From Octopus sinensis (taxonomy: Eukaryota): 64,000 bases of DNA. The notes below the pieces were generated by a model. That model had not been told where the DNA came from. It was given only the letters and a program-made list of their open reading frames with translations, and ran no database searches. The position numbers and the translations under genes were made by a program. How positions within the stretch are numbered: position 1 is the stretch's first letter; each line of letters opens with the position of its first letter. Of this stretch, positions 1-64,000 are shown one piece after another. The stretch is from assembly GCF_006345805.1 (NCBI RefSeq), contig NC_043000.1:123256001-123320000 (forward strand), in the 5' to 3' direction.

Positions 1-175
1 GTCTGAGTCATCCAGTTATCATTCAGGGGTGTATGAACACATTAGCAGCAGCCTTTACATGGGAGTAACCAAATTTGTTGGTATTGGATTACAATTGAAG
101 TCGCATGATTGATATGAGTGAGTTGTATCTGTATGTGCAGCAGAGATTGAATACCTTCCCTTGTATGTAGATCAG

Positions 176-1900
176 CTAAGTCTTGGGTGATATATCTGAG
201 TTGTTAGTGGTCAGAGGCTTGAAGTTCATTAGCAGTACATATCTCTGGTGGCAACAATAACAGAGTTCATTCTTCCTGTTTATGGATACTGTCATTTGGA
301 TGAGTATGGTGTAGTTAGCAATTGTGAACTCCAGGTAAATAAGAAGGGATCCTGTCAAAAAACTCTAGTTGAAGTTTGGGAAGTCATTTAGATGGTCACA
401 GAGTTTCCAGATGAAACAGGATAGGAAAGTGGAGCTTTCCTTATCCTTGCATCGAAAAGAAAGCTCGTGTTGTGTATATCTTCCCTTAAAGATATTGGCA
501 GTGATGAGCATTTAGTGTCTTTTGATGCCATTGGATGTTGTGAGTTTGACTCTAGACTACAGATTCTGAGAGGCAGGATTCTCCTAGCAGGCAGTTAGAA
601 GGATTTTGACAGTTACATGTTAGGGTGTGGCTTGGAGACTGTTTAGGATTGTGTTGGCAACTATTTTAGTGTGTGATGCTTGAAATGATGTTGTCTAAAC
701 TGGTGTAGCTGACCCTGTCAATGTAAGGATTGAAGAGTTTATATCTATGGGTTCACAAGAAATGCTTTTTAATTAGTATCAGAAAGCTCCTTGCTATGCC
801 ATATATATTTATTTATTGGTAAAGCTACTCCTCACTAATGCCTCATTATAATGTGGCATGTCCCTGTTGCAAATTTCTCTGTCTGCTGGGAGGTTACAGA
901 TTCTTCTACTGATGTTTGTGACTAGATTTCAAATTATACAGATGGGTGGAGATTGGAGTGTCAATGATTATAAACAGTTTGCTTATTGAGCTAACTGTAA
1001 GGATAGTACTTGCCTGTTCTCAGGTCAACAGTTACATCCAGGAAGAGAACTTTGTCAAATTGGTGATAACTGTTATAGTCAGAGTGAATTCTTTGACGTT
1101 TTTTATCAGATCCTTACTGAACTTGTCCATGATGTAGCCATTCATATGGTTTGAGATTGTCAAACCATCATTTCTATACAGGACCAGATTATGAGGGCAT
1201 GTGCATTTCCTTAGAGTATTCAGAATACATAACTCAACAAGGTTAGTGACCTCAACCCTGTTAGCTCCCCATAAAAAAAACATCAAAAATGGGTTACCTT
1301 ACTTTTTACTCTGTAGGGATCATCATGAAACAAGGTTGACTTTCTAATATTCATGTTGATTGTTGATTTTCATGAATTGCCTACCAAAGTCTGGGGGCAT
1401 CACAAGGAAGGATTACAATATAGAAGGGTATGAATCCACAATGTTGGACTTGATGAACTTGGAGGCTGCCTTATTCTCAGTGCTATGAAACTAGTAAATT
1501 ATGCATGCTGCAATCCTTTTGGATCAGTCCTGTAGTTCTTCTAATATTGATGTCATCAAGAATATGCTTACTATAATTCCTATCTTGTTCTGGGAGAGTT
1601 AATGGTGCCAGCATCTTGCCAACATCCTGTCCAAACACATGGCCCTAAAAATGAAGAAAATAGCTGGGACCACTTTGATAGCATTAATACCATGTGACCT
1701 GAGCTGACTAATAGAGACCTAAATACCTAGAGACCATCTTGAATTTCTTTCAAACGTACCACTCTGCCTCCAAACATCTGATGAGTTGGATGTGTTCAAT
1801 GAGCCCACACAACTTTAAATCATGTGGAGCTGAATCACACTGTTATCAACTAAATGTAACTCCAACCAGATGTATCAAGTGCTGCTTTTCTTTGTTTGTT
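176..1900 (-). mobile_element. Decayed Penelope-like retroelement (RT + GIY-YIG endonuclease)
   Basis: Minus-strand frames give, with stops and frameshifts, remnants of PLE motifs: ILDDINIR, degenerate IVDFYPSI-like, DV.MG...EV..LV...LYRNDGL (YRDDGL-like, about 1150-1290), CNCQNPSNCLLGESCL (about 570-620), and terminal INRKNEL..CCHQR (NKRSEL..CRH-like). Confidence 0.8.
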
Positions 1901-2577
1901 CACTCACTCATATATATTGTTTACATAATAAGAATTTAGAAACTTCAAGAAAGGTGAAATAATTGTTTTAACTGTGGAAATCAAAGTAGATGAAGCTTTA
2001 AATAATAGCATATAAATATTGGATTAAAAAACCCTTGAATGGAAAAAATTGGGCTTTTTTTAACCCAATATTTATATCTGTATCTACTTCAACAGCTGAA
2101 AGCGATATATATGTATATATATAGGGAGAATTTACAAAATAAAAAATAAAAAATAAAAATGGGTGTGTAAACAACAAACAGATGTATTAGCTTAACGCTC
2201 AGGAAGTGAGAAAGTCTTTTACATTTCGAGCCTACACTCTTCGACAGAAAGGAACACAGAAACAGGGAGAGAAAATAGAAAAGGTTTAGTGGCTAGCGAT
2301 GCCAAAAGAGCAGCAGTTATGTAATCACTTTCTTCAGATATCAGAAGCATTGCAATCAGAGCTGAGTGCATATGCAACCTCTTGCTGCCTCAAAGTCATC
2401 CAAAATGCTTATTACAAACAGCTATAAGCTAATAAAAGTGATTATGTAATCCCTGTTCTTTTCTCATGCATTAATTAATATTCCACTCTGCAATCATCTA
2501 ATGCTTTACTTTGAACCATAAGTATATTGAGTTCTAGCAACTTATTAGTATCACTATGCCAAAGCAAAGTCATAAAA

Positions 2578-2618
<41 letters not shown>

Positions 2619-3818
2619 TATATATCTATATAAATATAATATATATATATATTCATGCATTCATATGCATGTGTATTCATAGAAATAAAAACCTAAAGGA
2701 TTATGCTGTTGATATTTGCCAAATGAACCATCTTTAATCTAAGAATAATATCTGAATTGACAATATAAAATAAAAGGGTTACTTTAAATAATAGAACTAT
2801 CAAATTTCTAAAAGGTATTAAAAAACTGCTGAAAACAGTTTATATGGTATCTTACCATGTAAGTTGTAAAAGGAAATATTAAAGGAACCATAAACTAAAT
2901 CTATTTAAATGAACAATAAGAATATTTATACAAAATTTCACATATGAGCTAAGTGTTAGAAAATAGTGTAACTACCACCACACATAGACAGAAATTAGAT
3001 TTTAGGGGAGAGTATAAATCAATGTAAAAACTTAAGTAATAGTTACCTAAAATTTTACTGGTCAAACAGAAATAAAATATGGGTTTATATTTTAAGTCAA
3101 AATTAATTCAACTGGAGTGGTCTTTAAAATTCCATTAAAAGCAAACATAAGAAATGTATATAGAGGTGATTGCATAAACTAAAGAAAAAATATCTATAAA
3201 GATACATAGAGACATCCACATGCATGCACGCACACACACACATACGCACGCATACACACACACATTTAAAAGTTCTTGACTTGGAAATATATATTGACAA
3301 CAGATATACAGATTCTTACAAATGTAGATAAATACATACAAATATACACTCCTATGTATCAATACATGTTTGTGTGATGATACAAGTAAACATGCTCAAA
3401 CAAATGCATGGATAGACAGTGATGCCTACATATATTATACATAAGCAAACTTTTCTTGTCTACATTCTGTAGAAACTTATACAGCACTAGCTTAATTTTC
3501 ATTCAAAATAGTCCCATTTATTTCTTGTATGTTTAACCTGTGAAGTTTTAGGCTACCATAAACTCATTTTTATATTCATTTATACTATATCCATTAGGTT
3601 TAATTCATATCTGTGGTGTGATATTTGTTATTTTCTGCTCTTAACTCATCATTTAGTATTAATATTCTCATTCTTTATTTAAATAAATCTACTCTATAGT
3701 TAATTTAATGTATTTTTTTATAACTTACATGACATTTTCAGCAATACATTCAGCTTCTGGCAATTTTTTAAAATCTATTTCAGTTATTCAGTTGTTCCAC
3801 TCTTTAAAGATCCCCTAG

Positions 3819-3982
3819 CATCACACTCCATGAAGTGGTTGATGTTTTGGAAGGGCATCCAGTCAAAGAAATGTGTCAAAGCTGACAATGGAGCTTGACC
3901 CAGTTCTATGGCCCATTAGCTCCTCTCAAACAATCCAACCCATACCAACATGGAAAACAGAGGTTAAACGATGATGATGATG
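3819..3982 (+). mobile_element. Short RTE 3'-tail copy; similar decayed copies near 8130-8325(+), 30290-30480(-), 36640-36790(+), 51540-51766(+), 57290-57750(-)
   Basis: ggaagggcatccag...catggaaaac...aaacgatgatgatg shared with the RTE 3' end. Confidence 0.75.
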
Positions 3983-4488
3983 TCAATTACGATTTTATTT
4001 GTATAAAATATTTTCAACAAAGTTGCACTTATTAGGATAAAACTTTGTTAACTTCTGTCCTTTCATCCAACTGCCTGAAATTACTCCAAATTACTTTTTC
4101 ATACTTATATGTATACTGACTTATATTTACTTAATTTATCTTTCTTCCCTTGCTTCACAAAATTTAATTTCTACCTACCTGTTTGTTGATATTTATGCTT
4201 AATCAGGTTTACAACTTTAGAACTATTTCTTCAGTCTCTTACCACAAATGATATATCAATACATTTCATTGTAATGTTTTACTGCAAAGGTAAAATACTA
4301 TGTTCACAACACTATCATTTGATGAAGTTTTGGCTTCAATTTCCTTTATCAATACCAGGAAATGGAGCACTCTACACTTGTTGGAAAAGCTGATAGGAAA
4401 AACATTAAGACTCAGTCAACTCAAGTATAATACATATATATATACATACACATGTGTGTATGCATATGTGTATATGTATATATTTATG

Positions 4489-4519
<31 letters not shown>

Positions 4520-4558
4520 TTATGTATATATATATATACATATATATACATTTATATT

Positions 4559-4599
<41 letters not shown>

Positions 4600-4617
4600 T
4601 ATATATATATATATATT

Positions 4618-4668
<51 letters not shown>

Positions 4669-4747
4669 TTATGTGTATATATAATATATATATATATATA
4701 TATATTTCTGTATATATATATATTTCTGTATGTATATATATGTATAT

Positions 4748-4860
4748 TGGCCTGCTCGCTTGGCAGCGAGGTGGCATCATTTGAAGGCTAAAACAATGCG
4801 AAGCACATTGTGACCAGCGATGTGTAGCAACATCTGATAGCCTGGTTGGTCACGGTGATA
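4748..4860. repeat. Short GC-richer interspersed-repeat fragment inside a TA microsatellite
   Basis: 113-bp complex island between two (TA)n-derived arrays. Confidence 0.45.
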
Positions 4861-5017
4861 TATGTATATATATTTATATGTATATATATATATTTATATG
4901 TATATATATATTTATGTGTGTATATATATTTATATTTATGTATATACATATATATATATGTATATTTTTATATATGTATGCATATATGTATGTATACATA
5001 TATGTCTGTATCTATAA

Positions 5018-5052
<35 letters not shown>

Positions 5053-5411
5053 CTCTTATAAGGTAAAGATTTGGCAGTGACTTCAAAATTTTGACTTGCT
5101 TGCCTTCATCAGACTGTTTCTTTAGGTTCATTCTAACTTTATATAATTTTGGTGAGCTGTTATTTGAGTTGGTGTGTCAGTATATATAATAATTAGATAT
5201 GGTGTAGGTAGAACAGAGAAGTAAATGTGTAGAGAGAGTAGATAGAGGATGACTGAAGGAAAATATGTGTTTGTAGGGAATAGATTGATAGAAAGTTATG
5301 CTCAGGATATATATATCTATATGTATGTGATTATACACTGAGTTATATGTAAAGACATAAGTACATCTATGCATGGATATGCATCTATAGTCTGATATTT
5401 ATATATTCTTT

Positions 5412-5450
<39 letters not shown>

Positions 5451-5774
5451 TGTAGAGGAAAATGTATCATCTTCAAACATTCATCTGCATTATATGCTAT
5501 GTCTTGCAGTTATGTGTATGCACTTGTCTATACCCAAGTGATATAAATACAAACAGCAACACAATAAGCAGCTAGAAAATTGGTAATTATTTATTGAAAA
5601 TAGTCTCCCCAGTCATAACTCTTCCAAAATACCCACTTTGAAATAACTTAATAGTAACCTATGACCAGCCAATTAACTTAATAGTAACCTATAACTAACC
5701 AACTGACCAACCAATTTATCCATAATTGTTCTCTTGTTATCCCCTAAAACATAAAAAGACAACTTTCTATATAA

Positions 5775-5990
5775 AAAAATGGTGTAACCCCATCACTACT
5801 TGACAACCAGTGTTGGTATGTTTATATCCCTGTAACTTAGCAGTTCAGAAAAAGAGACTGATAGAATAAGTACTAGCCTTAAGAAATAAGTCCTGGGGTC
5901 GATTTGTTTGACTAAAACCTTTCAAGGTGGTGCTGCACCATGGCCACAGTCAAATGACTGAAACAAGTAAATGAATAAAAGAATAACCAG
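5775..5990 (+). mobile_element. SINE body/tail copy of the same family; another at about 7915-8102(+)
   Basis: ttgacaaccagtgttggt...aataagtcctggggtcgatttg...catggccacagtcaaatgactgaaacaagt. Confidence 0.8.
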
Positions 5991-6208
5991 ACCAAAGAAT
6001 AACCTTATATATATATCAGGCTTTGTTCAGAATGAACCCAAGTAAAGTGCAGTCAAATGAAGGTAAACAAGCCAAAACTTCAAAGTCACTCCTAATCTGT
6101 ACCTTGTAAATGTTAATCAATATGGATGTAACTAACATGTATTGACTAATCCTTTAGTCTTGTGTTACTTTGTTCTTCAATATAGCTTCACATTAACATA
6201 TAAATATA

Positions 6209-6254
<46 letters not shown>

Positions 6255-6307
6255 TACACATACATATAATATACATACATATACATGCAGACATATAAGT
6301 ATATAAG

Positions 6308-6353
<46 letters not shown>

Positions 6354-6418
6354 GTATATATATGTATATATAACATATATATATATATATAATATATATG
6401 ATATAAATATAATATATA

Positions 6419-6466
<48 letters not shown>

Positions 6467-7098
6467 CATACATACATACATACATACATACATGCATACA
6501 TACATATTCTGAGTGACATATATGTGTATATATTCATGTATATTGATTCTGGAAATAAATATTCTGTATATGTGTGTGTATGCTGAGTATATGTGTTATA
6601 ATTCTGTATTAAACATGGTATTCTTGCATATCCCCTTATATATGTCTCTATTTATGATTTTCTTATTTAATCTGTTGTTGAAATGTCCTGTCTTTATCTG
6701 TTCTCATTTTCAAATAAATGCTTTATTCCATGTTTTGAAATGGTAAGTATTAATGTGCAATCTGTATGCACATTAGCACTGAAATGTGCATATTATATAT
6801 ATATACATAGAAGGCGAACAACTTTAGGGACAGTGGTGCTGGTCTGTTAATATAATGCCAGTATTTGATTAGTACTTTATTTTATTAAGTGAGAAGGGTA
6901 GAAGGCAGAGTTTACCTTGGCAGGGTCTAAAAGCTGAATATAAAGTACCAGAAGAAAAACAACTAGGTCTTTGTTCTGATGCTTTAATGATTTGCCCAGT
7001 TTGTTATCTTATTTAACTACATACCTCTTATCTAGCTCTCTTTATCTATCTATCTATCTATCTACTATCTATCTATCTAATAAACAGTCTTTTTGTCT

Positions 7099-7182
<84 letters not shown>

Positions 7183-8726
7183 ATTATATATATGTTCACA
7201 GCCCAATTTTTTCTTCAAAGCCAAGCAAAACATAAACATTCACACTGAGACACAGCTAATTACACATTCATTTACACACACACATCTATCTTTTTATTCA
7301 GCAGAAGTTAAAAAGTGACTCAAGGTCTGACATTTTGGGGCCTTGAGTAAGTTGTAACTTTGGCCTATTAAAAATAATATAAAAAATATGTCCATGTTTT
7401 GAGTTACATTTCTACTGCTTGTACTAAAATGTCATGTGTGTATGCTATATATGTACATGTATACATACACACACACAGAAGCACAAACATAATGTGTATA
7501 TATGCATAAACACATACATACATACATACATACATACATATGTAGCTTGAGGTAGCATCGTGCATATGCTTCTATACATATATATGTGTACAAGAATTCG
7601 ACATAACCATCTGGCTTGTCTTTTTATGTCAAACCATCCCAATCATGCAAGCCTGGAAAAAGGGATGTTAAATGATAATGCACACGCACACATATATAGT
7701 ATGTAGTTGTTGATTGTGGCCAGTTAGGAAGTTACCATTGATTTTACGTCTGTTATTGCTATTAGCAATATAGGCGACTCATCAGACTCACTGACCAGAG
7801 GCACATAACTTATATACCAATGAAGGTAAAGTGCCTTCTATAACAGCCTGGCCCAACCAAAATCTCATGAGTATGACTGTATTTGCATGTGTATGTGTGT
7901 GTGCATGTGTGTGTGTGCTTGCATGTGTCAGTTTGTCCCCCATCTCCACTTGACAACTGGTGTTAATGTGTTTACATCACGGTAACTTAGTGGTTCAGTA
8001 AAAGAAACTGATAAAGAAAATTAGGAACTGGGGTTCATTCATTCAGTTAAAATCCTTCAAGGCAGTACCCCAGCATTTTCACTGTCTAATGACTGAAACA
8101 AGATATATATATATATATATCATGCATGAGAAGACCTGTCTTGGCCAATGCTGATGTCATGTAAAAAGCACCCACTTGGAGTGGTTGGCTTTAGGAAGGG
8201 CATCTAGCCATAAAAACCATGCCAAATCATATTGGAACTTGGTCCCCAGCTTACTAGTTCTCTCAAACTGTGCAACACATGCCAGTATAGAAAATAGATA
8301 TTAAATGATGATGATGATGATGATTATATATATATATATATGTTTGTATGGGTTAATGGATAAATGAAGGAAACAGAAAGAGGCATTCTACATATTTAGT
8401 AAGAGTTATGTATGTTATTCTTTAAATTATTTTTATATTTATGTGTGTGTGTATATATATATATATGAAGCTCATGATATATATGTAAAAGAGCCTGTCA
8501 TGCACACACAAACACATATGCACAAACTCACACACACCCACACTCACATATATACATATATACATGTATGTGTGATCATCCGTGTACCTGTTTATGTGTG
8601 TATGTTCTTGACTGGATTATTTCAGTTTCTATCTTTCAAACCTCTGCAAAAGAAGCACTGGTATATATATGTATACATATGTATATGTATGTATGTATAT
8701 GAATGTATGTATGTATATATGCAGGG

Positions 8727-8758
<32 letters not shown>

Positions 8759-9011
8759 CGTTTGTGAGTGTATTTATATATATTGGGTATATATATATAT
8801 ATATATTTATGTATATATATGTTATATATGTTATGTATATATATGTATAATATATATATATAATATATGTGTGTGTGTGTGTGTGTGTGTGTATACAATA
8901 TATATACATATGCAATATATATATGCATGTATATATATATATATATATATATATACATACACAATATATATATATATAATATATATATATATATATACAC
9001 ATATATATATT

Positions 9012-9408
9012 ACTCTTTTACTCTTTTAGTTGTTTGAGTCATTTGACTGTGGCCATGCTGGAGCACTGCCTTTAGTCAAGCAAATTGACCCCAGGACTTA
9101 TTCTTTGTAAGCCTAGTACTTATTCTATCAGTCCCTTTTGCCGAACTGCTAAGTTACAGGGATGTAAACACACCAGCATCGGTTGTCAAGCGATGTTGGG
9201 GGGACAAACACAGATATACAAACACACATATATATAAACATGTATACAACAGGCTTCTTTCAGTTTCCGTCTACCAAATCCATTCACAAGGCTTTGGTCA
9301 GCCTGAAGCTATAGTAGAAGACACTTGCCCAAGATGACACACAGTGGGACTGAACCTGGAACCATGTGGTTCGTAAGCAAGCTACTTACCACACAGCCAC
9401 TCCTATGC
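9012..9408 (-). mobile_element. Composite tRNA-derived SINE (head, microsatellite linker, body, tail)
   Basis: Minus strand reads ggagtggctgtgtggtaagtagcttgc...ggttcagtcccact...cttgggcaagtgtcttctactatagc, then gacaaccgatgctggtg...aataagtcctggggtcaatttgc...ccagcatggccacagtcaaatgac; near-identical organisation at 11055-11447. Confidence 0.85.
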
Positions 9409-9464
9409 ATATTATATATATACGATATATATATATACGATAGATATATATATATGATATACAT

Positions 9465-9501
<37 letters not shown>

Positions 9502-9504
<3 letters not shown>

Positions 9505-10283
9505 TATTAGTTTCAGCTCAGAGCTGCGGCCATGCTGATGCACCGCCGTTTTGTGCTACACTGTTATTGCGACGAACCTCGTCTAATATGTGGCACTTGG
9601 TGAAGAATGGAGTTTGATACAGCTACTCTCATTTGCACCGCTTGCCGTGAGGTAGGTTCATCTGGGACTCTTGACAGGAAGGTGTCCAGCTTTGATTTAA
9701 AAACCGCTACATCTACTTTGTGCAAGTTCCTCAGACTCTTTGGGAGAATATGAAAAAGCTGTGGGCCCTTGAAACCCAGGCTGTTGCAGAAGCTGGTCCT
9801 GAAGCGTGATGGCATTGCTGGGATCTTTGGCACTATGCAGTGTTGTCCCGTTATAGTATTGGTGTAGCTTACAATGCCAAAATTTGGCACAATTCCTTCC
9901 AGGATCTTCCAGACATATATCACTGCATACCTCTCCCGTCTTCTCTCCAGGGAGTAGAGTCTTAGCTGTTTCAACCTTTCCCAGTAGCTGAGCTGTTGCA
10001 AAGAGATGATCTTCTTTGTGAATCTTCTCTGGATTGCTTCAAGGTCCGCTGTTAATTTTACACTGGTGGGTGACCATAGCTGTGAGCAGTAATCCAGGTG
10101 ACTGAGGACGAATGTCCGCCAGAGGACCATCATGGTTTCCTTATCTCTGGTTCTGAATGTTCTTAGGATCCACCCAGTCAATCGTCTGCACTTTGTCGCC
10201 ATCCTGGTAATGTGCACTTGGAAAGAGGTATCATCACTCATGTTGATACCCAGGTCCCTCACAGACTTAGGCTCTGGGATTGA
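9502..10283 (-). mobile_element. 5'-truncated CR1-like LINE (ORF2 C-terminus + 3' tail)
   Basis: Uninterrupted frame VRDLGINMSDD...LDYCSQLWSP...LEAIQRRFTK...SYWERLKQLRLYSLERRRER...FKSKLDTFL, typical of the CR1 post-RT region; tail ends ...gctgaaactaataaaa; sits in a TA microsatellite. Confidence 0.9.
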
Positions 10284-10324
10284 AATATATATATATATAT
10301 ATATAAGATATATATATATATATA

Positions 10325-10359
<35 letters not shown>

Positions 10360-10756
10360 TACACACACTCATATATATATTTTTCTTTATTTTACAACTA
10401 TTTTTCCATGCTGACATGGTTTTTGATAAATATGTTACTGAGTCGCTCTTTTAGAACAAGATATGTTTCATGTCACCAAAACTTCTATTCAGAATATGGT
10501 CACTTATTGTGCACATCTTCAAAGGCACAAAACAAGCTGATGATTGTTGATTAGAGAACTGAAAACAACACCACTCATAGTAGGAGACTTTTGTAGAGTG
10601 CCAATTGAAACAAACACATAGGCACACATATGCTCATGATGGGACTGAGCCTAAACTGAACTCAAAAACCATGTGGTTTGAAAACAAATTTCTTCACTGC
10701 ACAATATATCTGTGCCATATACCCATGCATATTATCATATACATGTGTGTATGTAA

Positions 10757-10821
<65 letters not shown>

Positions 10822-10949
10822 ACATATGATTGATTGATTCTAGTTTCAGCTCACAAGCTGTGGCCATGCTGGGGCACCGCCATTATATATATATATATAT
10901 ATTTATTATTTGTATATATACATATGTATGGGCATAGACATGTCTGTAG

Positions 10950-10980
<31 letters not shown>

Positions 10981-11054
10981 TATATATATAATATATATAT
11001 ATAGATAGATATATATATATATATATAGAAGACCAGCCTATATACACATATATT

Positions 11055-11255
11055 CTTTTACTTGTTTCAGTCATTTGACTGCAGCTGTGCTGGAGCATCA
11101 CCTTTAGAACTTATTCTTTGTAAACCTAGTACTTATTCTATCAGTCTCTTTTGCCAAACTGTTAAGTTACTGGGATGTAAACACAGCAATATCGGTTGTC
11201 AAGTGATGGTGGTGGGGAAAAACACTGACACACAAATAGATATATATATATATAT

Positions 11256-11288
<33 letters not shown>

Positions 11289-11447
11289 CAGGCTTCTTTC
11301 AGCTAGTGAATCCACTTACAAGGTTTGGGTTTTGTCAGTTCGAGGTTATAGTAGAAGACACTTGCCCAAGGTTCCATGCAGTGGTACTGAACCCGGAACC
11401 ATGTGGTTGGGAAGCAAGCTTCTTACCACACAGCCACTCTTGCACCT
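11055..11447 (-). mobile_element. Second copy of the composite tRNA-derived SINE
   Basis: Colinear similarity with 9012-9408. Confidence 0.85.
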
Positions 11448-11693
11448 ATATCTACACACCAGGCAAAATGGTTAGCGATATTTCATCTGTTTTTACGATC
11501 TAAATTCAAATTCTGCCAAGGCTGACTTTGCCTTTCATCCTTTCAGGGTCGATAAATTAAGTACCAGTTGCGTACTGGGGTAGATCTAATTAACTGCCCC
11601 CCCCCCCCCGCCCCAAAATTTCAGGCCTTATCCTAGAGTAGAAAAGATTATATATATATATATGTGTGTGTGTGTGTATGTATGTATATATAT

Positions 11694-11744
<51 letters not shown>

Positions 11745-12398
11745 TGTGTGTGTATGTAGTATAAATTATGCATACAAGTAGATGTATGACTGCTACTGTT
11801 ATATTAAGTGCTCCATGTCAGTTCTATAATTCAGTCTGCTTTCTGTATAGTTATTAATTATCAATTAACTACCATACTGATTAGTATTACCAGTTATGAG
11901 GTACAGAGGAAATGTAGGGAAAATAATGACAAATACAAGTTTATTATAAAATTCTTACACATGTTTCACCATTATGGTTCTTTGGACCCTGCAATAAAAG
12001 TTCCAAATGCATATAAACGCTTAACCATAATGGATTCTTAGGGAACACTTTATTATATACAGCTATGTCCCTATAACTTGAAACAGTAAAGTGTCCCCCT
12101 GAGGATCTACTGTGGTTGAGTATTTATATGCATTTTGAACTTGTATTGTAGGCTCCAAACAACCATAATGGTGAAATGTATGTAGGCACCTTAAAATATA
12201 AACTTCTGTTTATCCTTATTTTTCATATGTGTGTGTGTGTACATATATATATGTGTGTATATGTATGTGTGTATGTATATATATGTGTGTGTGTGTGTGT
12301 GTGTATGTGTGTGTATGTATGTATAATTTTGTATATATATATATATTATGTATATGTATATATATATACTCACACATACATCACTTTATATATATATA

Positions 12399-12465
<67 letters not shown>

Positions 12466-12575
12466 AAAGAAATGGAGCAACAATTAACAATTAGATGTTT
12501 ATCATTGGTATTAAAAGGTCATACTTTAGTTGTAGTTAAAAAACAGATGGTTACATAACCTCTCACTTGTAATTC

Positions 12576-12612
<37 letters not shown>

Positions 12613-13669
12613 ATATATATCTAAATTACATATATATATATATAACATACATATATATATATATATATAACATATATATATAGATATATACATATATATA
12701 GATATATATATACATATAATAAGATTCCATTGAATTAAGTACTTAAATGAGGCATCTTGCTAGATAGGTATAATCCACACACCCAAACAATGTTAATTGA
12801 ATATTGAGACTCCGTGCAGGTGTATTTGTACCTGATATTCCTTCCATGTGTGCCGACAACGCAACCCAGCTAAGTGAAGATATCCACTCTTGGTAATTCA
12901 GCCATGTATTTTTTTATAAAGGTACTTTATATAGCGTTTCCCAAGTGCAGATTCCAATTTAGGTAAATACAATATATAAGAGTAACAAAGATGTACAGGT
13001 GTATGTTAAAAAAAATGGTTATATCCTTTATGTTTGAAGTCTATGTTGTCATCTAATGAGAATGGTTTCTTTCAAATAGTGTAATGTTTTCATTAATCAA
13101 TTAATGGAGCTGCTTGAAACAGCCATAGTGAATTGACACCTGTACATCTGTATACACACACACACACACACACACACACAAGCAATTGTAGATAGATAGA
13201 TAGATAGATAGATAATATAGATAAGATAGAATCTTTATTGAGTTGTTTGATCTTAATCTAGTTCAATTCTGCAAGAATCTATTCACAACTTGTTTGTGAT
13301 TACATTCTCTTAGATTGAAGTCAGAATTAACTGTAAAGTCCATTTTGTAGAATGTAACCCAGTCTAATATCTGAAATACAGAATATCTTATATTATGTCT
13401 GAAAATGTCAAAATGCAAACATCTCTATATATTTATGTATGTTATATTTGTATGTTTGTGTATATCCCCATGTATGTATTTAATATTTTTAAGTAATTAT
13501 GAAAATACTTTACATTGCATCTCTATTTCGTGATTTTTGTAGGTTGTCTTTTTTCTGTTATTGCTGACATTCTAAAATCTGTGCTTCTCCATATATATAT
13601 TCTACAGAATGATTTGTTTTATTTATTACATAATGTATTTTATTTCTTAATAAAAGAAAATATTTTGTG

Positions 13670-14205
13670 GGGGTATATATATATATATATCATGTATATC
13701 TAAATGTATGTGTATATATATATATTATATATATGCATATATATATATATATGCATATATATATATATGCATATTATATATATGTATATATGATATATAT
13801 GTATATATGCATATATATATATGATATATAATATATATATATATTATATATACATACATATATAATATATATAGATGTATATATATATATGTGTGTATGT
13901 ATATATATGTATGTATATATATATATACTTATATATACATACATATATATAATATATATATGTACTTATATATATATGTACATATATATATACATATAAA
14001 TATATAAATACATATATATAATATATATATATATACTATATATACATGTATATATACATATATAATATATTATACATACGTATATATACATACATATATA
14101 TATGATGTATTTTATACATACATACATATATATATATACATATATATATATACATATGTATGTACATATATACATACATATATATATGTATACATATTAT
14201 ATGTA

Positions 14206-14241
<36 letters not shown>

Positions 14242-14500
14242 TATATATAATATATATACATATATATATGTATGTATATATATATACAATATATTTATAT
14301 ATATGTTATATATATATATATATCATATATTTATATATGTATGTATATATACATATATATTTATATATATGTATATATAATATATATATATATACATATT
14401 TTATATATATATATATACCTACATACACATATATATGTGTCTGTGTATATATATATATATACATACATATATATGATTATATGTATCATTATATATCTGT
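13670..14500. repeat. Large degenerate (TA)n/(TACA)n/(TG)n microsatellite field; similar fields near 4430-5050, 6200-6500, 8440-9010, 12230-12720, 21050-21300, 24275-24540, 38850-39240, 45285-45810, 52545-52680
   Basis: Direct reading; these generate the spurious YIYI ORFs. Confidence 0.97.
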
Positions 14501-16559
14501 GTGTGTGTGTGGTGTGTGCATGTGTGTGTTTGTGCATTCATACATACATAAAGGTTATGTATTTTTAACTTATATGCTCACTAAACCAAAGGAGTTTTAA
14601 TAACAGTAAAATATTTTGAAATTATACTCTGATAGTCTAGCTGACATTGTAAGAAAATATATAAAGAATATTAAAATTGTGTTTCGTAATACCAATTTAC
14701 TGCAAAGGAAACAGGCTTAGAATTTTTAGTTATATCTAAAGGTTTATATAAAACTTTCATCAAGATCTCCAAATATCTTCCAACTGTTTGATATTTTACA
14801 AAATGTTATCCATGCTTTTTTTTTCTTTTGTATCTTACAAGAACAATATCAGTGCTTCTCCGATAATAATGCATAAAGAAATCAGAAATACAATAATCGT
14901 CAATTTGCAAAAGTTTTGTTATATTCAGTATTACTTCTTGCAATCAACTCCAGAAGCATTAAACATTTCATTAATCCCACTTCAATATAATTACATATAA
15001 ATTTAAAAAACGATCCTCATAAGATCTCTTTTAGTCTATAAGTTATACTACATAAAAGATAAGCTCACTTGATGTATTTGTGTTTATTTTCTTTCATGCA
15101 CATATATAAGTATGGATTATTTTTTATCTTTTAATGATATATTTGTGTGTAAACTGTTTTATTCTGAATCAATGCATATCATGAACATTTTATTTCACAT
15201 AACTTGTTGCAGCAGTGTTGTAGTGAGTTATTAGAATGTTTTCACATCTACATATATTGGATATTTTTGTATAAGCAACACATTTTAATCAACAGTACTA
15301 CACTTCTGTACAGTGAACTAGTATTTAGTTGCTAATCAACAATAAACACTATATTTCCTAATTTCAATAATAAAAATTACTAGCAATATATAATTATTCA
15401 AAATGCCTTCAGTTTTACACACTGCATTACCTTTTAAGTTCATATATTTACAACATGATGAAGGATGTTCAATATCATCGATGTTTCACATAGATTTAGA
15501 AGGCATCTTAGCTCTTTGAGAATTTTCTAACATTGGTGTTTCCTATCATACATGTTCTTTATTACATTTTTTAAATACTAAACTACTAATATTTATCTAA
15601 GCACAATCTTTATTCATTTTGCTTTTCTATTTTTTATTCTTGTACTTTGTTTACAAACAAAAAATGTCAAGTATACTCTGACCTTTTAATACTAATACAC
15701 AACTTTAATATCCTGCCTACATTGCTTAATAATTTATTCAAAATGCACTGAAGTATAATTTTCAATTACAAACTTCTTTGTAAATTTTAAGAGCTATTCC
15801 TTTAATTGAAATTTATATATCTCTCAAAAGAACACGTGTCTAAACCCTGGAACAAAATAAGTGTAGTGCATTTTTTTCTCTTAAAAGTTAAATTCACTGG
15901 GCTGAAATGTAGTTTGGCAGTTGTAAAATGACAAACCTTACAAAAAGATATTCAAATATATTTTGTTTTGTGGTAAGAACTGTACTATAGCAAACCTTCC
16001 TGGATTGGAAAGTTGTGGGTGAGATGTTTGGTTAATACGTCTTATGTTTAATTTCATATTATAAAAGGTAAAAATATATAACAGCTAACTGAGTTTCAGA
16101 GAAACACTTTTTTAGTTGGAATTTATTGCTTATCATAGATTCTAAAGAAAAGAAAATGTGCAGGTGATATGAAAAAAGGAAAATAAATAAGTTAATCATT
16201 TAAAATGATACTTCAAGGCTTAAGATGCAAAGAAATAAAAGTTATGAAATTAGAGATTTCATAATGACTATTATGATTTTTATGCCTAATTGAAATGAAC
16301 ATTGTGACATAATTCACTTACTCTACAATAAGTATGATGCAGATGGTCAGATAACATACAATAGTGACATTAATTACATGGAATATATTTTCAATAGTTG
16401 GTATCTATAACATTCTTTTTCTATGAAAATGTTTTGCTTTTTTATTTGTAAAAATGCATTGATATAATTTGAGACATGCCACATTAACATAAAAATATTA
16501 TATCATAAATTTGTTTTAACTTTTATTTTTATTTTATTTATTTATTTATTTGTGATTAG

Positions 16560-16738
16560 AAAGCACAACATACCATTTCGGCCCCAATCCTGGCCTTCTT
16601 CAGTACACCTATCCAGCGAAGAAACGTAAAGACAGAACGGAAGACCTCCTCGCTTTCGGATTAAAGACAAAACAAAAAGATGCCGTTCTTGTTCGAGTTC
16701 AAAGTAAAGATTCAGATGACTATTTGGAAGCAGAATTG
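16560..16738 (+). CDS. Nrxn: Neurexin coding exon, start of LNS6 (laminin-G) domain; phase 1 to phase 0
   Basis: T-rich tract + tgattAG acceptor (16558-59) and TTG|GTAAGA donor. Translates (E)STTYHFGPNPGLLQYTYPAKKRKDRTEDLLAFGLKTKQKDAVLVRVQSKDSDDYLEAEL, aligning by eye to vertebrate neurexin LNS6 GTTYIF...[35 protein letters not shown]. Not in the ORF track because it has no ATG. Confidence 0.95.
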
Positions 16739-17261
16739 GTAAGATTCTCATAATATGTTTTCTGTTATATGAAATCTACATGATAAAATAATTAGATCAC
16801 ATATGAATCATTAATTTCAGTATCCCTTTATAGGTACATCATATCTCTTGGTACTGCTGAATAAATTTATGATAAATGCGGAAATTAGATATATAACCTG
16901 TAATTATAAGTTTATGATTGGTTCCATCTGGTGCAACTTTTTCTTTAAAGTGGTTGTTAAAGTCATCCTGATTTAAACCTTTAATTATTATATCAAATGT
17001 AAAGCCTATTTATTCACATTGTTTTGAATTAATCATGCATTATCTTGTAACTTCGAGATTTCAATGAAGTGGCTGTTATTTTTAGAATGATATTGTAGTG
17101 TAGGTGTGAGAGGCCAAATCTGGCCAGTTTGAACATAAAGCAGGTAGAATTTTTTGGCCGGGTATGACTGATTTAAATGCTAATGGGGCAAAGGCAAAAA
17201 CTAGGGAAATTATTATTTGAAATAATTCTATTAAAAAGTGTGTATATAATCTGTGTATGTA

Positions 17262-18523
17262 CAGAGGTTGGACGAAATAATGGAAACACCTTAAAATTTC
17301 AAACAAATTTATTTTAATATGGGATAGAACCACCTTTGTCAGTAATTACAGCTTGAATTCTACGAGGTGTAGACTTGTACAAAGTTTGAATTGCTTCCCA
17401 AGAAATTTTTGTCCATTCTTCAGCTAAAACAGTCTCCAGTTCTTGTAGTGATGATGGTGGAGGATATCAACTCCTTACTTGTTTTTCTAAAATGCACCAT
17501 AAATGTTCAATAATATTGAGATCTGGGGACTGTGGTGGCCAGATAAGATGTTCAACGTCACTAGAATGTTCCTCATGCCATTCAGTAACAACTTTAGCTG
17601 TGTGAATTGGTGCATTATCATCCTGAAAGACTGTTTCCCTCCATAAACAGTTCTGCAACCATAGGATGAATCTGATCAGATAAAAGGCTTAACTAGTCTT
17701 GACTATTGATTCTGCCATGAAGGGAAACCATTGGGCCGGCATATTTCCAAGATATAACCCCACCCCCAGATCATCACAGATCCTTCTCCATGTTTAACAG
17801 TTAGAAGAAGGCAGTCTGGTTCAAATGCTTCTTTTGGCTGTCTCCACATGTATACTCAGCTGGTGGTTGATTTGTCCAAGAAAATAACATTCTTCCACTG
17901 CTCTCAGGACCAATTCTGTAGGTTTTTACTCCACTCTAAATGCTTTGCAACATTTGTTTTTGAAAGTAGTTGTTTTCTGATTACAGCCCTCCATTGAAAT
18001 CTGGCTTTGTGCAGCTCCTGGTGCACGGTTTTTGTGGAAACTGGGTTCTTAAGGTAGTCATTAAGCTCTGCAGTAATTTTGGGAGCTGTACTTTTGTGAT
18101 CCTTTCTAACAATTCATGTAAGAATTTGATGGTCCCTATCTGAAAGTTCTGGTTTTCTTCAGGAGTTTTGCTTCAATGAGGAGGTTTCTCCCTATTTCTC
18201 AAAGGCTATCATTACTTTAGAGATAGAACTTCTTGATACACCAAACATTTTGGCTGTTTTCGTTAAGCTAGTGCCTGCCATTCGAGCACCAACAATTTGA
18301 CCTCTTGGAAAGTCCAATACATCTGTCATTTTAATGAATTTTAATTACTTTTTTCTGATGATATCTGAAAAGAAATAGCAATTTTAGAAGAACATATTAA
18401 GCAACACTAATAATAAATTTAAAAAAACATAAGAATAAACAAGCTTTTGACGGCTTTATAGCTATTTGAAATATAAAATTATGCTATGATGCTAAGTGTT
18501 TCCATTATTTTGTCCAACCCCTG
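17262..18523 (-). mobile_element. Tc1/mariner DNA transposon, defective, DD36E spacing
   Basis: 28-bp TIRs (CAGAGGTTGGACGAAATAATGGAAACAC left; reverse complement of right end CAGGGGTTGGACAAAATAATGGAAACAC), TA on both flanks, transposase remnant FQDDNAPIHT...WPPQSPDLNIIEHLW. Confidence 0.93.
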
Positions 18524-19185
18524 TATATATGTGTGCATGTGTGTGTGTCAAAGTTGTATTTGTTTGGCAAATGACTTACATGCATCATCTGTTGAAACTG
18601 AAAGAATGGTTTCATGAAAGAGTCATGATAGTCATTCAAAATACAGAAATACTGAAACTTTTGATACAAGGAAAGAAACAACAGTAAATAATAACCCCCA
18701 TGATTTTTGATAAGGTAATTACATTATATCTATGTGTGTGTGTTTATTCAATAGTTTTATGGCCATATTTTTCATGCTAGCATGGGTTAGAGGTATATAT
18801 TTTTAAGACATTCTACAATACAAGCACACATAGCAAGCAGCTTTCATAATGAGCAAATGCAAGCAAACACTCTTATACATTCACACACGCACACACACAT
18901 ATATAACACAAGTGACAAGGTAACTTACAGGACTGTGAAGACAATGCTAACACACATCCAAGCATGCACACTTACACACACATCAGTGTATGTGGATATG
19001 AGTGTGTGCATGTATTTGTGCATGTATAATATATGTATATATCTATATTTATATGTGTGCATCTCTCTCTCTCTCTCTCCATATATATATATATATATAT
19101 ATAATTCTCATGTGTGAGTGAGTGGACAAATGAAAGAAAGTGACATTCAATACATTTACCAGGAGTTACACATATCATTATTGAA

Positions 19186-19489
19186 AACAGTTTGATTTGA
19201 CCCAGTGCAACTTAAAGTTTCATGGGCTCATCACAAAAACCTAGCTTGTTGGACTCAGGCAGCCAAATGGGAAGATGTAGGAAGTCCAAGTATACTACAG
19301 GAAACTGGGTTGCTATTGGTCACAGTGGGTCCAAACACCATTTGACTCACCTTGACCAATAGCAGTCCAGTTTCCAGTATCCATCTTGGACTTCTTTCCT
19401 TTCCCCATTCCACCACCTAAGCCCAATGAACTAGGTTCCTGTTACAAGTGTACAAAACTTTAAGTTGCTTCAGGCCAAATCAGACTGTT
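19186..19489. mobile_element. About 300-bp fold-back (palindromic) element, MITE-like
   Basis: Arms pair over nearly the whole length, e.g. cagtttgatttgacccagtgcaacttaaagtttt versus the reverse complement of aaaactttaagttgcttcaggccaaatcagactg; inner ggaaactgggttgctattggtca versus tgaccaatagcagtccagtttcc. Confidence 0.8.
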
Positions 19490-19585
19490 GTTAAATGATA
19501 ATAAATATATTTATATTTATATATACCTCCATACATATATACACACACACACACTAACATGTGCTTATATATATATGTGTGTATA

Positions 19586-19624
<39 letters not shown>

Positions 19625-20021
19625 TATATATATAAATTTAGGATTCAAGCAAATCAGGTCCTTAAATAGTAAAGTACCATGGTTGGGTCAGAGAAATGGC
19701 TATCGCATATGAACAATATTTGAGAAACAAATACATACATGCTAACGTAAACACGGAATTATATTCCAGTTGTTTGTACAATTAAAAATGGCCAACTGAA
19801 TATACCATGAGTTTCAAGGCTACACATGAGAACAAACACTGCACCAATTGTACTGCACTCAATAGACTCCAGATCCCTGCAAATTGCAAGTTCCAAGTAA
19901 GGTGAATGATAAGCAAATAACAGCAGATGGAAAACACATCTGAAACAGCTGTAGTGAATGAACCACAATCCATCTGTTGTTATTTGTTTATATACAATAC
20001 ACACACACACATACATACACA

Positions 20022-20053
<32 letters not shown>

Positions 20054-20770
20054 TACATATATATATATAAAAATATACATATATAAGAATAATATAACAT
20101 GAAAAGGGAAAAAAAGCAGGCTTCAGTAGCAAATCACAATATTTGTTTCTGCAACAGACACTGGCTTTAAGTTGTTGAGTTTACGTTTATGTATCATTAT
20201 ATAGGATTATTCTTTAGAATTACTGTATAATTAAATATATTTTAGCAACAACTGTATGTAGGCACTTCCTCAGGTAGAATGCAATTAAGTGCTGTCATAT
20301 TTCTTTCAGTTTCCTCGTGTATACAATGTCTATTATTCTCCATCAACCAGTTCATTAAACTCTGGGCAAAAAGAGCAGTTAAAGCTAAACTCCATCATGT
20401 TGAATATGCTGCAATCAACCCAGCGACAGATTAGAAAGTGTGTTTGAATGTGGATGAAGAAGTCTGTTTCTTCTTCCTCTCTTACTTTATATATATATAT
20501 ATTATATACACACACAGATTTGGATGATGCATGCAATCAACACAAATAGTTTACGTAATATGAAAATGTGCTGCAAAAGTGTGCTCCTGTTCAAATGTAC
20601 AATTCCACTATGGCTACCATTAAATTTGATTTTAGTAAATTGAAAATTTAAAAGTCTCCTATAATAACATATTTACTTTTCCATTTCTTAAATATTGCTA
20701 TTTGCAAAACTAGTAGCATCATTTTATTTATTTTGATGCTCAATTTATTTCATAAAACTTTATTTTTCAG

Positions 20771-20942
20771 GTGGATGGAAACATATTTGTTGTATATAAC
20801 ATGGGCACTGCAGACCACCCAGTGGGGGAAGTCTACCATAAGGTAAATGATGGGGAATACCATGTAGTCCGTTTTACACGAAATGGTGCAAATTCAACCA
20901 TCCAGGTAGACAACTATAAACCACAGCCAAAACATCCAGACG
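20771..20942 (+). CDS. Nrxn: Neurexin coding exon, middle of LNS6, ending at the SS4-equivalent position; phase 0 to phase 1
   Basis: tatttttcAG acceptor and ACG|GTAAGT donor. Translates [57 protein letters not shown]+G, matching the neurexin signature [22 protein letters not shown]...RYPAG. In frame with the previous exon. Confidence 0.97.
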
Positions 20943-21163
20943 GTAAGTGATACAATTCTTTTTAAATATATGTTTGTCTTATTGTCCATATATATATAAA
21001 AAAAAGTTCATATATTTTTCATTTTTACCATATAAGTAATAAGTCTCTATGTATATATACATACACATATGTACGTAAAAATAACATGATGTGGATGTAT
21101 GTATATCTATATATATGCTATTATATATGTATATGTATTATATATACATATATTGTACATATC

Positions 21164-21206
<43 letters not shown>

Positions 21207-21249
21207 CACATATATATATTATACATGCATACATATATATGTGTGTGTA

Positions 21250-21295
<46 letters not shown>

Positions 21296-22756
21296 AATTG
21301 TTCCGTTTAACAGAATTTCAAATAGCCCCGGAACTATCAGTATTAAATTATAGTTAGTAGAATATTATATCCACTTATGTGCATTTTCTTGCATAAACAT
21401 CCATATTCATTTGCGCATATATATTTGTATTGTAAAATTCATTTTAGTAGAAATAGAAATATGCATATGTATCTAAATATAAAAATAATTCAGGTTATGA
21501 TATGGAAATTTTATCCTCGTAGTAAAGTGATTTGCTCATTTCTACTTCTAATTATTAAAAACATTTGAGAAAGGAAAACTTAAAATAATAATCAAGATTA
21601 ATTTAGTATAAACTAATATATTAATATTTTCATTTTAGTTTTCTGTGAGAATACAAATTTTAAATGCAAATTTAATAGTGTAGTGTTCAATTTGAAATCC
21701 TATTACATTAAAAGAAATTATTACACATCTTTGTTTTATATGCAACTGATTAAAATTTTTCAATGTTTAGTTGTGTCCATTGTGTAATTTTACTTGTCAC
21801 ACTTGTCTGATGAGAAATAAGAAATAGAACATTTATATGATATTTTATTGTTGGTTCTAGAAACAATTGCTTGTTAGTTTCTTAATTGTTTATTTAATAA
21901 TAATTGATATTTAATTTTCAATAAGATTTTCATAATGGTATATAGAAAATTAAATAACTAATTTATTAAAATATATTTACAACAGGTATAAGATTTGCAT
22001 TTACCTGTATATGTTACATATCTATTTAGATTTATTTTGTTGTGAATAGCATTTTAGAATAGTTTATCTGGTTTTTGTAACTATAGATTCTGTCAGTCAA
22101 AGAAATCAAAATGTTCTATCTTTAGAATTTGTATTGATTAGACACAAGCTAAGAATTTGGTTTTAAACAATTTCAATATTTCTTATGAAAGTAATAGTAT
22201 ACTACTGATTGTTTCCTTTGTATATCTCTTTACTTTCCAAAAATGCTTATTTTAATTTCATAAAGTCTTTTCAAAAATTTTATATTTAACAATTAAGCAT
22301 GTTATCTAAAGATTCAACTTTAACATAAATCATTGGCTATGTAGTAACTGATTAGAATATACCGATCATTTATTAGTTCCACTAATTCTACAAATGCTAA
22401 CTAATAAATGTATTTTGCTGCTGCCTCTATTCAAATTAAGAAAAAGTTTAGAACAACTCTCTGCCCAGCTGCTATTTGCAGTACTTTGAATAATACATTG
22501 ATTTTAAATGCAAGAGATCACTTGTATTTGTATGTATCATATTTCAAAAAGTACTAAAATGCATAAACAAATATATACATATGTTTTTGTATTGATGTAT
22601 AAATATATATATATGTGTGCACTTACAAACATATGCATATATTTGTCTGTGCATTTCAGTATTGCTTGCAATTTGGGACATGCACACATAGATATATATA
22701 TATATATGCTCCAGCATGGCTACAGCTTTTAGCTAAAACTAATAAAAGATATATAT

Positions 22757-22838
<82 letters not shown>

Positions 22839-23068
22839 AAACATATATCTGTGTTATATATATATAACTATAAATATGAGATAAATTTGATGTACTTAGC
22901 TTACAAATGTAAATATATCTTGTTATTCTCTTCATACACTGAAAAATAAAGATTATCCTGACATACTTCATGGCTAATTAGTAACCTGTTAGGAAGTAAA
23001 TAAACTGCATTCCTCTGCCTTTGAAGACAATTAAATAGTATATATTATTTAAATAAGATATAAAATTG

Positions 23069-23265
23069 AGGTGGCAAGCTGGCAGAATCATTAGCACACC
23101 AGGCAAAATGCTCATATTCTGAGTTCAAATTCCACCAAGGTCAACTTTACCTTTCATCCTTTCAGGTACTTAATAAAGTAAGTACCAGTTGAGAACTGGG
23201 GTCAATGTAATTGACTTACCCAACTCCCCAAACTTGCTGGCCTTGTGCCAAAATTTGAGACCAAA
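23069..23265 (+). mobile_element. tRNA-derived SINE, second family; other copies at about 11456-11650(+) and 54298-54490(+)
   Basis: A-box-like ggcaagctggcagaatc and B-box-like gagttcaaattcc; shared body cctttcatcctttc...aagtaccagtt...ctggggtc...ccttgtgcc in all three copies. Confidence 0.85.
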
Positions 23266-23925
23266 TAAAACACAAACCTAGAAGTAGCTGAAAGGGCTGA
23301 TTTAATTTGCATATTGTGCATTTCTTGACTGTGTAATTAATTAATTAATTAATATTTTATTCACATACAATGTGCATTAGAAATTCTATATAAAATTGAT
23401 ATAGTTGTTCAACTATTTGTAATGTGTTAAGCTGGAAAAAAAAAAAAGCAAGTGCTCTAGCATAGGCACAGTTAAATGACTGAAACATGTAAAAGAATAA
23501 ATGTAAATACATCTTGATATTCCATCCATACAGAGAAAAATAAAAGAGGTATTCTTACATACTTAATAGTTAATTAGCTACTCCCCAGAGGTAAATTAAC
23601 CCCACTCATCTGTCTAGAAAGAGGACTGAATATTAAATGCTACTTAAATCAAACACAAACAATAATGTGCAATAAACAGCTTGACTAATTCTCATAGTAT
23701 GAATTTGTTAGTGGCATGATAATTAATGAAAAATTAATTAATCATGCTACTGACAAATACACAATAGTCAAGCTGTTTCAGCTACTTCCTATTAACACTG
23801 TTTAAATCAAATATTTAACTTCCTTGTATATGTTTGATTTAAATAGCATTTTCTATTTAGTTCTCTTCACAGACAGGGTGACTGAGAGGTATTTATTCTC
23901 TGAGGAGTGTTCTATAAACTAAAGG

Positions 23926-24265
23926 GTAAAGACCCCCTTCGGTTATGAGTGACCATGGGTTTGCACCTAGAGAGTTACCCTCTGAGGCACAAGTCTGGGC
24001 AAGGTTGTTTTATGGAAGACCAGTAGTCGCCCATGCATACCGGCCTCCCCTCTCCACGCCACCAGTGTTATCCAAGGGAAAGACAAAGGTCGATACAGCT
24101 TGGCACCTGTGACGTCGCAACTCATTTCTACAGCTGAGTTAACTGGAGCAACGTGAAATAAAGTGTCTTGCTCAAGAACACAACACGCAGCCCGGTCCGG
24201 GATTCGAGCTCACAACCTCACGATCGTAAACTCGATGCTCTAACCACTGAGCCATGCACCTTCAC
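23926..24265 (-). mobile_element. Young tRNA-derived SINE, third family; related decayed copy at about 31440-31700(-)
   Basis: Minus strand begins gtgaaggtgcatggctcagtggttagagc...gagctcgaatccc (Pol III A/B boxes) followed by tgtgttcttgagcaagacactttatttcac; GC-rich and CpG-retaining. Confidence 0.85.
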
Positions 24266-24274
24266 TTAACTATC

Positions 24275-24305
<31 letters not shown>

Positions 24306-24388
24306 ATAAACATACATATACATATGTGTGTGTATATATGCATATATAGTTATATATTTATATATATATGAACATACATATTCATATA

Positions 24389-24426
<38 letters not shown>

Positions 24427-24498
24427 CATAGACACACATGTATATATATATATACATAGACACACATGTATATATGTACATATATATATGTATACATG

Positions 24499-24541
<43 letters not shown>

Positions 24542-25194
24542 TACATAAATAGACTGGCACAGAGAAGTAAGCATAGTATTAGAAATGTTTTCAACAAAAT
24601 CTAGATTGAGATGATAGTATGGAATATTTGAGAAAATGTTATAATTTTACTGTATTGTCTTCATGTGTAAAATAATATAACCAGGTTGAAGCCAAAATTT
24701 GTAGCTTGGTTTTAATCATAATATAACAAATATAGTATAAATTATATATATCTTAAAATTAAGAGTCATTTCAAGATGTTACACTTTTCCTGTGACTATT
24801 ACATTTAGTATGAAATTATAAACACTCTTTTAGGTTTTAAATGAATTTATGCCTGGGTATACCTAATATACTTAGTTAAGTCATTTTTTATTAATGAATT
24901 TCACAGCTTAGTAAGAACCTTAAAACATTTGATTTGTAGTTTCTGGTATATTTCTTTGATCTTGTTATTTTTTATTCAACCTATATTTTTTCATTCTAAA
25001 GATTTCTATGATTTTCAGTTTTGTTGTACTAGTTAAAGTCATTTTTCATAAATGTTAATCAGTCTGTTGAATCTTTTATTAGAAAGTTGGATCTTTAATT
25101 TAACTTGATTGATTTTATTTGTTTGATTTTATTTTGATTTTATTTTTTGTTTAATTAATAGAATTAACATATTGGTTCTTTTATACTCTCCTAG

Positions 25195-25215
25195 GGGGAT
25201 TAATTTGTTTTGTAG
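25195..25215 (+). CDS. Candidate 21-nt microexon (GGLICFV)
   Basis: ttaac branch-like motif, ttcttttatactctcctAG acceptor, TAG|GTATAT donor (moderate); 3n, stop-free. Confidence 0.35.
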
Positions 25216-28200
25216 GTATATCAGATTTTCTTTATGTTTTGAGGAAAGTTGCATTCTCTCAACCGATATTCTTCAGATTACTCCCATTAATACTTTTATA
25301 GCCAATATTTATTAAAACTAACAACTAAATTTAAACTATCCAGCTTCCTTATAACATTTGTCTTGAGCATTGTTATTGCTTTCTTCTAAAAAAACAATAG
25401 TTTAATGTTTTGAAAATTATTAATGTGTTTTATCTTAATAGAAACTTCAATTTTAAGAAGAAATATGTTTAGCAGGAAATAATTGTATTTTAATTATATT
25501 TCAACTTACTAAGATATATTATGGTATCTCTTGGACAGCCAAGTTATATTTTCTCACCTGAATGTTAAAAACAATAATTTCCAGTTACTCTGACTTAAGT
25601 CTTCCTTCCTTATTTGTTCATGTTTTCTCAACTTCTTTCTAAATTCCTTTAAACTCCAGTAGCTGTATGACTATCTCCCAAATTGTATTGAAGTTATTTA
25701 TTTATTTCAACTAAACTTTTTCTGAAATCATCATCCATAGTAACTTCAATGCCTCCAGCATTTCTCAATTCTCTCATTCCTCCCAAATTGTTTGTTACCC
25801 TGAATTGTCTGCAGCAGTTATTTTCCTCACCTACCCATAACTCAAACCAACTTTCCAAACACTCTTGCCTTCTATCTCATCTCTAAACTCAACTATCTAC
25901 ATATCTTCCCTTGTTGGATCATCTGATTATCCCGTCAAGTTGACCAGTTTACATAATCCTATTCTGCAACTAATCTGTCTGGTACTTCAACTCTCAGTTC
26001 TATACTGTTTCAACATCAGGTCTAACATCAAATCTATACTGACTTCTCTTGAGAGCAATGTACTTCACTTCTGATTCACCTAAAACATAGCTTTAGTACT
26101 TCACTTTTGACCCATCCAAAACAGAATATAGCATTGCATATTGTCCTTGAGCAAAGCTTTCAGCTGTGTCTGACACAAGAATCTTAGAGTAATGCTGCTT
26201 GATTATGGGATCTTTCCATTCATCTCTTAAACATGAAGTCTCTGTTAGACCACTCTATTTCAGCTTGCATTGAGAAGAATCATTTCTGTTCAGCCCGAGA
26301 TTCTCCTTGTTACTTATAATCTCTCTCTCTCTGTCTCCCTCCCTCCTCTCTCTCTCTCTTTCTCCCAGGTGATGCCCCCACTTCGCTCTTCTTTAACTTT
26401 CTGCATGTAGGTGTTGTCATGCAGCTTAGATATCTCACAACAAACTTGATCTACTTTCATGAACAGAAACCTGTAAGTATGCACCAGTAACTGCCTTGTT
26501 TACACCCTTTTGTGTGAACACAAGAATAGTAAAGTCACAACAAATGTAAGGCTTCAAAGCCTCTTCTGACTTGTTATGGCAGCTTTACATAAAGAACATA
26601 GGTGAAATTAAATTAAAAAGACCAGTTTTTTTTCTTTCAGGGCTAGAAAATACTTCTTTGATCAATTACTGGCCTTCTAAAGCTCGGGTATGATTCACAT
26701 TGATGTACTGCTCACATTTCTATGACAGTACTGCTGCTATAAACTCCATTCCAAAATTGGTTATCTGACTGATAAGTAAAGATTCATCCAACACTATGCT
26801 ACATTCACTAGCCCAAATATACATTATTTCTTCACTCACTTCCTCCTTCACAATTACTAACACTAACTTTTACTCCTCTAAACCAGTAAGCTAGATACTA
26901 CCTCCTCCCAAGCTCATCTATTTCACTTGGCTCTCATCTCTTCTTGTCATCATCCCTACTGTGTATTACTCAGCAAATTCCAAATTTAACAATCTAGAAC
27001 TGCAGCTCACTAGCATTGCCTTCTTGACTATGTTTTTCCTATGAGTATAAATCTACAGAAGTTCGAGTTTTTCATTATCAACACATCTTAACCAGTATGA
27101 GATTACTTACATAGGTCATTGATGCTACTCTTCTTTCGACTAATTTATAATAATGAAAGTAAACGTTTTTAAGTATAACCATTAAAGATTGTTAATAAAA
27201 AGCCTGAATTCTCTTTGTTAAATATTTACAACCTTCAAACAAATGATATTATTAATTTTAACAATAAGAATTCATTTTCATTCAATTAGTCTTGTAATGC
27301 TATCTTAGTTATGATTGATATTATTTTTGTTGTTTCTTACTCATTTTTCTTTAAATAGTTATTTCTGAAGTATTAGTAAAGGAATAATGGCATTCACTTC
27401 TTATTTCTGTTGTGTATTAGCATGATTTTACTACATTCAACTGAAACTTTTCTCGTTTTATATAACATTTACATTAAAATAATTATTTTTTCTAAAATAT
27501 CTTGGTTAGAAAGTATATTTGGTACTATCATTAAAGCCATTTAAACATTATGAATAATGCTATTAAAAGTAATACTTTTAGAAACTCACTTATAATACAT
27601 AATTCTTATAGGTAATCTTTAATAATCTACATTAGTTAAATACTATTGATGACATTTTGAGGAACTTTCAAAAGCAATTCTTCTTTATAAAATTAAACAT
27701 TATTTTAAACATGGCTAGTTTATAATAAAAGCATTGAAAAAAGATCATTAAATTTGTATTGTTACTCTATCATAGTTGCTCATAGATTCCATAGCAATAC
27801 CTTTACTGAAAATTTCCAGAAAGTTTTATTGTCTGTATAAGATGCTATCATAAATTGATATAGCTCTTTAAAAAAAAAATCTCTGAAAGGTCTTTGAATT
27901 ATAACAAAATGAAAAAATAGGAAACACTCAGTATTTTTCAAATATTCGAATTCTTTCTAAACTTCTTATCTTCCAAATTATGTACTGATGTAATATTACC
28001 AACTTTTTAAACCTAAAATTTAACTCTTTCTTTATTTCACTAAATAATGTTAATCAATGTATTAATTTAATTTTGTAACAATGAACATTTTGCATATTTT
28101 TGTTATTTTGTTATTTAAACCATTCTCTGACATAATTCTATCCTAAAATCTTAATTCTTATGTACTTTTGGAAAATTAATTTATTCTTACAATCTTGAAA

Positions 28201-28614
28201 AATGATTAGATTTTGTATATAAAATGCCAGTTTTAATTATGTAGCATTTTTAATTTAGAATAAATAATACTTTAAAAAATGCTATTATCTCTGAATGAAA
28301 TTTTACAGTGAGCTTGTTGATAAATCTAGTCTTAAGGTGATTGAAAACTGAATTTAATCATATATTGTCAGTTCTGTTCAGATAGTAGCACACCAGGATA
28401 GAATTATATTAAACTGATTTTTGTTCCTATTATTACCCTCTGCAATGTGCTTGCAGTCTATGTAAAATGTTTGATGCACATATCCATTATTGTAACATTC
28501 TATAATGATTACATCATACAAAAAAATGAGCCAAAAATGTAAAAGCGAAAACAGACACTATTTAGACATTTTCTATTCATATATGCTAATTTGTGTGTGC
28601 ATATATCTATATAT

Positions 28615-28650
<36 letters not shown>

Positions 28651-30136
28651 GAAGAAGAAGAAGATATATATATATATGCATTGATTTATTTGTGTTTTAT
28701 TGATTATTTTCTCTGTTTTTGTAAAGAAAAGTTTATATTTGAAAATATAAAAAAAGAAAAATAAATTCAGATAAACAGGTATATTTTCATAAAATTTTAA
28801 GGTTTTTGTATTGTTAGTGATGTGTTTTATGTATTTTTTAAACTTTGCTCGGCTGATATCTATTTTTTATTAAAGACATGAAAAATTTAAAAATAAAAAA
28901 GAAATACACTATAGAGAAAGACACAAGTATAATAGTTAATTATCAAGTTTTATCAATTATATTCTTCAAACTATTACTTTGAATGCATATTTTATTGCTT
29001 AATAATAAACTGTATACCTCATATTTAATAGTGATAAAACATGTCATCTTGCAACAATGAACTAGCCATGTTTAATATCACCATCAACATTCATTAGCAT
29101 AAGATATATCAATAGCACAAGTAGAAATAAAAGGGAATCTCTTTAATGTTACATCAACCTTAAGACTAAATAACTTTTAGATATGAGAACTAGAAGACAC
29201 TTTTAGTGTTTTTAAAGTTTTAGAGTTAATACCCACCTAATGAGAACAGAAAATTTGCTTTTATTGATTGAGTTTTTTATTTCTAAACATGAAAAATTAT
29301 GTATCTTCTCTCAAAGCAGAGAAATAAAATAGTGCAAGTGATATTATATTTGACTGCAAAGTCTACAACCAACATCTGTACTATTTAATACAAACAAAAT
29401 GTAGGAAATGTTACCTAGAATATGTAAGTCAATGACTTTTGTTACAAATTTAATATTTCACTAAAATTAGTTGTTTTCTGATTCATACAGAGTTCAGATG
29501 CATTTTTATTAATGTAACACTATTTATTAATTTTATGAAATATTTTAGAGCAATGCTTAATCAGATTAGATTTTTAAATTTTTTTGTTTGTTTTTATTGG
29601 AATTTAAAACGATGCCTGAGCAAATAACATTTACATTTAAATAAATGTACAAACACAAATACTTCAGATTATAACAATTTTTCTTTTCCTTTATAATAAT
29701 GTAAATTAGACAAAAATATATTTCAAAATAATAATTTCTCTAAATATAAACTGTAAACAGTTGTTTGAGCATATACATATGTGCAAAGATACACAGACAC
29801 ACACATACATATATACATATATAATTATATATATATGTATATATGTGTATAAATATATATTAGTTGTATATATTCCTAATATATACATTATTTTATATAT
29901 ACATTATATATTAGTTGTGTATATTCCTAAATCAGAAAAATCAGGTGCTTGTATATTAGGTAACAGAGTGGGAATATTTTTCTTTTATGCAGTATTATAA
30001 ATTTAGTCTCAAACCAGCCAATTCATATTCCCAAAAGATTTTGTGTTAAAGAATACTCCAAGTGTGGAAGGGTAATTTAATACTCACCAAGCATCATACA
30101 ATATACTCTCTCATTCTTTAACTTGAATTTTTTCAG

Positions 30137-30160
30137 TAACAAGAACTGGCCATTATGAGG
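30137..30160 (+). CDS. Candidate 24-nt neurexin SS4 microexon (VTRTGHYE)
   Basis: tactctctcattctttaacttgaattttttcAG acceptor, AGG|GTAACT donor; 3n, stop-free in phase 1, ends in G. Confidence 0.6.
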
Positions 30161-32663
30161 GTAACTTTCTAATATAACTTTCTAATACTGTATAAATGAT
30201 ACATATATATATATATATGTATATGTATATATATATATTTATACATTCACACACTTACATATATACATATGCACACAGGACATATATTTCATTAGTTTTT
30301 ACACCCAATTTTCTATGCTGGCATGGTTTGAACAAAGCTTATTGAGATAGTTTTTGTATGGCCTGTTGCTTTCCTGTTATCAACATTTAAAGAGTTCTCT
30401 CAATGCTGCATTTTCTGTGCTTAATTTGCCAGTGAACTGGATGCTTTTTCATGGCATTGGCTCCATTGAGACTGTCTTGCTAGTTAGAGTTCTCACAACT
30501 GAAACAGAGGAAAGAAGACAGGGCAATAACTTTAGCTTTGGAGTTAAGAGAATTTAAGTTATGGATGGGAAGAACAGGTTTAATTTTGTGAGAAGGTGCC
30601 AATAGAGAAGGTAACAGAGATGAGGAAAGCTTGGGAATGGCAAAGAGAAGGAGTAGTATCAGGAGTTAGTGAAATTGAGAGAGGAAGAGCAAGGTAAGGC
30701 TGATGGGCTATGAGAGTAGGCTCAGTGGAGGACTGTATGAGTGAGAGAGAGAGAGATATGAAAGTGAAAAGGGAGCTGAAGAAACTACAAGGAGAGTCAC
30801 TAAAAACAGAGATGCTGGGTACTATCAGAGGGAGATGAGAGAGTAAATGGACAGTATTGGGGCAATGAAGAATTTATAGAAAGAGGACAGGGACCACAAA
30901 AGAAATAAGGCCTGGAGTTGGAACAGTAGATGAATGCAGCAAAAGCAGTGAGAAAAAAGGTAGGAAGGTAGATCAGAGATGGAGGGGTGAATAAAAAATT
31001 GATATAGTAACGGTTATAGATTCCTTTCTACCTTCCTTGCACAAGTCCAGTTCATCTTCATTATGACAAGTCACAAATTGTTGTGATGTTTGTTATTTCC
31101 TCTGTGAGGTTCAGCAACTTCAGATCGGTTTTTCTCCATTTTGTCCCATGTCTTTCTAAGTCTTCTCTTTGTTCATATTGAGTGTTTGATACTTCTTTTA
31201 TGTTACTGTTGTCATCAATATGCATTGTATATCCATACATTAGTCTTCTCTCTTGCATATTACATTTGATTCTTATATACAGATTTTTTCTCAGGTCAAT
31301 TATACTCTGATTCATGCATACTAACATTACACATGCAGTAAACCATGCTCACTTTATTTCTATCTAGTCTTTGCAAATACTGTGCATATATATGTGTATA
31401 TATATATACAAGCAAACTAGATGTTAAGTATAAATAGCATTCCATCAGTTATCCATCTGATTCAATCAGTGGAACAGCCTGCTCTTCAAACTAATGTTTG
31501 AATGGCTGAGCACTCCACAGACAGGCATACTCTTAATGTAGTTCCCAGGGAGACTCAGTATGACACAGAATGTGACAAAGCTGGCCCTTTAAAATACATG
31601 TACTACTAATTTTTGCCAGCTGAATGGACTGAAGCATCATGAAATATAGTGGTGTGTTCCTCAGAGACACAACACACCACCAGGTCATGCACCTTCACTT
31701 ACATATATATGTATATATATATATATAATTATTATTATTATTATTATTATTATTATTTTTATTACAATCATTATTATTATTTCACTTAGGTATAGAAATA
31801 CTACATAACTTAGTGACAGAACTCAATATTCATATGTTTCAGAACAAAGCATCAATCAAGTATAGAGCAGTAATAAGACATTAAAATGAAGGAATGAGGA
31901 ATTGTCATGAACTTCATTAGTTTACATTTTCCAGATAAAATTGTACATGTTTGAAGCTCCACTGATGCTATAGAATGATACACAAGTATTCAACTATGAG
32001 TGCATTGCATCTTATTGCAAAACAGCTGCAATCTAATGCAGTTCATGACATAATCCCTTATTCCATTTTCATTTTCTTTTCATATATATGTATATATATA
32101 GTCATAGACATTACTTCTCAAGCACATGGTTTTGAGTGCAGTCCCACTGTGCACTACCTTGAGCAAGTGTCTACTATGATAGTCATGAGTGATCAAAGTA
32201 CTAACAGTGTGTGTGTGAGAGAGCGAAAGAGAGAGAGTGTTTTCATATATTGTTCATTTTTTAAATTTCATTATTCCATGTTATCATTGGTTATTATTAT
32301 TAGCATTGTTTTATTGCTGGATACCCTTCCTGTCACTAACATTTACCTGTTTTTGAAAGGAATCTCCTCATATGTCAGACATTTTCAAAGATGTTGACAA
32401 AGAAATGACATTGTCACTAGTTGTAGCTCACAGTATTCAGAGAATATGTAAAGACACAAACAGATACATGTGCATGAACATGCACACACATACACATACA
32501 TGAATATGATGGGCATCTTTCAGTTCCCATCTACCAAATACATATGATTTTGGCTGACTCAAGCTATAGCAGAGGGCACTTGACCAAGGTGTCATGTAAG
32601 GGAACTGGACCTACAACCAAATAGTTTGGAAACAAACTTTTTAACAAACTAACCAACCTGTAT

Positions 32664-32738
<75 letters not shown>

Positions 32739-32741
<3 letters not shown>

Positions 32742-35142
32742 GGACCAGCTATCCGAGGGACCAGCTAACAGAGGGACCAGCTATCCGAGTTGATAGTTCC
32801 GTGGTAGCTAAGGCAATTAGAAGCACGAAGACAGGAAAAGCCCCAGGCCCATCAGGAATCACTGCAGAGATGCTCAAAATGTCTGGTAGTGTCGGCTATA
32901 GCCTAGTCACCCATATAGTTAATCAGGTGATACACAAAGGAGTCATACCCAATGACTGGTGTAGCAGCATAATAGTCAACTGCTACAAAGGTAAAGGTGA
33001 CGCCCTAGATACAAATAACTACAGAGGTATCAAGCTGTTGGATCAGGTGATGAAGGTTACGGAGAGGGTCATAGCCCAACTAATTAGAGAGAGAGTTAGT
33101 TTAGATGAGATGCAGTTTGGGTTTGTGCCAGGGAAAAGTACTACTGATGCTATATTCCTGGTAAGGCAGCTGCAGGAGAAATACCTAGCCAAAGATAAGC
33201 CCTTGTACCTGGCTTTTGTTGACATGGAGAAAGCCTTCGACAGGGTCCCTCGATCCCTTATCTGGTGGGCAATGAGGAAACTAGAGATAGATGAATGGTT
33301 AGTGAGAGCTGTGCGGGCCATGTATAGGGACGCTGCTAGTAGGGTGAGGGTTGGAAAGAGTACAGTGAAGAATTCTGGGTAGAGGTAGGGATCCACCAAG
33401 GCTCAGTACTCAGCCCCCTCCTATTTATCATAGTCCTCCAGGCAATAACGGAGGAATTCAAGACAGGATGCCCTTGGGAGCTCCTCTATGCTGATGACCT
33501 TGCTCTAATTGCTGAGTCGCTATCAGAACTGGAGGAGAAGTTTCAGGTGTGGAAACAAGGATTAGAATTGAAGGGCCTCAGAGTCAATCTAGCTAAAACC
33601 AAAGTCGTAATCAGTAGGAAGGTAGACAAATCACAAACGCCTTCAGGTAGATGGCCCTGCTCGATCTGTAGAAAAGGTGTAGGTAGAAACTCTATTTCAA
33701 GATGCACCAAGTGTAAGCTATGGACACATAAGAGGTGCAGCAATGTCAAAGGAAGGCTAACTAGGAAGATGGTTTTTGTATGTGGCAGATGCTCAGGAAC
33801 AATAAACACTGAAAATGCTCTGAGACCAACTTCCGTCACTTTCCAGGGAGAAAAACTAGAAATAGTTGATAGTTTCCGTTACCTAGGTGACCAAGTCAGC
33901 AGCGGGGGCGGGTGTGCTGAAAGTGTAACTGCTAGAGTAAGAATAGCTTGGGCAAAGTTCAGAGAGCTCTTACCTCTGCTGGTGACAAAAGGCCTCTCAC
34001 ACAGAGTGAAAGGCAGACTGTATGATGCGTGTGTACGAACAGCCATGCTACATGGCAGTGAAACATGGGCCGTGACTGCTGAGGATATGCGTAAGCTCGC
34101 AAGAAATGAAGCCAGTATGCTCCGATGGATGTGTAATGTCAGTGTTCATAATCGACAGAGTGTAAGTACCTTGAGAGAAAAGCTGGACCTAAGAAGCATC
34201 AGTTGTGGTGTGCAAGAGAGACGATTGCGCTGGTATGGTCATGTGGCAAGAATGGATGAAGATAGTTGTGTGAAAAAGTGCCACACCCTAGCGGTTGAGG
34301 GAACCTGTGGAAGAGGCAGACCCAGGAAAACCTGGGACGAGGTGGTGAAGCACGACCTTCGAACTTTAGGTCTCACTGAGGAAATGACTAGAGACCGAGT
34401 CCTCTGGAAGTGTGCTGTGCGCGAGAAGACCTGGCAGGACAAGTGAGTCCATAACCCGTGGCCTTCTACTTGGGATGGAGCCAGCCTACGTATGCATACC
34501 TTCCCTTCTTGGGACACAAAACTCTACTTGTGAAGACCTGTTGAGGCAAGTGAGGATCAGAATCGAAATCGATCAATGGAAATTGCAGATGTGTTACCAA
34601 TGCTGGTGGCATGTTGATACTCTACTTGTGAAGACCCGTTGAGGCAAGTGAGGATCAGAATGGAAATCAATCAATGGAAATTGCAGATGTGTTACCAGTG
34701 CCGGTGGCATGTCGAAACTCTACTTGTGAAGACCCGTTGAGGCAAGTGAGGATCAGAATGGAAATCGATCAATGGAAATTGCAGATGTGTTACCAGTGCC
34801 GGTGGCATGTAAGAGAACCTTCCGTTTCGCGACCGTTGCCAGTACCGCCCCGTTTCGTGTCCGTTGCCAGCCTCGCCTGGCTCTTGTGCCGGTGGCACAT
34901 AAAAAGCACCATCCGTTCGTGGCCGTTTGCCAGCTCTGTCTGGCACCTGTGCGGGTGGCACGTAAAAAGCACCCACTACACTCACGGAGTGGTTGGCGTT
35001 AGGAAGGGCATCCAGCCGTAGAAACACTGCCAGATTTGACTGGGCCTGATGAAGCCTTCTGGCTTCACAGACCCCAGTAGAACCGTCCAACCCATGCTAG
35101 CATGGAAAACGGACGCTAAACGACGATGATGATGATGATGAT
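32739..35142 (+). mobile_element. 5'-truncated RTE-clade LINE (RT domain, 3' UTR, (GAT)n tail); one frameshift near 33355-33360
   Basis: ORFs 32801-33382 and continuation to 34446 contain GKAPGPSGI, YRGIKLL, QFGFVPGKST, AFVDMEKAFDRV, HQGSVLSPLLF, YADD, FRYLG, RRLRWYGHVARM, GRGRPRKTW; ends aaacgacgatgatgatgat. Confidence 0.95.
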
Positions 35143-35712
35143 AAGGCACACTTGTTATATTTTTAAATGTATCAAAGAGTTATTCTGTGTCTAATGCTGC
35201 TGTATTACAGATAGGAGACTGAGTGTTATAGGCTAGGGGATGAACGTAAGTCCACTAGGTACAATGACTGTTATGTAAAAAAGAAATATTGAAAACAAGC
35301 CAAAATAGTCTGTAAGCACAGACTCAAAAAAATTGCTTCTAGTACATCACATCATTCTACTTCCTTCCACAGTACCCATAGCCCATACCTAATATATGTC
35401 TTACCTTGTTGAATGACTGTTACTTTTAAGAAACATTTTTTAATTATTTAAATGAAAATTATAGGAGCCACTTGTCAGCTATTTTAATGAGTGGGTAACA
35501 GCAAAACCATAGTGATGGTGTGCCATCCAGGTTGCCAATCACAGTAACATTAAACAACATAGCCAAAAGTTTTACATTCTGCTTGACAATTCTCTTGGTC
35601 TGTAAGAAGATAATGTTGAAATATGGTACTTGTACAACATAGTTTATGTATGAATATACACACACATGCATGCACACACACATGCACACACACACAAACA
35701 TGCATGTGCATG

Positions 35713-35743
<31 letters not shown>

Positions 35744-36184
35744 ATCAAATAAACTCCGTAGTAGTTGGTGTTAGTCTGTGTCAGCAAGACTTAAATTATA
35801 TAGTAAAATTGATAAGAAGAGTACAATGAACTTGCCATGAGGAGGGAAAATTAGAAATGAGAGAAATAAATGAAATCTTTTAAGTTAAAAAAATCTGGCT
35901 GCAACTGATAAGAAATGCAGGACCTTGTGAGCTTCATATGTGAACAAGAAGTAGTAGGTGAAATCATGTAAGAAGGGAGAAGGTAAGAGTAATGGAATAG
36001 GAGAAGCAGACTAAGTTGAGAGTGAGATGAAGGCAAAAGATGAAGAGAGAAGAAAGTTGAAGGATACAAAAGAGTTTAAGGAATTAAGACGAGGTGTAAG
36101 AGTAGAAGGAAAACTGTTCATTTAAACCTGCTGACATTTGAACTGCATGTTATTTTCTCTGCTCACCTGTATATTGCATTCAGG

Positions 36185-36345
36185 TGTTTTTTTCAGTTTT
36201 AGGATGTTACCAGCGTCCCTGACCACCTTTGATACTTTTGTATCATCAGCATAGCTGGTAAGAGTGACTTACTGTATGTCTGAAAGTGTATCTGAGAGAT
36301 CCATCACAAACAATAGTGGTCCCAGTATATTTCCCTGATGGATTC
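36185..36345 (-). mobile_element. CR1/L2-type RT fragment
   Basis: Minus strand GNILGPLLFVMDLSD...VTLTSYADDTKVSKVVRDAGNI (RT core); adjoined at about 36345-36410 by a + strand RTE scrap (MDEDSCVKKCHTL). Confidence 0.8.
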
Positions 36346-38872
36346 TGCTGCATGGATGAGGACAGCTGTGTGAAGAAGTGTCACACTCTAACAGTAGAGG
36401 GAGCTTGTGAAAGTGTGTGTGTGTGTGATTCCCTACCATGGATGAAACAGTCTTTTACAATTTGATAGATATGTCAAGGCACTGAGAGTGATTGTAGAAG
36501 GAAGAGAAGTGATGGGAAAATGGGTTGGGGGGAGTTTTGATAAGGGGGAACAAACTGTTGGGTAGTGTAGAGATATAAAGAACCTGCCTGTATGACTTCA
36601 ATTTTACTTAGCTGGGTGTGTCTTCTTAAGCACAGCAAATCACCAGATGTCTTGGATCTTACTTGGAAACAGGTAAGGGTTGGTGACAGGAAGGGCATCC
36701 AGTTACAGAAAATCTGTTGCAACAAACTCTATCTAATCTATGCAAGCACTGGAAAGTGGATGTTAAAATGATGGTAGAGATGATGATAATGATATATATA
36801 TATATATATATATATATCTGATGATGACAACGACGATATATGCATACAGATGCATATATACATATATATACACATGTGTGTATAAGCATAATTATATGTG
36901 TGTGTGTGTGTGTGTGTATCCAGAAAGAGAGAAGGGGACAATGAATAGACAGAGATTTGCAGTTATTAGTCACTTATTAAAATACGTATTTTACTATTTT
37001 TACCTTATCAATAAATCAGATATAATTGTAGTGCATATTGTCGGGTAAGTTACTGTTTTTTCTGGTTTGAAATATATTCAAACATTACCAATAACAACTT
37101 TTCGATTAGAATAGGTATTTTGTGTAATTATTGTACTTTTCTTTGATTATCACATGATAATGTAAAGTAGTTGTCACATCTCTCCATATTTCATGAAATA
37201 TTATGAGAGTTCTAGATATTTGTGCAATTATCAGTTATGCTATTTCTTCGTGAATTCATCTTCATTTTCACTGGAATGACTCTTATATTGCATCTTATGC
37301 ATCTCAGTTTCTTTTTCTCATGTCTGTGGCTCATTGTTCTCTTATTGTTAGAACTAATTATTCCATATCATTATTAGAAAACAATTTTGCTCCTGGGACA
37401 TATCCATCTTCACCATCTCTGTGTAGTTACTTTACTCTTTTGTGCTCAGACACTATTACAATTTACTTATTCTCTTCCTTATATTTTAATATACCAATAC
37501 TTTACATAGACTGTTTTTCTCTGATAAGAGAAAGCCTTTGTTGTTAGTTGAAAAAAAGAAATACCAAAACTTCAATCCTTATTTACAGATACTATCAATA
37601 ATTAACATTTAGCACACTATCATCTAATTATCATTATATGTCTAATCAGAGAGATCATTGGAGCAGTGTAGGTTTAATTGTATGGCTACAAAGGCTATCA
37701 GTTGTATCAGTGCATATAAGGTGCTTAAATTTCTAGTTCCATAATAGTTTCTCAGAGATGTTCACCTTCCATTCATCTACTAATACCAACTAGCATGTTA
37801 GATTTGGCTATGTCTGTTTTGTAGGCTTGAGTCAAAATTAAAATTTTGCAGTTTAATAAAGATTTCTGCTTCAAAATTGTGTGTGTGAGAGAGAGAGAAA
37901 AAGAAAGAGAGAGATTCCCTACCATGGATGAAACAGTTTTTAAAAATTTAGTTATTTGTCAACAAATGGGACTAGTAGTTACAGCTCAAAACACTTTTAT
38001 TTTAATCATTTAAATGGAATACATTGATGGCATGTATTATTTGCAGGACAACTGGGACAAAAATAATGTCTGGCTAAAGAACACAACATGAAATGCATGC
38101 TAAGTTTGAACTCATAACAGTTTAGTTTATAATCTCATTTAGCCTTACAAAATGTAATTTCACAACCAGATTAAAATTTACATAACATTAAGTAATTAAT
38201 GGAAAACTCTGCACTTAAACATTTTGGAATATATCCATGTATCCAACAGTGAAAGTATTTTTTTTTTTTTTGAAAATCAAGTATTTAATGAAGGAAATAT
38301 AGTGTCGTTTGGGTTAACTGTTACCTTAGGTACAAATTCCATAACAATGACATTTTTATGTTAGAATTGTTTATTTATTATTCATATCTTCCTATGCCAA
38401 GTTTTATTTTGATAATAATGTAATTATACTTGATTTTATTTTAAATAAAAAATGTTTATCCATAAAAATGTACCATGGTTTTTTCACTAACAAAATATTT
38501 TATATTTTTATTTAATGTAAAAAATTGTAAAAAAAATGAAAACTTTTCAAAATATTTTCTTAAATATCATAAACTATTTTAAACAATCTTCTTCAAAATT
38601 CACTTTTTACATTGAGATGTTTTGTTTAACACTTTTTTCCTTTTATTCCAATTGCTGTAATTAGCTGGACCTATTATATTTTGTACCAGCGTCCCTACAA
38701 AAAATCATCTGTTTGAATGATACTATTTTGTAAACACATGAACGTTGTAGCCAATATATTGTTTCCTTCAAGATTGTTTTTTTCTGATGATCATATTTAT
38801 TTCAACAGAGTTAATTTGATGTTTGAGTGTAAACACAAACATACATATATACATACATGCATACATATATAT

Positions 38873-38926
<54 letters not shown>

Positions 38927-39164
38927 ATGTATATTTTGTATAGTACATATACATTTTTTATTATGCATACACATATTATACATATACACACACACATATA
39001 TATATAATATATATATATATACACTTCTATGTAAATAGATATTATATATATGTATGTAGATATATATGTATTATATATATACATCATATATACACAATCC
39101 TATATTGTAAGCATATACATACAATATATATACATATATATGTATATATTCATGTATATCATAT

Positions 39165-39197
<33 letters not shown>

Positions 39198-41628
39198 GTA
39201 TGTATTATATATATATGTATTGTATCTGCATGTATATACAAGCAATAGGATGCAGTAAAATCAAAATTAAGTAACACATCTTTTGTGAATATCAAATGAT
39301 TGAAATCTTATTACAATAAACGAAATATAGTTTGATAAAATGTTTGAAATATATGAAAACAAACTGAGATGGTATCTACTAAGTTAAGCTAAAACACTTA
39401 GGATTAGTAAAAAAGGATAATAAATTAATTTCTATTTGATAAGCTTCTCCAAAGTTTGTATAACTCCCCACACACATACACACACACACACATATATATA
39501 TGATCACACAAGTACACATATACCATTTATGTCACTCTATCTCCAAATGTTTATGCCATGTATAATTTGGCTTATATTTAGATTATCATGTTTTGTGTTC
39601 TATGAATTATAGAATATTCATGTTTTGCAAATGCTGTGAGATATATGTACATACAAGCACATTTTTGAATATTATGACTCTTTTACTTGTCCTTTTTGGT
39701 GATTGCAAGTAATATAGATAATATCTGTGCAAAAATATGTTGAGTCAAAGTTTTTTGTAATTTGACATAATTGATATTCATATACCACAGTTTGATTCAG
39801 TTGTCATATTCAACTGCCATCTTTTCTATTAAATGCTGGGTAATTAATTTAGTTAAATGAGTTTATCTCCCCATTACTCTTTAACATATTGTTCTAAGGA
39901 TATATTATTTAACAAGATTTTGTATCTTTAATACATTTCTGGTAAGTTTGAAAATTAATGTCATACATCCCTGCAGATATCTACAAACTGTTATGTTGGA
40001 TATGACTTTAACAAATGGTCACATGATCAAGTACGTTTGCACAGTTCATTGGTTACCTTAGAATGATTTATTTTTTTAGAACAAATCTTACTAGGTATAT
40101 ATGTGGCACTTTGGTTATTGAACTTAAGAGCCTAGCTGATCTTAATTATTTCTTTCAATATGGCAAGAAGCTAAAATTTGGCGCTCTTGTATATTTCATT
40201 GCATGTGTAGCAAAATTTATTTTTTGCCCATGCTTTTTAAATAAATAAAAGAGATAAACAGTAAAACTCAATACTCCAACTGCAAATGTCCTTCAAGTAA
40301 AAACTATACCTTGTAATGAATTAATTATTCAGCAAATATCTTAGAAATCTTAAATAATTAGTCAGAATCATCTATAATATTAGTTATTCACAAGTTTTGC
40401 AAAAAGTATATATTTTGCTTTTATTTTATAGAATAGGCTAGCACTCACTATTGATTCTCAGTATGAACTATTTCACTTCAAAATACTAATCTTTTGGGAA
40501 AAGCAAAACCATTATGATTTTACCATCATGATTCCTCTAGGGTCTCGTACTTTAGTAAGAAATAATTATTTTGGTAATCAAATGTGCTTTCTGTTTATAT
40601 TCAAATAAAGCATTTATTCATTAGATTACTGAATTTTACTTACAAACAGTTTTTTTTTTCTTCAAACTTTATTTACTTTAGATATGTTCACTCTTTGAAA
40701 ATATTCTAACAAATTTGACATTCTGCTGAAGTATTAAGTTTTAATTTATATATTTTGAATTCAGAAAAATCTGTAAATCTAATTCATAATGCTATACTCA
40801 TAAAACTTGAGATACCAAAAGATGCCTCTTCTATAAAAACAGCTCAATGACTGAGTACAGAATATTTTACACACACACATATATACATGTGTGTGTGAGT
40901 GCGTGGAGAGAGTTTATATACTTCTCTTTTTGGTAAGGAAAATTTTGTTGTTATGAAAACTGGAATAATATATAGAGTTACAACAATTATGTGTAAATTT
41001 TGATAATTTTGTATTTTTTCAAGCAAACATGTAAACATTTTTTGTACCTTGGAGTGCATTTCCAATATATTTATAATACTTCTGTAAAATATGTATCTGA
41101 TTTTCCTGCTAATTCTAGAGTTTCTTTAAAAATTTATTTCCATGTGAAGACTAAATTGTACTTTTAATTGGAACTTAACTAGATATATTTAAAAAATGAA
41201 TTTACATAAAGGTTAAATTTTAGAATCATTCCCATGAAGGAAAGAAAAACTATTTCTTATTGTTTATCAAACATAAATTAAAATTCCATGAGTTAATATA
41301 ATTTTTATATTACAACAAATGCTATCATAAAACTAAATTTGTAATATTCAAATATGTTATATATTTCAAAATTTTTTTTTTAATCATTGTGTTTCATTCT
41401 AAAATATGTAATAATAAATTAACCTTAATTACTGATCTCAGTGAGATGACTAGTAAATATAATAGCCAAATTTTTATACAAAAAATACAGTTATAAAACA
41501 AGTATTGATTCTGACATGATATGAAAGCAAATGTTTTCAAAATTATCAAGTAAATTTCTATATAGATCAACCAAATTAAATGCTAATAATAAAGCAAATA
41601 TTTATCTTCTTTTTTTTTTTCATGTTAG

Positions 41629-41646
41629 AAAATTACCAGATAGCTG
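41629..41646 (+). CDS. Candidate 18-nt neurexin SS4 microexon (ENYQIA)
   Basis: tgctaat branch-like motif at 41581, long T tract, catgttAG acceptor, CTG|GTAACT donor; 3n, stop-free in phase 1, ends in G. Confidence 0.6.
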
Positions 41647-42962
41647 GTAACTAATTGTCACCAACCACTATTTGCTAATAGTCCTTTATGTGAGTATGCT
41701 GACTAAGTTATTCCCTCTGTACAACAAATACATGGGAAATTTTGGATAGTCTCTTAGTCACATTGATATATTTGCATAGAAACTGATTTCAGTCACCTTT
41801 ACAAAAGCATACATTCAGAACTTTTGTTTACTAATAAACGTATTAAACACTAAACCATTATATATTTAGTGAAATACATAATAGTTTATTCAAGTGCTAC
41901 GTTTTGACTTTTTAATGGTTTCTATAGTCTTTTTGTATAACAAACGTTTTTAATCACAATTGTTTTGACATATTTACACTTACCCTTCACTATGTGTTTC
42001 ATAGTTAAATTAACTGATCAACAACTAAAAGATACTAAAACACATATAGTTTATTTTAATATGCTGTATGAAGAACAAATTGCATATAAAAGAATTCTGA
42101 AGATTATGTTTCACATTTTAGACTATTCTCAAATTCATTAAAATAGACAACTATGATAAAGGAAAAGATGAGTGTTTAATTATTTTATAAAATTCACTGA
42201 TATGAAAGTTTGTCTACAATTTTCAGCAGAATATTTATTTATTTCTTAATAAGGATTCTCACATAGAAATCCAAATAGCAAAACATACCACACATAACTT
42301 ACTGTGAAGGAATTTATTTTTGGATTGAAAAATTTGATGCAAAGGGAGAAAATACAGACAAGATTTAAATCATTATTTTAGAATTTATGTACTTAATAAT
42401 TTAGCTGTGAAAACCATACTAAATTCTAAGAGCAAAAATCTGTGCAAGTTTGCTATGTCCAGCTGAATTAAAAGCTTATACTATCATCATTTTTATAAAA
42501 CTAACTATATGAGTAAAATATTTTATATACATTATTTTGAAATAGTGAAAAAATAAAAATTTTCCCTATTTAAAAAACAGTGCAGAAAATCAGGTGTATA
42601 TTACCAACAAATAGTCAGTATCGGTAATATATATATAACCGCTACAACTATTTATTATTGTATTATTTCTATTTTATATTCCTCAAATACTTAATTTATA
42701 TTTCTATATGCAGTTTTTGTCATGTAAATAATATTTATCAGTATTTATTTTAAAAAATTCTATTGTATTAATCTTTCAATTAAATTTCTTTCGTCTAACG
42801 CTCTCTCTCAAAACGTTGACTAATCCAGTTGTTTGCTTTTTTCACATTCAACAAATTCACATGGTTTTTGCATTAAAGTTATTTGAGGAATATATATACT
42901 TATATTGATATTTTCTTTTTTTTTTCTTTACTTTCTGTTTTCTTGCTTGCCAATTTGCCCAG

Positions 42963-42998
42963 TATCTTCATGGTATATTGGGGAAATTCTAGATCCAG
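42963..42998 (+). CDS. Candidate 36-nt neurexin SS4 cassette exon (VSSWYIGEILDP)
   Basis: About 50-nt polypyrimidine tract with three TGC motifs before cccAG; CAG|GTAAAT donor; 3n, stop-free in phase 1, ends in G; protein-like composition. Confidence 0.7.
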
Positions 42999-43563
42999 GT
43001 AAATCCACTTCTCCTCAGATATAAGATGTTACGTTTTACCATTGATAGCTGTATTATTTCTTGACTTCTCCCTCAATCATTGTCATCACCATCATCATCA
43101 TTCTCATCATTCTTATTTTCATTATTATTAGTTATCTTAAATAATTATCATTATTCTCAAAATTTTATCACAGTCATCTACTTATATCGATATCATCATT
43201 ATTATTTTAGTCACTTATTACTATTGGCATCATTATTAACTCCAGAGCTTCCATTACTACTTCCTTAAACTGTATATCAGGTTTATCAAAATTCATCGAC
43301 AGGGCTTTACTTTCATTTTCATTAATAAAATATTGTTTCCATTATCTCAACCATATATTTTTAGATCCTTATTAGCTTGTACTTTTATACTTAGCAAAAT
43401 ACTCATTAACATCACAATTGGTTATAAATTTTATTAGTAATCAACTAAAATAAGTAGATAAGAATTCAGTCTACTAAAACCATTTTCTTATGAACTTTTT
43501 AATTCAATGACAATGCTTCCTCTTCCATTAAAACTTATCTGAATATTTACCTATTTCTCTCAG

Positions 43564-43569
43564 GTGCAG
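43564..43569 (+). CDS. Candidate 6-nt microexon (GA)
   Basis: tttacctatttctctcAG|GTGCAG|GTAGCT; 3n, phase 1. Very short, so weak evidence. Confidence 0.35.
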
Positions 43570-44571
43570 GTAGCTTTTTTCTTTTTCATTATTTTTAAGC
43601 AGTATTATCACACATAAATATGGCATATGAAATAAAATTAACAATAGTTACATGAATTAGATATAATATTGGTATTATGCAATTCTAATACCTCAAACTT
43701 TCAAAGGAAATATAATTTCAATTGATTAAAAATTTTGTAAATGGATAAAAAAGAATTTTGATTATCTTTTTCAAGTTTCCAACATTAAAACTGTAGCTAT
43801 TTGATGAACTGCATAAATGTTTATTTATGCAAAAAAAAAGTCTTCCAGTTTAAATGTAATGTTTACCTTTATATAGTACATATATATATTTAAAAAATGT
43901 ACAAAAATAACCCATAGAAGTAAAATCTGGTTTAAATTCTGAATAGCAGTTATTTTTCCAGTTTGTAATTCTCCAAGTAGATATATCAAACTGAATCAAT
44001 GAGAGTTCCTCTATATCCTAACCTGACCAACTAAGAATAGTACTCAAGTATTGCTCAAATCATAACCTACCAACTTATACTGATACTGTCAGGAAAAAAG
44101 ATAAATCCGTCACAGTAGGTATGCCTTTGATTGTAGGTCTGCTTGATCTGGGATAGTATGAAGCTAAAAACAAAAACAAACAATAATTTCATATGTAAAT
44201 TAATGAATTCATAACTCTTTAAAAGCCAAATGCCTTAAATACTTTGTAATTCTTTTTACCTAACTTCTATGCTGTATCATATTCATCTTTAATACAAAAG
44301 ACTTTAGGTTTCTTGAAGTTTCATGAAAAAGGTTTCATTCACATTCATGTCAAATAAGTAAAAGTGCCAACTTTTATTTTATAAATAGATGTGGAAGTGT
44401 ATATATTTTAATCAGTGTTGACTACACTAATTATAGCTAAGAATTTCTTTATTGAACAAAAGTATGCTATGAATCATTCAGATATTTTCAGATTAGATGA
44501 CATACATCACATACTTTAAGATTTCATTGTAGATTGCAATAACTAATGTACATATATATATATATTATATA

Positions 44572-44646
<75 letters not shown>

Positions 44647-44647
<1 letters not shown>

Positions 44648-45283
44648 CATCATCGTCGTCATCATCGTCGTTTAACGTCCGTTCTCCATGCTAGCATGGG
44701 TTGGACGGTTCGACCGGGGTTCTGGGAAGCCAGAAGGCTGCACCAGACTCCAGTCTAATCTGGCAATGTTTCTACAGCTGGATGCCCTTCCTAACGCCAA
44801 CCACTCCGTGAGTGTAGTGGGTGCTTTTTATGTGCCACCTGCACAGGTGCCAGGCGGGGCTGGCAACGGCCACGGTCAGATTGGTGTATTTTATGTGCCA
44901 CCGGCACGGAAGCCAGTCGAGGCGGTGCTGGCATTGGCCACGAGTCGGATAGTGCTTTTTACGTACCACCAGACCAGGGATCCTGGCTGGTTCAATTCGA
45001 TTTCGATTTCGCTTGCCCCAACATGTCTTCACAAGCAAAGGGGGTTGGCATGGGTGCCTGTCGTACGGTCGCATTGGAGTATTTTACGTGCCACGGCCAC
45101 GAGTCGGATAGTGCTTTTTACGTACCACCAGACCAGGGATCCTGGCTGGTTCAATTCGATTTCAATTTCGCTTGCCCCAACATGTCTTCACAAGCAAAGG
45201 GGGTTGGCATGGGTGCCTGTCGTACGGTCGCATTGGAGTATTTTACGTGCCACGGCCACGAGTCGGATAGTGCTTTTTACGTA
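44647..45283 (-). mobile_element. RTE-related 3' UTR fragment with an internal 159-bp tandem duplication
   Basis: Reverse complement matches the 3' end of the 32.7-35.1 kb RTE (ttggcgttaggaagggcatccagc...catgctagcatggagaacggacgttaaacgacgatgatg); gccacgagtcggatagtgc recurs at 44937, 45096 and 45255. Confidence 0.9.
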
Positions 45284-45286
45284 ATG

Positions 45287-45357
<71 letters not shown>

Positions 45358-45364
45358 ATATATA

Positions 45365-45399
<35 letters not shown>

Positions 45400-45400
45400 G

Positions 45401-45435
<35 letters not shown>

Positions 45436-45534
45436 GTATATATATGTATATATGTATATATATATATATGTGTGTGTATATATATATATCTATGTATATA
45501 TATATATATCTATATATATATATCTATCTATCTA

Positions 45535-45586
<52 letters not shown>

Positions 45587-45686
45587 GCATAGATATATAT
45601 CTATATATATATGCATAGATATATATCTATTATATATATGTGTGTGTATATATAATATATATCTACGTATATATATATATTATATT

Positions 45687-45772
<86 letters not shown>

Positions 45773-46732
45773 ATATATGTATGTATATATATGTGTGTAT
45801 ATATATATATTAAATAATTGATAGGGAAGACAAAGTGTACTGTAAGCTTTATTTAGCGTGACGATTGTTTCAGCTTACATCTCCACTGCTCCCTTGTGGA
45901 TGGGGAATGATATAATGGAATCGAATGCACCCCATACCATATGATAATTGGTCATTGTTGTCTAAGGTAAGATGTATCAATATATATCTATCTAACTTAG
46001 GCTGTAAATTTGATACATTGCCCAGTTTAGTATCACTACTTGGTTGCCCTACTGCAAGTATTTAGGACAGCTGTCCAGTTGAAGAAAAGTTTTCTCCTTC
46101 TCACCAGTCAGAGTGGTCCTGAAATGAAAGTTTCATTGGCACTGATCTATGTTGTTATAATTTATACTAGCAGTTAAATACATTTTCTATTTCTAGCTTC
46201 CTATGTCAGATAATTTAATATATAAGTGGATCATGAGGAAAATCTTTACTCTGCTGATAATGTATCCTACTTCAATATTACATTTTTTTGGAAAATATAT
46301 CTAATGTTCATCGAAACATTTGTCATAATTGTTTTGGTTTCTTCTAATCATTATAAGACATAGTTTTTGTAAGATTGATTAAAACATAACTAACCACACC
46401 ACTTTGAGGGATTTTTAGGTATCAAATTTTATCATTAAGACCAATCTTCAAAATATATTATTTAAATGAAATCTATCAAATACACAGAAAATAAACAAAA
46501 TGTAAATTTTGCAAGTAGTCTCCACATTCTTTTGTGAGCATTCAATGGTCACTTTAAAAAATAACATTGTAGTGTTTGAAAGAAGTGATATACAAAATAA
46601 GATTAGATGAAAAAATGATTTAAATACTTGAATGTTATAAATATTTGAATGGAAGGAGAATTTGAGCAGAAGCAATAGCAACAGTAAGAGGAAAAGAGAG
46701 TTTTAAAAAAGAAGTATATGTTGTGTGTAGCT

Positions 46733-46959
46733 TTAACCCATTAGCATTCAGATTACTCTGCCAAATGTAATATTTATGTATTCCCATTATTTTGAATTAA
46801 TCATTCATTATCTCATGGCTTCTAGATTTCAATGATGTACTGTTCACCTTTAGAACGATAGTGTAGGGTAGGTGTCAGAGGCTGGATCTGGCTGGTTTGA
46901 ACATAAAACAGGTTGAAAATTCAGGCTGGATATAGCTGGTTTAAATGCTAAAAGGCCAA
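46733..46959. mobile_element. Short non-autonomous piggyBac-like MITE; second decayed copy at about 16973-17191
   Basis: Starts TTAA-CCC-attagcatt and ends aatgctaaaaggccaa (degenerate inverse); internal ttttgaattaatcat...gatttcaatga...ctggtttgaacataaa shared by both copies. Confidence 0.6.
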
Positions 46960-48362
46960 TGATAATATTAAGAGGGCTTTGAAGATAGGGAAATAAAGAA
47001 AACTATATTGATTTATGCCATACACTTAAGTTTTGTTTCTACTGATCAATAAGTGTAAATTTATTCATTTGATCAGTTTATTGTAACAATCCTAAGAACT
47101 GATAACATGAATGCGATTGATCTGAAAAAGCAAAAGAAAATGAAAATGAATTGTAGCAGGAAACTTATGCTAACTGTGATATGCCTTCCCAGACATGATC
47201 ATATAAGTATACACCCTTTCAAAACTTCTGTTGGTTTGGTAACTTTTATCTTCATTGTGTAGAAAATAACTTTACAGTTAATTTTTCATATATTTTTCAC
47301 AGAAAGGATTTTTATATAGCATCTTGAATCAGTTCTGGATCTGGATCTAGAAAATGTAAAACAGTTTAAAATTATTTGACAGTGAAGTTATGCATGTTGT
47401 GAGTGTGTGCATGTTATAACAATAATCATATGAACTAATTGGCTAGTAATAGTCTTTTTTAAAGTGAATCCACTGAAAGATCCCACTCAAGAAAAAATTA
47501 TTCTACTTCATCTTGCTGTTTCAACAGATGCCTCTGTGTGTGTGTATGTGTGTGTTTGTATGTTTGCATACGTGTGTATTTGTGTTTGTGCATTTAAGTA
47601 TCTTATCATGCCACACACATATATTTATATAAGTTTATATGTGGGCATGTGTGTGAGTATGTTTGAGAATTTAGTATGTATAAATACTGTGATACAATTC
47701 ATTAGAGATTTAATCTTGATACATAGTGTCAAAGCATCAGTCAGAAAGTAATTATTCTATTAAAATTGTTAGGCCACATTTATAAACATGCAAACTAACT
47801 TTTTAGAGAAGTAAAGTAGCAGTAATATGTTAATGTTTATCCCTAACATATGAGCATTGAATGATGGGAAACAGTTCCCAGCAAGAACTAAACTAAAACG
47901 AAGCCATATTTAACAGTCAACTGAAATTTACGTTTGCAGTACTTATTGTTGTGAATATAAGAAGTTTAGTTCTTATTTACAGAAGGCATAAAATAGCATG
48001 CAAATAGTATATTTAGACATGTATTTTCATATCTACAGAACTCTGATTGATGATCATGTGTGTCATTCATTGTCTCTCTGCAAATATATTCTAAATAATA
48101 TATTGAATATTCTTTTCTTTCACATCTATATGTATGTGTGTATATATATATATGTATGTATGTATGCATATACATGCATATAAACACACACATATGTATA
48201 TGTGTATATGCACATGCTTGTATAATATGTATATGTGTGTGTTTGTGTGTGCATATATATATATAGATATATAAATGTATGCACACAGACATGCATATAG
48301 TATATACGTGAATGTAATGAGTGGGAGTATGTATTTATATTTGATATGCACATAGAAATATG

Positions 48363-48410
<48 letters not shown>

Positions 48411-50010
48411 AACTATTATATCATGAAGCAATCATAGTAACTATTTAGAGGGCATATACATTGTTACTTGAGATATTAGATTGTTTACAAAATATTTTTG
48501 GAAACTATTTATACTTCAATTGAGAAAATTTATTGAATACTATTCAAATATCTATTTTTTAAGATAAAATTAAATTAAATTTATAACAGTTGTTTTCTGA
48601 TAGGGAGATTTTAGAAAATATGTTTTCAAGATCATTAGGAAAATAATAATTAGACATTCTTTTATTATTCAATTCTTATAATATCCATGTAAGTGTCAAT
48701 TGCATTGGTTGTTTTTCTTCGTATACTCACTAAAACAAAACTATGACTTTCATAACTGATATTTCTTTTTAGTTTATGTTGTATGTATATGTTAGTCAGT
48801 ATCATTGTCATATCACATTTCTCTTGCACTTGGCCAAGTAGGCTGTCCTTTTTGCACTGCACCATTAATGTCTTGTCTGTGAACTTAATTCAGTGTAAAA
48901 ATGGATGGAAATAACTGACTAACTTTCTCTTGTAATTCAGTTTAGGATATAGCCACATAGATCCTAAAAAGTTTCTTGCAGGAGATTCAGACTATGATTC
49001 TGCTCTCTGCTAAATTACATTTAGTAAATAGACATATTTGTATTTTAGTATTTTTCTTCTTTTTTAAGTTCCTTTTCCATTAACAAATCCTATTGCTTTT
49101 TCTTCATCTTGTTCCACATCTTTCTCTGTTACTCTTTCTCAGTCTCTAAGTATACTTCTTGTATATTTACATTTTCGTGTGCATTATTTCCTTATCATTC
49201 ACACATTTTCGTAATTTTAATGTGTCACTACTTCATATTGCTCATAGATTAAATGTGTTCTTAAATAACTATGCATACGATATTTTTACTTTCTTTTTGT
49301 CTAGTATTTACCAATTCATATTGGTTTGTAGTCAATGAGTTTTTTGAATAGAGTCCTTATAAAATATAAAATTCTATAAATAATAGTTTTTAGTTATATT
49401 TTTCAATTATAATATTTGTTATATTCAAATATAAAAATGAAATTATTATATCAGGCCAATAAAAATCACTTACGTAATAGATCAGTGTTACATAGACTTA
49501 TTTAAAATAAATAAACATTTTGTATCTCATTAGAAACAAATTCTTCTAAATCTTTTGGGTAGTAATGCTAATCTATTCCGAATTCTTATAATGACAGAAA
49601 ATAGATTTTGGTTAAGGATTACAAATCATTATTGATTTTTTATGCATTAATTTTTGGTATAATGAATTAATGTGTTATGAAATTTTCATTTGTAAACTTC
49701 TTCATTAAAAAAATTTCATACAATTGTAAAATTCCAAGGTTAAGCTATCAAACTACCATAAAACTAATCTATTGATCAGTTACACATAGTGTTCATAGCT
49801 GAATTAAGAAAAATATATGATGAAAAAATTGTGAGAAGAATTATATGAAAGCAAAACCCTTTCCAAAATCAATTCCTTTGGATGCTTATAACTGATTTAG
49901 AAATATGTCTCCCTATATTACATTACACCTTGTGATTTGAATTCATTTAAAGTCTTCTTGCATATGAGTATTTCAGTTTACTATATAAATTATCCATCTT
50001 GATTTTATAG

Positions 50011-50025
50011 GGAAAAACAGTGCAG
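50011..50025 (+). CDS. Candidate 15-nt microexon (GKNSA)
   Basis: tatccatcttgattttatAG acceptor, CAG|GTGAAA donor; 3n, stop-free. Confidence 0.35.
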
Positions 50026-50513
50026 GTGAAATATGGTTTAGAATTCATTCATAAAATATCAATTCATCATTTTAGAGAAAACATCTTTCTTTTTTTGTAT
50101 ATAATTTAGTTCCATTTATCCTGAAGTTTATATAAGCATCTATTAAAGTAATATAGTCTTCTCTCTATAGACCTATAGCATTTTAAGGAAAGTGTTATTT
50201 TTAAGCAAATACTCTTAGGCTGTTATTTATCTGCCTGGTTTTCAAATATGGCAAAAACAACAACAAAATATATCCCTTAAATTACTTTAATTTTCAATAT
50301 TTTTTAACAAATCTTTTTCATATTTTGATTTATGTTCATGGCACCTCAATCACGAGTTTCTCATCACACACAATTTATTATTTTCTATTTCTAAGTAATT
50401 TCTTTTTCACCTGTTTTCCTTTATTTTTCTTCATTTCATAAAATTGTATTATTTTTTCATCTTACTTAGATTGTTTATGTAATAATAATAATGATGATGA
50501 TGATAATAATAAT

Positions 50514-50565
<52 letters not shown>

Positions 50566-50568
<3 letters not shown>

Positions 50569-51092
50569 GCCCTGATGCAGTACCAGGCAGTGGCTCCCAT
50601 GGCTTCTGACCTTAACTCATTGGAAGTGATATCATATACATTGTTTTGTCTTGGTATAAAAGATGGGCTACATAAATATCCTGCTCAATACAACAGATTT
50701 GTTTGTCAGCAGTTTGACCTTAACCAACTGAGCATGTCTGTTCATGGCTGAGGATATGTGCATCTCTAGTCACGAACAGAAGTAGTAGGGGAGCATCATA
50801 GCCATGTGTTGAGGAATTCTTTGTGGTTTGAATAATTCACCTCTGGAAACATGGCTGCTTCATTCATCATCCTTAAACAAACCTTATTCGGGGACCTTTT
50901 GAGTGGGATGGGCTACTCAACCTGAAGAAAATTCTAACTGGACCCCACCTGCAAGGTCATGCACTGTTTATATTGATATAAGATCACCATGTTGCAGACA
51001 TGTGGTTATGATGCATGTGCCTGGTGGGTATATTGGGCATTATATAATTGTACCTCAAAGTCACTTTGATGGCATGCACTGCTCTCTCACTC
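50566..51092. mobile_element. About 525-bp non-coding interspersed element embedded in an (AAT)n array
   Basis: Sharp GC-richer island with (AAT)n on both sides; no ORF. Interspersed-repeat status is inferred. Confidence 0.6.
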
Positions 51093-51390
51093 AATAATAA
51101 TAATAATAATAATACTTATATTCAGACACATATACATGCACGCACACACACACACACACACACATGTATATGTAGCCACACTAGTGATGCATTTTCCACT
51201 TATTTACAGTTTCCCCTTAAATAAATTTTTAAAATAATCTACTGTACTTGAATCAATTGTTCCTTTGATACTTTTTAGTCAAAAATATTTGTGTATGTGT
51301 ATACCACATATATATATGTGTGTGTGTGTGTATATATATATACATATATATGTACACACATATATATATATATTTATTTATACTTATACA

Positions 51391-51452
<62 letters not shown>

Positions 51453-51806
51453 ATTACTTCTTCTGTCATCTCTCTCTCTATCCTCTATTTACTTCCCTTA
51501 GTCACAAGGCTTTGAATGAATGGAGATGCAAAAGGGGTGAAAGCGCCATTACTCAAAGTCATGCAACCTCTTGTGTTGATGCCATGATAAAAGGACACAG
51601 TAAACTCTGTAAAGTGGTTAACATTAGGAAGAGCATCCAGCCATAGAAACTATATCAAAGTTGGCTCTTTGACTTGACTAGGAGAGTAATAACTGGTTTG
51701 GACCTTGATAACATATCCAATCCATGTCAGCATGGAAAGCAGACATAACTGCTGGTGATGATGCTGATAATATATATGTATATATATATGAAAATACGTG
51801 TGTGTG

Positions 51807-51843
<37 letters not shown>

Positions 51844-52539
51844 AATACATATTTATAATATATATACATATATAATACATATATATTTATATTTATTTAT
51901 ATATATGTATATATATAATGCATATTATATGTATATTTGCTTTACATGCATGTACAAATACACACACATGCACGCACACACACATATATATATATATAAG
52001 TCATAAGTTTCAGTATTAAATCATAGTGGATTGAAAAATTAGTTTGTAAAAATAAAATCTTTATTTTAAGAATGGTTTTAAATATCTTCCATTAGTTTCA
52101 GTCCAATAAGCTCGTAGTTTGAATGTTTCTGAACTATCTTTTCTCCATAGAATTTATTTTTATATCTCTTCACTATATTTCCATAGGTATTAGTTGTGAT
52201 TGAAAATAGTATTTTTTACTTTACTTTTTATAATAAATACCAGTGATATCTATTATACCTCAGTGTATTTTATTTTTCTATGCTATTCCAATCACTTTTA
52301 CAATTTAAGAAATGTTCATAGTGGTAGTATTGTACTCTGGTTCTTAAGATCTGTATCTAGGTTTCCATGATCATCATGTGTAACTATTTTAAAGAAGCAG
52401 GCAATCATGGACTGCAAAGCTGTTCTCAAGCCATGAAGAAAATCCAGACCCACAGAAAAACTGTAACTACAAAGAAATGCAGCACCATTAAAAAAATAAG
52501 GAAACACCAATGAAGACAAGAAATCCGGCAGCTATACAT

Positions 52540-52623
<84 letters not shown>

Positions 52624-52641
52624 CATACATATATATATATA

Positions 52642-52678
<37 letters not shown>

Positions 52679-53587
52679 CACATTCACATACATAGTCCCA
52701 TTCCTTGCTATCCCTTCTGTGCTAATTACTGAAATTATTCTATATACTAACTTTCATTCTTGTTTGTTACTCACAATGAGTGAAACAACTCTTGTACATT
52801 TATTAGTGTGCATCATATTTTTATAAGAAGTCAAATGTGTATCTTGTTGTAATCTTATAACCACTGTCTTTAATGGCATTTTGCCATTTCCTGTTGTGTA
52901 GTCATAATTCTGTGTTATCATAAATTCAACAAGAAGCAATGATTTCTTTAGGTGTTTCATAGAATACTTGGAAAGTAAAAATAATTAAACTAAAAAATAT
53001 AGATTGACCATAAGGTGTTTGCATTAAAAACCACTTATGATGTTTATTGAATAAAATTACGTTTATAAAGATTAGTACATAATTTTAAAATAAATAGTAT
53101 TTTTGTAAGGAAAATAGTGAATAAATGATAATAGCATTAGAAAAAAACAATATCTAATTATTCTACTTCCTTAGTTAAATGGATGAAATTTTACAATTTT
53201 ATATTCTATTGTAAGATTTTATAGTTTAGTGTCAAAAGCTGAGGTTGTATTTACTATTTATTTTACATCTATTGGACCTAATTCTTATGGAAATTTCTGA
53301 AAGTTTTAATACATAATTTAACTTCAAAACATACTCCTTTTGATAGATAATACTTTTATCTATGTTTTGTACTTAAAATAGCAGAATAATTACCACTACT
53401 CTTCCTTTGATATTTTACATAAATGTTTTTAAGATCTAACTTCTGTTGGTCAAGAGTTCTTTTGAAAAGATACTTATATATTCGTTTGGTCATCACAATA
53501 ATATTTTGACATTTTTGTTTTTGCTTATCAGCTACCACCCTATTAATTCCTCACTTATTAAGCTTGTGTTCTTGTCATTGTTTTTGT

Positions 53588-53627
<40 letters not shown>

Positions 53628-54029
53628 GTTGCTACTGGTACGCTAATACCACTACTCTTACCTATTCCAGTATCATAAAGACACTAGTATTCCCATCAAT
53701 TTTAGCAGTAGTGCCACCATTTTTAGTGGCAAGTAAAACCTAGTTCAATGCGCCTTCTTTAAACATAGAATTCTAAACCAGAGACCATAACAAGAAGATA
53801 TCAGAGTAATCTGTGGGATTAATCCTTGGTTGATGTCTCACTGTTGGGACCATTTCAATATAAATATCCTTACATTTTATTTAAATAAATAGTATAGTTA
53901 TTTATTTATTATCTATTCATTTATTTATTTATTTATTTATTGTACATTTTCATTGCATTCATTGTGAAGATCCTGCCATTTTGTAATAATCATCCATTTG
54001 ATAATAAAGAACTCATTAATATTATCATC

Positions 54030-54225
54030 ATTTGTAGTAGTGATGGTGGTGGTGGTGGTAGTAGTAGTAGTAGTAACACCATCATTCTCATTATTACTAT
54101 TATTATTATTATTATTATTACTATTATTATTATCATTATTATTATTACTATTATTATTATTATTATTATCATTATTATTATTGTTATTATTATTACTACT
54201 ACTACTACTATTATTATTATTATTA

Positions 54226-54262
<37 letters not shown>

Positions 54263-54298
54263 TACTACTACTACTATTATTATTATTATTATTATTAT
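54030..54298. repeat. Compound (GGT)(AGT)(ATT)(ACT) trinucleotide array; also (AAT)n 50478-50565, (TAC)n 53588-53630, (CT)n 7097-7182, (AGAT)n 10758-10821, (CA)n 51387-51450
   Basis: Direct reading. Confidence 0.97.
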
Positions 54299-56590
54299 AG
54301 AATGCTGGGCGAGATGCTTAGCAACATTTCCTCCGTCTTTATATTGTGAGTTCAAATTCCACTGCGGTCAGCTCTACCTTTCATCCTTTTGGGGTTGATA
54401 AATTAAGTACCAGTTGAGTACTGGGGTCGATGTCATTGACTTATCTCTCCCCTCAAATTCCCAGCCTTGTGCCTATAGTAAAAAGGATTATTATTATCAT
54501 TATCATTATTATTATTATTATCATTATTATTATTATTATTGTGCTTTTGTTTCCTAAATATACATATTTCTAAAAAGTAAAATCATTACAGATTAATTGA
54601 TATCATTTCCTACAGAAACTTCAAACCTTATATCACTTTCTCAGTTCAACTTAGACTCAATTTTGTGTAGTCCTGAGATTTAAGATCAGACACTTCTTAC
54701 TAATCAAGTAACATGCTACATACCCTGAAATACTGTTTTAGATACAGAATAGCATAGTTTGTAGTAATTAATTATATTAATGGAAAGCAACAAGACACAG
54801 CATGTCAGTTTTATACAAATATTTTTCTAAATAAGGGACCATTCTGAATATGTACATCACTTAACTCTGAATGAATTAGAATGAATAGCTTCAAGCAGAA
54901 TTGCTTGTTTCACTGGTAAAGTGTAGAGGATTGAAGAGTACTCATGTACAATAAATATCTTGTAGGTTGAGTAGAGTAGCAGTACCAATAATCTTTTCGG
55001 TATTGATCACTACTTTTTCTAGATTTTTATGTGAGGATGATAACAAACTGAGTTCATAAAAAGCAACTCCAACACACAGTGATAAAATGCCTTTCTTCAA
55101 CCTATCATTACTAAATTTGATACTCTTTAACTTCCAGAGGATATTAAGACATGTCGAGCTTTTTCACAATCAAGAAAGGCTGTCTGAAATAAAGCTGTTT
55201 GACACCTTTGTACTGGATTTTAATGAGGTTATACTTTCCTCTGTGCTTTCTCTAGTCAAATTTTATCATTGGCAATTCTTAACGTTTATGTCTATGTTGT
55301 TGTTATATCATATCTTTAAAGTGATTGGTGTTACATAACCATTTCACTAGTTACAAGCAATAGCAATCTCCAATAGTTAGGCAACTGTCATTGCATGAAA
55401 CATTACTACAAGCCTCACAACTGCAATCTAAAATATTACACTGAGTTTTTACATTCCTCTTAAACAACATTTTTCTCATCATAGTTATACAAATGACAGA
55501 ATAAATTGGATTTATTTGGCTAGCTTTGGTTAATATGATAAAGCTGACTTTTTATTTTTGTTTAATAAATCAAGTATTTGCAGTATGCACCACAAAATGG
55601 TTTTAAGCCCTCAGGAAACCAAGTCTACTCTGCAGGGCTGATTACAAGCTATTTCATATTTTATTTGTAGCTTGAATCATCAACTCAAGAAAGTTGCACT
55701 CAGTCAAGCTAAATAGTTCATTCCACATTATAGGGGAAACAAAGATTTTAATATTACCCTATTAACAGTTACAGAAGGAAGATAGTAAATATATCTATAA
55801 AGACCTTTTTTTTAACTAAGAAAGGCTAATGTATTCACATTCAATAATTTGAAGATGCTCAAAATTTTTTCTTAGGTGTCAATAGATTACTTGACTTAGT
55901 TACTGAAATCGAATTTCTCTACATTTAGAAAAGTTGTTATAGTGATTATTTCATATTCTAAAAGTTTGATGATGTTGAGAAAAACAATTTTGTGTTTTCA
56001 ATTTTAAAAATGTATGGTAAATACTGGAAAAACAATTAATTCTAATAATGTTAAAATTCACATAGATTACAATAAGTTACTGTTTCAATGTGATGATAAA
56101 TTGTTCACTGACTAGATTTTCTTTTTATTCATTTATTATAGTTTATTTTATTTTAGTATACTATTGAACTTAAACAATTTTATTTTCATTTTGTCATAGG
56201 GATTGTTACCTACATTGTTCTTTAGAGCTCAATCATTATTATAGTTTTAGCTAGACAATTAGTTCTACAAAAATTTTGGAATAAGCCTATGATTTCATCT
56301 TCAGGAGCTTTCTTTCATAGATGCAGAAAGTTATAAAATATGAAAAAAAAAATCATGATATACTTCTATATCTCTGAGCTAATTTTACCATCAAATGCAC
56401 TGTCTCAAAAACAATATCAAATATAATGTCTTTCGTTGTTGCTGTCACTGTTTATTATTCTCGATAGAAAAATGCTCATGTCACCAAGTTTTCATGCTTT
56501 GTCTTGCCACCTCATGAACTTGCATGCCAGTTTCCTTGCTTTGGTTTATTCATTTAATTTTCTTTTTCATCTTTTCACCTTTTCTGGAAG

Positions 56591-56656
56591 ATCTCCTCCC
56601 TTTTATATTGAACTTAACTGTGGAAAACGTCAACAGTATTTTTTACAATTCAGAAG
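56591..56656 (+). CDS. Candidate 66-nt cassette exon (DLLPFILNLTVENVNSIFYNSE)
   Basis: Long pyrimidine tract with upstream TGCATG (56521) and TGC motifs; non-optimal gaAG acceptor; AAG|GTAGCA donor; 3n, 22 codons open in phase 1. Confidence 0.35.
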
Positions 56657-58292
56657 GTAGCAAAATTAATCTATAATTATACCTTTTTAAAACTTAAGAC
56701 TACTTTTCTAAAGTTTAGAGTATTTATCTTCAAAATAAAAATAACTGTTTTGAATTTAAATACCATTATCATAAAACAGCATATTCTATGATTAGGTTTC
56801 AGTACTAGGGCAGTGAGGAAAAATATTTAAAGAATTACATTTTTTTCCCAGCTAAAAACATTTGTCTTCACATAGAAATTATTCCTCAACATTTCCAAAG
56901 TAAAAATATAAAAATGTCATTGCTACTGACAGCATTCTCTGCTTAGATCCTGTAAATAAGTATATATTGCTTTCCTAACATTTCTACATTTTCTGAAATA
57001 TTCTCAAAAGTAACAATAAACTTTCTGAAATTGTAATTTATTTACTATTACAATTCTAAGATGCTAACAGAAATTAGTTTTGCTTATAAAGTTATCTTTA
57101 CTCATCTATCTTCAATCAAAATTTACATTCAAATATGTTATTACTTCATTCTTAGCTAAGCAAATAATTGAATAATAATATAACACTTACATTATGGCCA
57201 TACTAATTAGACAAAACAGATTCTATTTTCTGCTCTATAAACGTTATTTCTAAAAAATTTTTACACAAATGCATTCATTATACATTATCACATCATCATT
57301 GTCATTATGATTGTTATCATTATCTACAACAATAGCAAATACAACATTTTTACATCTATTTTTCCATGCTTGCATGGGGTGGATGGGTCATCAAGGACTG
57401 AGTCTATTCATATTTGCAGTTATAGCTCTTTTTAGGTAGTTTGGGGATGATATCTTGCTCATATGTACTCTTTTTGCTATATTTTCTATGATTGGATGTC
57501 TTTCTTATTACCAACTACTTTACAGAGTGCACTGGGGATAATTTTTGTGACAGTAGTACTAGATTGTTTGTAATATTCTCAGTAAAAGTAAGAAGTTAGG
57601 TCTACCCTACATTATCACCATTCATTCACAGAATGTACAAGATATGTTTTATCATGCCACCATCTCTAGAAGGATTGCTTTGCCCCAGGGAAGAAGTCTC
57701 TCTACCCTATATTATCTTCATTCATTCACCAGTATCAGAGGTTTGCCTCATTCCTGACCAATAGAAGAGAGAATGATGAAAGCAGACAAGAATGAGAAGG
57801 TAAAGAAAGAGAGAGTAATGAAAGACAAGGGTGCTAGGGAGAGAGTGGTTGAGGAGAAAGTAAAAGAAGAGAGAGATAGAAAGAATAATAAACATGATAA
57901 GATTTTCACTAGAAACAGCATGAGTGCTGGCTGTGATGTTGAAAGAGTGGGGAATAAAAAGGAAATAGAATTATAGAAGGAGAGAAAGAGAGAGAATTAT
58001 GGATGTCAACAAAGAGTGAGAATGAGAGTGATGGATGTCAGTAATTTGTGATAGAAGGGATAGTAATGGAGAAGAGTGAGTGCAGTAAAGAAGTGATGGT
58101 GTGTGGAAGATTGAATACAGACAGATCCAATATCTTGTTACACAGGTAGAATGATAGAATGAAAGTAATGTGTGTGTGTGTGTGTGCATACATACACATT
58201 TTAAAAGAATATAAAAGTATATTTTGTATACTATAAAAGTGAAGAAAATAATGAATTTACTAGCAGCTCTTTTAATTAAATCTTTATCACAG

Positions 58293-58331
58293 TCCTTTTA
58301 CATTACTTCTTTATAATCTCAAAAGAAAATG
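58293..58331 (+). CDS. Candidate 39-nt cassette exon (VLLHYFFIISKEN), or 6-nt form 58326-58331 (EN)
   Basis: Consensus donor ATG|GTGAGT; both upstream AGs (tctttatcacAG 58291-92 and aaaAG 58324-25) give 3n, stop-free phase-1 exons. Confidence 0.5.
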
Positions 58332-58859
58332 GTGAGTAATAATGAGTGTTGTAAGAAAATTATTTCAGTATTTATTTTCTCTTACTTTACTTCTTCAGAA
58401 AAGTATTAATTTATTTATTCAATTCTTCAAATAACCCTACCATGATAGTTTAAAGTTTTCCTGGGAAAATATATTTTTGGTGGGAATATTGATGCTGTTG
58501 CATTGTTTCTCTTTTTTTTTGTAATTATTGGTGCATGGATGTTGCTTTATTCTACTGTTTTGTTATATTTATTGTAAAACTTTGTTGTTGCTCTTTAGTG
58601 AATTGTGTTATATGTTTGTGCTACGTTTGGTGTTTGTAATAGCATGCTACAACATTAGATTGCACTAAAAAAATAATACTGAAATTTCAAAAAGCTAATT
58701 TAGTGGTTTAGTTTAGTTTTCTTCTGTAATTTAAAAAGAATCCCCAAATAATTACATGAAAGCAAAGAAAGAATATGCTAACTCTGAAATAACATTACTT
58801 AATGCCAATAATTTGTGTATAAATTAGATCCAAAAAGAATTAAAGCATTAATCTAAGCC

Positions 58860-59830
58860 TCTTGATCTAAGGACTCATCTCTGATCAGAAAAGCAGAGGC
58901 AGGTGTAAAGCATGTACAAGTATTGTAAAACTTAAAGGGTTTATGGGTTATATAAGAAGGGCTGAGAGAGGACACCCAAAAATTATCAGTCTTTAGATCA
59001 AAGGATTGCACAGTTTGAGAATAATATGTATTAGTAACAAAGGGCACAGAAACAATTACATTGGATAAGTTCATTGAAGATTGATTGAAACTGTCAAGCT
59101 CTAAATAGCAAAGTACATTACAATAGTGACATAAGACACAGACAGCTTCTTTGCCACCATGAGGTGTAACAAGAGCGAAAGCTTTGAAGGGAAGGTTAAT
59201 AAAGTAGATTGTTTTCCTTTTGATGTTGTCAGTGCTAGAAGGCAGTGCACTATCTCTGATATGAAAACAGCACTCCATATTGAGGGATATTTAAGCCTTG
59301 TGAGGAACCAAAACATAGTTGTTTTTTTACTTGTAAAGGATCGAAATCATTTGAATCTAGTTGAGAATATGAAATTTCCAGGAGAAACCTCTATAGATTA
59401 TATTAACCCTAATATGTGTTAATCAGGAGAAATAAGGATGTTTAAGGCAGTTTTCTTCCCTGGATATGACACAACTTCAGATAGAATTATTGATAGAAAG
59501 TGTAGATAATTACAGCATTGAGAGAATCAGATATAGAAGTACAAAGTCACAGGGAATAGCATTTACATATGAATAAATGGTGTGATTTGATAATTGGAAA
59601 AAGTTTACCGATATAGAAGTAAAGGTCAGATTAAATACTGACACTTGAGGAACCTTTAACTGATGGTACATCATTTACACAAATAGATATGATATAGTCA
59701 AGGAAGAAATCCCTAAAGCATTTAATTACATAGAGGAATATATTTGGTAGATACACCATTATCATTAGAATGTTTTACACCAAGAGAAAGAAAGAGACAA
59801 GTAGAAAGAATGAGAGAAATTCAAGTAGCC
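58860..59830 (-). mobile_element. Highly decayed LINE (APE/RT region, L2/CR1-like); similar old remnants near 25560-27130, 30380-31080, 35830-36110, 57770-58170
   Basis: Purine/pyrimidine-skewed, higher-complexity blocks with broken frames; HGG..AV motif reminiscent of APE endonuclease. Classification tentative. Confidence 0.4.
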
Positions 59831-61980
59831 CTTTTCAGATGGCTGTTAAATATGTTTTCCTAGATGTATATTCAAACGTTTAGAGTGCAGTTAACAGGAT
59901 GATAGTTATTTTCCAGAATTTAGTCTCTCTTCATATAGTCATATTTCAAAATAGCGTTCTGTTTCACCCTTCAACTAACCAGTTAAATAAAACCAGTACC
60001 AATTATATATTGAATTCACCATTATTAAAAACTGTCTCACTCAAGGAATTATTTATTTTAATTTGGAAGATTATATGCAAGTCTAAGTATATCAGCTCAT
60101 AGCACATATGAAATTGTTTCACAAATGAATACATTTGATTAATTAACGACCCTTTCACATATTGGTTATCCACAAGAACCATGAGCAGCTGAAAAAAATA
60201 TTACAATAACAAAAAAATTCCAAAGAATAGCAGCATGCACATACAGCAAAAGAAAATACTTTACACAGTCAAAATATTGAAAATCAAGAAACTTTAATTC
60301 AGAAACCTAAGTGGAACTCTGCTTTCTTATATCAGTTTCATATTTTATCCTAATACGTAATTTTTGATATTTAACATTCTATTAAAGATGAAAAAGATGA
60401 CCTTGAGAGACATTAAATTTAGAAATGTATTTTTATTCTCAGAATTTATTAATGAACTTCTATACAGTATATAATTCATACACACGCATGCGTGCACACA
60501 CACACACATATGCACACACACACACACACAAACACATGCACACATGCATGTATACATGCATACATACATACATACGTACATGCATAACATGATGGCTGCA
60601 ATGCAATGATGAACAGCACAGATGTGGCCTTTTAATCTTGCTAGGGATCTACACTCTTTTACACAGATGTAGCAACAAAAGATGACTCTTACAACTACCA
60701 CACACACAACATATGCCTTCATTCTATCATGGAATTTTCATTGAGTGTTTTTACTTTTTCAAGCTAATGCCAACTATATTGAGATAGATGTTAATAAACA
60801 TGTTAAAAATCAAGTGATGCCTATACCTGAAGTTTTTTTAAATGAGGAAAGGCCTTACACAGGACTAGTCCCATTCTGAACAATGCATGCAATTGCCCCA
60901 AAAGAAGAACTAGTTTACATAAGTGAATGCAAAGAAAGTCACAAGTGTTACATCAGAGTTTTCCTAAAACTAAGAGAAATGTCTAAGCAGAGATTGCGGC
61001 TCTCTCTCACTCCCAGCTATGAGATGGCAGTCGACTCCACTGAATTCTCTGCCCTTTGACAGTTTTTTTTTCTTCTGCTGGGTGACCAACAAAAACCATC
61101 TTCCTTACCAAGCAGGGTAACTGGTTTAGTGACCAAAGGCCTGGTCATGCAGCAAGTTGTACTGGGTTACATGTTACCAGTAGCACTGAGAGTGACCCAA
61201 CATATATTGATACATATATATAGGCACATATACATATAAAGTAAGAAAGAGAAAGATAGATAGATAGACAAAAACCAGATGGACAGACAGTTAAATAGAT
61301 GCATGCATATGTACATTTACAGCCTATTTTTATAAGTGTGTGTGTATGAATTAGCATCATTAATTCATATTTTCACTTCAGTTAAGTTTTCTATAAGGTA
61401 TTAAAGCAGAATAAATTATACATATTCTTTAAAGTCCTCCTCAATTTATAGTCAAGGCACTTATAAATACTGCATCAATCATCTCCCTTCCTATTCTAGT
61501 GAACTGTAGCAATTATTTTATAGCAAACACAGTCACAGCTATATTCTCCAACAGTGAGTCATAATTATATGATTTTACTTTGGTATTTAGATTTAGTATT
61601 TCTCATGTATTTCACACTTTCACTCGCTTCCTGAAATATTTTTATTTATAATCAATGACAAAGTAATTTTAAAAATTTATCATAAATCAAACTAGCAAAT
61701 ATTTTTCTCCCCCCTTTCCTTCTATTTTTTTCTTTTTACACTTTGAAATATGCTATTAATCATTTCTTTCTAAAAATACAAAATTCATTTTATTCTATTG
61801 TTCTTTGATATATTTGGGAAAAAAATATTTAACAAGCATTCGGTCTCCAAAACCTCCAAAATTTTTAGATATACTGCAGATAATTATAGGCCTGATAGAA
61901 GTTCCTATTTTCCAACTTAATTAGTAAAATAAGTGCCAAATTACTGCTAATAAATTTGTTTATAAATTATGATATATATA

Positions 61981-62023
<43 letters not shown>

Positions 62024-64000
62024 ATATTATAATTATATATAGCTTCTGTTCAAACAAATTTACACTATTTAGCACTTTCATTAATTTAAAAAGGATTTTT
62101 CCTTATGTCTTCATATAACTATTTTGAAATGTTATTTAACATCAATCATTCAATTTATATAGTGAAAAATAAATTTAAAATTCATTTCTTCTTAAAAATA
62201 CTTCTAAAAGCTTAATATTGTTTTGTGCTTGTTTTTTTTTTATTTTTTGTAATTGTAGAATATAGATAGAACCATAAATTATTAACTATATAATCTGCAT
62301 TTATAAAACACATGTCCATTACACAGTCATATACGCACATACATATACATTGAAATTTAATAAACAGAATATATATTCTTTACATGCACATAATCTTAAA
62401 TCTTATTTGCCATCAATTCTATCCCAGCTCTATAGTTGTTATTAACATCCTATGGAACATTCAAAAGATAGTTATTCATATGATGAATTGATCCTATCTT
62501 GCCAAAATCTTCTGGGCCTGGTTTATCTTTTTGTTGTGTTTATTGTATCTCTTTTAACATATCACCATACACTTTACTCTCCCAATTGCACATCTCTCTC
62601 TTTCTCTCTCTCTCAGTTACACACACACACACACACGAGTTCTTAATTCTGAGTGCTGTGCTATTACCAATGTATACCCTCTGAACAATAAACTCTTCAG
62701 AATTTCATATAGACTAAACTAAGATCATTTATTTCATTTTCTCTCTAAGGTGAAGTAGATAAGCTGAGAAATATTCCTCTATTAGAGATATAAGAATTAA
62801 AAAATGTATTTCTTTAGTCAATATAGCTGTAGATAAATAATGTCATGTTGACATAATTAGCATTGGAAAGGGCTTCTAATTTGTTTTAGTAGTGCAAGTA
62901 GGTACATGAATTTAAAAGCTTATTCAACATGGACTAATAAAACAGAGTGAAAAGAAATTTATCTGAACTTTGCTTAATATAAATGATCTCTCAAATGACA
63001 TTATCACAATTATTAAGATGTGATATAGCATTCTTCATTAAGACAGAAGTTCTATTTTCAACAGCAAACTATCATTACCCAAACTTTGTAATAAGTCCAG
63101 GAACAAAAACACTAATTCTTGATAAAGACTTAAGCATTATGAATCAATCTCTTGGATGCAAAGTTTGATGAAGATATTTTAGAAATATTACATTCTTCTC
63201 TTAAGTGTGCATCTTTTTATTTTCCAAGTAACAGGGCTTCAATGTAATTACCATCACTGAATAACATTTGATTACTTGAATATGAGCCATTATATCAATT
63301 TTTATGATAAGCAAAGTATGCCATTGCAAAAAGAACTCTATTCCTGTTTGTTGTTTATCACGTATTGTATAGATACCACATAACAGAATCAGAAGTACTG
63401 CCACTATGAAGAGAAAAAGCACACTTCTAGTGAAAACTTGCAATTTTTTCAATTTGAATATCTAATTAAACCATACAAAGTACAGAGAAACAAACATACT
63501 TTATTTTAAAATACAATAATAAACAGATTATAGTTACATATTCTAAATAGGAATTATTAAAACAAATTATCTATTTTTAATATTTTTCATGCAACCTAAA
63601 TTTGTTTAATTTTATGAAAGGAAAGTTTCACAAATATATTGTATGTGTATATTATAAATCTACTTTATCAATTAAAAATTATATGCTACATATTTTTTTC
63701 TTAAATTGCAATTACTACATATCAAAATTATATCATTCAGCCATTTCAATATCAAATACACTTTTGAAGTGTGTGTGTGTGTGTGTAATTAATAGGTGTA
63801 CAACTATCTCAACTAAAAGAAAGAGAATAATATTTGTTAACTAAGAATTTTGTTATAGGAAATGGAAATTGAGAAACCTTGTACTGTAGGATTTTTTTGA
63901 AATGGAATTTGTATTAATTTAGCTTACACATCTGTAAAATAAGAATCCACATAATACCCTACCACAAAAAGTGATAACTGTATTTTATTAATTCACACAC

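What the first reader, a model, noticed from the sequence alone, without database searches (positions are those of the whole stretch)
20943..64000. Putative combinatorial microexon array at the SS4-equivalent site of a cephalopod-like neurexin
Seen: the LNS6 exon ends KHPD-G| in phase 1. In the following 43 kb I find no constitutive continuation exon. Instead there are several short segments with a polypyrimidine tract + AG, length 3n, no stop in phase 1 and a terminal G before a GT donor: 24 nt (30137), 18 nt (41629), 36 nt (42963), 39/6 nt (58293), and more weakly 21, 6, 15, 66 and 15 nt (25195, 43564, 50011, 56591, 23534). Established: vertebrate neurexins have one 90-nt SS4 cassette at this position that tunes binding to neuroligins, LRRTMs and cerebellins. 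Inference: this lineage may have replaced the binary switch with multiple independent cassettes. Four cassettes would give up to 16 LNS6 variants and nine up to 512; the spacing (565 nt or more) does not force mutual exclusion. The peptides do not resemble vertebrate SS4, implying independent origin. Caveat: the scan was by eye, and AT-rich DNA yields chance AG..GT pairs.
Basis: partly seen in the sequence, partly recalled or inferred. Interest (0 to 1): 0.9.

Follow-up and report, generated by a model that had tools for sequence, protein, structure and literature searches.

The report
Conserved octopus neurexin SS4 microexon
In the long intron after the sixth LNS-domain exon of an octopus neurexin gene, one of the nine proposed mini-exons (36 bases) is a real alternative exon that is nearly unchanged in a cuttlefish-like relative and combines with a second cassette lying beyond the window; the other eight have no support and look like chance.

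Summary
The window is part of the octopus alpha-neurexin gene. The LNS6 exon does end at 20942 in phase 1, exactly at the vertebrate SS4 position, and no continuation exon lies in the next 43 kb.

All nine listed segments exist as described, but such AG..GT pairs are no commoner than on control strands or in other length classes.

One is real. The 36-nt segment 42963-42998 encodes VSSWYIGEILDP. This is the exact insert in RefSeq neurexin isoforms of Octopus sinensis and O. bimaculoides.

The exon sits in a 121-nt island that is 85% identical in a decapodiform contig, while the surrounding intron does not align. It also carries a neural-microexon-like 3' splice region.

A second cassette (EEFGPMHVFPS, 30 or 27 nt) lies outside the window. 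The isoform models show neither, A, B, a shortened B, and A+B, so use is combinatorial.

The other eight candidates appear in no isoform seen and show no conservation.

A nemertean neurexin carries a similar insert (VFSWLLDDEVQLT) at the same site. This hints that the cassette may be older than vertebrates.

The parts
16558..16739 (+). Constitutive neurexin exon, first part of LNS6 (ESTTYHFGPNPG...DDYLEAEL)
   Evidence: 100% identical to O. bimaculoides neurexin residues 1092-1152 by tblastn. Flanked by ...ttag and gtaaga. About 80% nucleotide identity to the decapodiform contig.
20771..20942 (+). Constitutive neurexin exon, second part of LNS6, ending in phase 1 (KHPD + G) at the SS4-equivalent site
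   Evidence: 82% nucleotide and 98% amino-acid identity to the decapodiform orthologue. The PDB alignment breaks here, between ...ERYP and GRQLTIF of neurexin-1.
20943..42962 (+). Intron between the LNS6 exon and cassette A (22 kb). AT-rich, with microsatellites and a LINE fragment.
Evidence: No neurexin-like coding segment.
42901..43020 (+). Conserved island around cassette A: polypyrimidine tract, UGC motifs, exon and the first ~22 nt of the downstream intron
   Evidence: 85% identity over 121 nt to the decapodiform contig, E 1e-30, colinear. It is by far the strongest of only three sequence-specific matches in the intron.
42963..42998 (+).
   Evidence: Peptide present in RefSeq O. sinensis X1/X6/X7 and O. 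bimaculoides X1/X2/X3/X6/X7, absent from X5 of both species and from the B-only forms (O. bimaculoides X4; O. sinensis X2, X3). 33/36 nt identical in the decapodiform, with AG and GTAAA kept and no synonymous change. Three UGC motifs within 20 nt of the 3' splice site, a 73-nt AG-exclusion zone and 82% pyrimidines.
42999..64000 (+). Continuing intron. Cassette B and the next constitutive exon lie beyond the window end.
   Evidence: EEFGPMHVFP and EQMSIFNNQ are not found in any frame. Candidates at 43564, 50011, 56591 and 58293 are not conserved in the portion of the decapodiform intron available.
28355..28399 (.). Sharply bounded 45-nt conserved intronic element of unknown role
   Evidence: 89% identity, E 1.5e-9, colinear with the decapodiform intron. 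No exon shape kept in both species, no hairpin, and no pairing with cassette A above shuffles. No Rfam match.
48776..48830 (.). Weaker conserved intronic element downstream of cassette A
   Evidence: 76% identity over 55 nt, E 4e-4, colinear. It starts just after a 3'ss-like AG and holds GTATGT/GTAAGT 5-8 nt later in both species. Not 3n.
32801..34446 (+). LINE-type retrotransposon fragment inside the intron, which explains the GC-rich stretch at 32-36 kb
   Evidence: ORF 32801-33382 matches RVT_1 at E 3.7e-13. GC is 0.41-0.44 there.

Best explanation
**What it is.** The window covers part of the single octopus alpha-neurexin gene: the two exons of LNS6, followed by more than 43 kb of the intron at the SS4-equivalent position. 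That intron holds one genuine alternative cassette in the window. Cassette A (42963-42998, 36 nt, phase 1-1) inserts VSSWYIGEILDP between Asp and Gly in the surface loop of LNS6, where vertebrates insert their 30-residue SS4 peptide.

**How the cassettes combine.** A second, unrelated cassette B (EEFGPMHVFPS, 30 nt, or 27 nt through an alternative acceptor) lies further downstream, outside the window. The two are included independently, giving at least five LNS6 variants.

**Shown:**
- exon identity, position and phase;
- presence or absence of A and B in annotated isoforms of two octopus species;
- strong, exon-centred conservation of A in a decapodiform.

**Inferred:**
- Inclusion is neuron-regulated, plausibly by the Srrm234/eMIC microexon machinery. 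The 3' splice region has UGC motifs, a long pyrimidine tract and a long AG-exclusion zone.
- The inserts change which postsynaptic ligands LNS6 binds, as SS4 does in vertebrates.

The other eight listed segments are chance AG..GT pairs in AT-rich intron.
For: - **Exon end and phase:**
- **No continuation exon in the window:**
- **Isoform evidence:** RefSeq proteins of O. sinensis and O. bimaculoides differ at exactly this point by nothing, VSSWYIGEILDP, EEFGPMHVFPS, EFGPMHVFPS, or both cassettes.
- **Cassette A location:** its peptide is encoded at 42965-42997.
- **Conservation:** the orthologous decapodiform contig has the same exon 12.8 kb after its LNS6 exon. It is 33/36 nt identical, both splice sites are kept, and it sits in a 121-nt island at E 1e-30. 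The remaining ~19 kb of intron gives otherwise only two short islands.
- **Substitution pattern:** there are no synonymous substitutions in A, against 82% nucleotide identity in the constitutive exon.
- **Splice-region features:** UGC motifs, AG-exclusion zone and pyrimidine tract match the published eMIC-exon features (PMC8797185).
- **Position in the protein:** PDB sequence and fold comparisons place the insert at the SS4 gap of neurexin-1 LNS6.
- **Other candidates:** none scores above the random-intron null in the decapodiform, none is in any isoform, and none has UGC motifs.
Against: - The transcript evidence is indirect. It consists of RefSeq model proteins, not reads or junction counts.
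- All decapodiform full-length ORFs seen (five Logan transcripts) and the Argonauta model are skip forms. Inclusion of A outside Octopus is therefore inferred from DNA conservation alone.
- Cassette B could not be examined, because it lies outside the window and outside the decapodiform contig.
- The AlphaFold model gives the insert only pLDDT 55-61, so nothing can be said about its conformation.
- Regulation by Srrm234 and the effect on ligand binding are untested.
- The decapodiform contig ends 6.8 kb after cassette A, so candidates at 50011, 56591 and 58293 were tested against incomplete sequence.
Confidence: 0.8

Rival explanations
1. One reading: the intron holds an array of four to nine independent microexons, giving 16-512 LNS6 variants.
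For: All nine segments have the stated splice-like shape. At intermediate thresholds the sense strand has more 3n, phase-1-open pairs than the reverse strand or shuffles: 11 against 3, shuffle mean 3.7. Annotation pipelines often miss microexons.
Against: - All 7 O. bimaculoides and 6 of 7 O. sinensis RefSeq isoforms were seen, and they show only cassettes A and B.
- None of the other eight is conserved in the decapodiform, whereas A is.
- The excess vanishes against the reverse strand at loose thresholds (24 against 21). The bias toward 3n is the same on both strands.
- The 15-nt candidate at 23534 lies in an intra-window repeat.
Confidence: 0.05
2. One or two of the other candidates (most plausibly the 24-nt exon at 30137 or the 18-nt exon at 41629) are real but octopus-specific and unannotated microexons, in addition to A and B.
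For: With A and the 21-nt candidate at 25195 they belong to the four best splice-like pairs in the scan (pyrimidines >=15/20, donor >=6/8). No reverse-strand pair reaches that level. Very short exons are hard to annotate.
Against: They have no conservation, no UGC motifs and shorter AG-exclusion zones (32-43 nt) than A. They are absent from all isoform models.
Confidence: 0.12
3. Cassette A is annotation noise or an occasional cryptic exon with no function.
For: The only transcript-level evidence in hand is model proteins. The decapodiform and Argonauta sequences seen lack the insert.
Against: The exon and its splice sites are 92% identical between octopodiform and decapodiform lineages, inside an intron that otherwise does not align. 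There is no synonymous change and the reading frame is kept. The same insert is modelled independently in two octopus species.
Confidence: 0.03

Closest known systems
Vertebrate neurexin splice site 4 (SS4), the 90-nt cassette in LNS6
   Same: Same intron position and phase: a Gly codon split after its first base, between ...YP(A/S)G and RQLTIF. Cassette inclusion or skipping lengthens the same surface loop of the same domain.
   Different: There are two short cassettes (36 and 30/27 nt) used independently, instead of one 90-nt cassette. The peptides are not detectably homologous to the 30-residue insert (shuffle p 0.19-0.38 for A). The regulators (KHDRBS family in vertebrates) and the ligands affected are unknown. 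LRRTMs and cerebellins are reported to be absent outside vertebrates (PMC10084454).
Srrm234/eMIC-dependent neuronal microexons
   Same: [quoted passage not shown] It has conserved flanking intron and sits in a synaptic adhesion gene (features as listed in PMC8797185).
   Different: At 36 nt it is above the strict limit of <=27-30 nt. Neural specificity and Srrm dependence were not tested.
LAR-RPTP (PTPRD/S/F) meA/meB mini-exons
   Same: Several tiny independent cassettes in a presynaptic adhesion receptor are proposed to act as a combinatorial ligand-binding code (PMC10883964 abstract).
   Different: A different gene and fold (Ig domains). There the cassettes sit at separate sites, whereas here two lie in tandem within one intron.
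Nemertean (Lineus longissimus) neurexin SS4-site insert
   Same: RefSeq isoforms with and without a 13-residue insert VFSWLLDDEVQLT at the same site. It starts with Val and has V-x-S-W at the same cassette positions as octopus A.
   Different: Only model proteins were seen and the DNA could not be fetched (gene range 366 kb). The similarity is short (shuffle p 0.06-0.10).
Dscam1 / clustered protocadherin exon arrays
   Same: Neuronal surface-receptor diversity generated from one locus.
   Different: There is no array of paralogous exons: A and B are unrelated. There is no mutual exclusion, since A+B isoforms exist. Only two cassettes are documented.

Membership tests
Neurexin (alpha-neurexin), LNS6 domain | Laminin-G/LNS fold with neurexin-type sequence | tested here: met
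   PDB phmmer gives neurexin-1 alpha at E 8e-70. The AlphaFold model has pLDDT 91, and Foldseek top hits are neurexin beta/LNS6 with TM 0.95 and rmsd 1.5 A. Pfam PF02210 is recorded on homologues.
Neurexin (alpha-neurexin), LNS6 domain | Orthology to annotated cephalopod neurexin | tested here: met
   Both window exons are 100% identical to O. bimaculoides XP_052823473.1, residues 1092-1208.
Neurexin SS4 alternative splicing | Alternative segment inserted at the LNS6 loop between ...P-x-G and (R/x)Q-x-x-x-F-N, at a phase-1 intron | tested here: met
   The exon boundary at this point is also seen in many invertebrate genomic gene calls.
Neurexin SS4 alternative splicing | Both inclusion and skipping occur in transcripts | tested here: inconclusive
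   Shown only through RefSeq model isoforms of two species. No reads or junction counts are available with these tools.
Neurexin SS4 alternative splicing | Cassette homologous to the vertebrate 30-residue insert | tested here: inconclusive
   Octopus A against vertebrate inserts gives p 0.19-0.38. Lineus against NRXN1 gives p 0.03 (VFSWLLD against VDDWLLD).
Neurexin SS4 alternative splicing | Single binary 90-nt cassette | tested here: not met
   There are two cassettes of 36 and 30/27 nt, and A+B isoforms exist.
Neurexin SS4 alternative splicing | Insert changes binding to postsynaptic ligands | not testable with these tools
   Needs binding assays. The insert is modelled only at pLDDT 55-61.
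eMIC/Srrm234-dependent neural microexon | UGC motifs near the 3' splice site, long pyrimidine tract, long AG-exclusion zone | tested here: met
   UGC at -17, -13 and -5, an AG-exclusion zone of 73 nt and 82% pyrimidines. Two UGC motifs and the tract are kept in the decapodiform. None of the other candidates or the constitutive exons has UGC there.
eMIC/Srrm234-dependent neural microexon | Neural-specific inclusion that depends on Srrm234 | not testable with these tools
   Needs tissue RNA-seq and perturbation.
Mutually exclusive / paralogous exon array (Dscam-like) | Tandem paralogous alternative exons, one chosen per transcript | tested here: not met
   A and B share no similarity and occur together. 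No other conserved exon-like island was found.

The most novel reading that the evidence does not exclude
The SS4 alternative exon may not be a vertebrate invention. Three cassettes would descend from one ancestral bilaterian microexon in this phase-1 intron: coleoid cassette A (VSSWYIGEILDP), the nemertean cassette (VFSWLLDDEVQLT) and the 3' part of the vertebrate SS4 exon (...VVDEWLLDK). Cephalopods would then have added a second cassette (B) to it.
Probability: 0.25. Interest if true: 0.8.

Novelty: new variant of a known kind. Interest (0 to 1): 0.6.

Why it matters
A 2025 review still states that extensive neurexin alternative splicing appears exclusive to vertebrates (PMC12665717). A transcriptome-wide study concluded that octopus splicing does not depart from that of other invertebrates (PMC9699675).

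Here the functionally best-studied vertebrate site, SS4, turns out to be alternatively spliced in coleoid cephalopods as well. It uses two independent microexons, and one of them has been held almost unchanged since octopuses and cuttlefish or squid diverged.

Octopus RefSeq isoforms also vary at three other places: a 9-residue LNS2 insert, EGF3, and an 80-residue stalk segment.

This gives a concrete, testable case of either convergent or very ancient tuning of a synaptic recognition surface in the other lineage with large brains.

The isoforms themselves already sit in RefSeq. New here are the link to SS4, the conservation, the splice-site signature and the nemertean parallel. I found no paper describing any of these.

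Tried and rejected
- **Short-fragment protein search.** Searching the exon alone returned only read-through gene calls on genomic contigs, not spliced transcripts.
- **Junction query.** A 125-residue query across the junction, including A and B, found no cephalopod fragments.
- **Next constitutive exon and cassette B.** Neither was found in the window or in the decapodiform contig, even after extending it to its end. Two weak tblastn hits for B there are not exons.
- **Weak hit at 59225-59311.** RRQCTISDMKTALHIEGY against RRQLTIFNS...VGG (E 0.2-0.8) was rejected. The real octopus continuation is EQMSIFNNQAYIYIGG and is absent from the window.
- **Long-range RNA pairing.** Pairing between the conserved 45-nt element and cassette A, in the manner of Dscam docking, is no better than shuffles (z 0.2-0.3). 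No hairpin was found and there is no Rfam family in the window.
- **Single-sequence AlphaFold run.** It was useless (pLDDT 37). The MSA run is good for the core but not for the insert.
- **Lineus gene DNA.** It could not be fetched.
- **Second cluster listing.** It showed the same 15 members, so O. sinensis isoform X4 and ten minor cluster members were not seen.
- **Dinucleotide shuffles as a null.** They under-count splice-like pairs, because real intron has clustered pyrimidine tracts. The reverse strand and the other length classes were used instead.
Full report
**Check of the observation**

The sequence at 20771-20942 follows ...ttttcag. It reads [57 protein letters not shown] plus one extra G before gtaagt, so the exon ends in phase 1. 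A second exon at 16558-16739 encodes the start of the same domain. Both are 100% identical to residues 1092-1208 of Octopus bimaculoides neurexin.

A sequence search of solved structures gives neurexin-1 alpha at E 8e-70. The alignment breaks exactly between ...ERYP and GRQLTIF, which is the SS4 site.

All nine listed segments are at the stated coordinates with AG, GT, length 3n, an open phase-1 frame and a terminal G. The exception is the '6 nt' alternative at 58293, which is followed by 'ta'.

No continuation exon is present in 20943-64000. This holds for tblastn with the downstream LNS6 part of about 30 neurexins and for exact searches with the octopus continuation EQMSIFNNQAYIYIGGKK.

**Chance expectation**

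The 43-kb intron holds about 10,400 AG..GT pairs of 6-90 nt. Those that are 3n and open in phase 1 (1564) are as frequent as the 3n+1 and 3n+2 classes (1569 and 1582), and close to the reverse strand (1425).

With thresholds just loose enough to include all nine candidates, the sense strand has 24 such pairs and the reverse strand 21. Both strands show the same bias toward 3n. Tighter thresholds give 11 against 3, or 4 against 0. These numbers are small and partly reflect the T-rich sense strand. The list as a whole is therefore what AT-rich intron gives by chance.

**What is really there**

A search of 1.8 billion representative proteins with the exon, followed by a region-restricted search with a Haliotis neurexin, retrieved cephalopod neurexins. 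The 90%-identity cluster of Octopus sinensis XP_029634772.1 holds the RefSeq isoforms of O. sinensis and O. bimaculoides. At the point where the window exon ends, they read as follows:

| SS4 form | Sequence at the junction | Isoforms |
|---|---|---|
| Skip | KHPD-G-EQMSIF | X5 of both species; O. vulgaris |
| Cassette A | KHPD-VSSWYIGEILDP-G-EQMSIF | O. sinensis X1/X6/X7; O. bimaculoides X3 |
| Cassette B | KHPD-EEFGPMHVFPS-EQMSIF | O. sinensis X2; O. bimaculoides X4 |
| Shortened B | KHPD-EFGPMHVFPS-EQMSIF | O. sinensis X3 |
| A + B | both cassettes in tandem | O. bimaculoides X1/X2/X6/X7 |

None of the other eight peptides occurs in any isoform. All seven O. bimaculoides isoforms and six of the seven O. 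sinensis isoforms were seen.

**Conservation**

One short hit (P0001) came from a 39.9-kb contig (ENA ERZ21867824 ctg83661l). Its LNS5 exon is 96% identical to Acanthosepion (Sepia) pharaonis NRXN, so it is a decapodiform. I read the contig to its end in three pieces. Introns do not align between the two species; upstream of the SS4 site only the two LNS6 exons match.

Across the SS4 intron, apart from low-complexity repeat matches, three colinear islands stand out:

| Window position | Length | Identity | E-value |
|---|---|---|---|
| 42901-43020 | 121 nt | 85% | 1e-30 |
| 28355-28399 | 45 nt | 89% | 1.5e-9 |
| 48776-48830 | 55 nt | 76% | 4e-4 |

The first island is cassette A with its splice sites. 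The decapodiform exon (L002:4009-4044, minus strand) lies 12.8 kb after its LNS6 exon. It is 33/36 nt identical and encodes VSSWYIGKIINP, and both the CCCAG acceptor and the GTAAA donor are kept. All three differences are non-synonymous and there is no synonymous change. The constitutive exon, by comparison, is only 82% identical at nucleotide level. This pattern is typical of regulated alternative exons.

Local alignment of each other candidate (exon plus or minus 25 nt) against the decapodiform intron scores within the random-intron null, whereas cassette A exceeds every null draw. One caveat applies: the contig ends 6.8 kb after cassette A, so the three most distal candidates were tested against incomplete sequence.

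**Splice-site anatomy**

Cassette A has UGC at -17, -13 and -5 from the acceptor. It also has a 73-nt AG-exclusion zone and 82% pyrimidines over 40 nt. The decapodiform keeps two UGC motifs and the tract. Neither the constitutive exons nor any other candidate has UGC within 30 nt.

Long AG-exclusion zones, UGC close to the 3' splice site and long pyrimidine tracts are the published signature of Srrm234/eMIC-dependent neuronal microexons in flies and mammals (PMC8797185). This is a motif-level resemblance only; dependence was not tested.

**Protein context**

An AlphaFold model of LNS6 with A+B, built from a 34-sequence alignment, has pLDDT 91. It superposes on neurexin-beta structures with TM 0.95 and rmsd 1.5 A. 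The insert (residues 117-140) reaches only pLDDT 55-61, so I draw no conclusion about its shape. By position it lengthens the same loop as vertebrate SS4. That it retunes ligand binding is an inference by analogy.

**Comparative picture**

No SS4-site insert is seen in any RefSeq isoform examined of the following taxa:
- three Haliotis species, Patella, Pomacea and Babylonia;
- Mercenaria and Ruditapes;
- spiders, locusts and mayflies.

The nemertean Lineus longissimus is an exception. Isoforms X1, X3 and X4 carry VFSWLLDDEVQLT where X2 has nothing. This insert shares V-x-S-W at the same cassette positions with octopus A, and it shares WLLD with the end of vertebrate NRXN1 SS4 (...VVDDWLLDK).

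Composition-preserving shuffles give p 0.06-0.10 for octopus against Lineus and 0.03 for Lineus against NRXN1. Octopus against vertebrate is not significant. I treat deep homology as a lead, not a finding.

Two arthropod proteins also show odd inserts at this point: P0023, which resembles a beetle neurexin, and the Ranatra (water bug) protein P0245. Either may be a model artefact.

**Literature**

I found no paper on cephalopod or other invertebrate SS4 splicing. A 2025 review repeats that extensive neurexin splicing appears exclusive to vertebrates. A 2022 octopus transcriptome study found no global departure in splicing from other invertebrates.

Octopus RefSeq isoforms also differ at a 9-residue LNS2 insert, at EGF3 and at an 80-residue stalk segment.

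**Verdict**

There is a combinatorial SS4 module in coleoid neurexin, but it has two documented cassettes rather than four to nine. One of them is in this window, and the remaining candidates are unsupported.

It is a new variant of a known kind. The isoforms are already in RefSeq as models, but I found no paper describing them or linking them to SS4.

Noticed in passing
window 28355-28399: A sharply bounded 45-nt intronic element, 89% identical and colinear in the decapodiform intron (E 1.5e-9). It is not exon-shaped in both species, forms no hairpin, does not pair with cassette A and has no Rfam match. It could be a splicing or transcriptional regulatory element.
   Followed up: partly
window 48776-48830: A 55-nt element, 76% identical (E 4e-4) and colinear downstream of cassette A. 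In both species a 3'ss-like AG is followed 5-8 nt later by GTATGT/GTAAGT. This is reminiscent of a decoy or recursive splice site, and it is not 3n.
   Followed up: partly
window 32801-34446 (+) and 9564-10364 (-): LINE-type retrotransposon fragments. The first has an RVT_1 domain at E 4e-13. They explain the GC-rich stretch at 32-36 kb. SINE-like repeats at 34521-35143 and 44634-45283 resemble each other.
   Followed up: partly
proteins P0351/P0349/P0352 vs P0183 (Lineus longissimus): Nemertean neurexin isoforms with and without a 13-residue insert VFSWLLDDEVQLT at the SS4 site. It resembles octopus cassette A (V-x-S-W) and the end of vertebrate SS4 (WLLD).
   Followed up: partly
octopus RefSeq isoforms (outside the window): Besides SS4, the isoforms differ by a 9-residue insert LAKDRGLFV in LNS2, by skipping of EGF3 (40 residues, just upstream of the window) and by an 80-residue stalk segment. 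Octopus neurexin therefore has at least four alternatively spliced regions in the models.
   Followed up: partly
window 42963-42998 vs L002:4009-4044(-): Cassette A has no synonymous differences between octopus and decapodiform. All 3 changes alter the residue, and the neighbouring constitutive exon is only 82% identical at nucleotide level. This suggests constraint on the RNA as well as on the peptide.
   Followed up: yes
protein P0314 (metaclust, octopus): An older octopus gene model continues after KHPD with EYYIHLLMCIF... This looks like a mis-called terminal exon in AT-rich intron, and shows how easily spurious exons are called here.
   Followed up: no
   Followed up: yes
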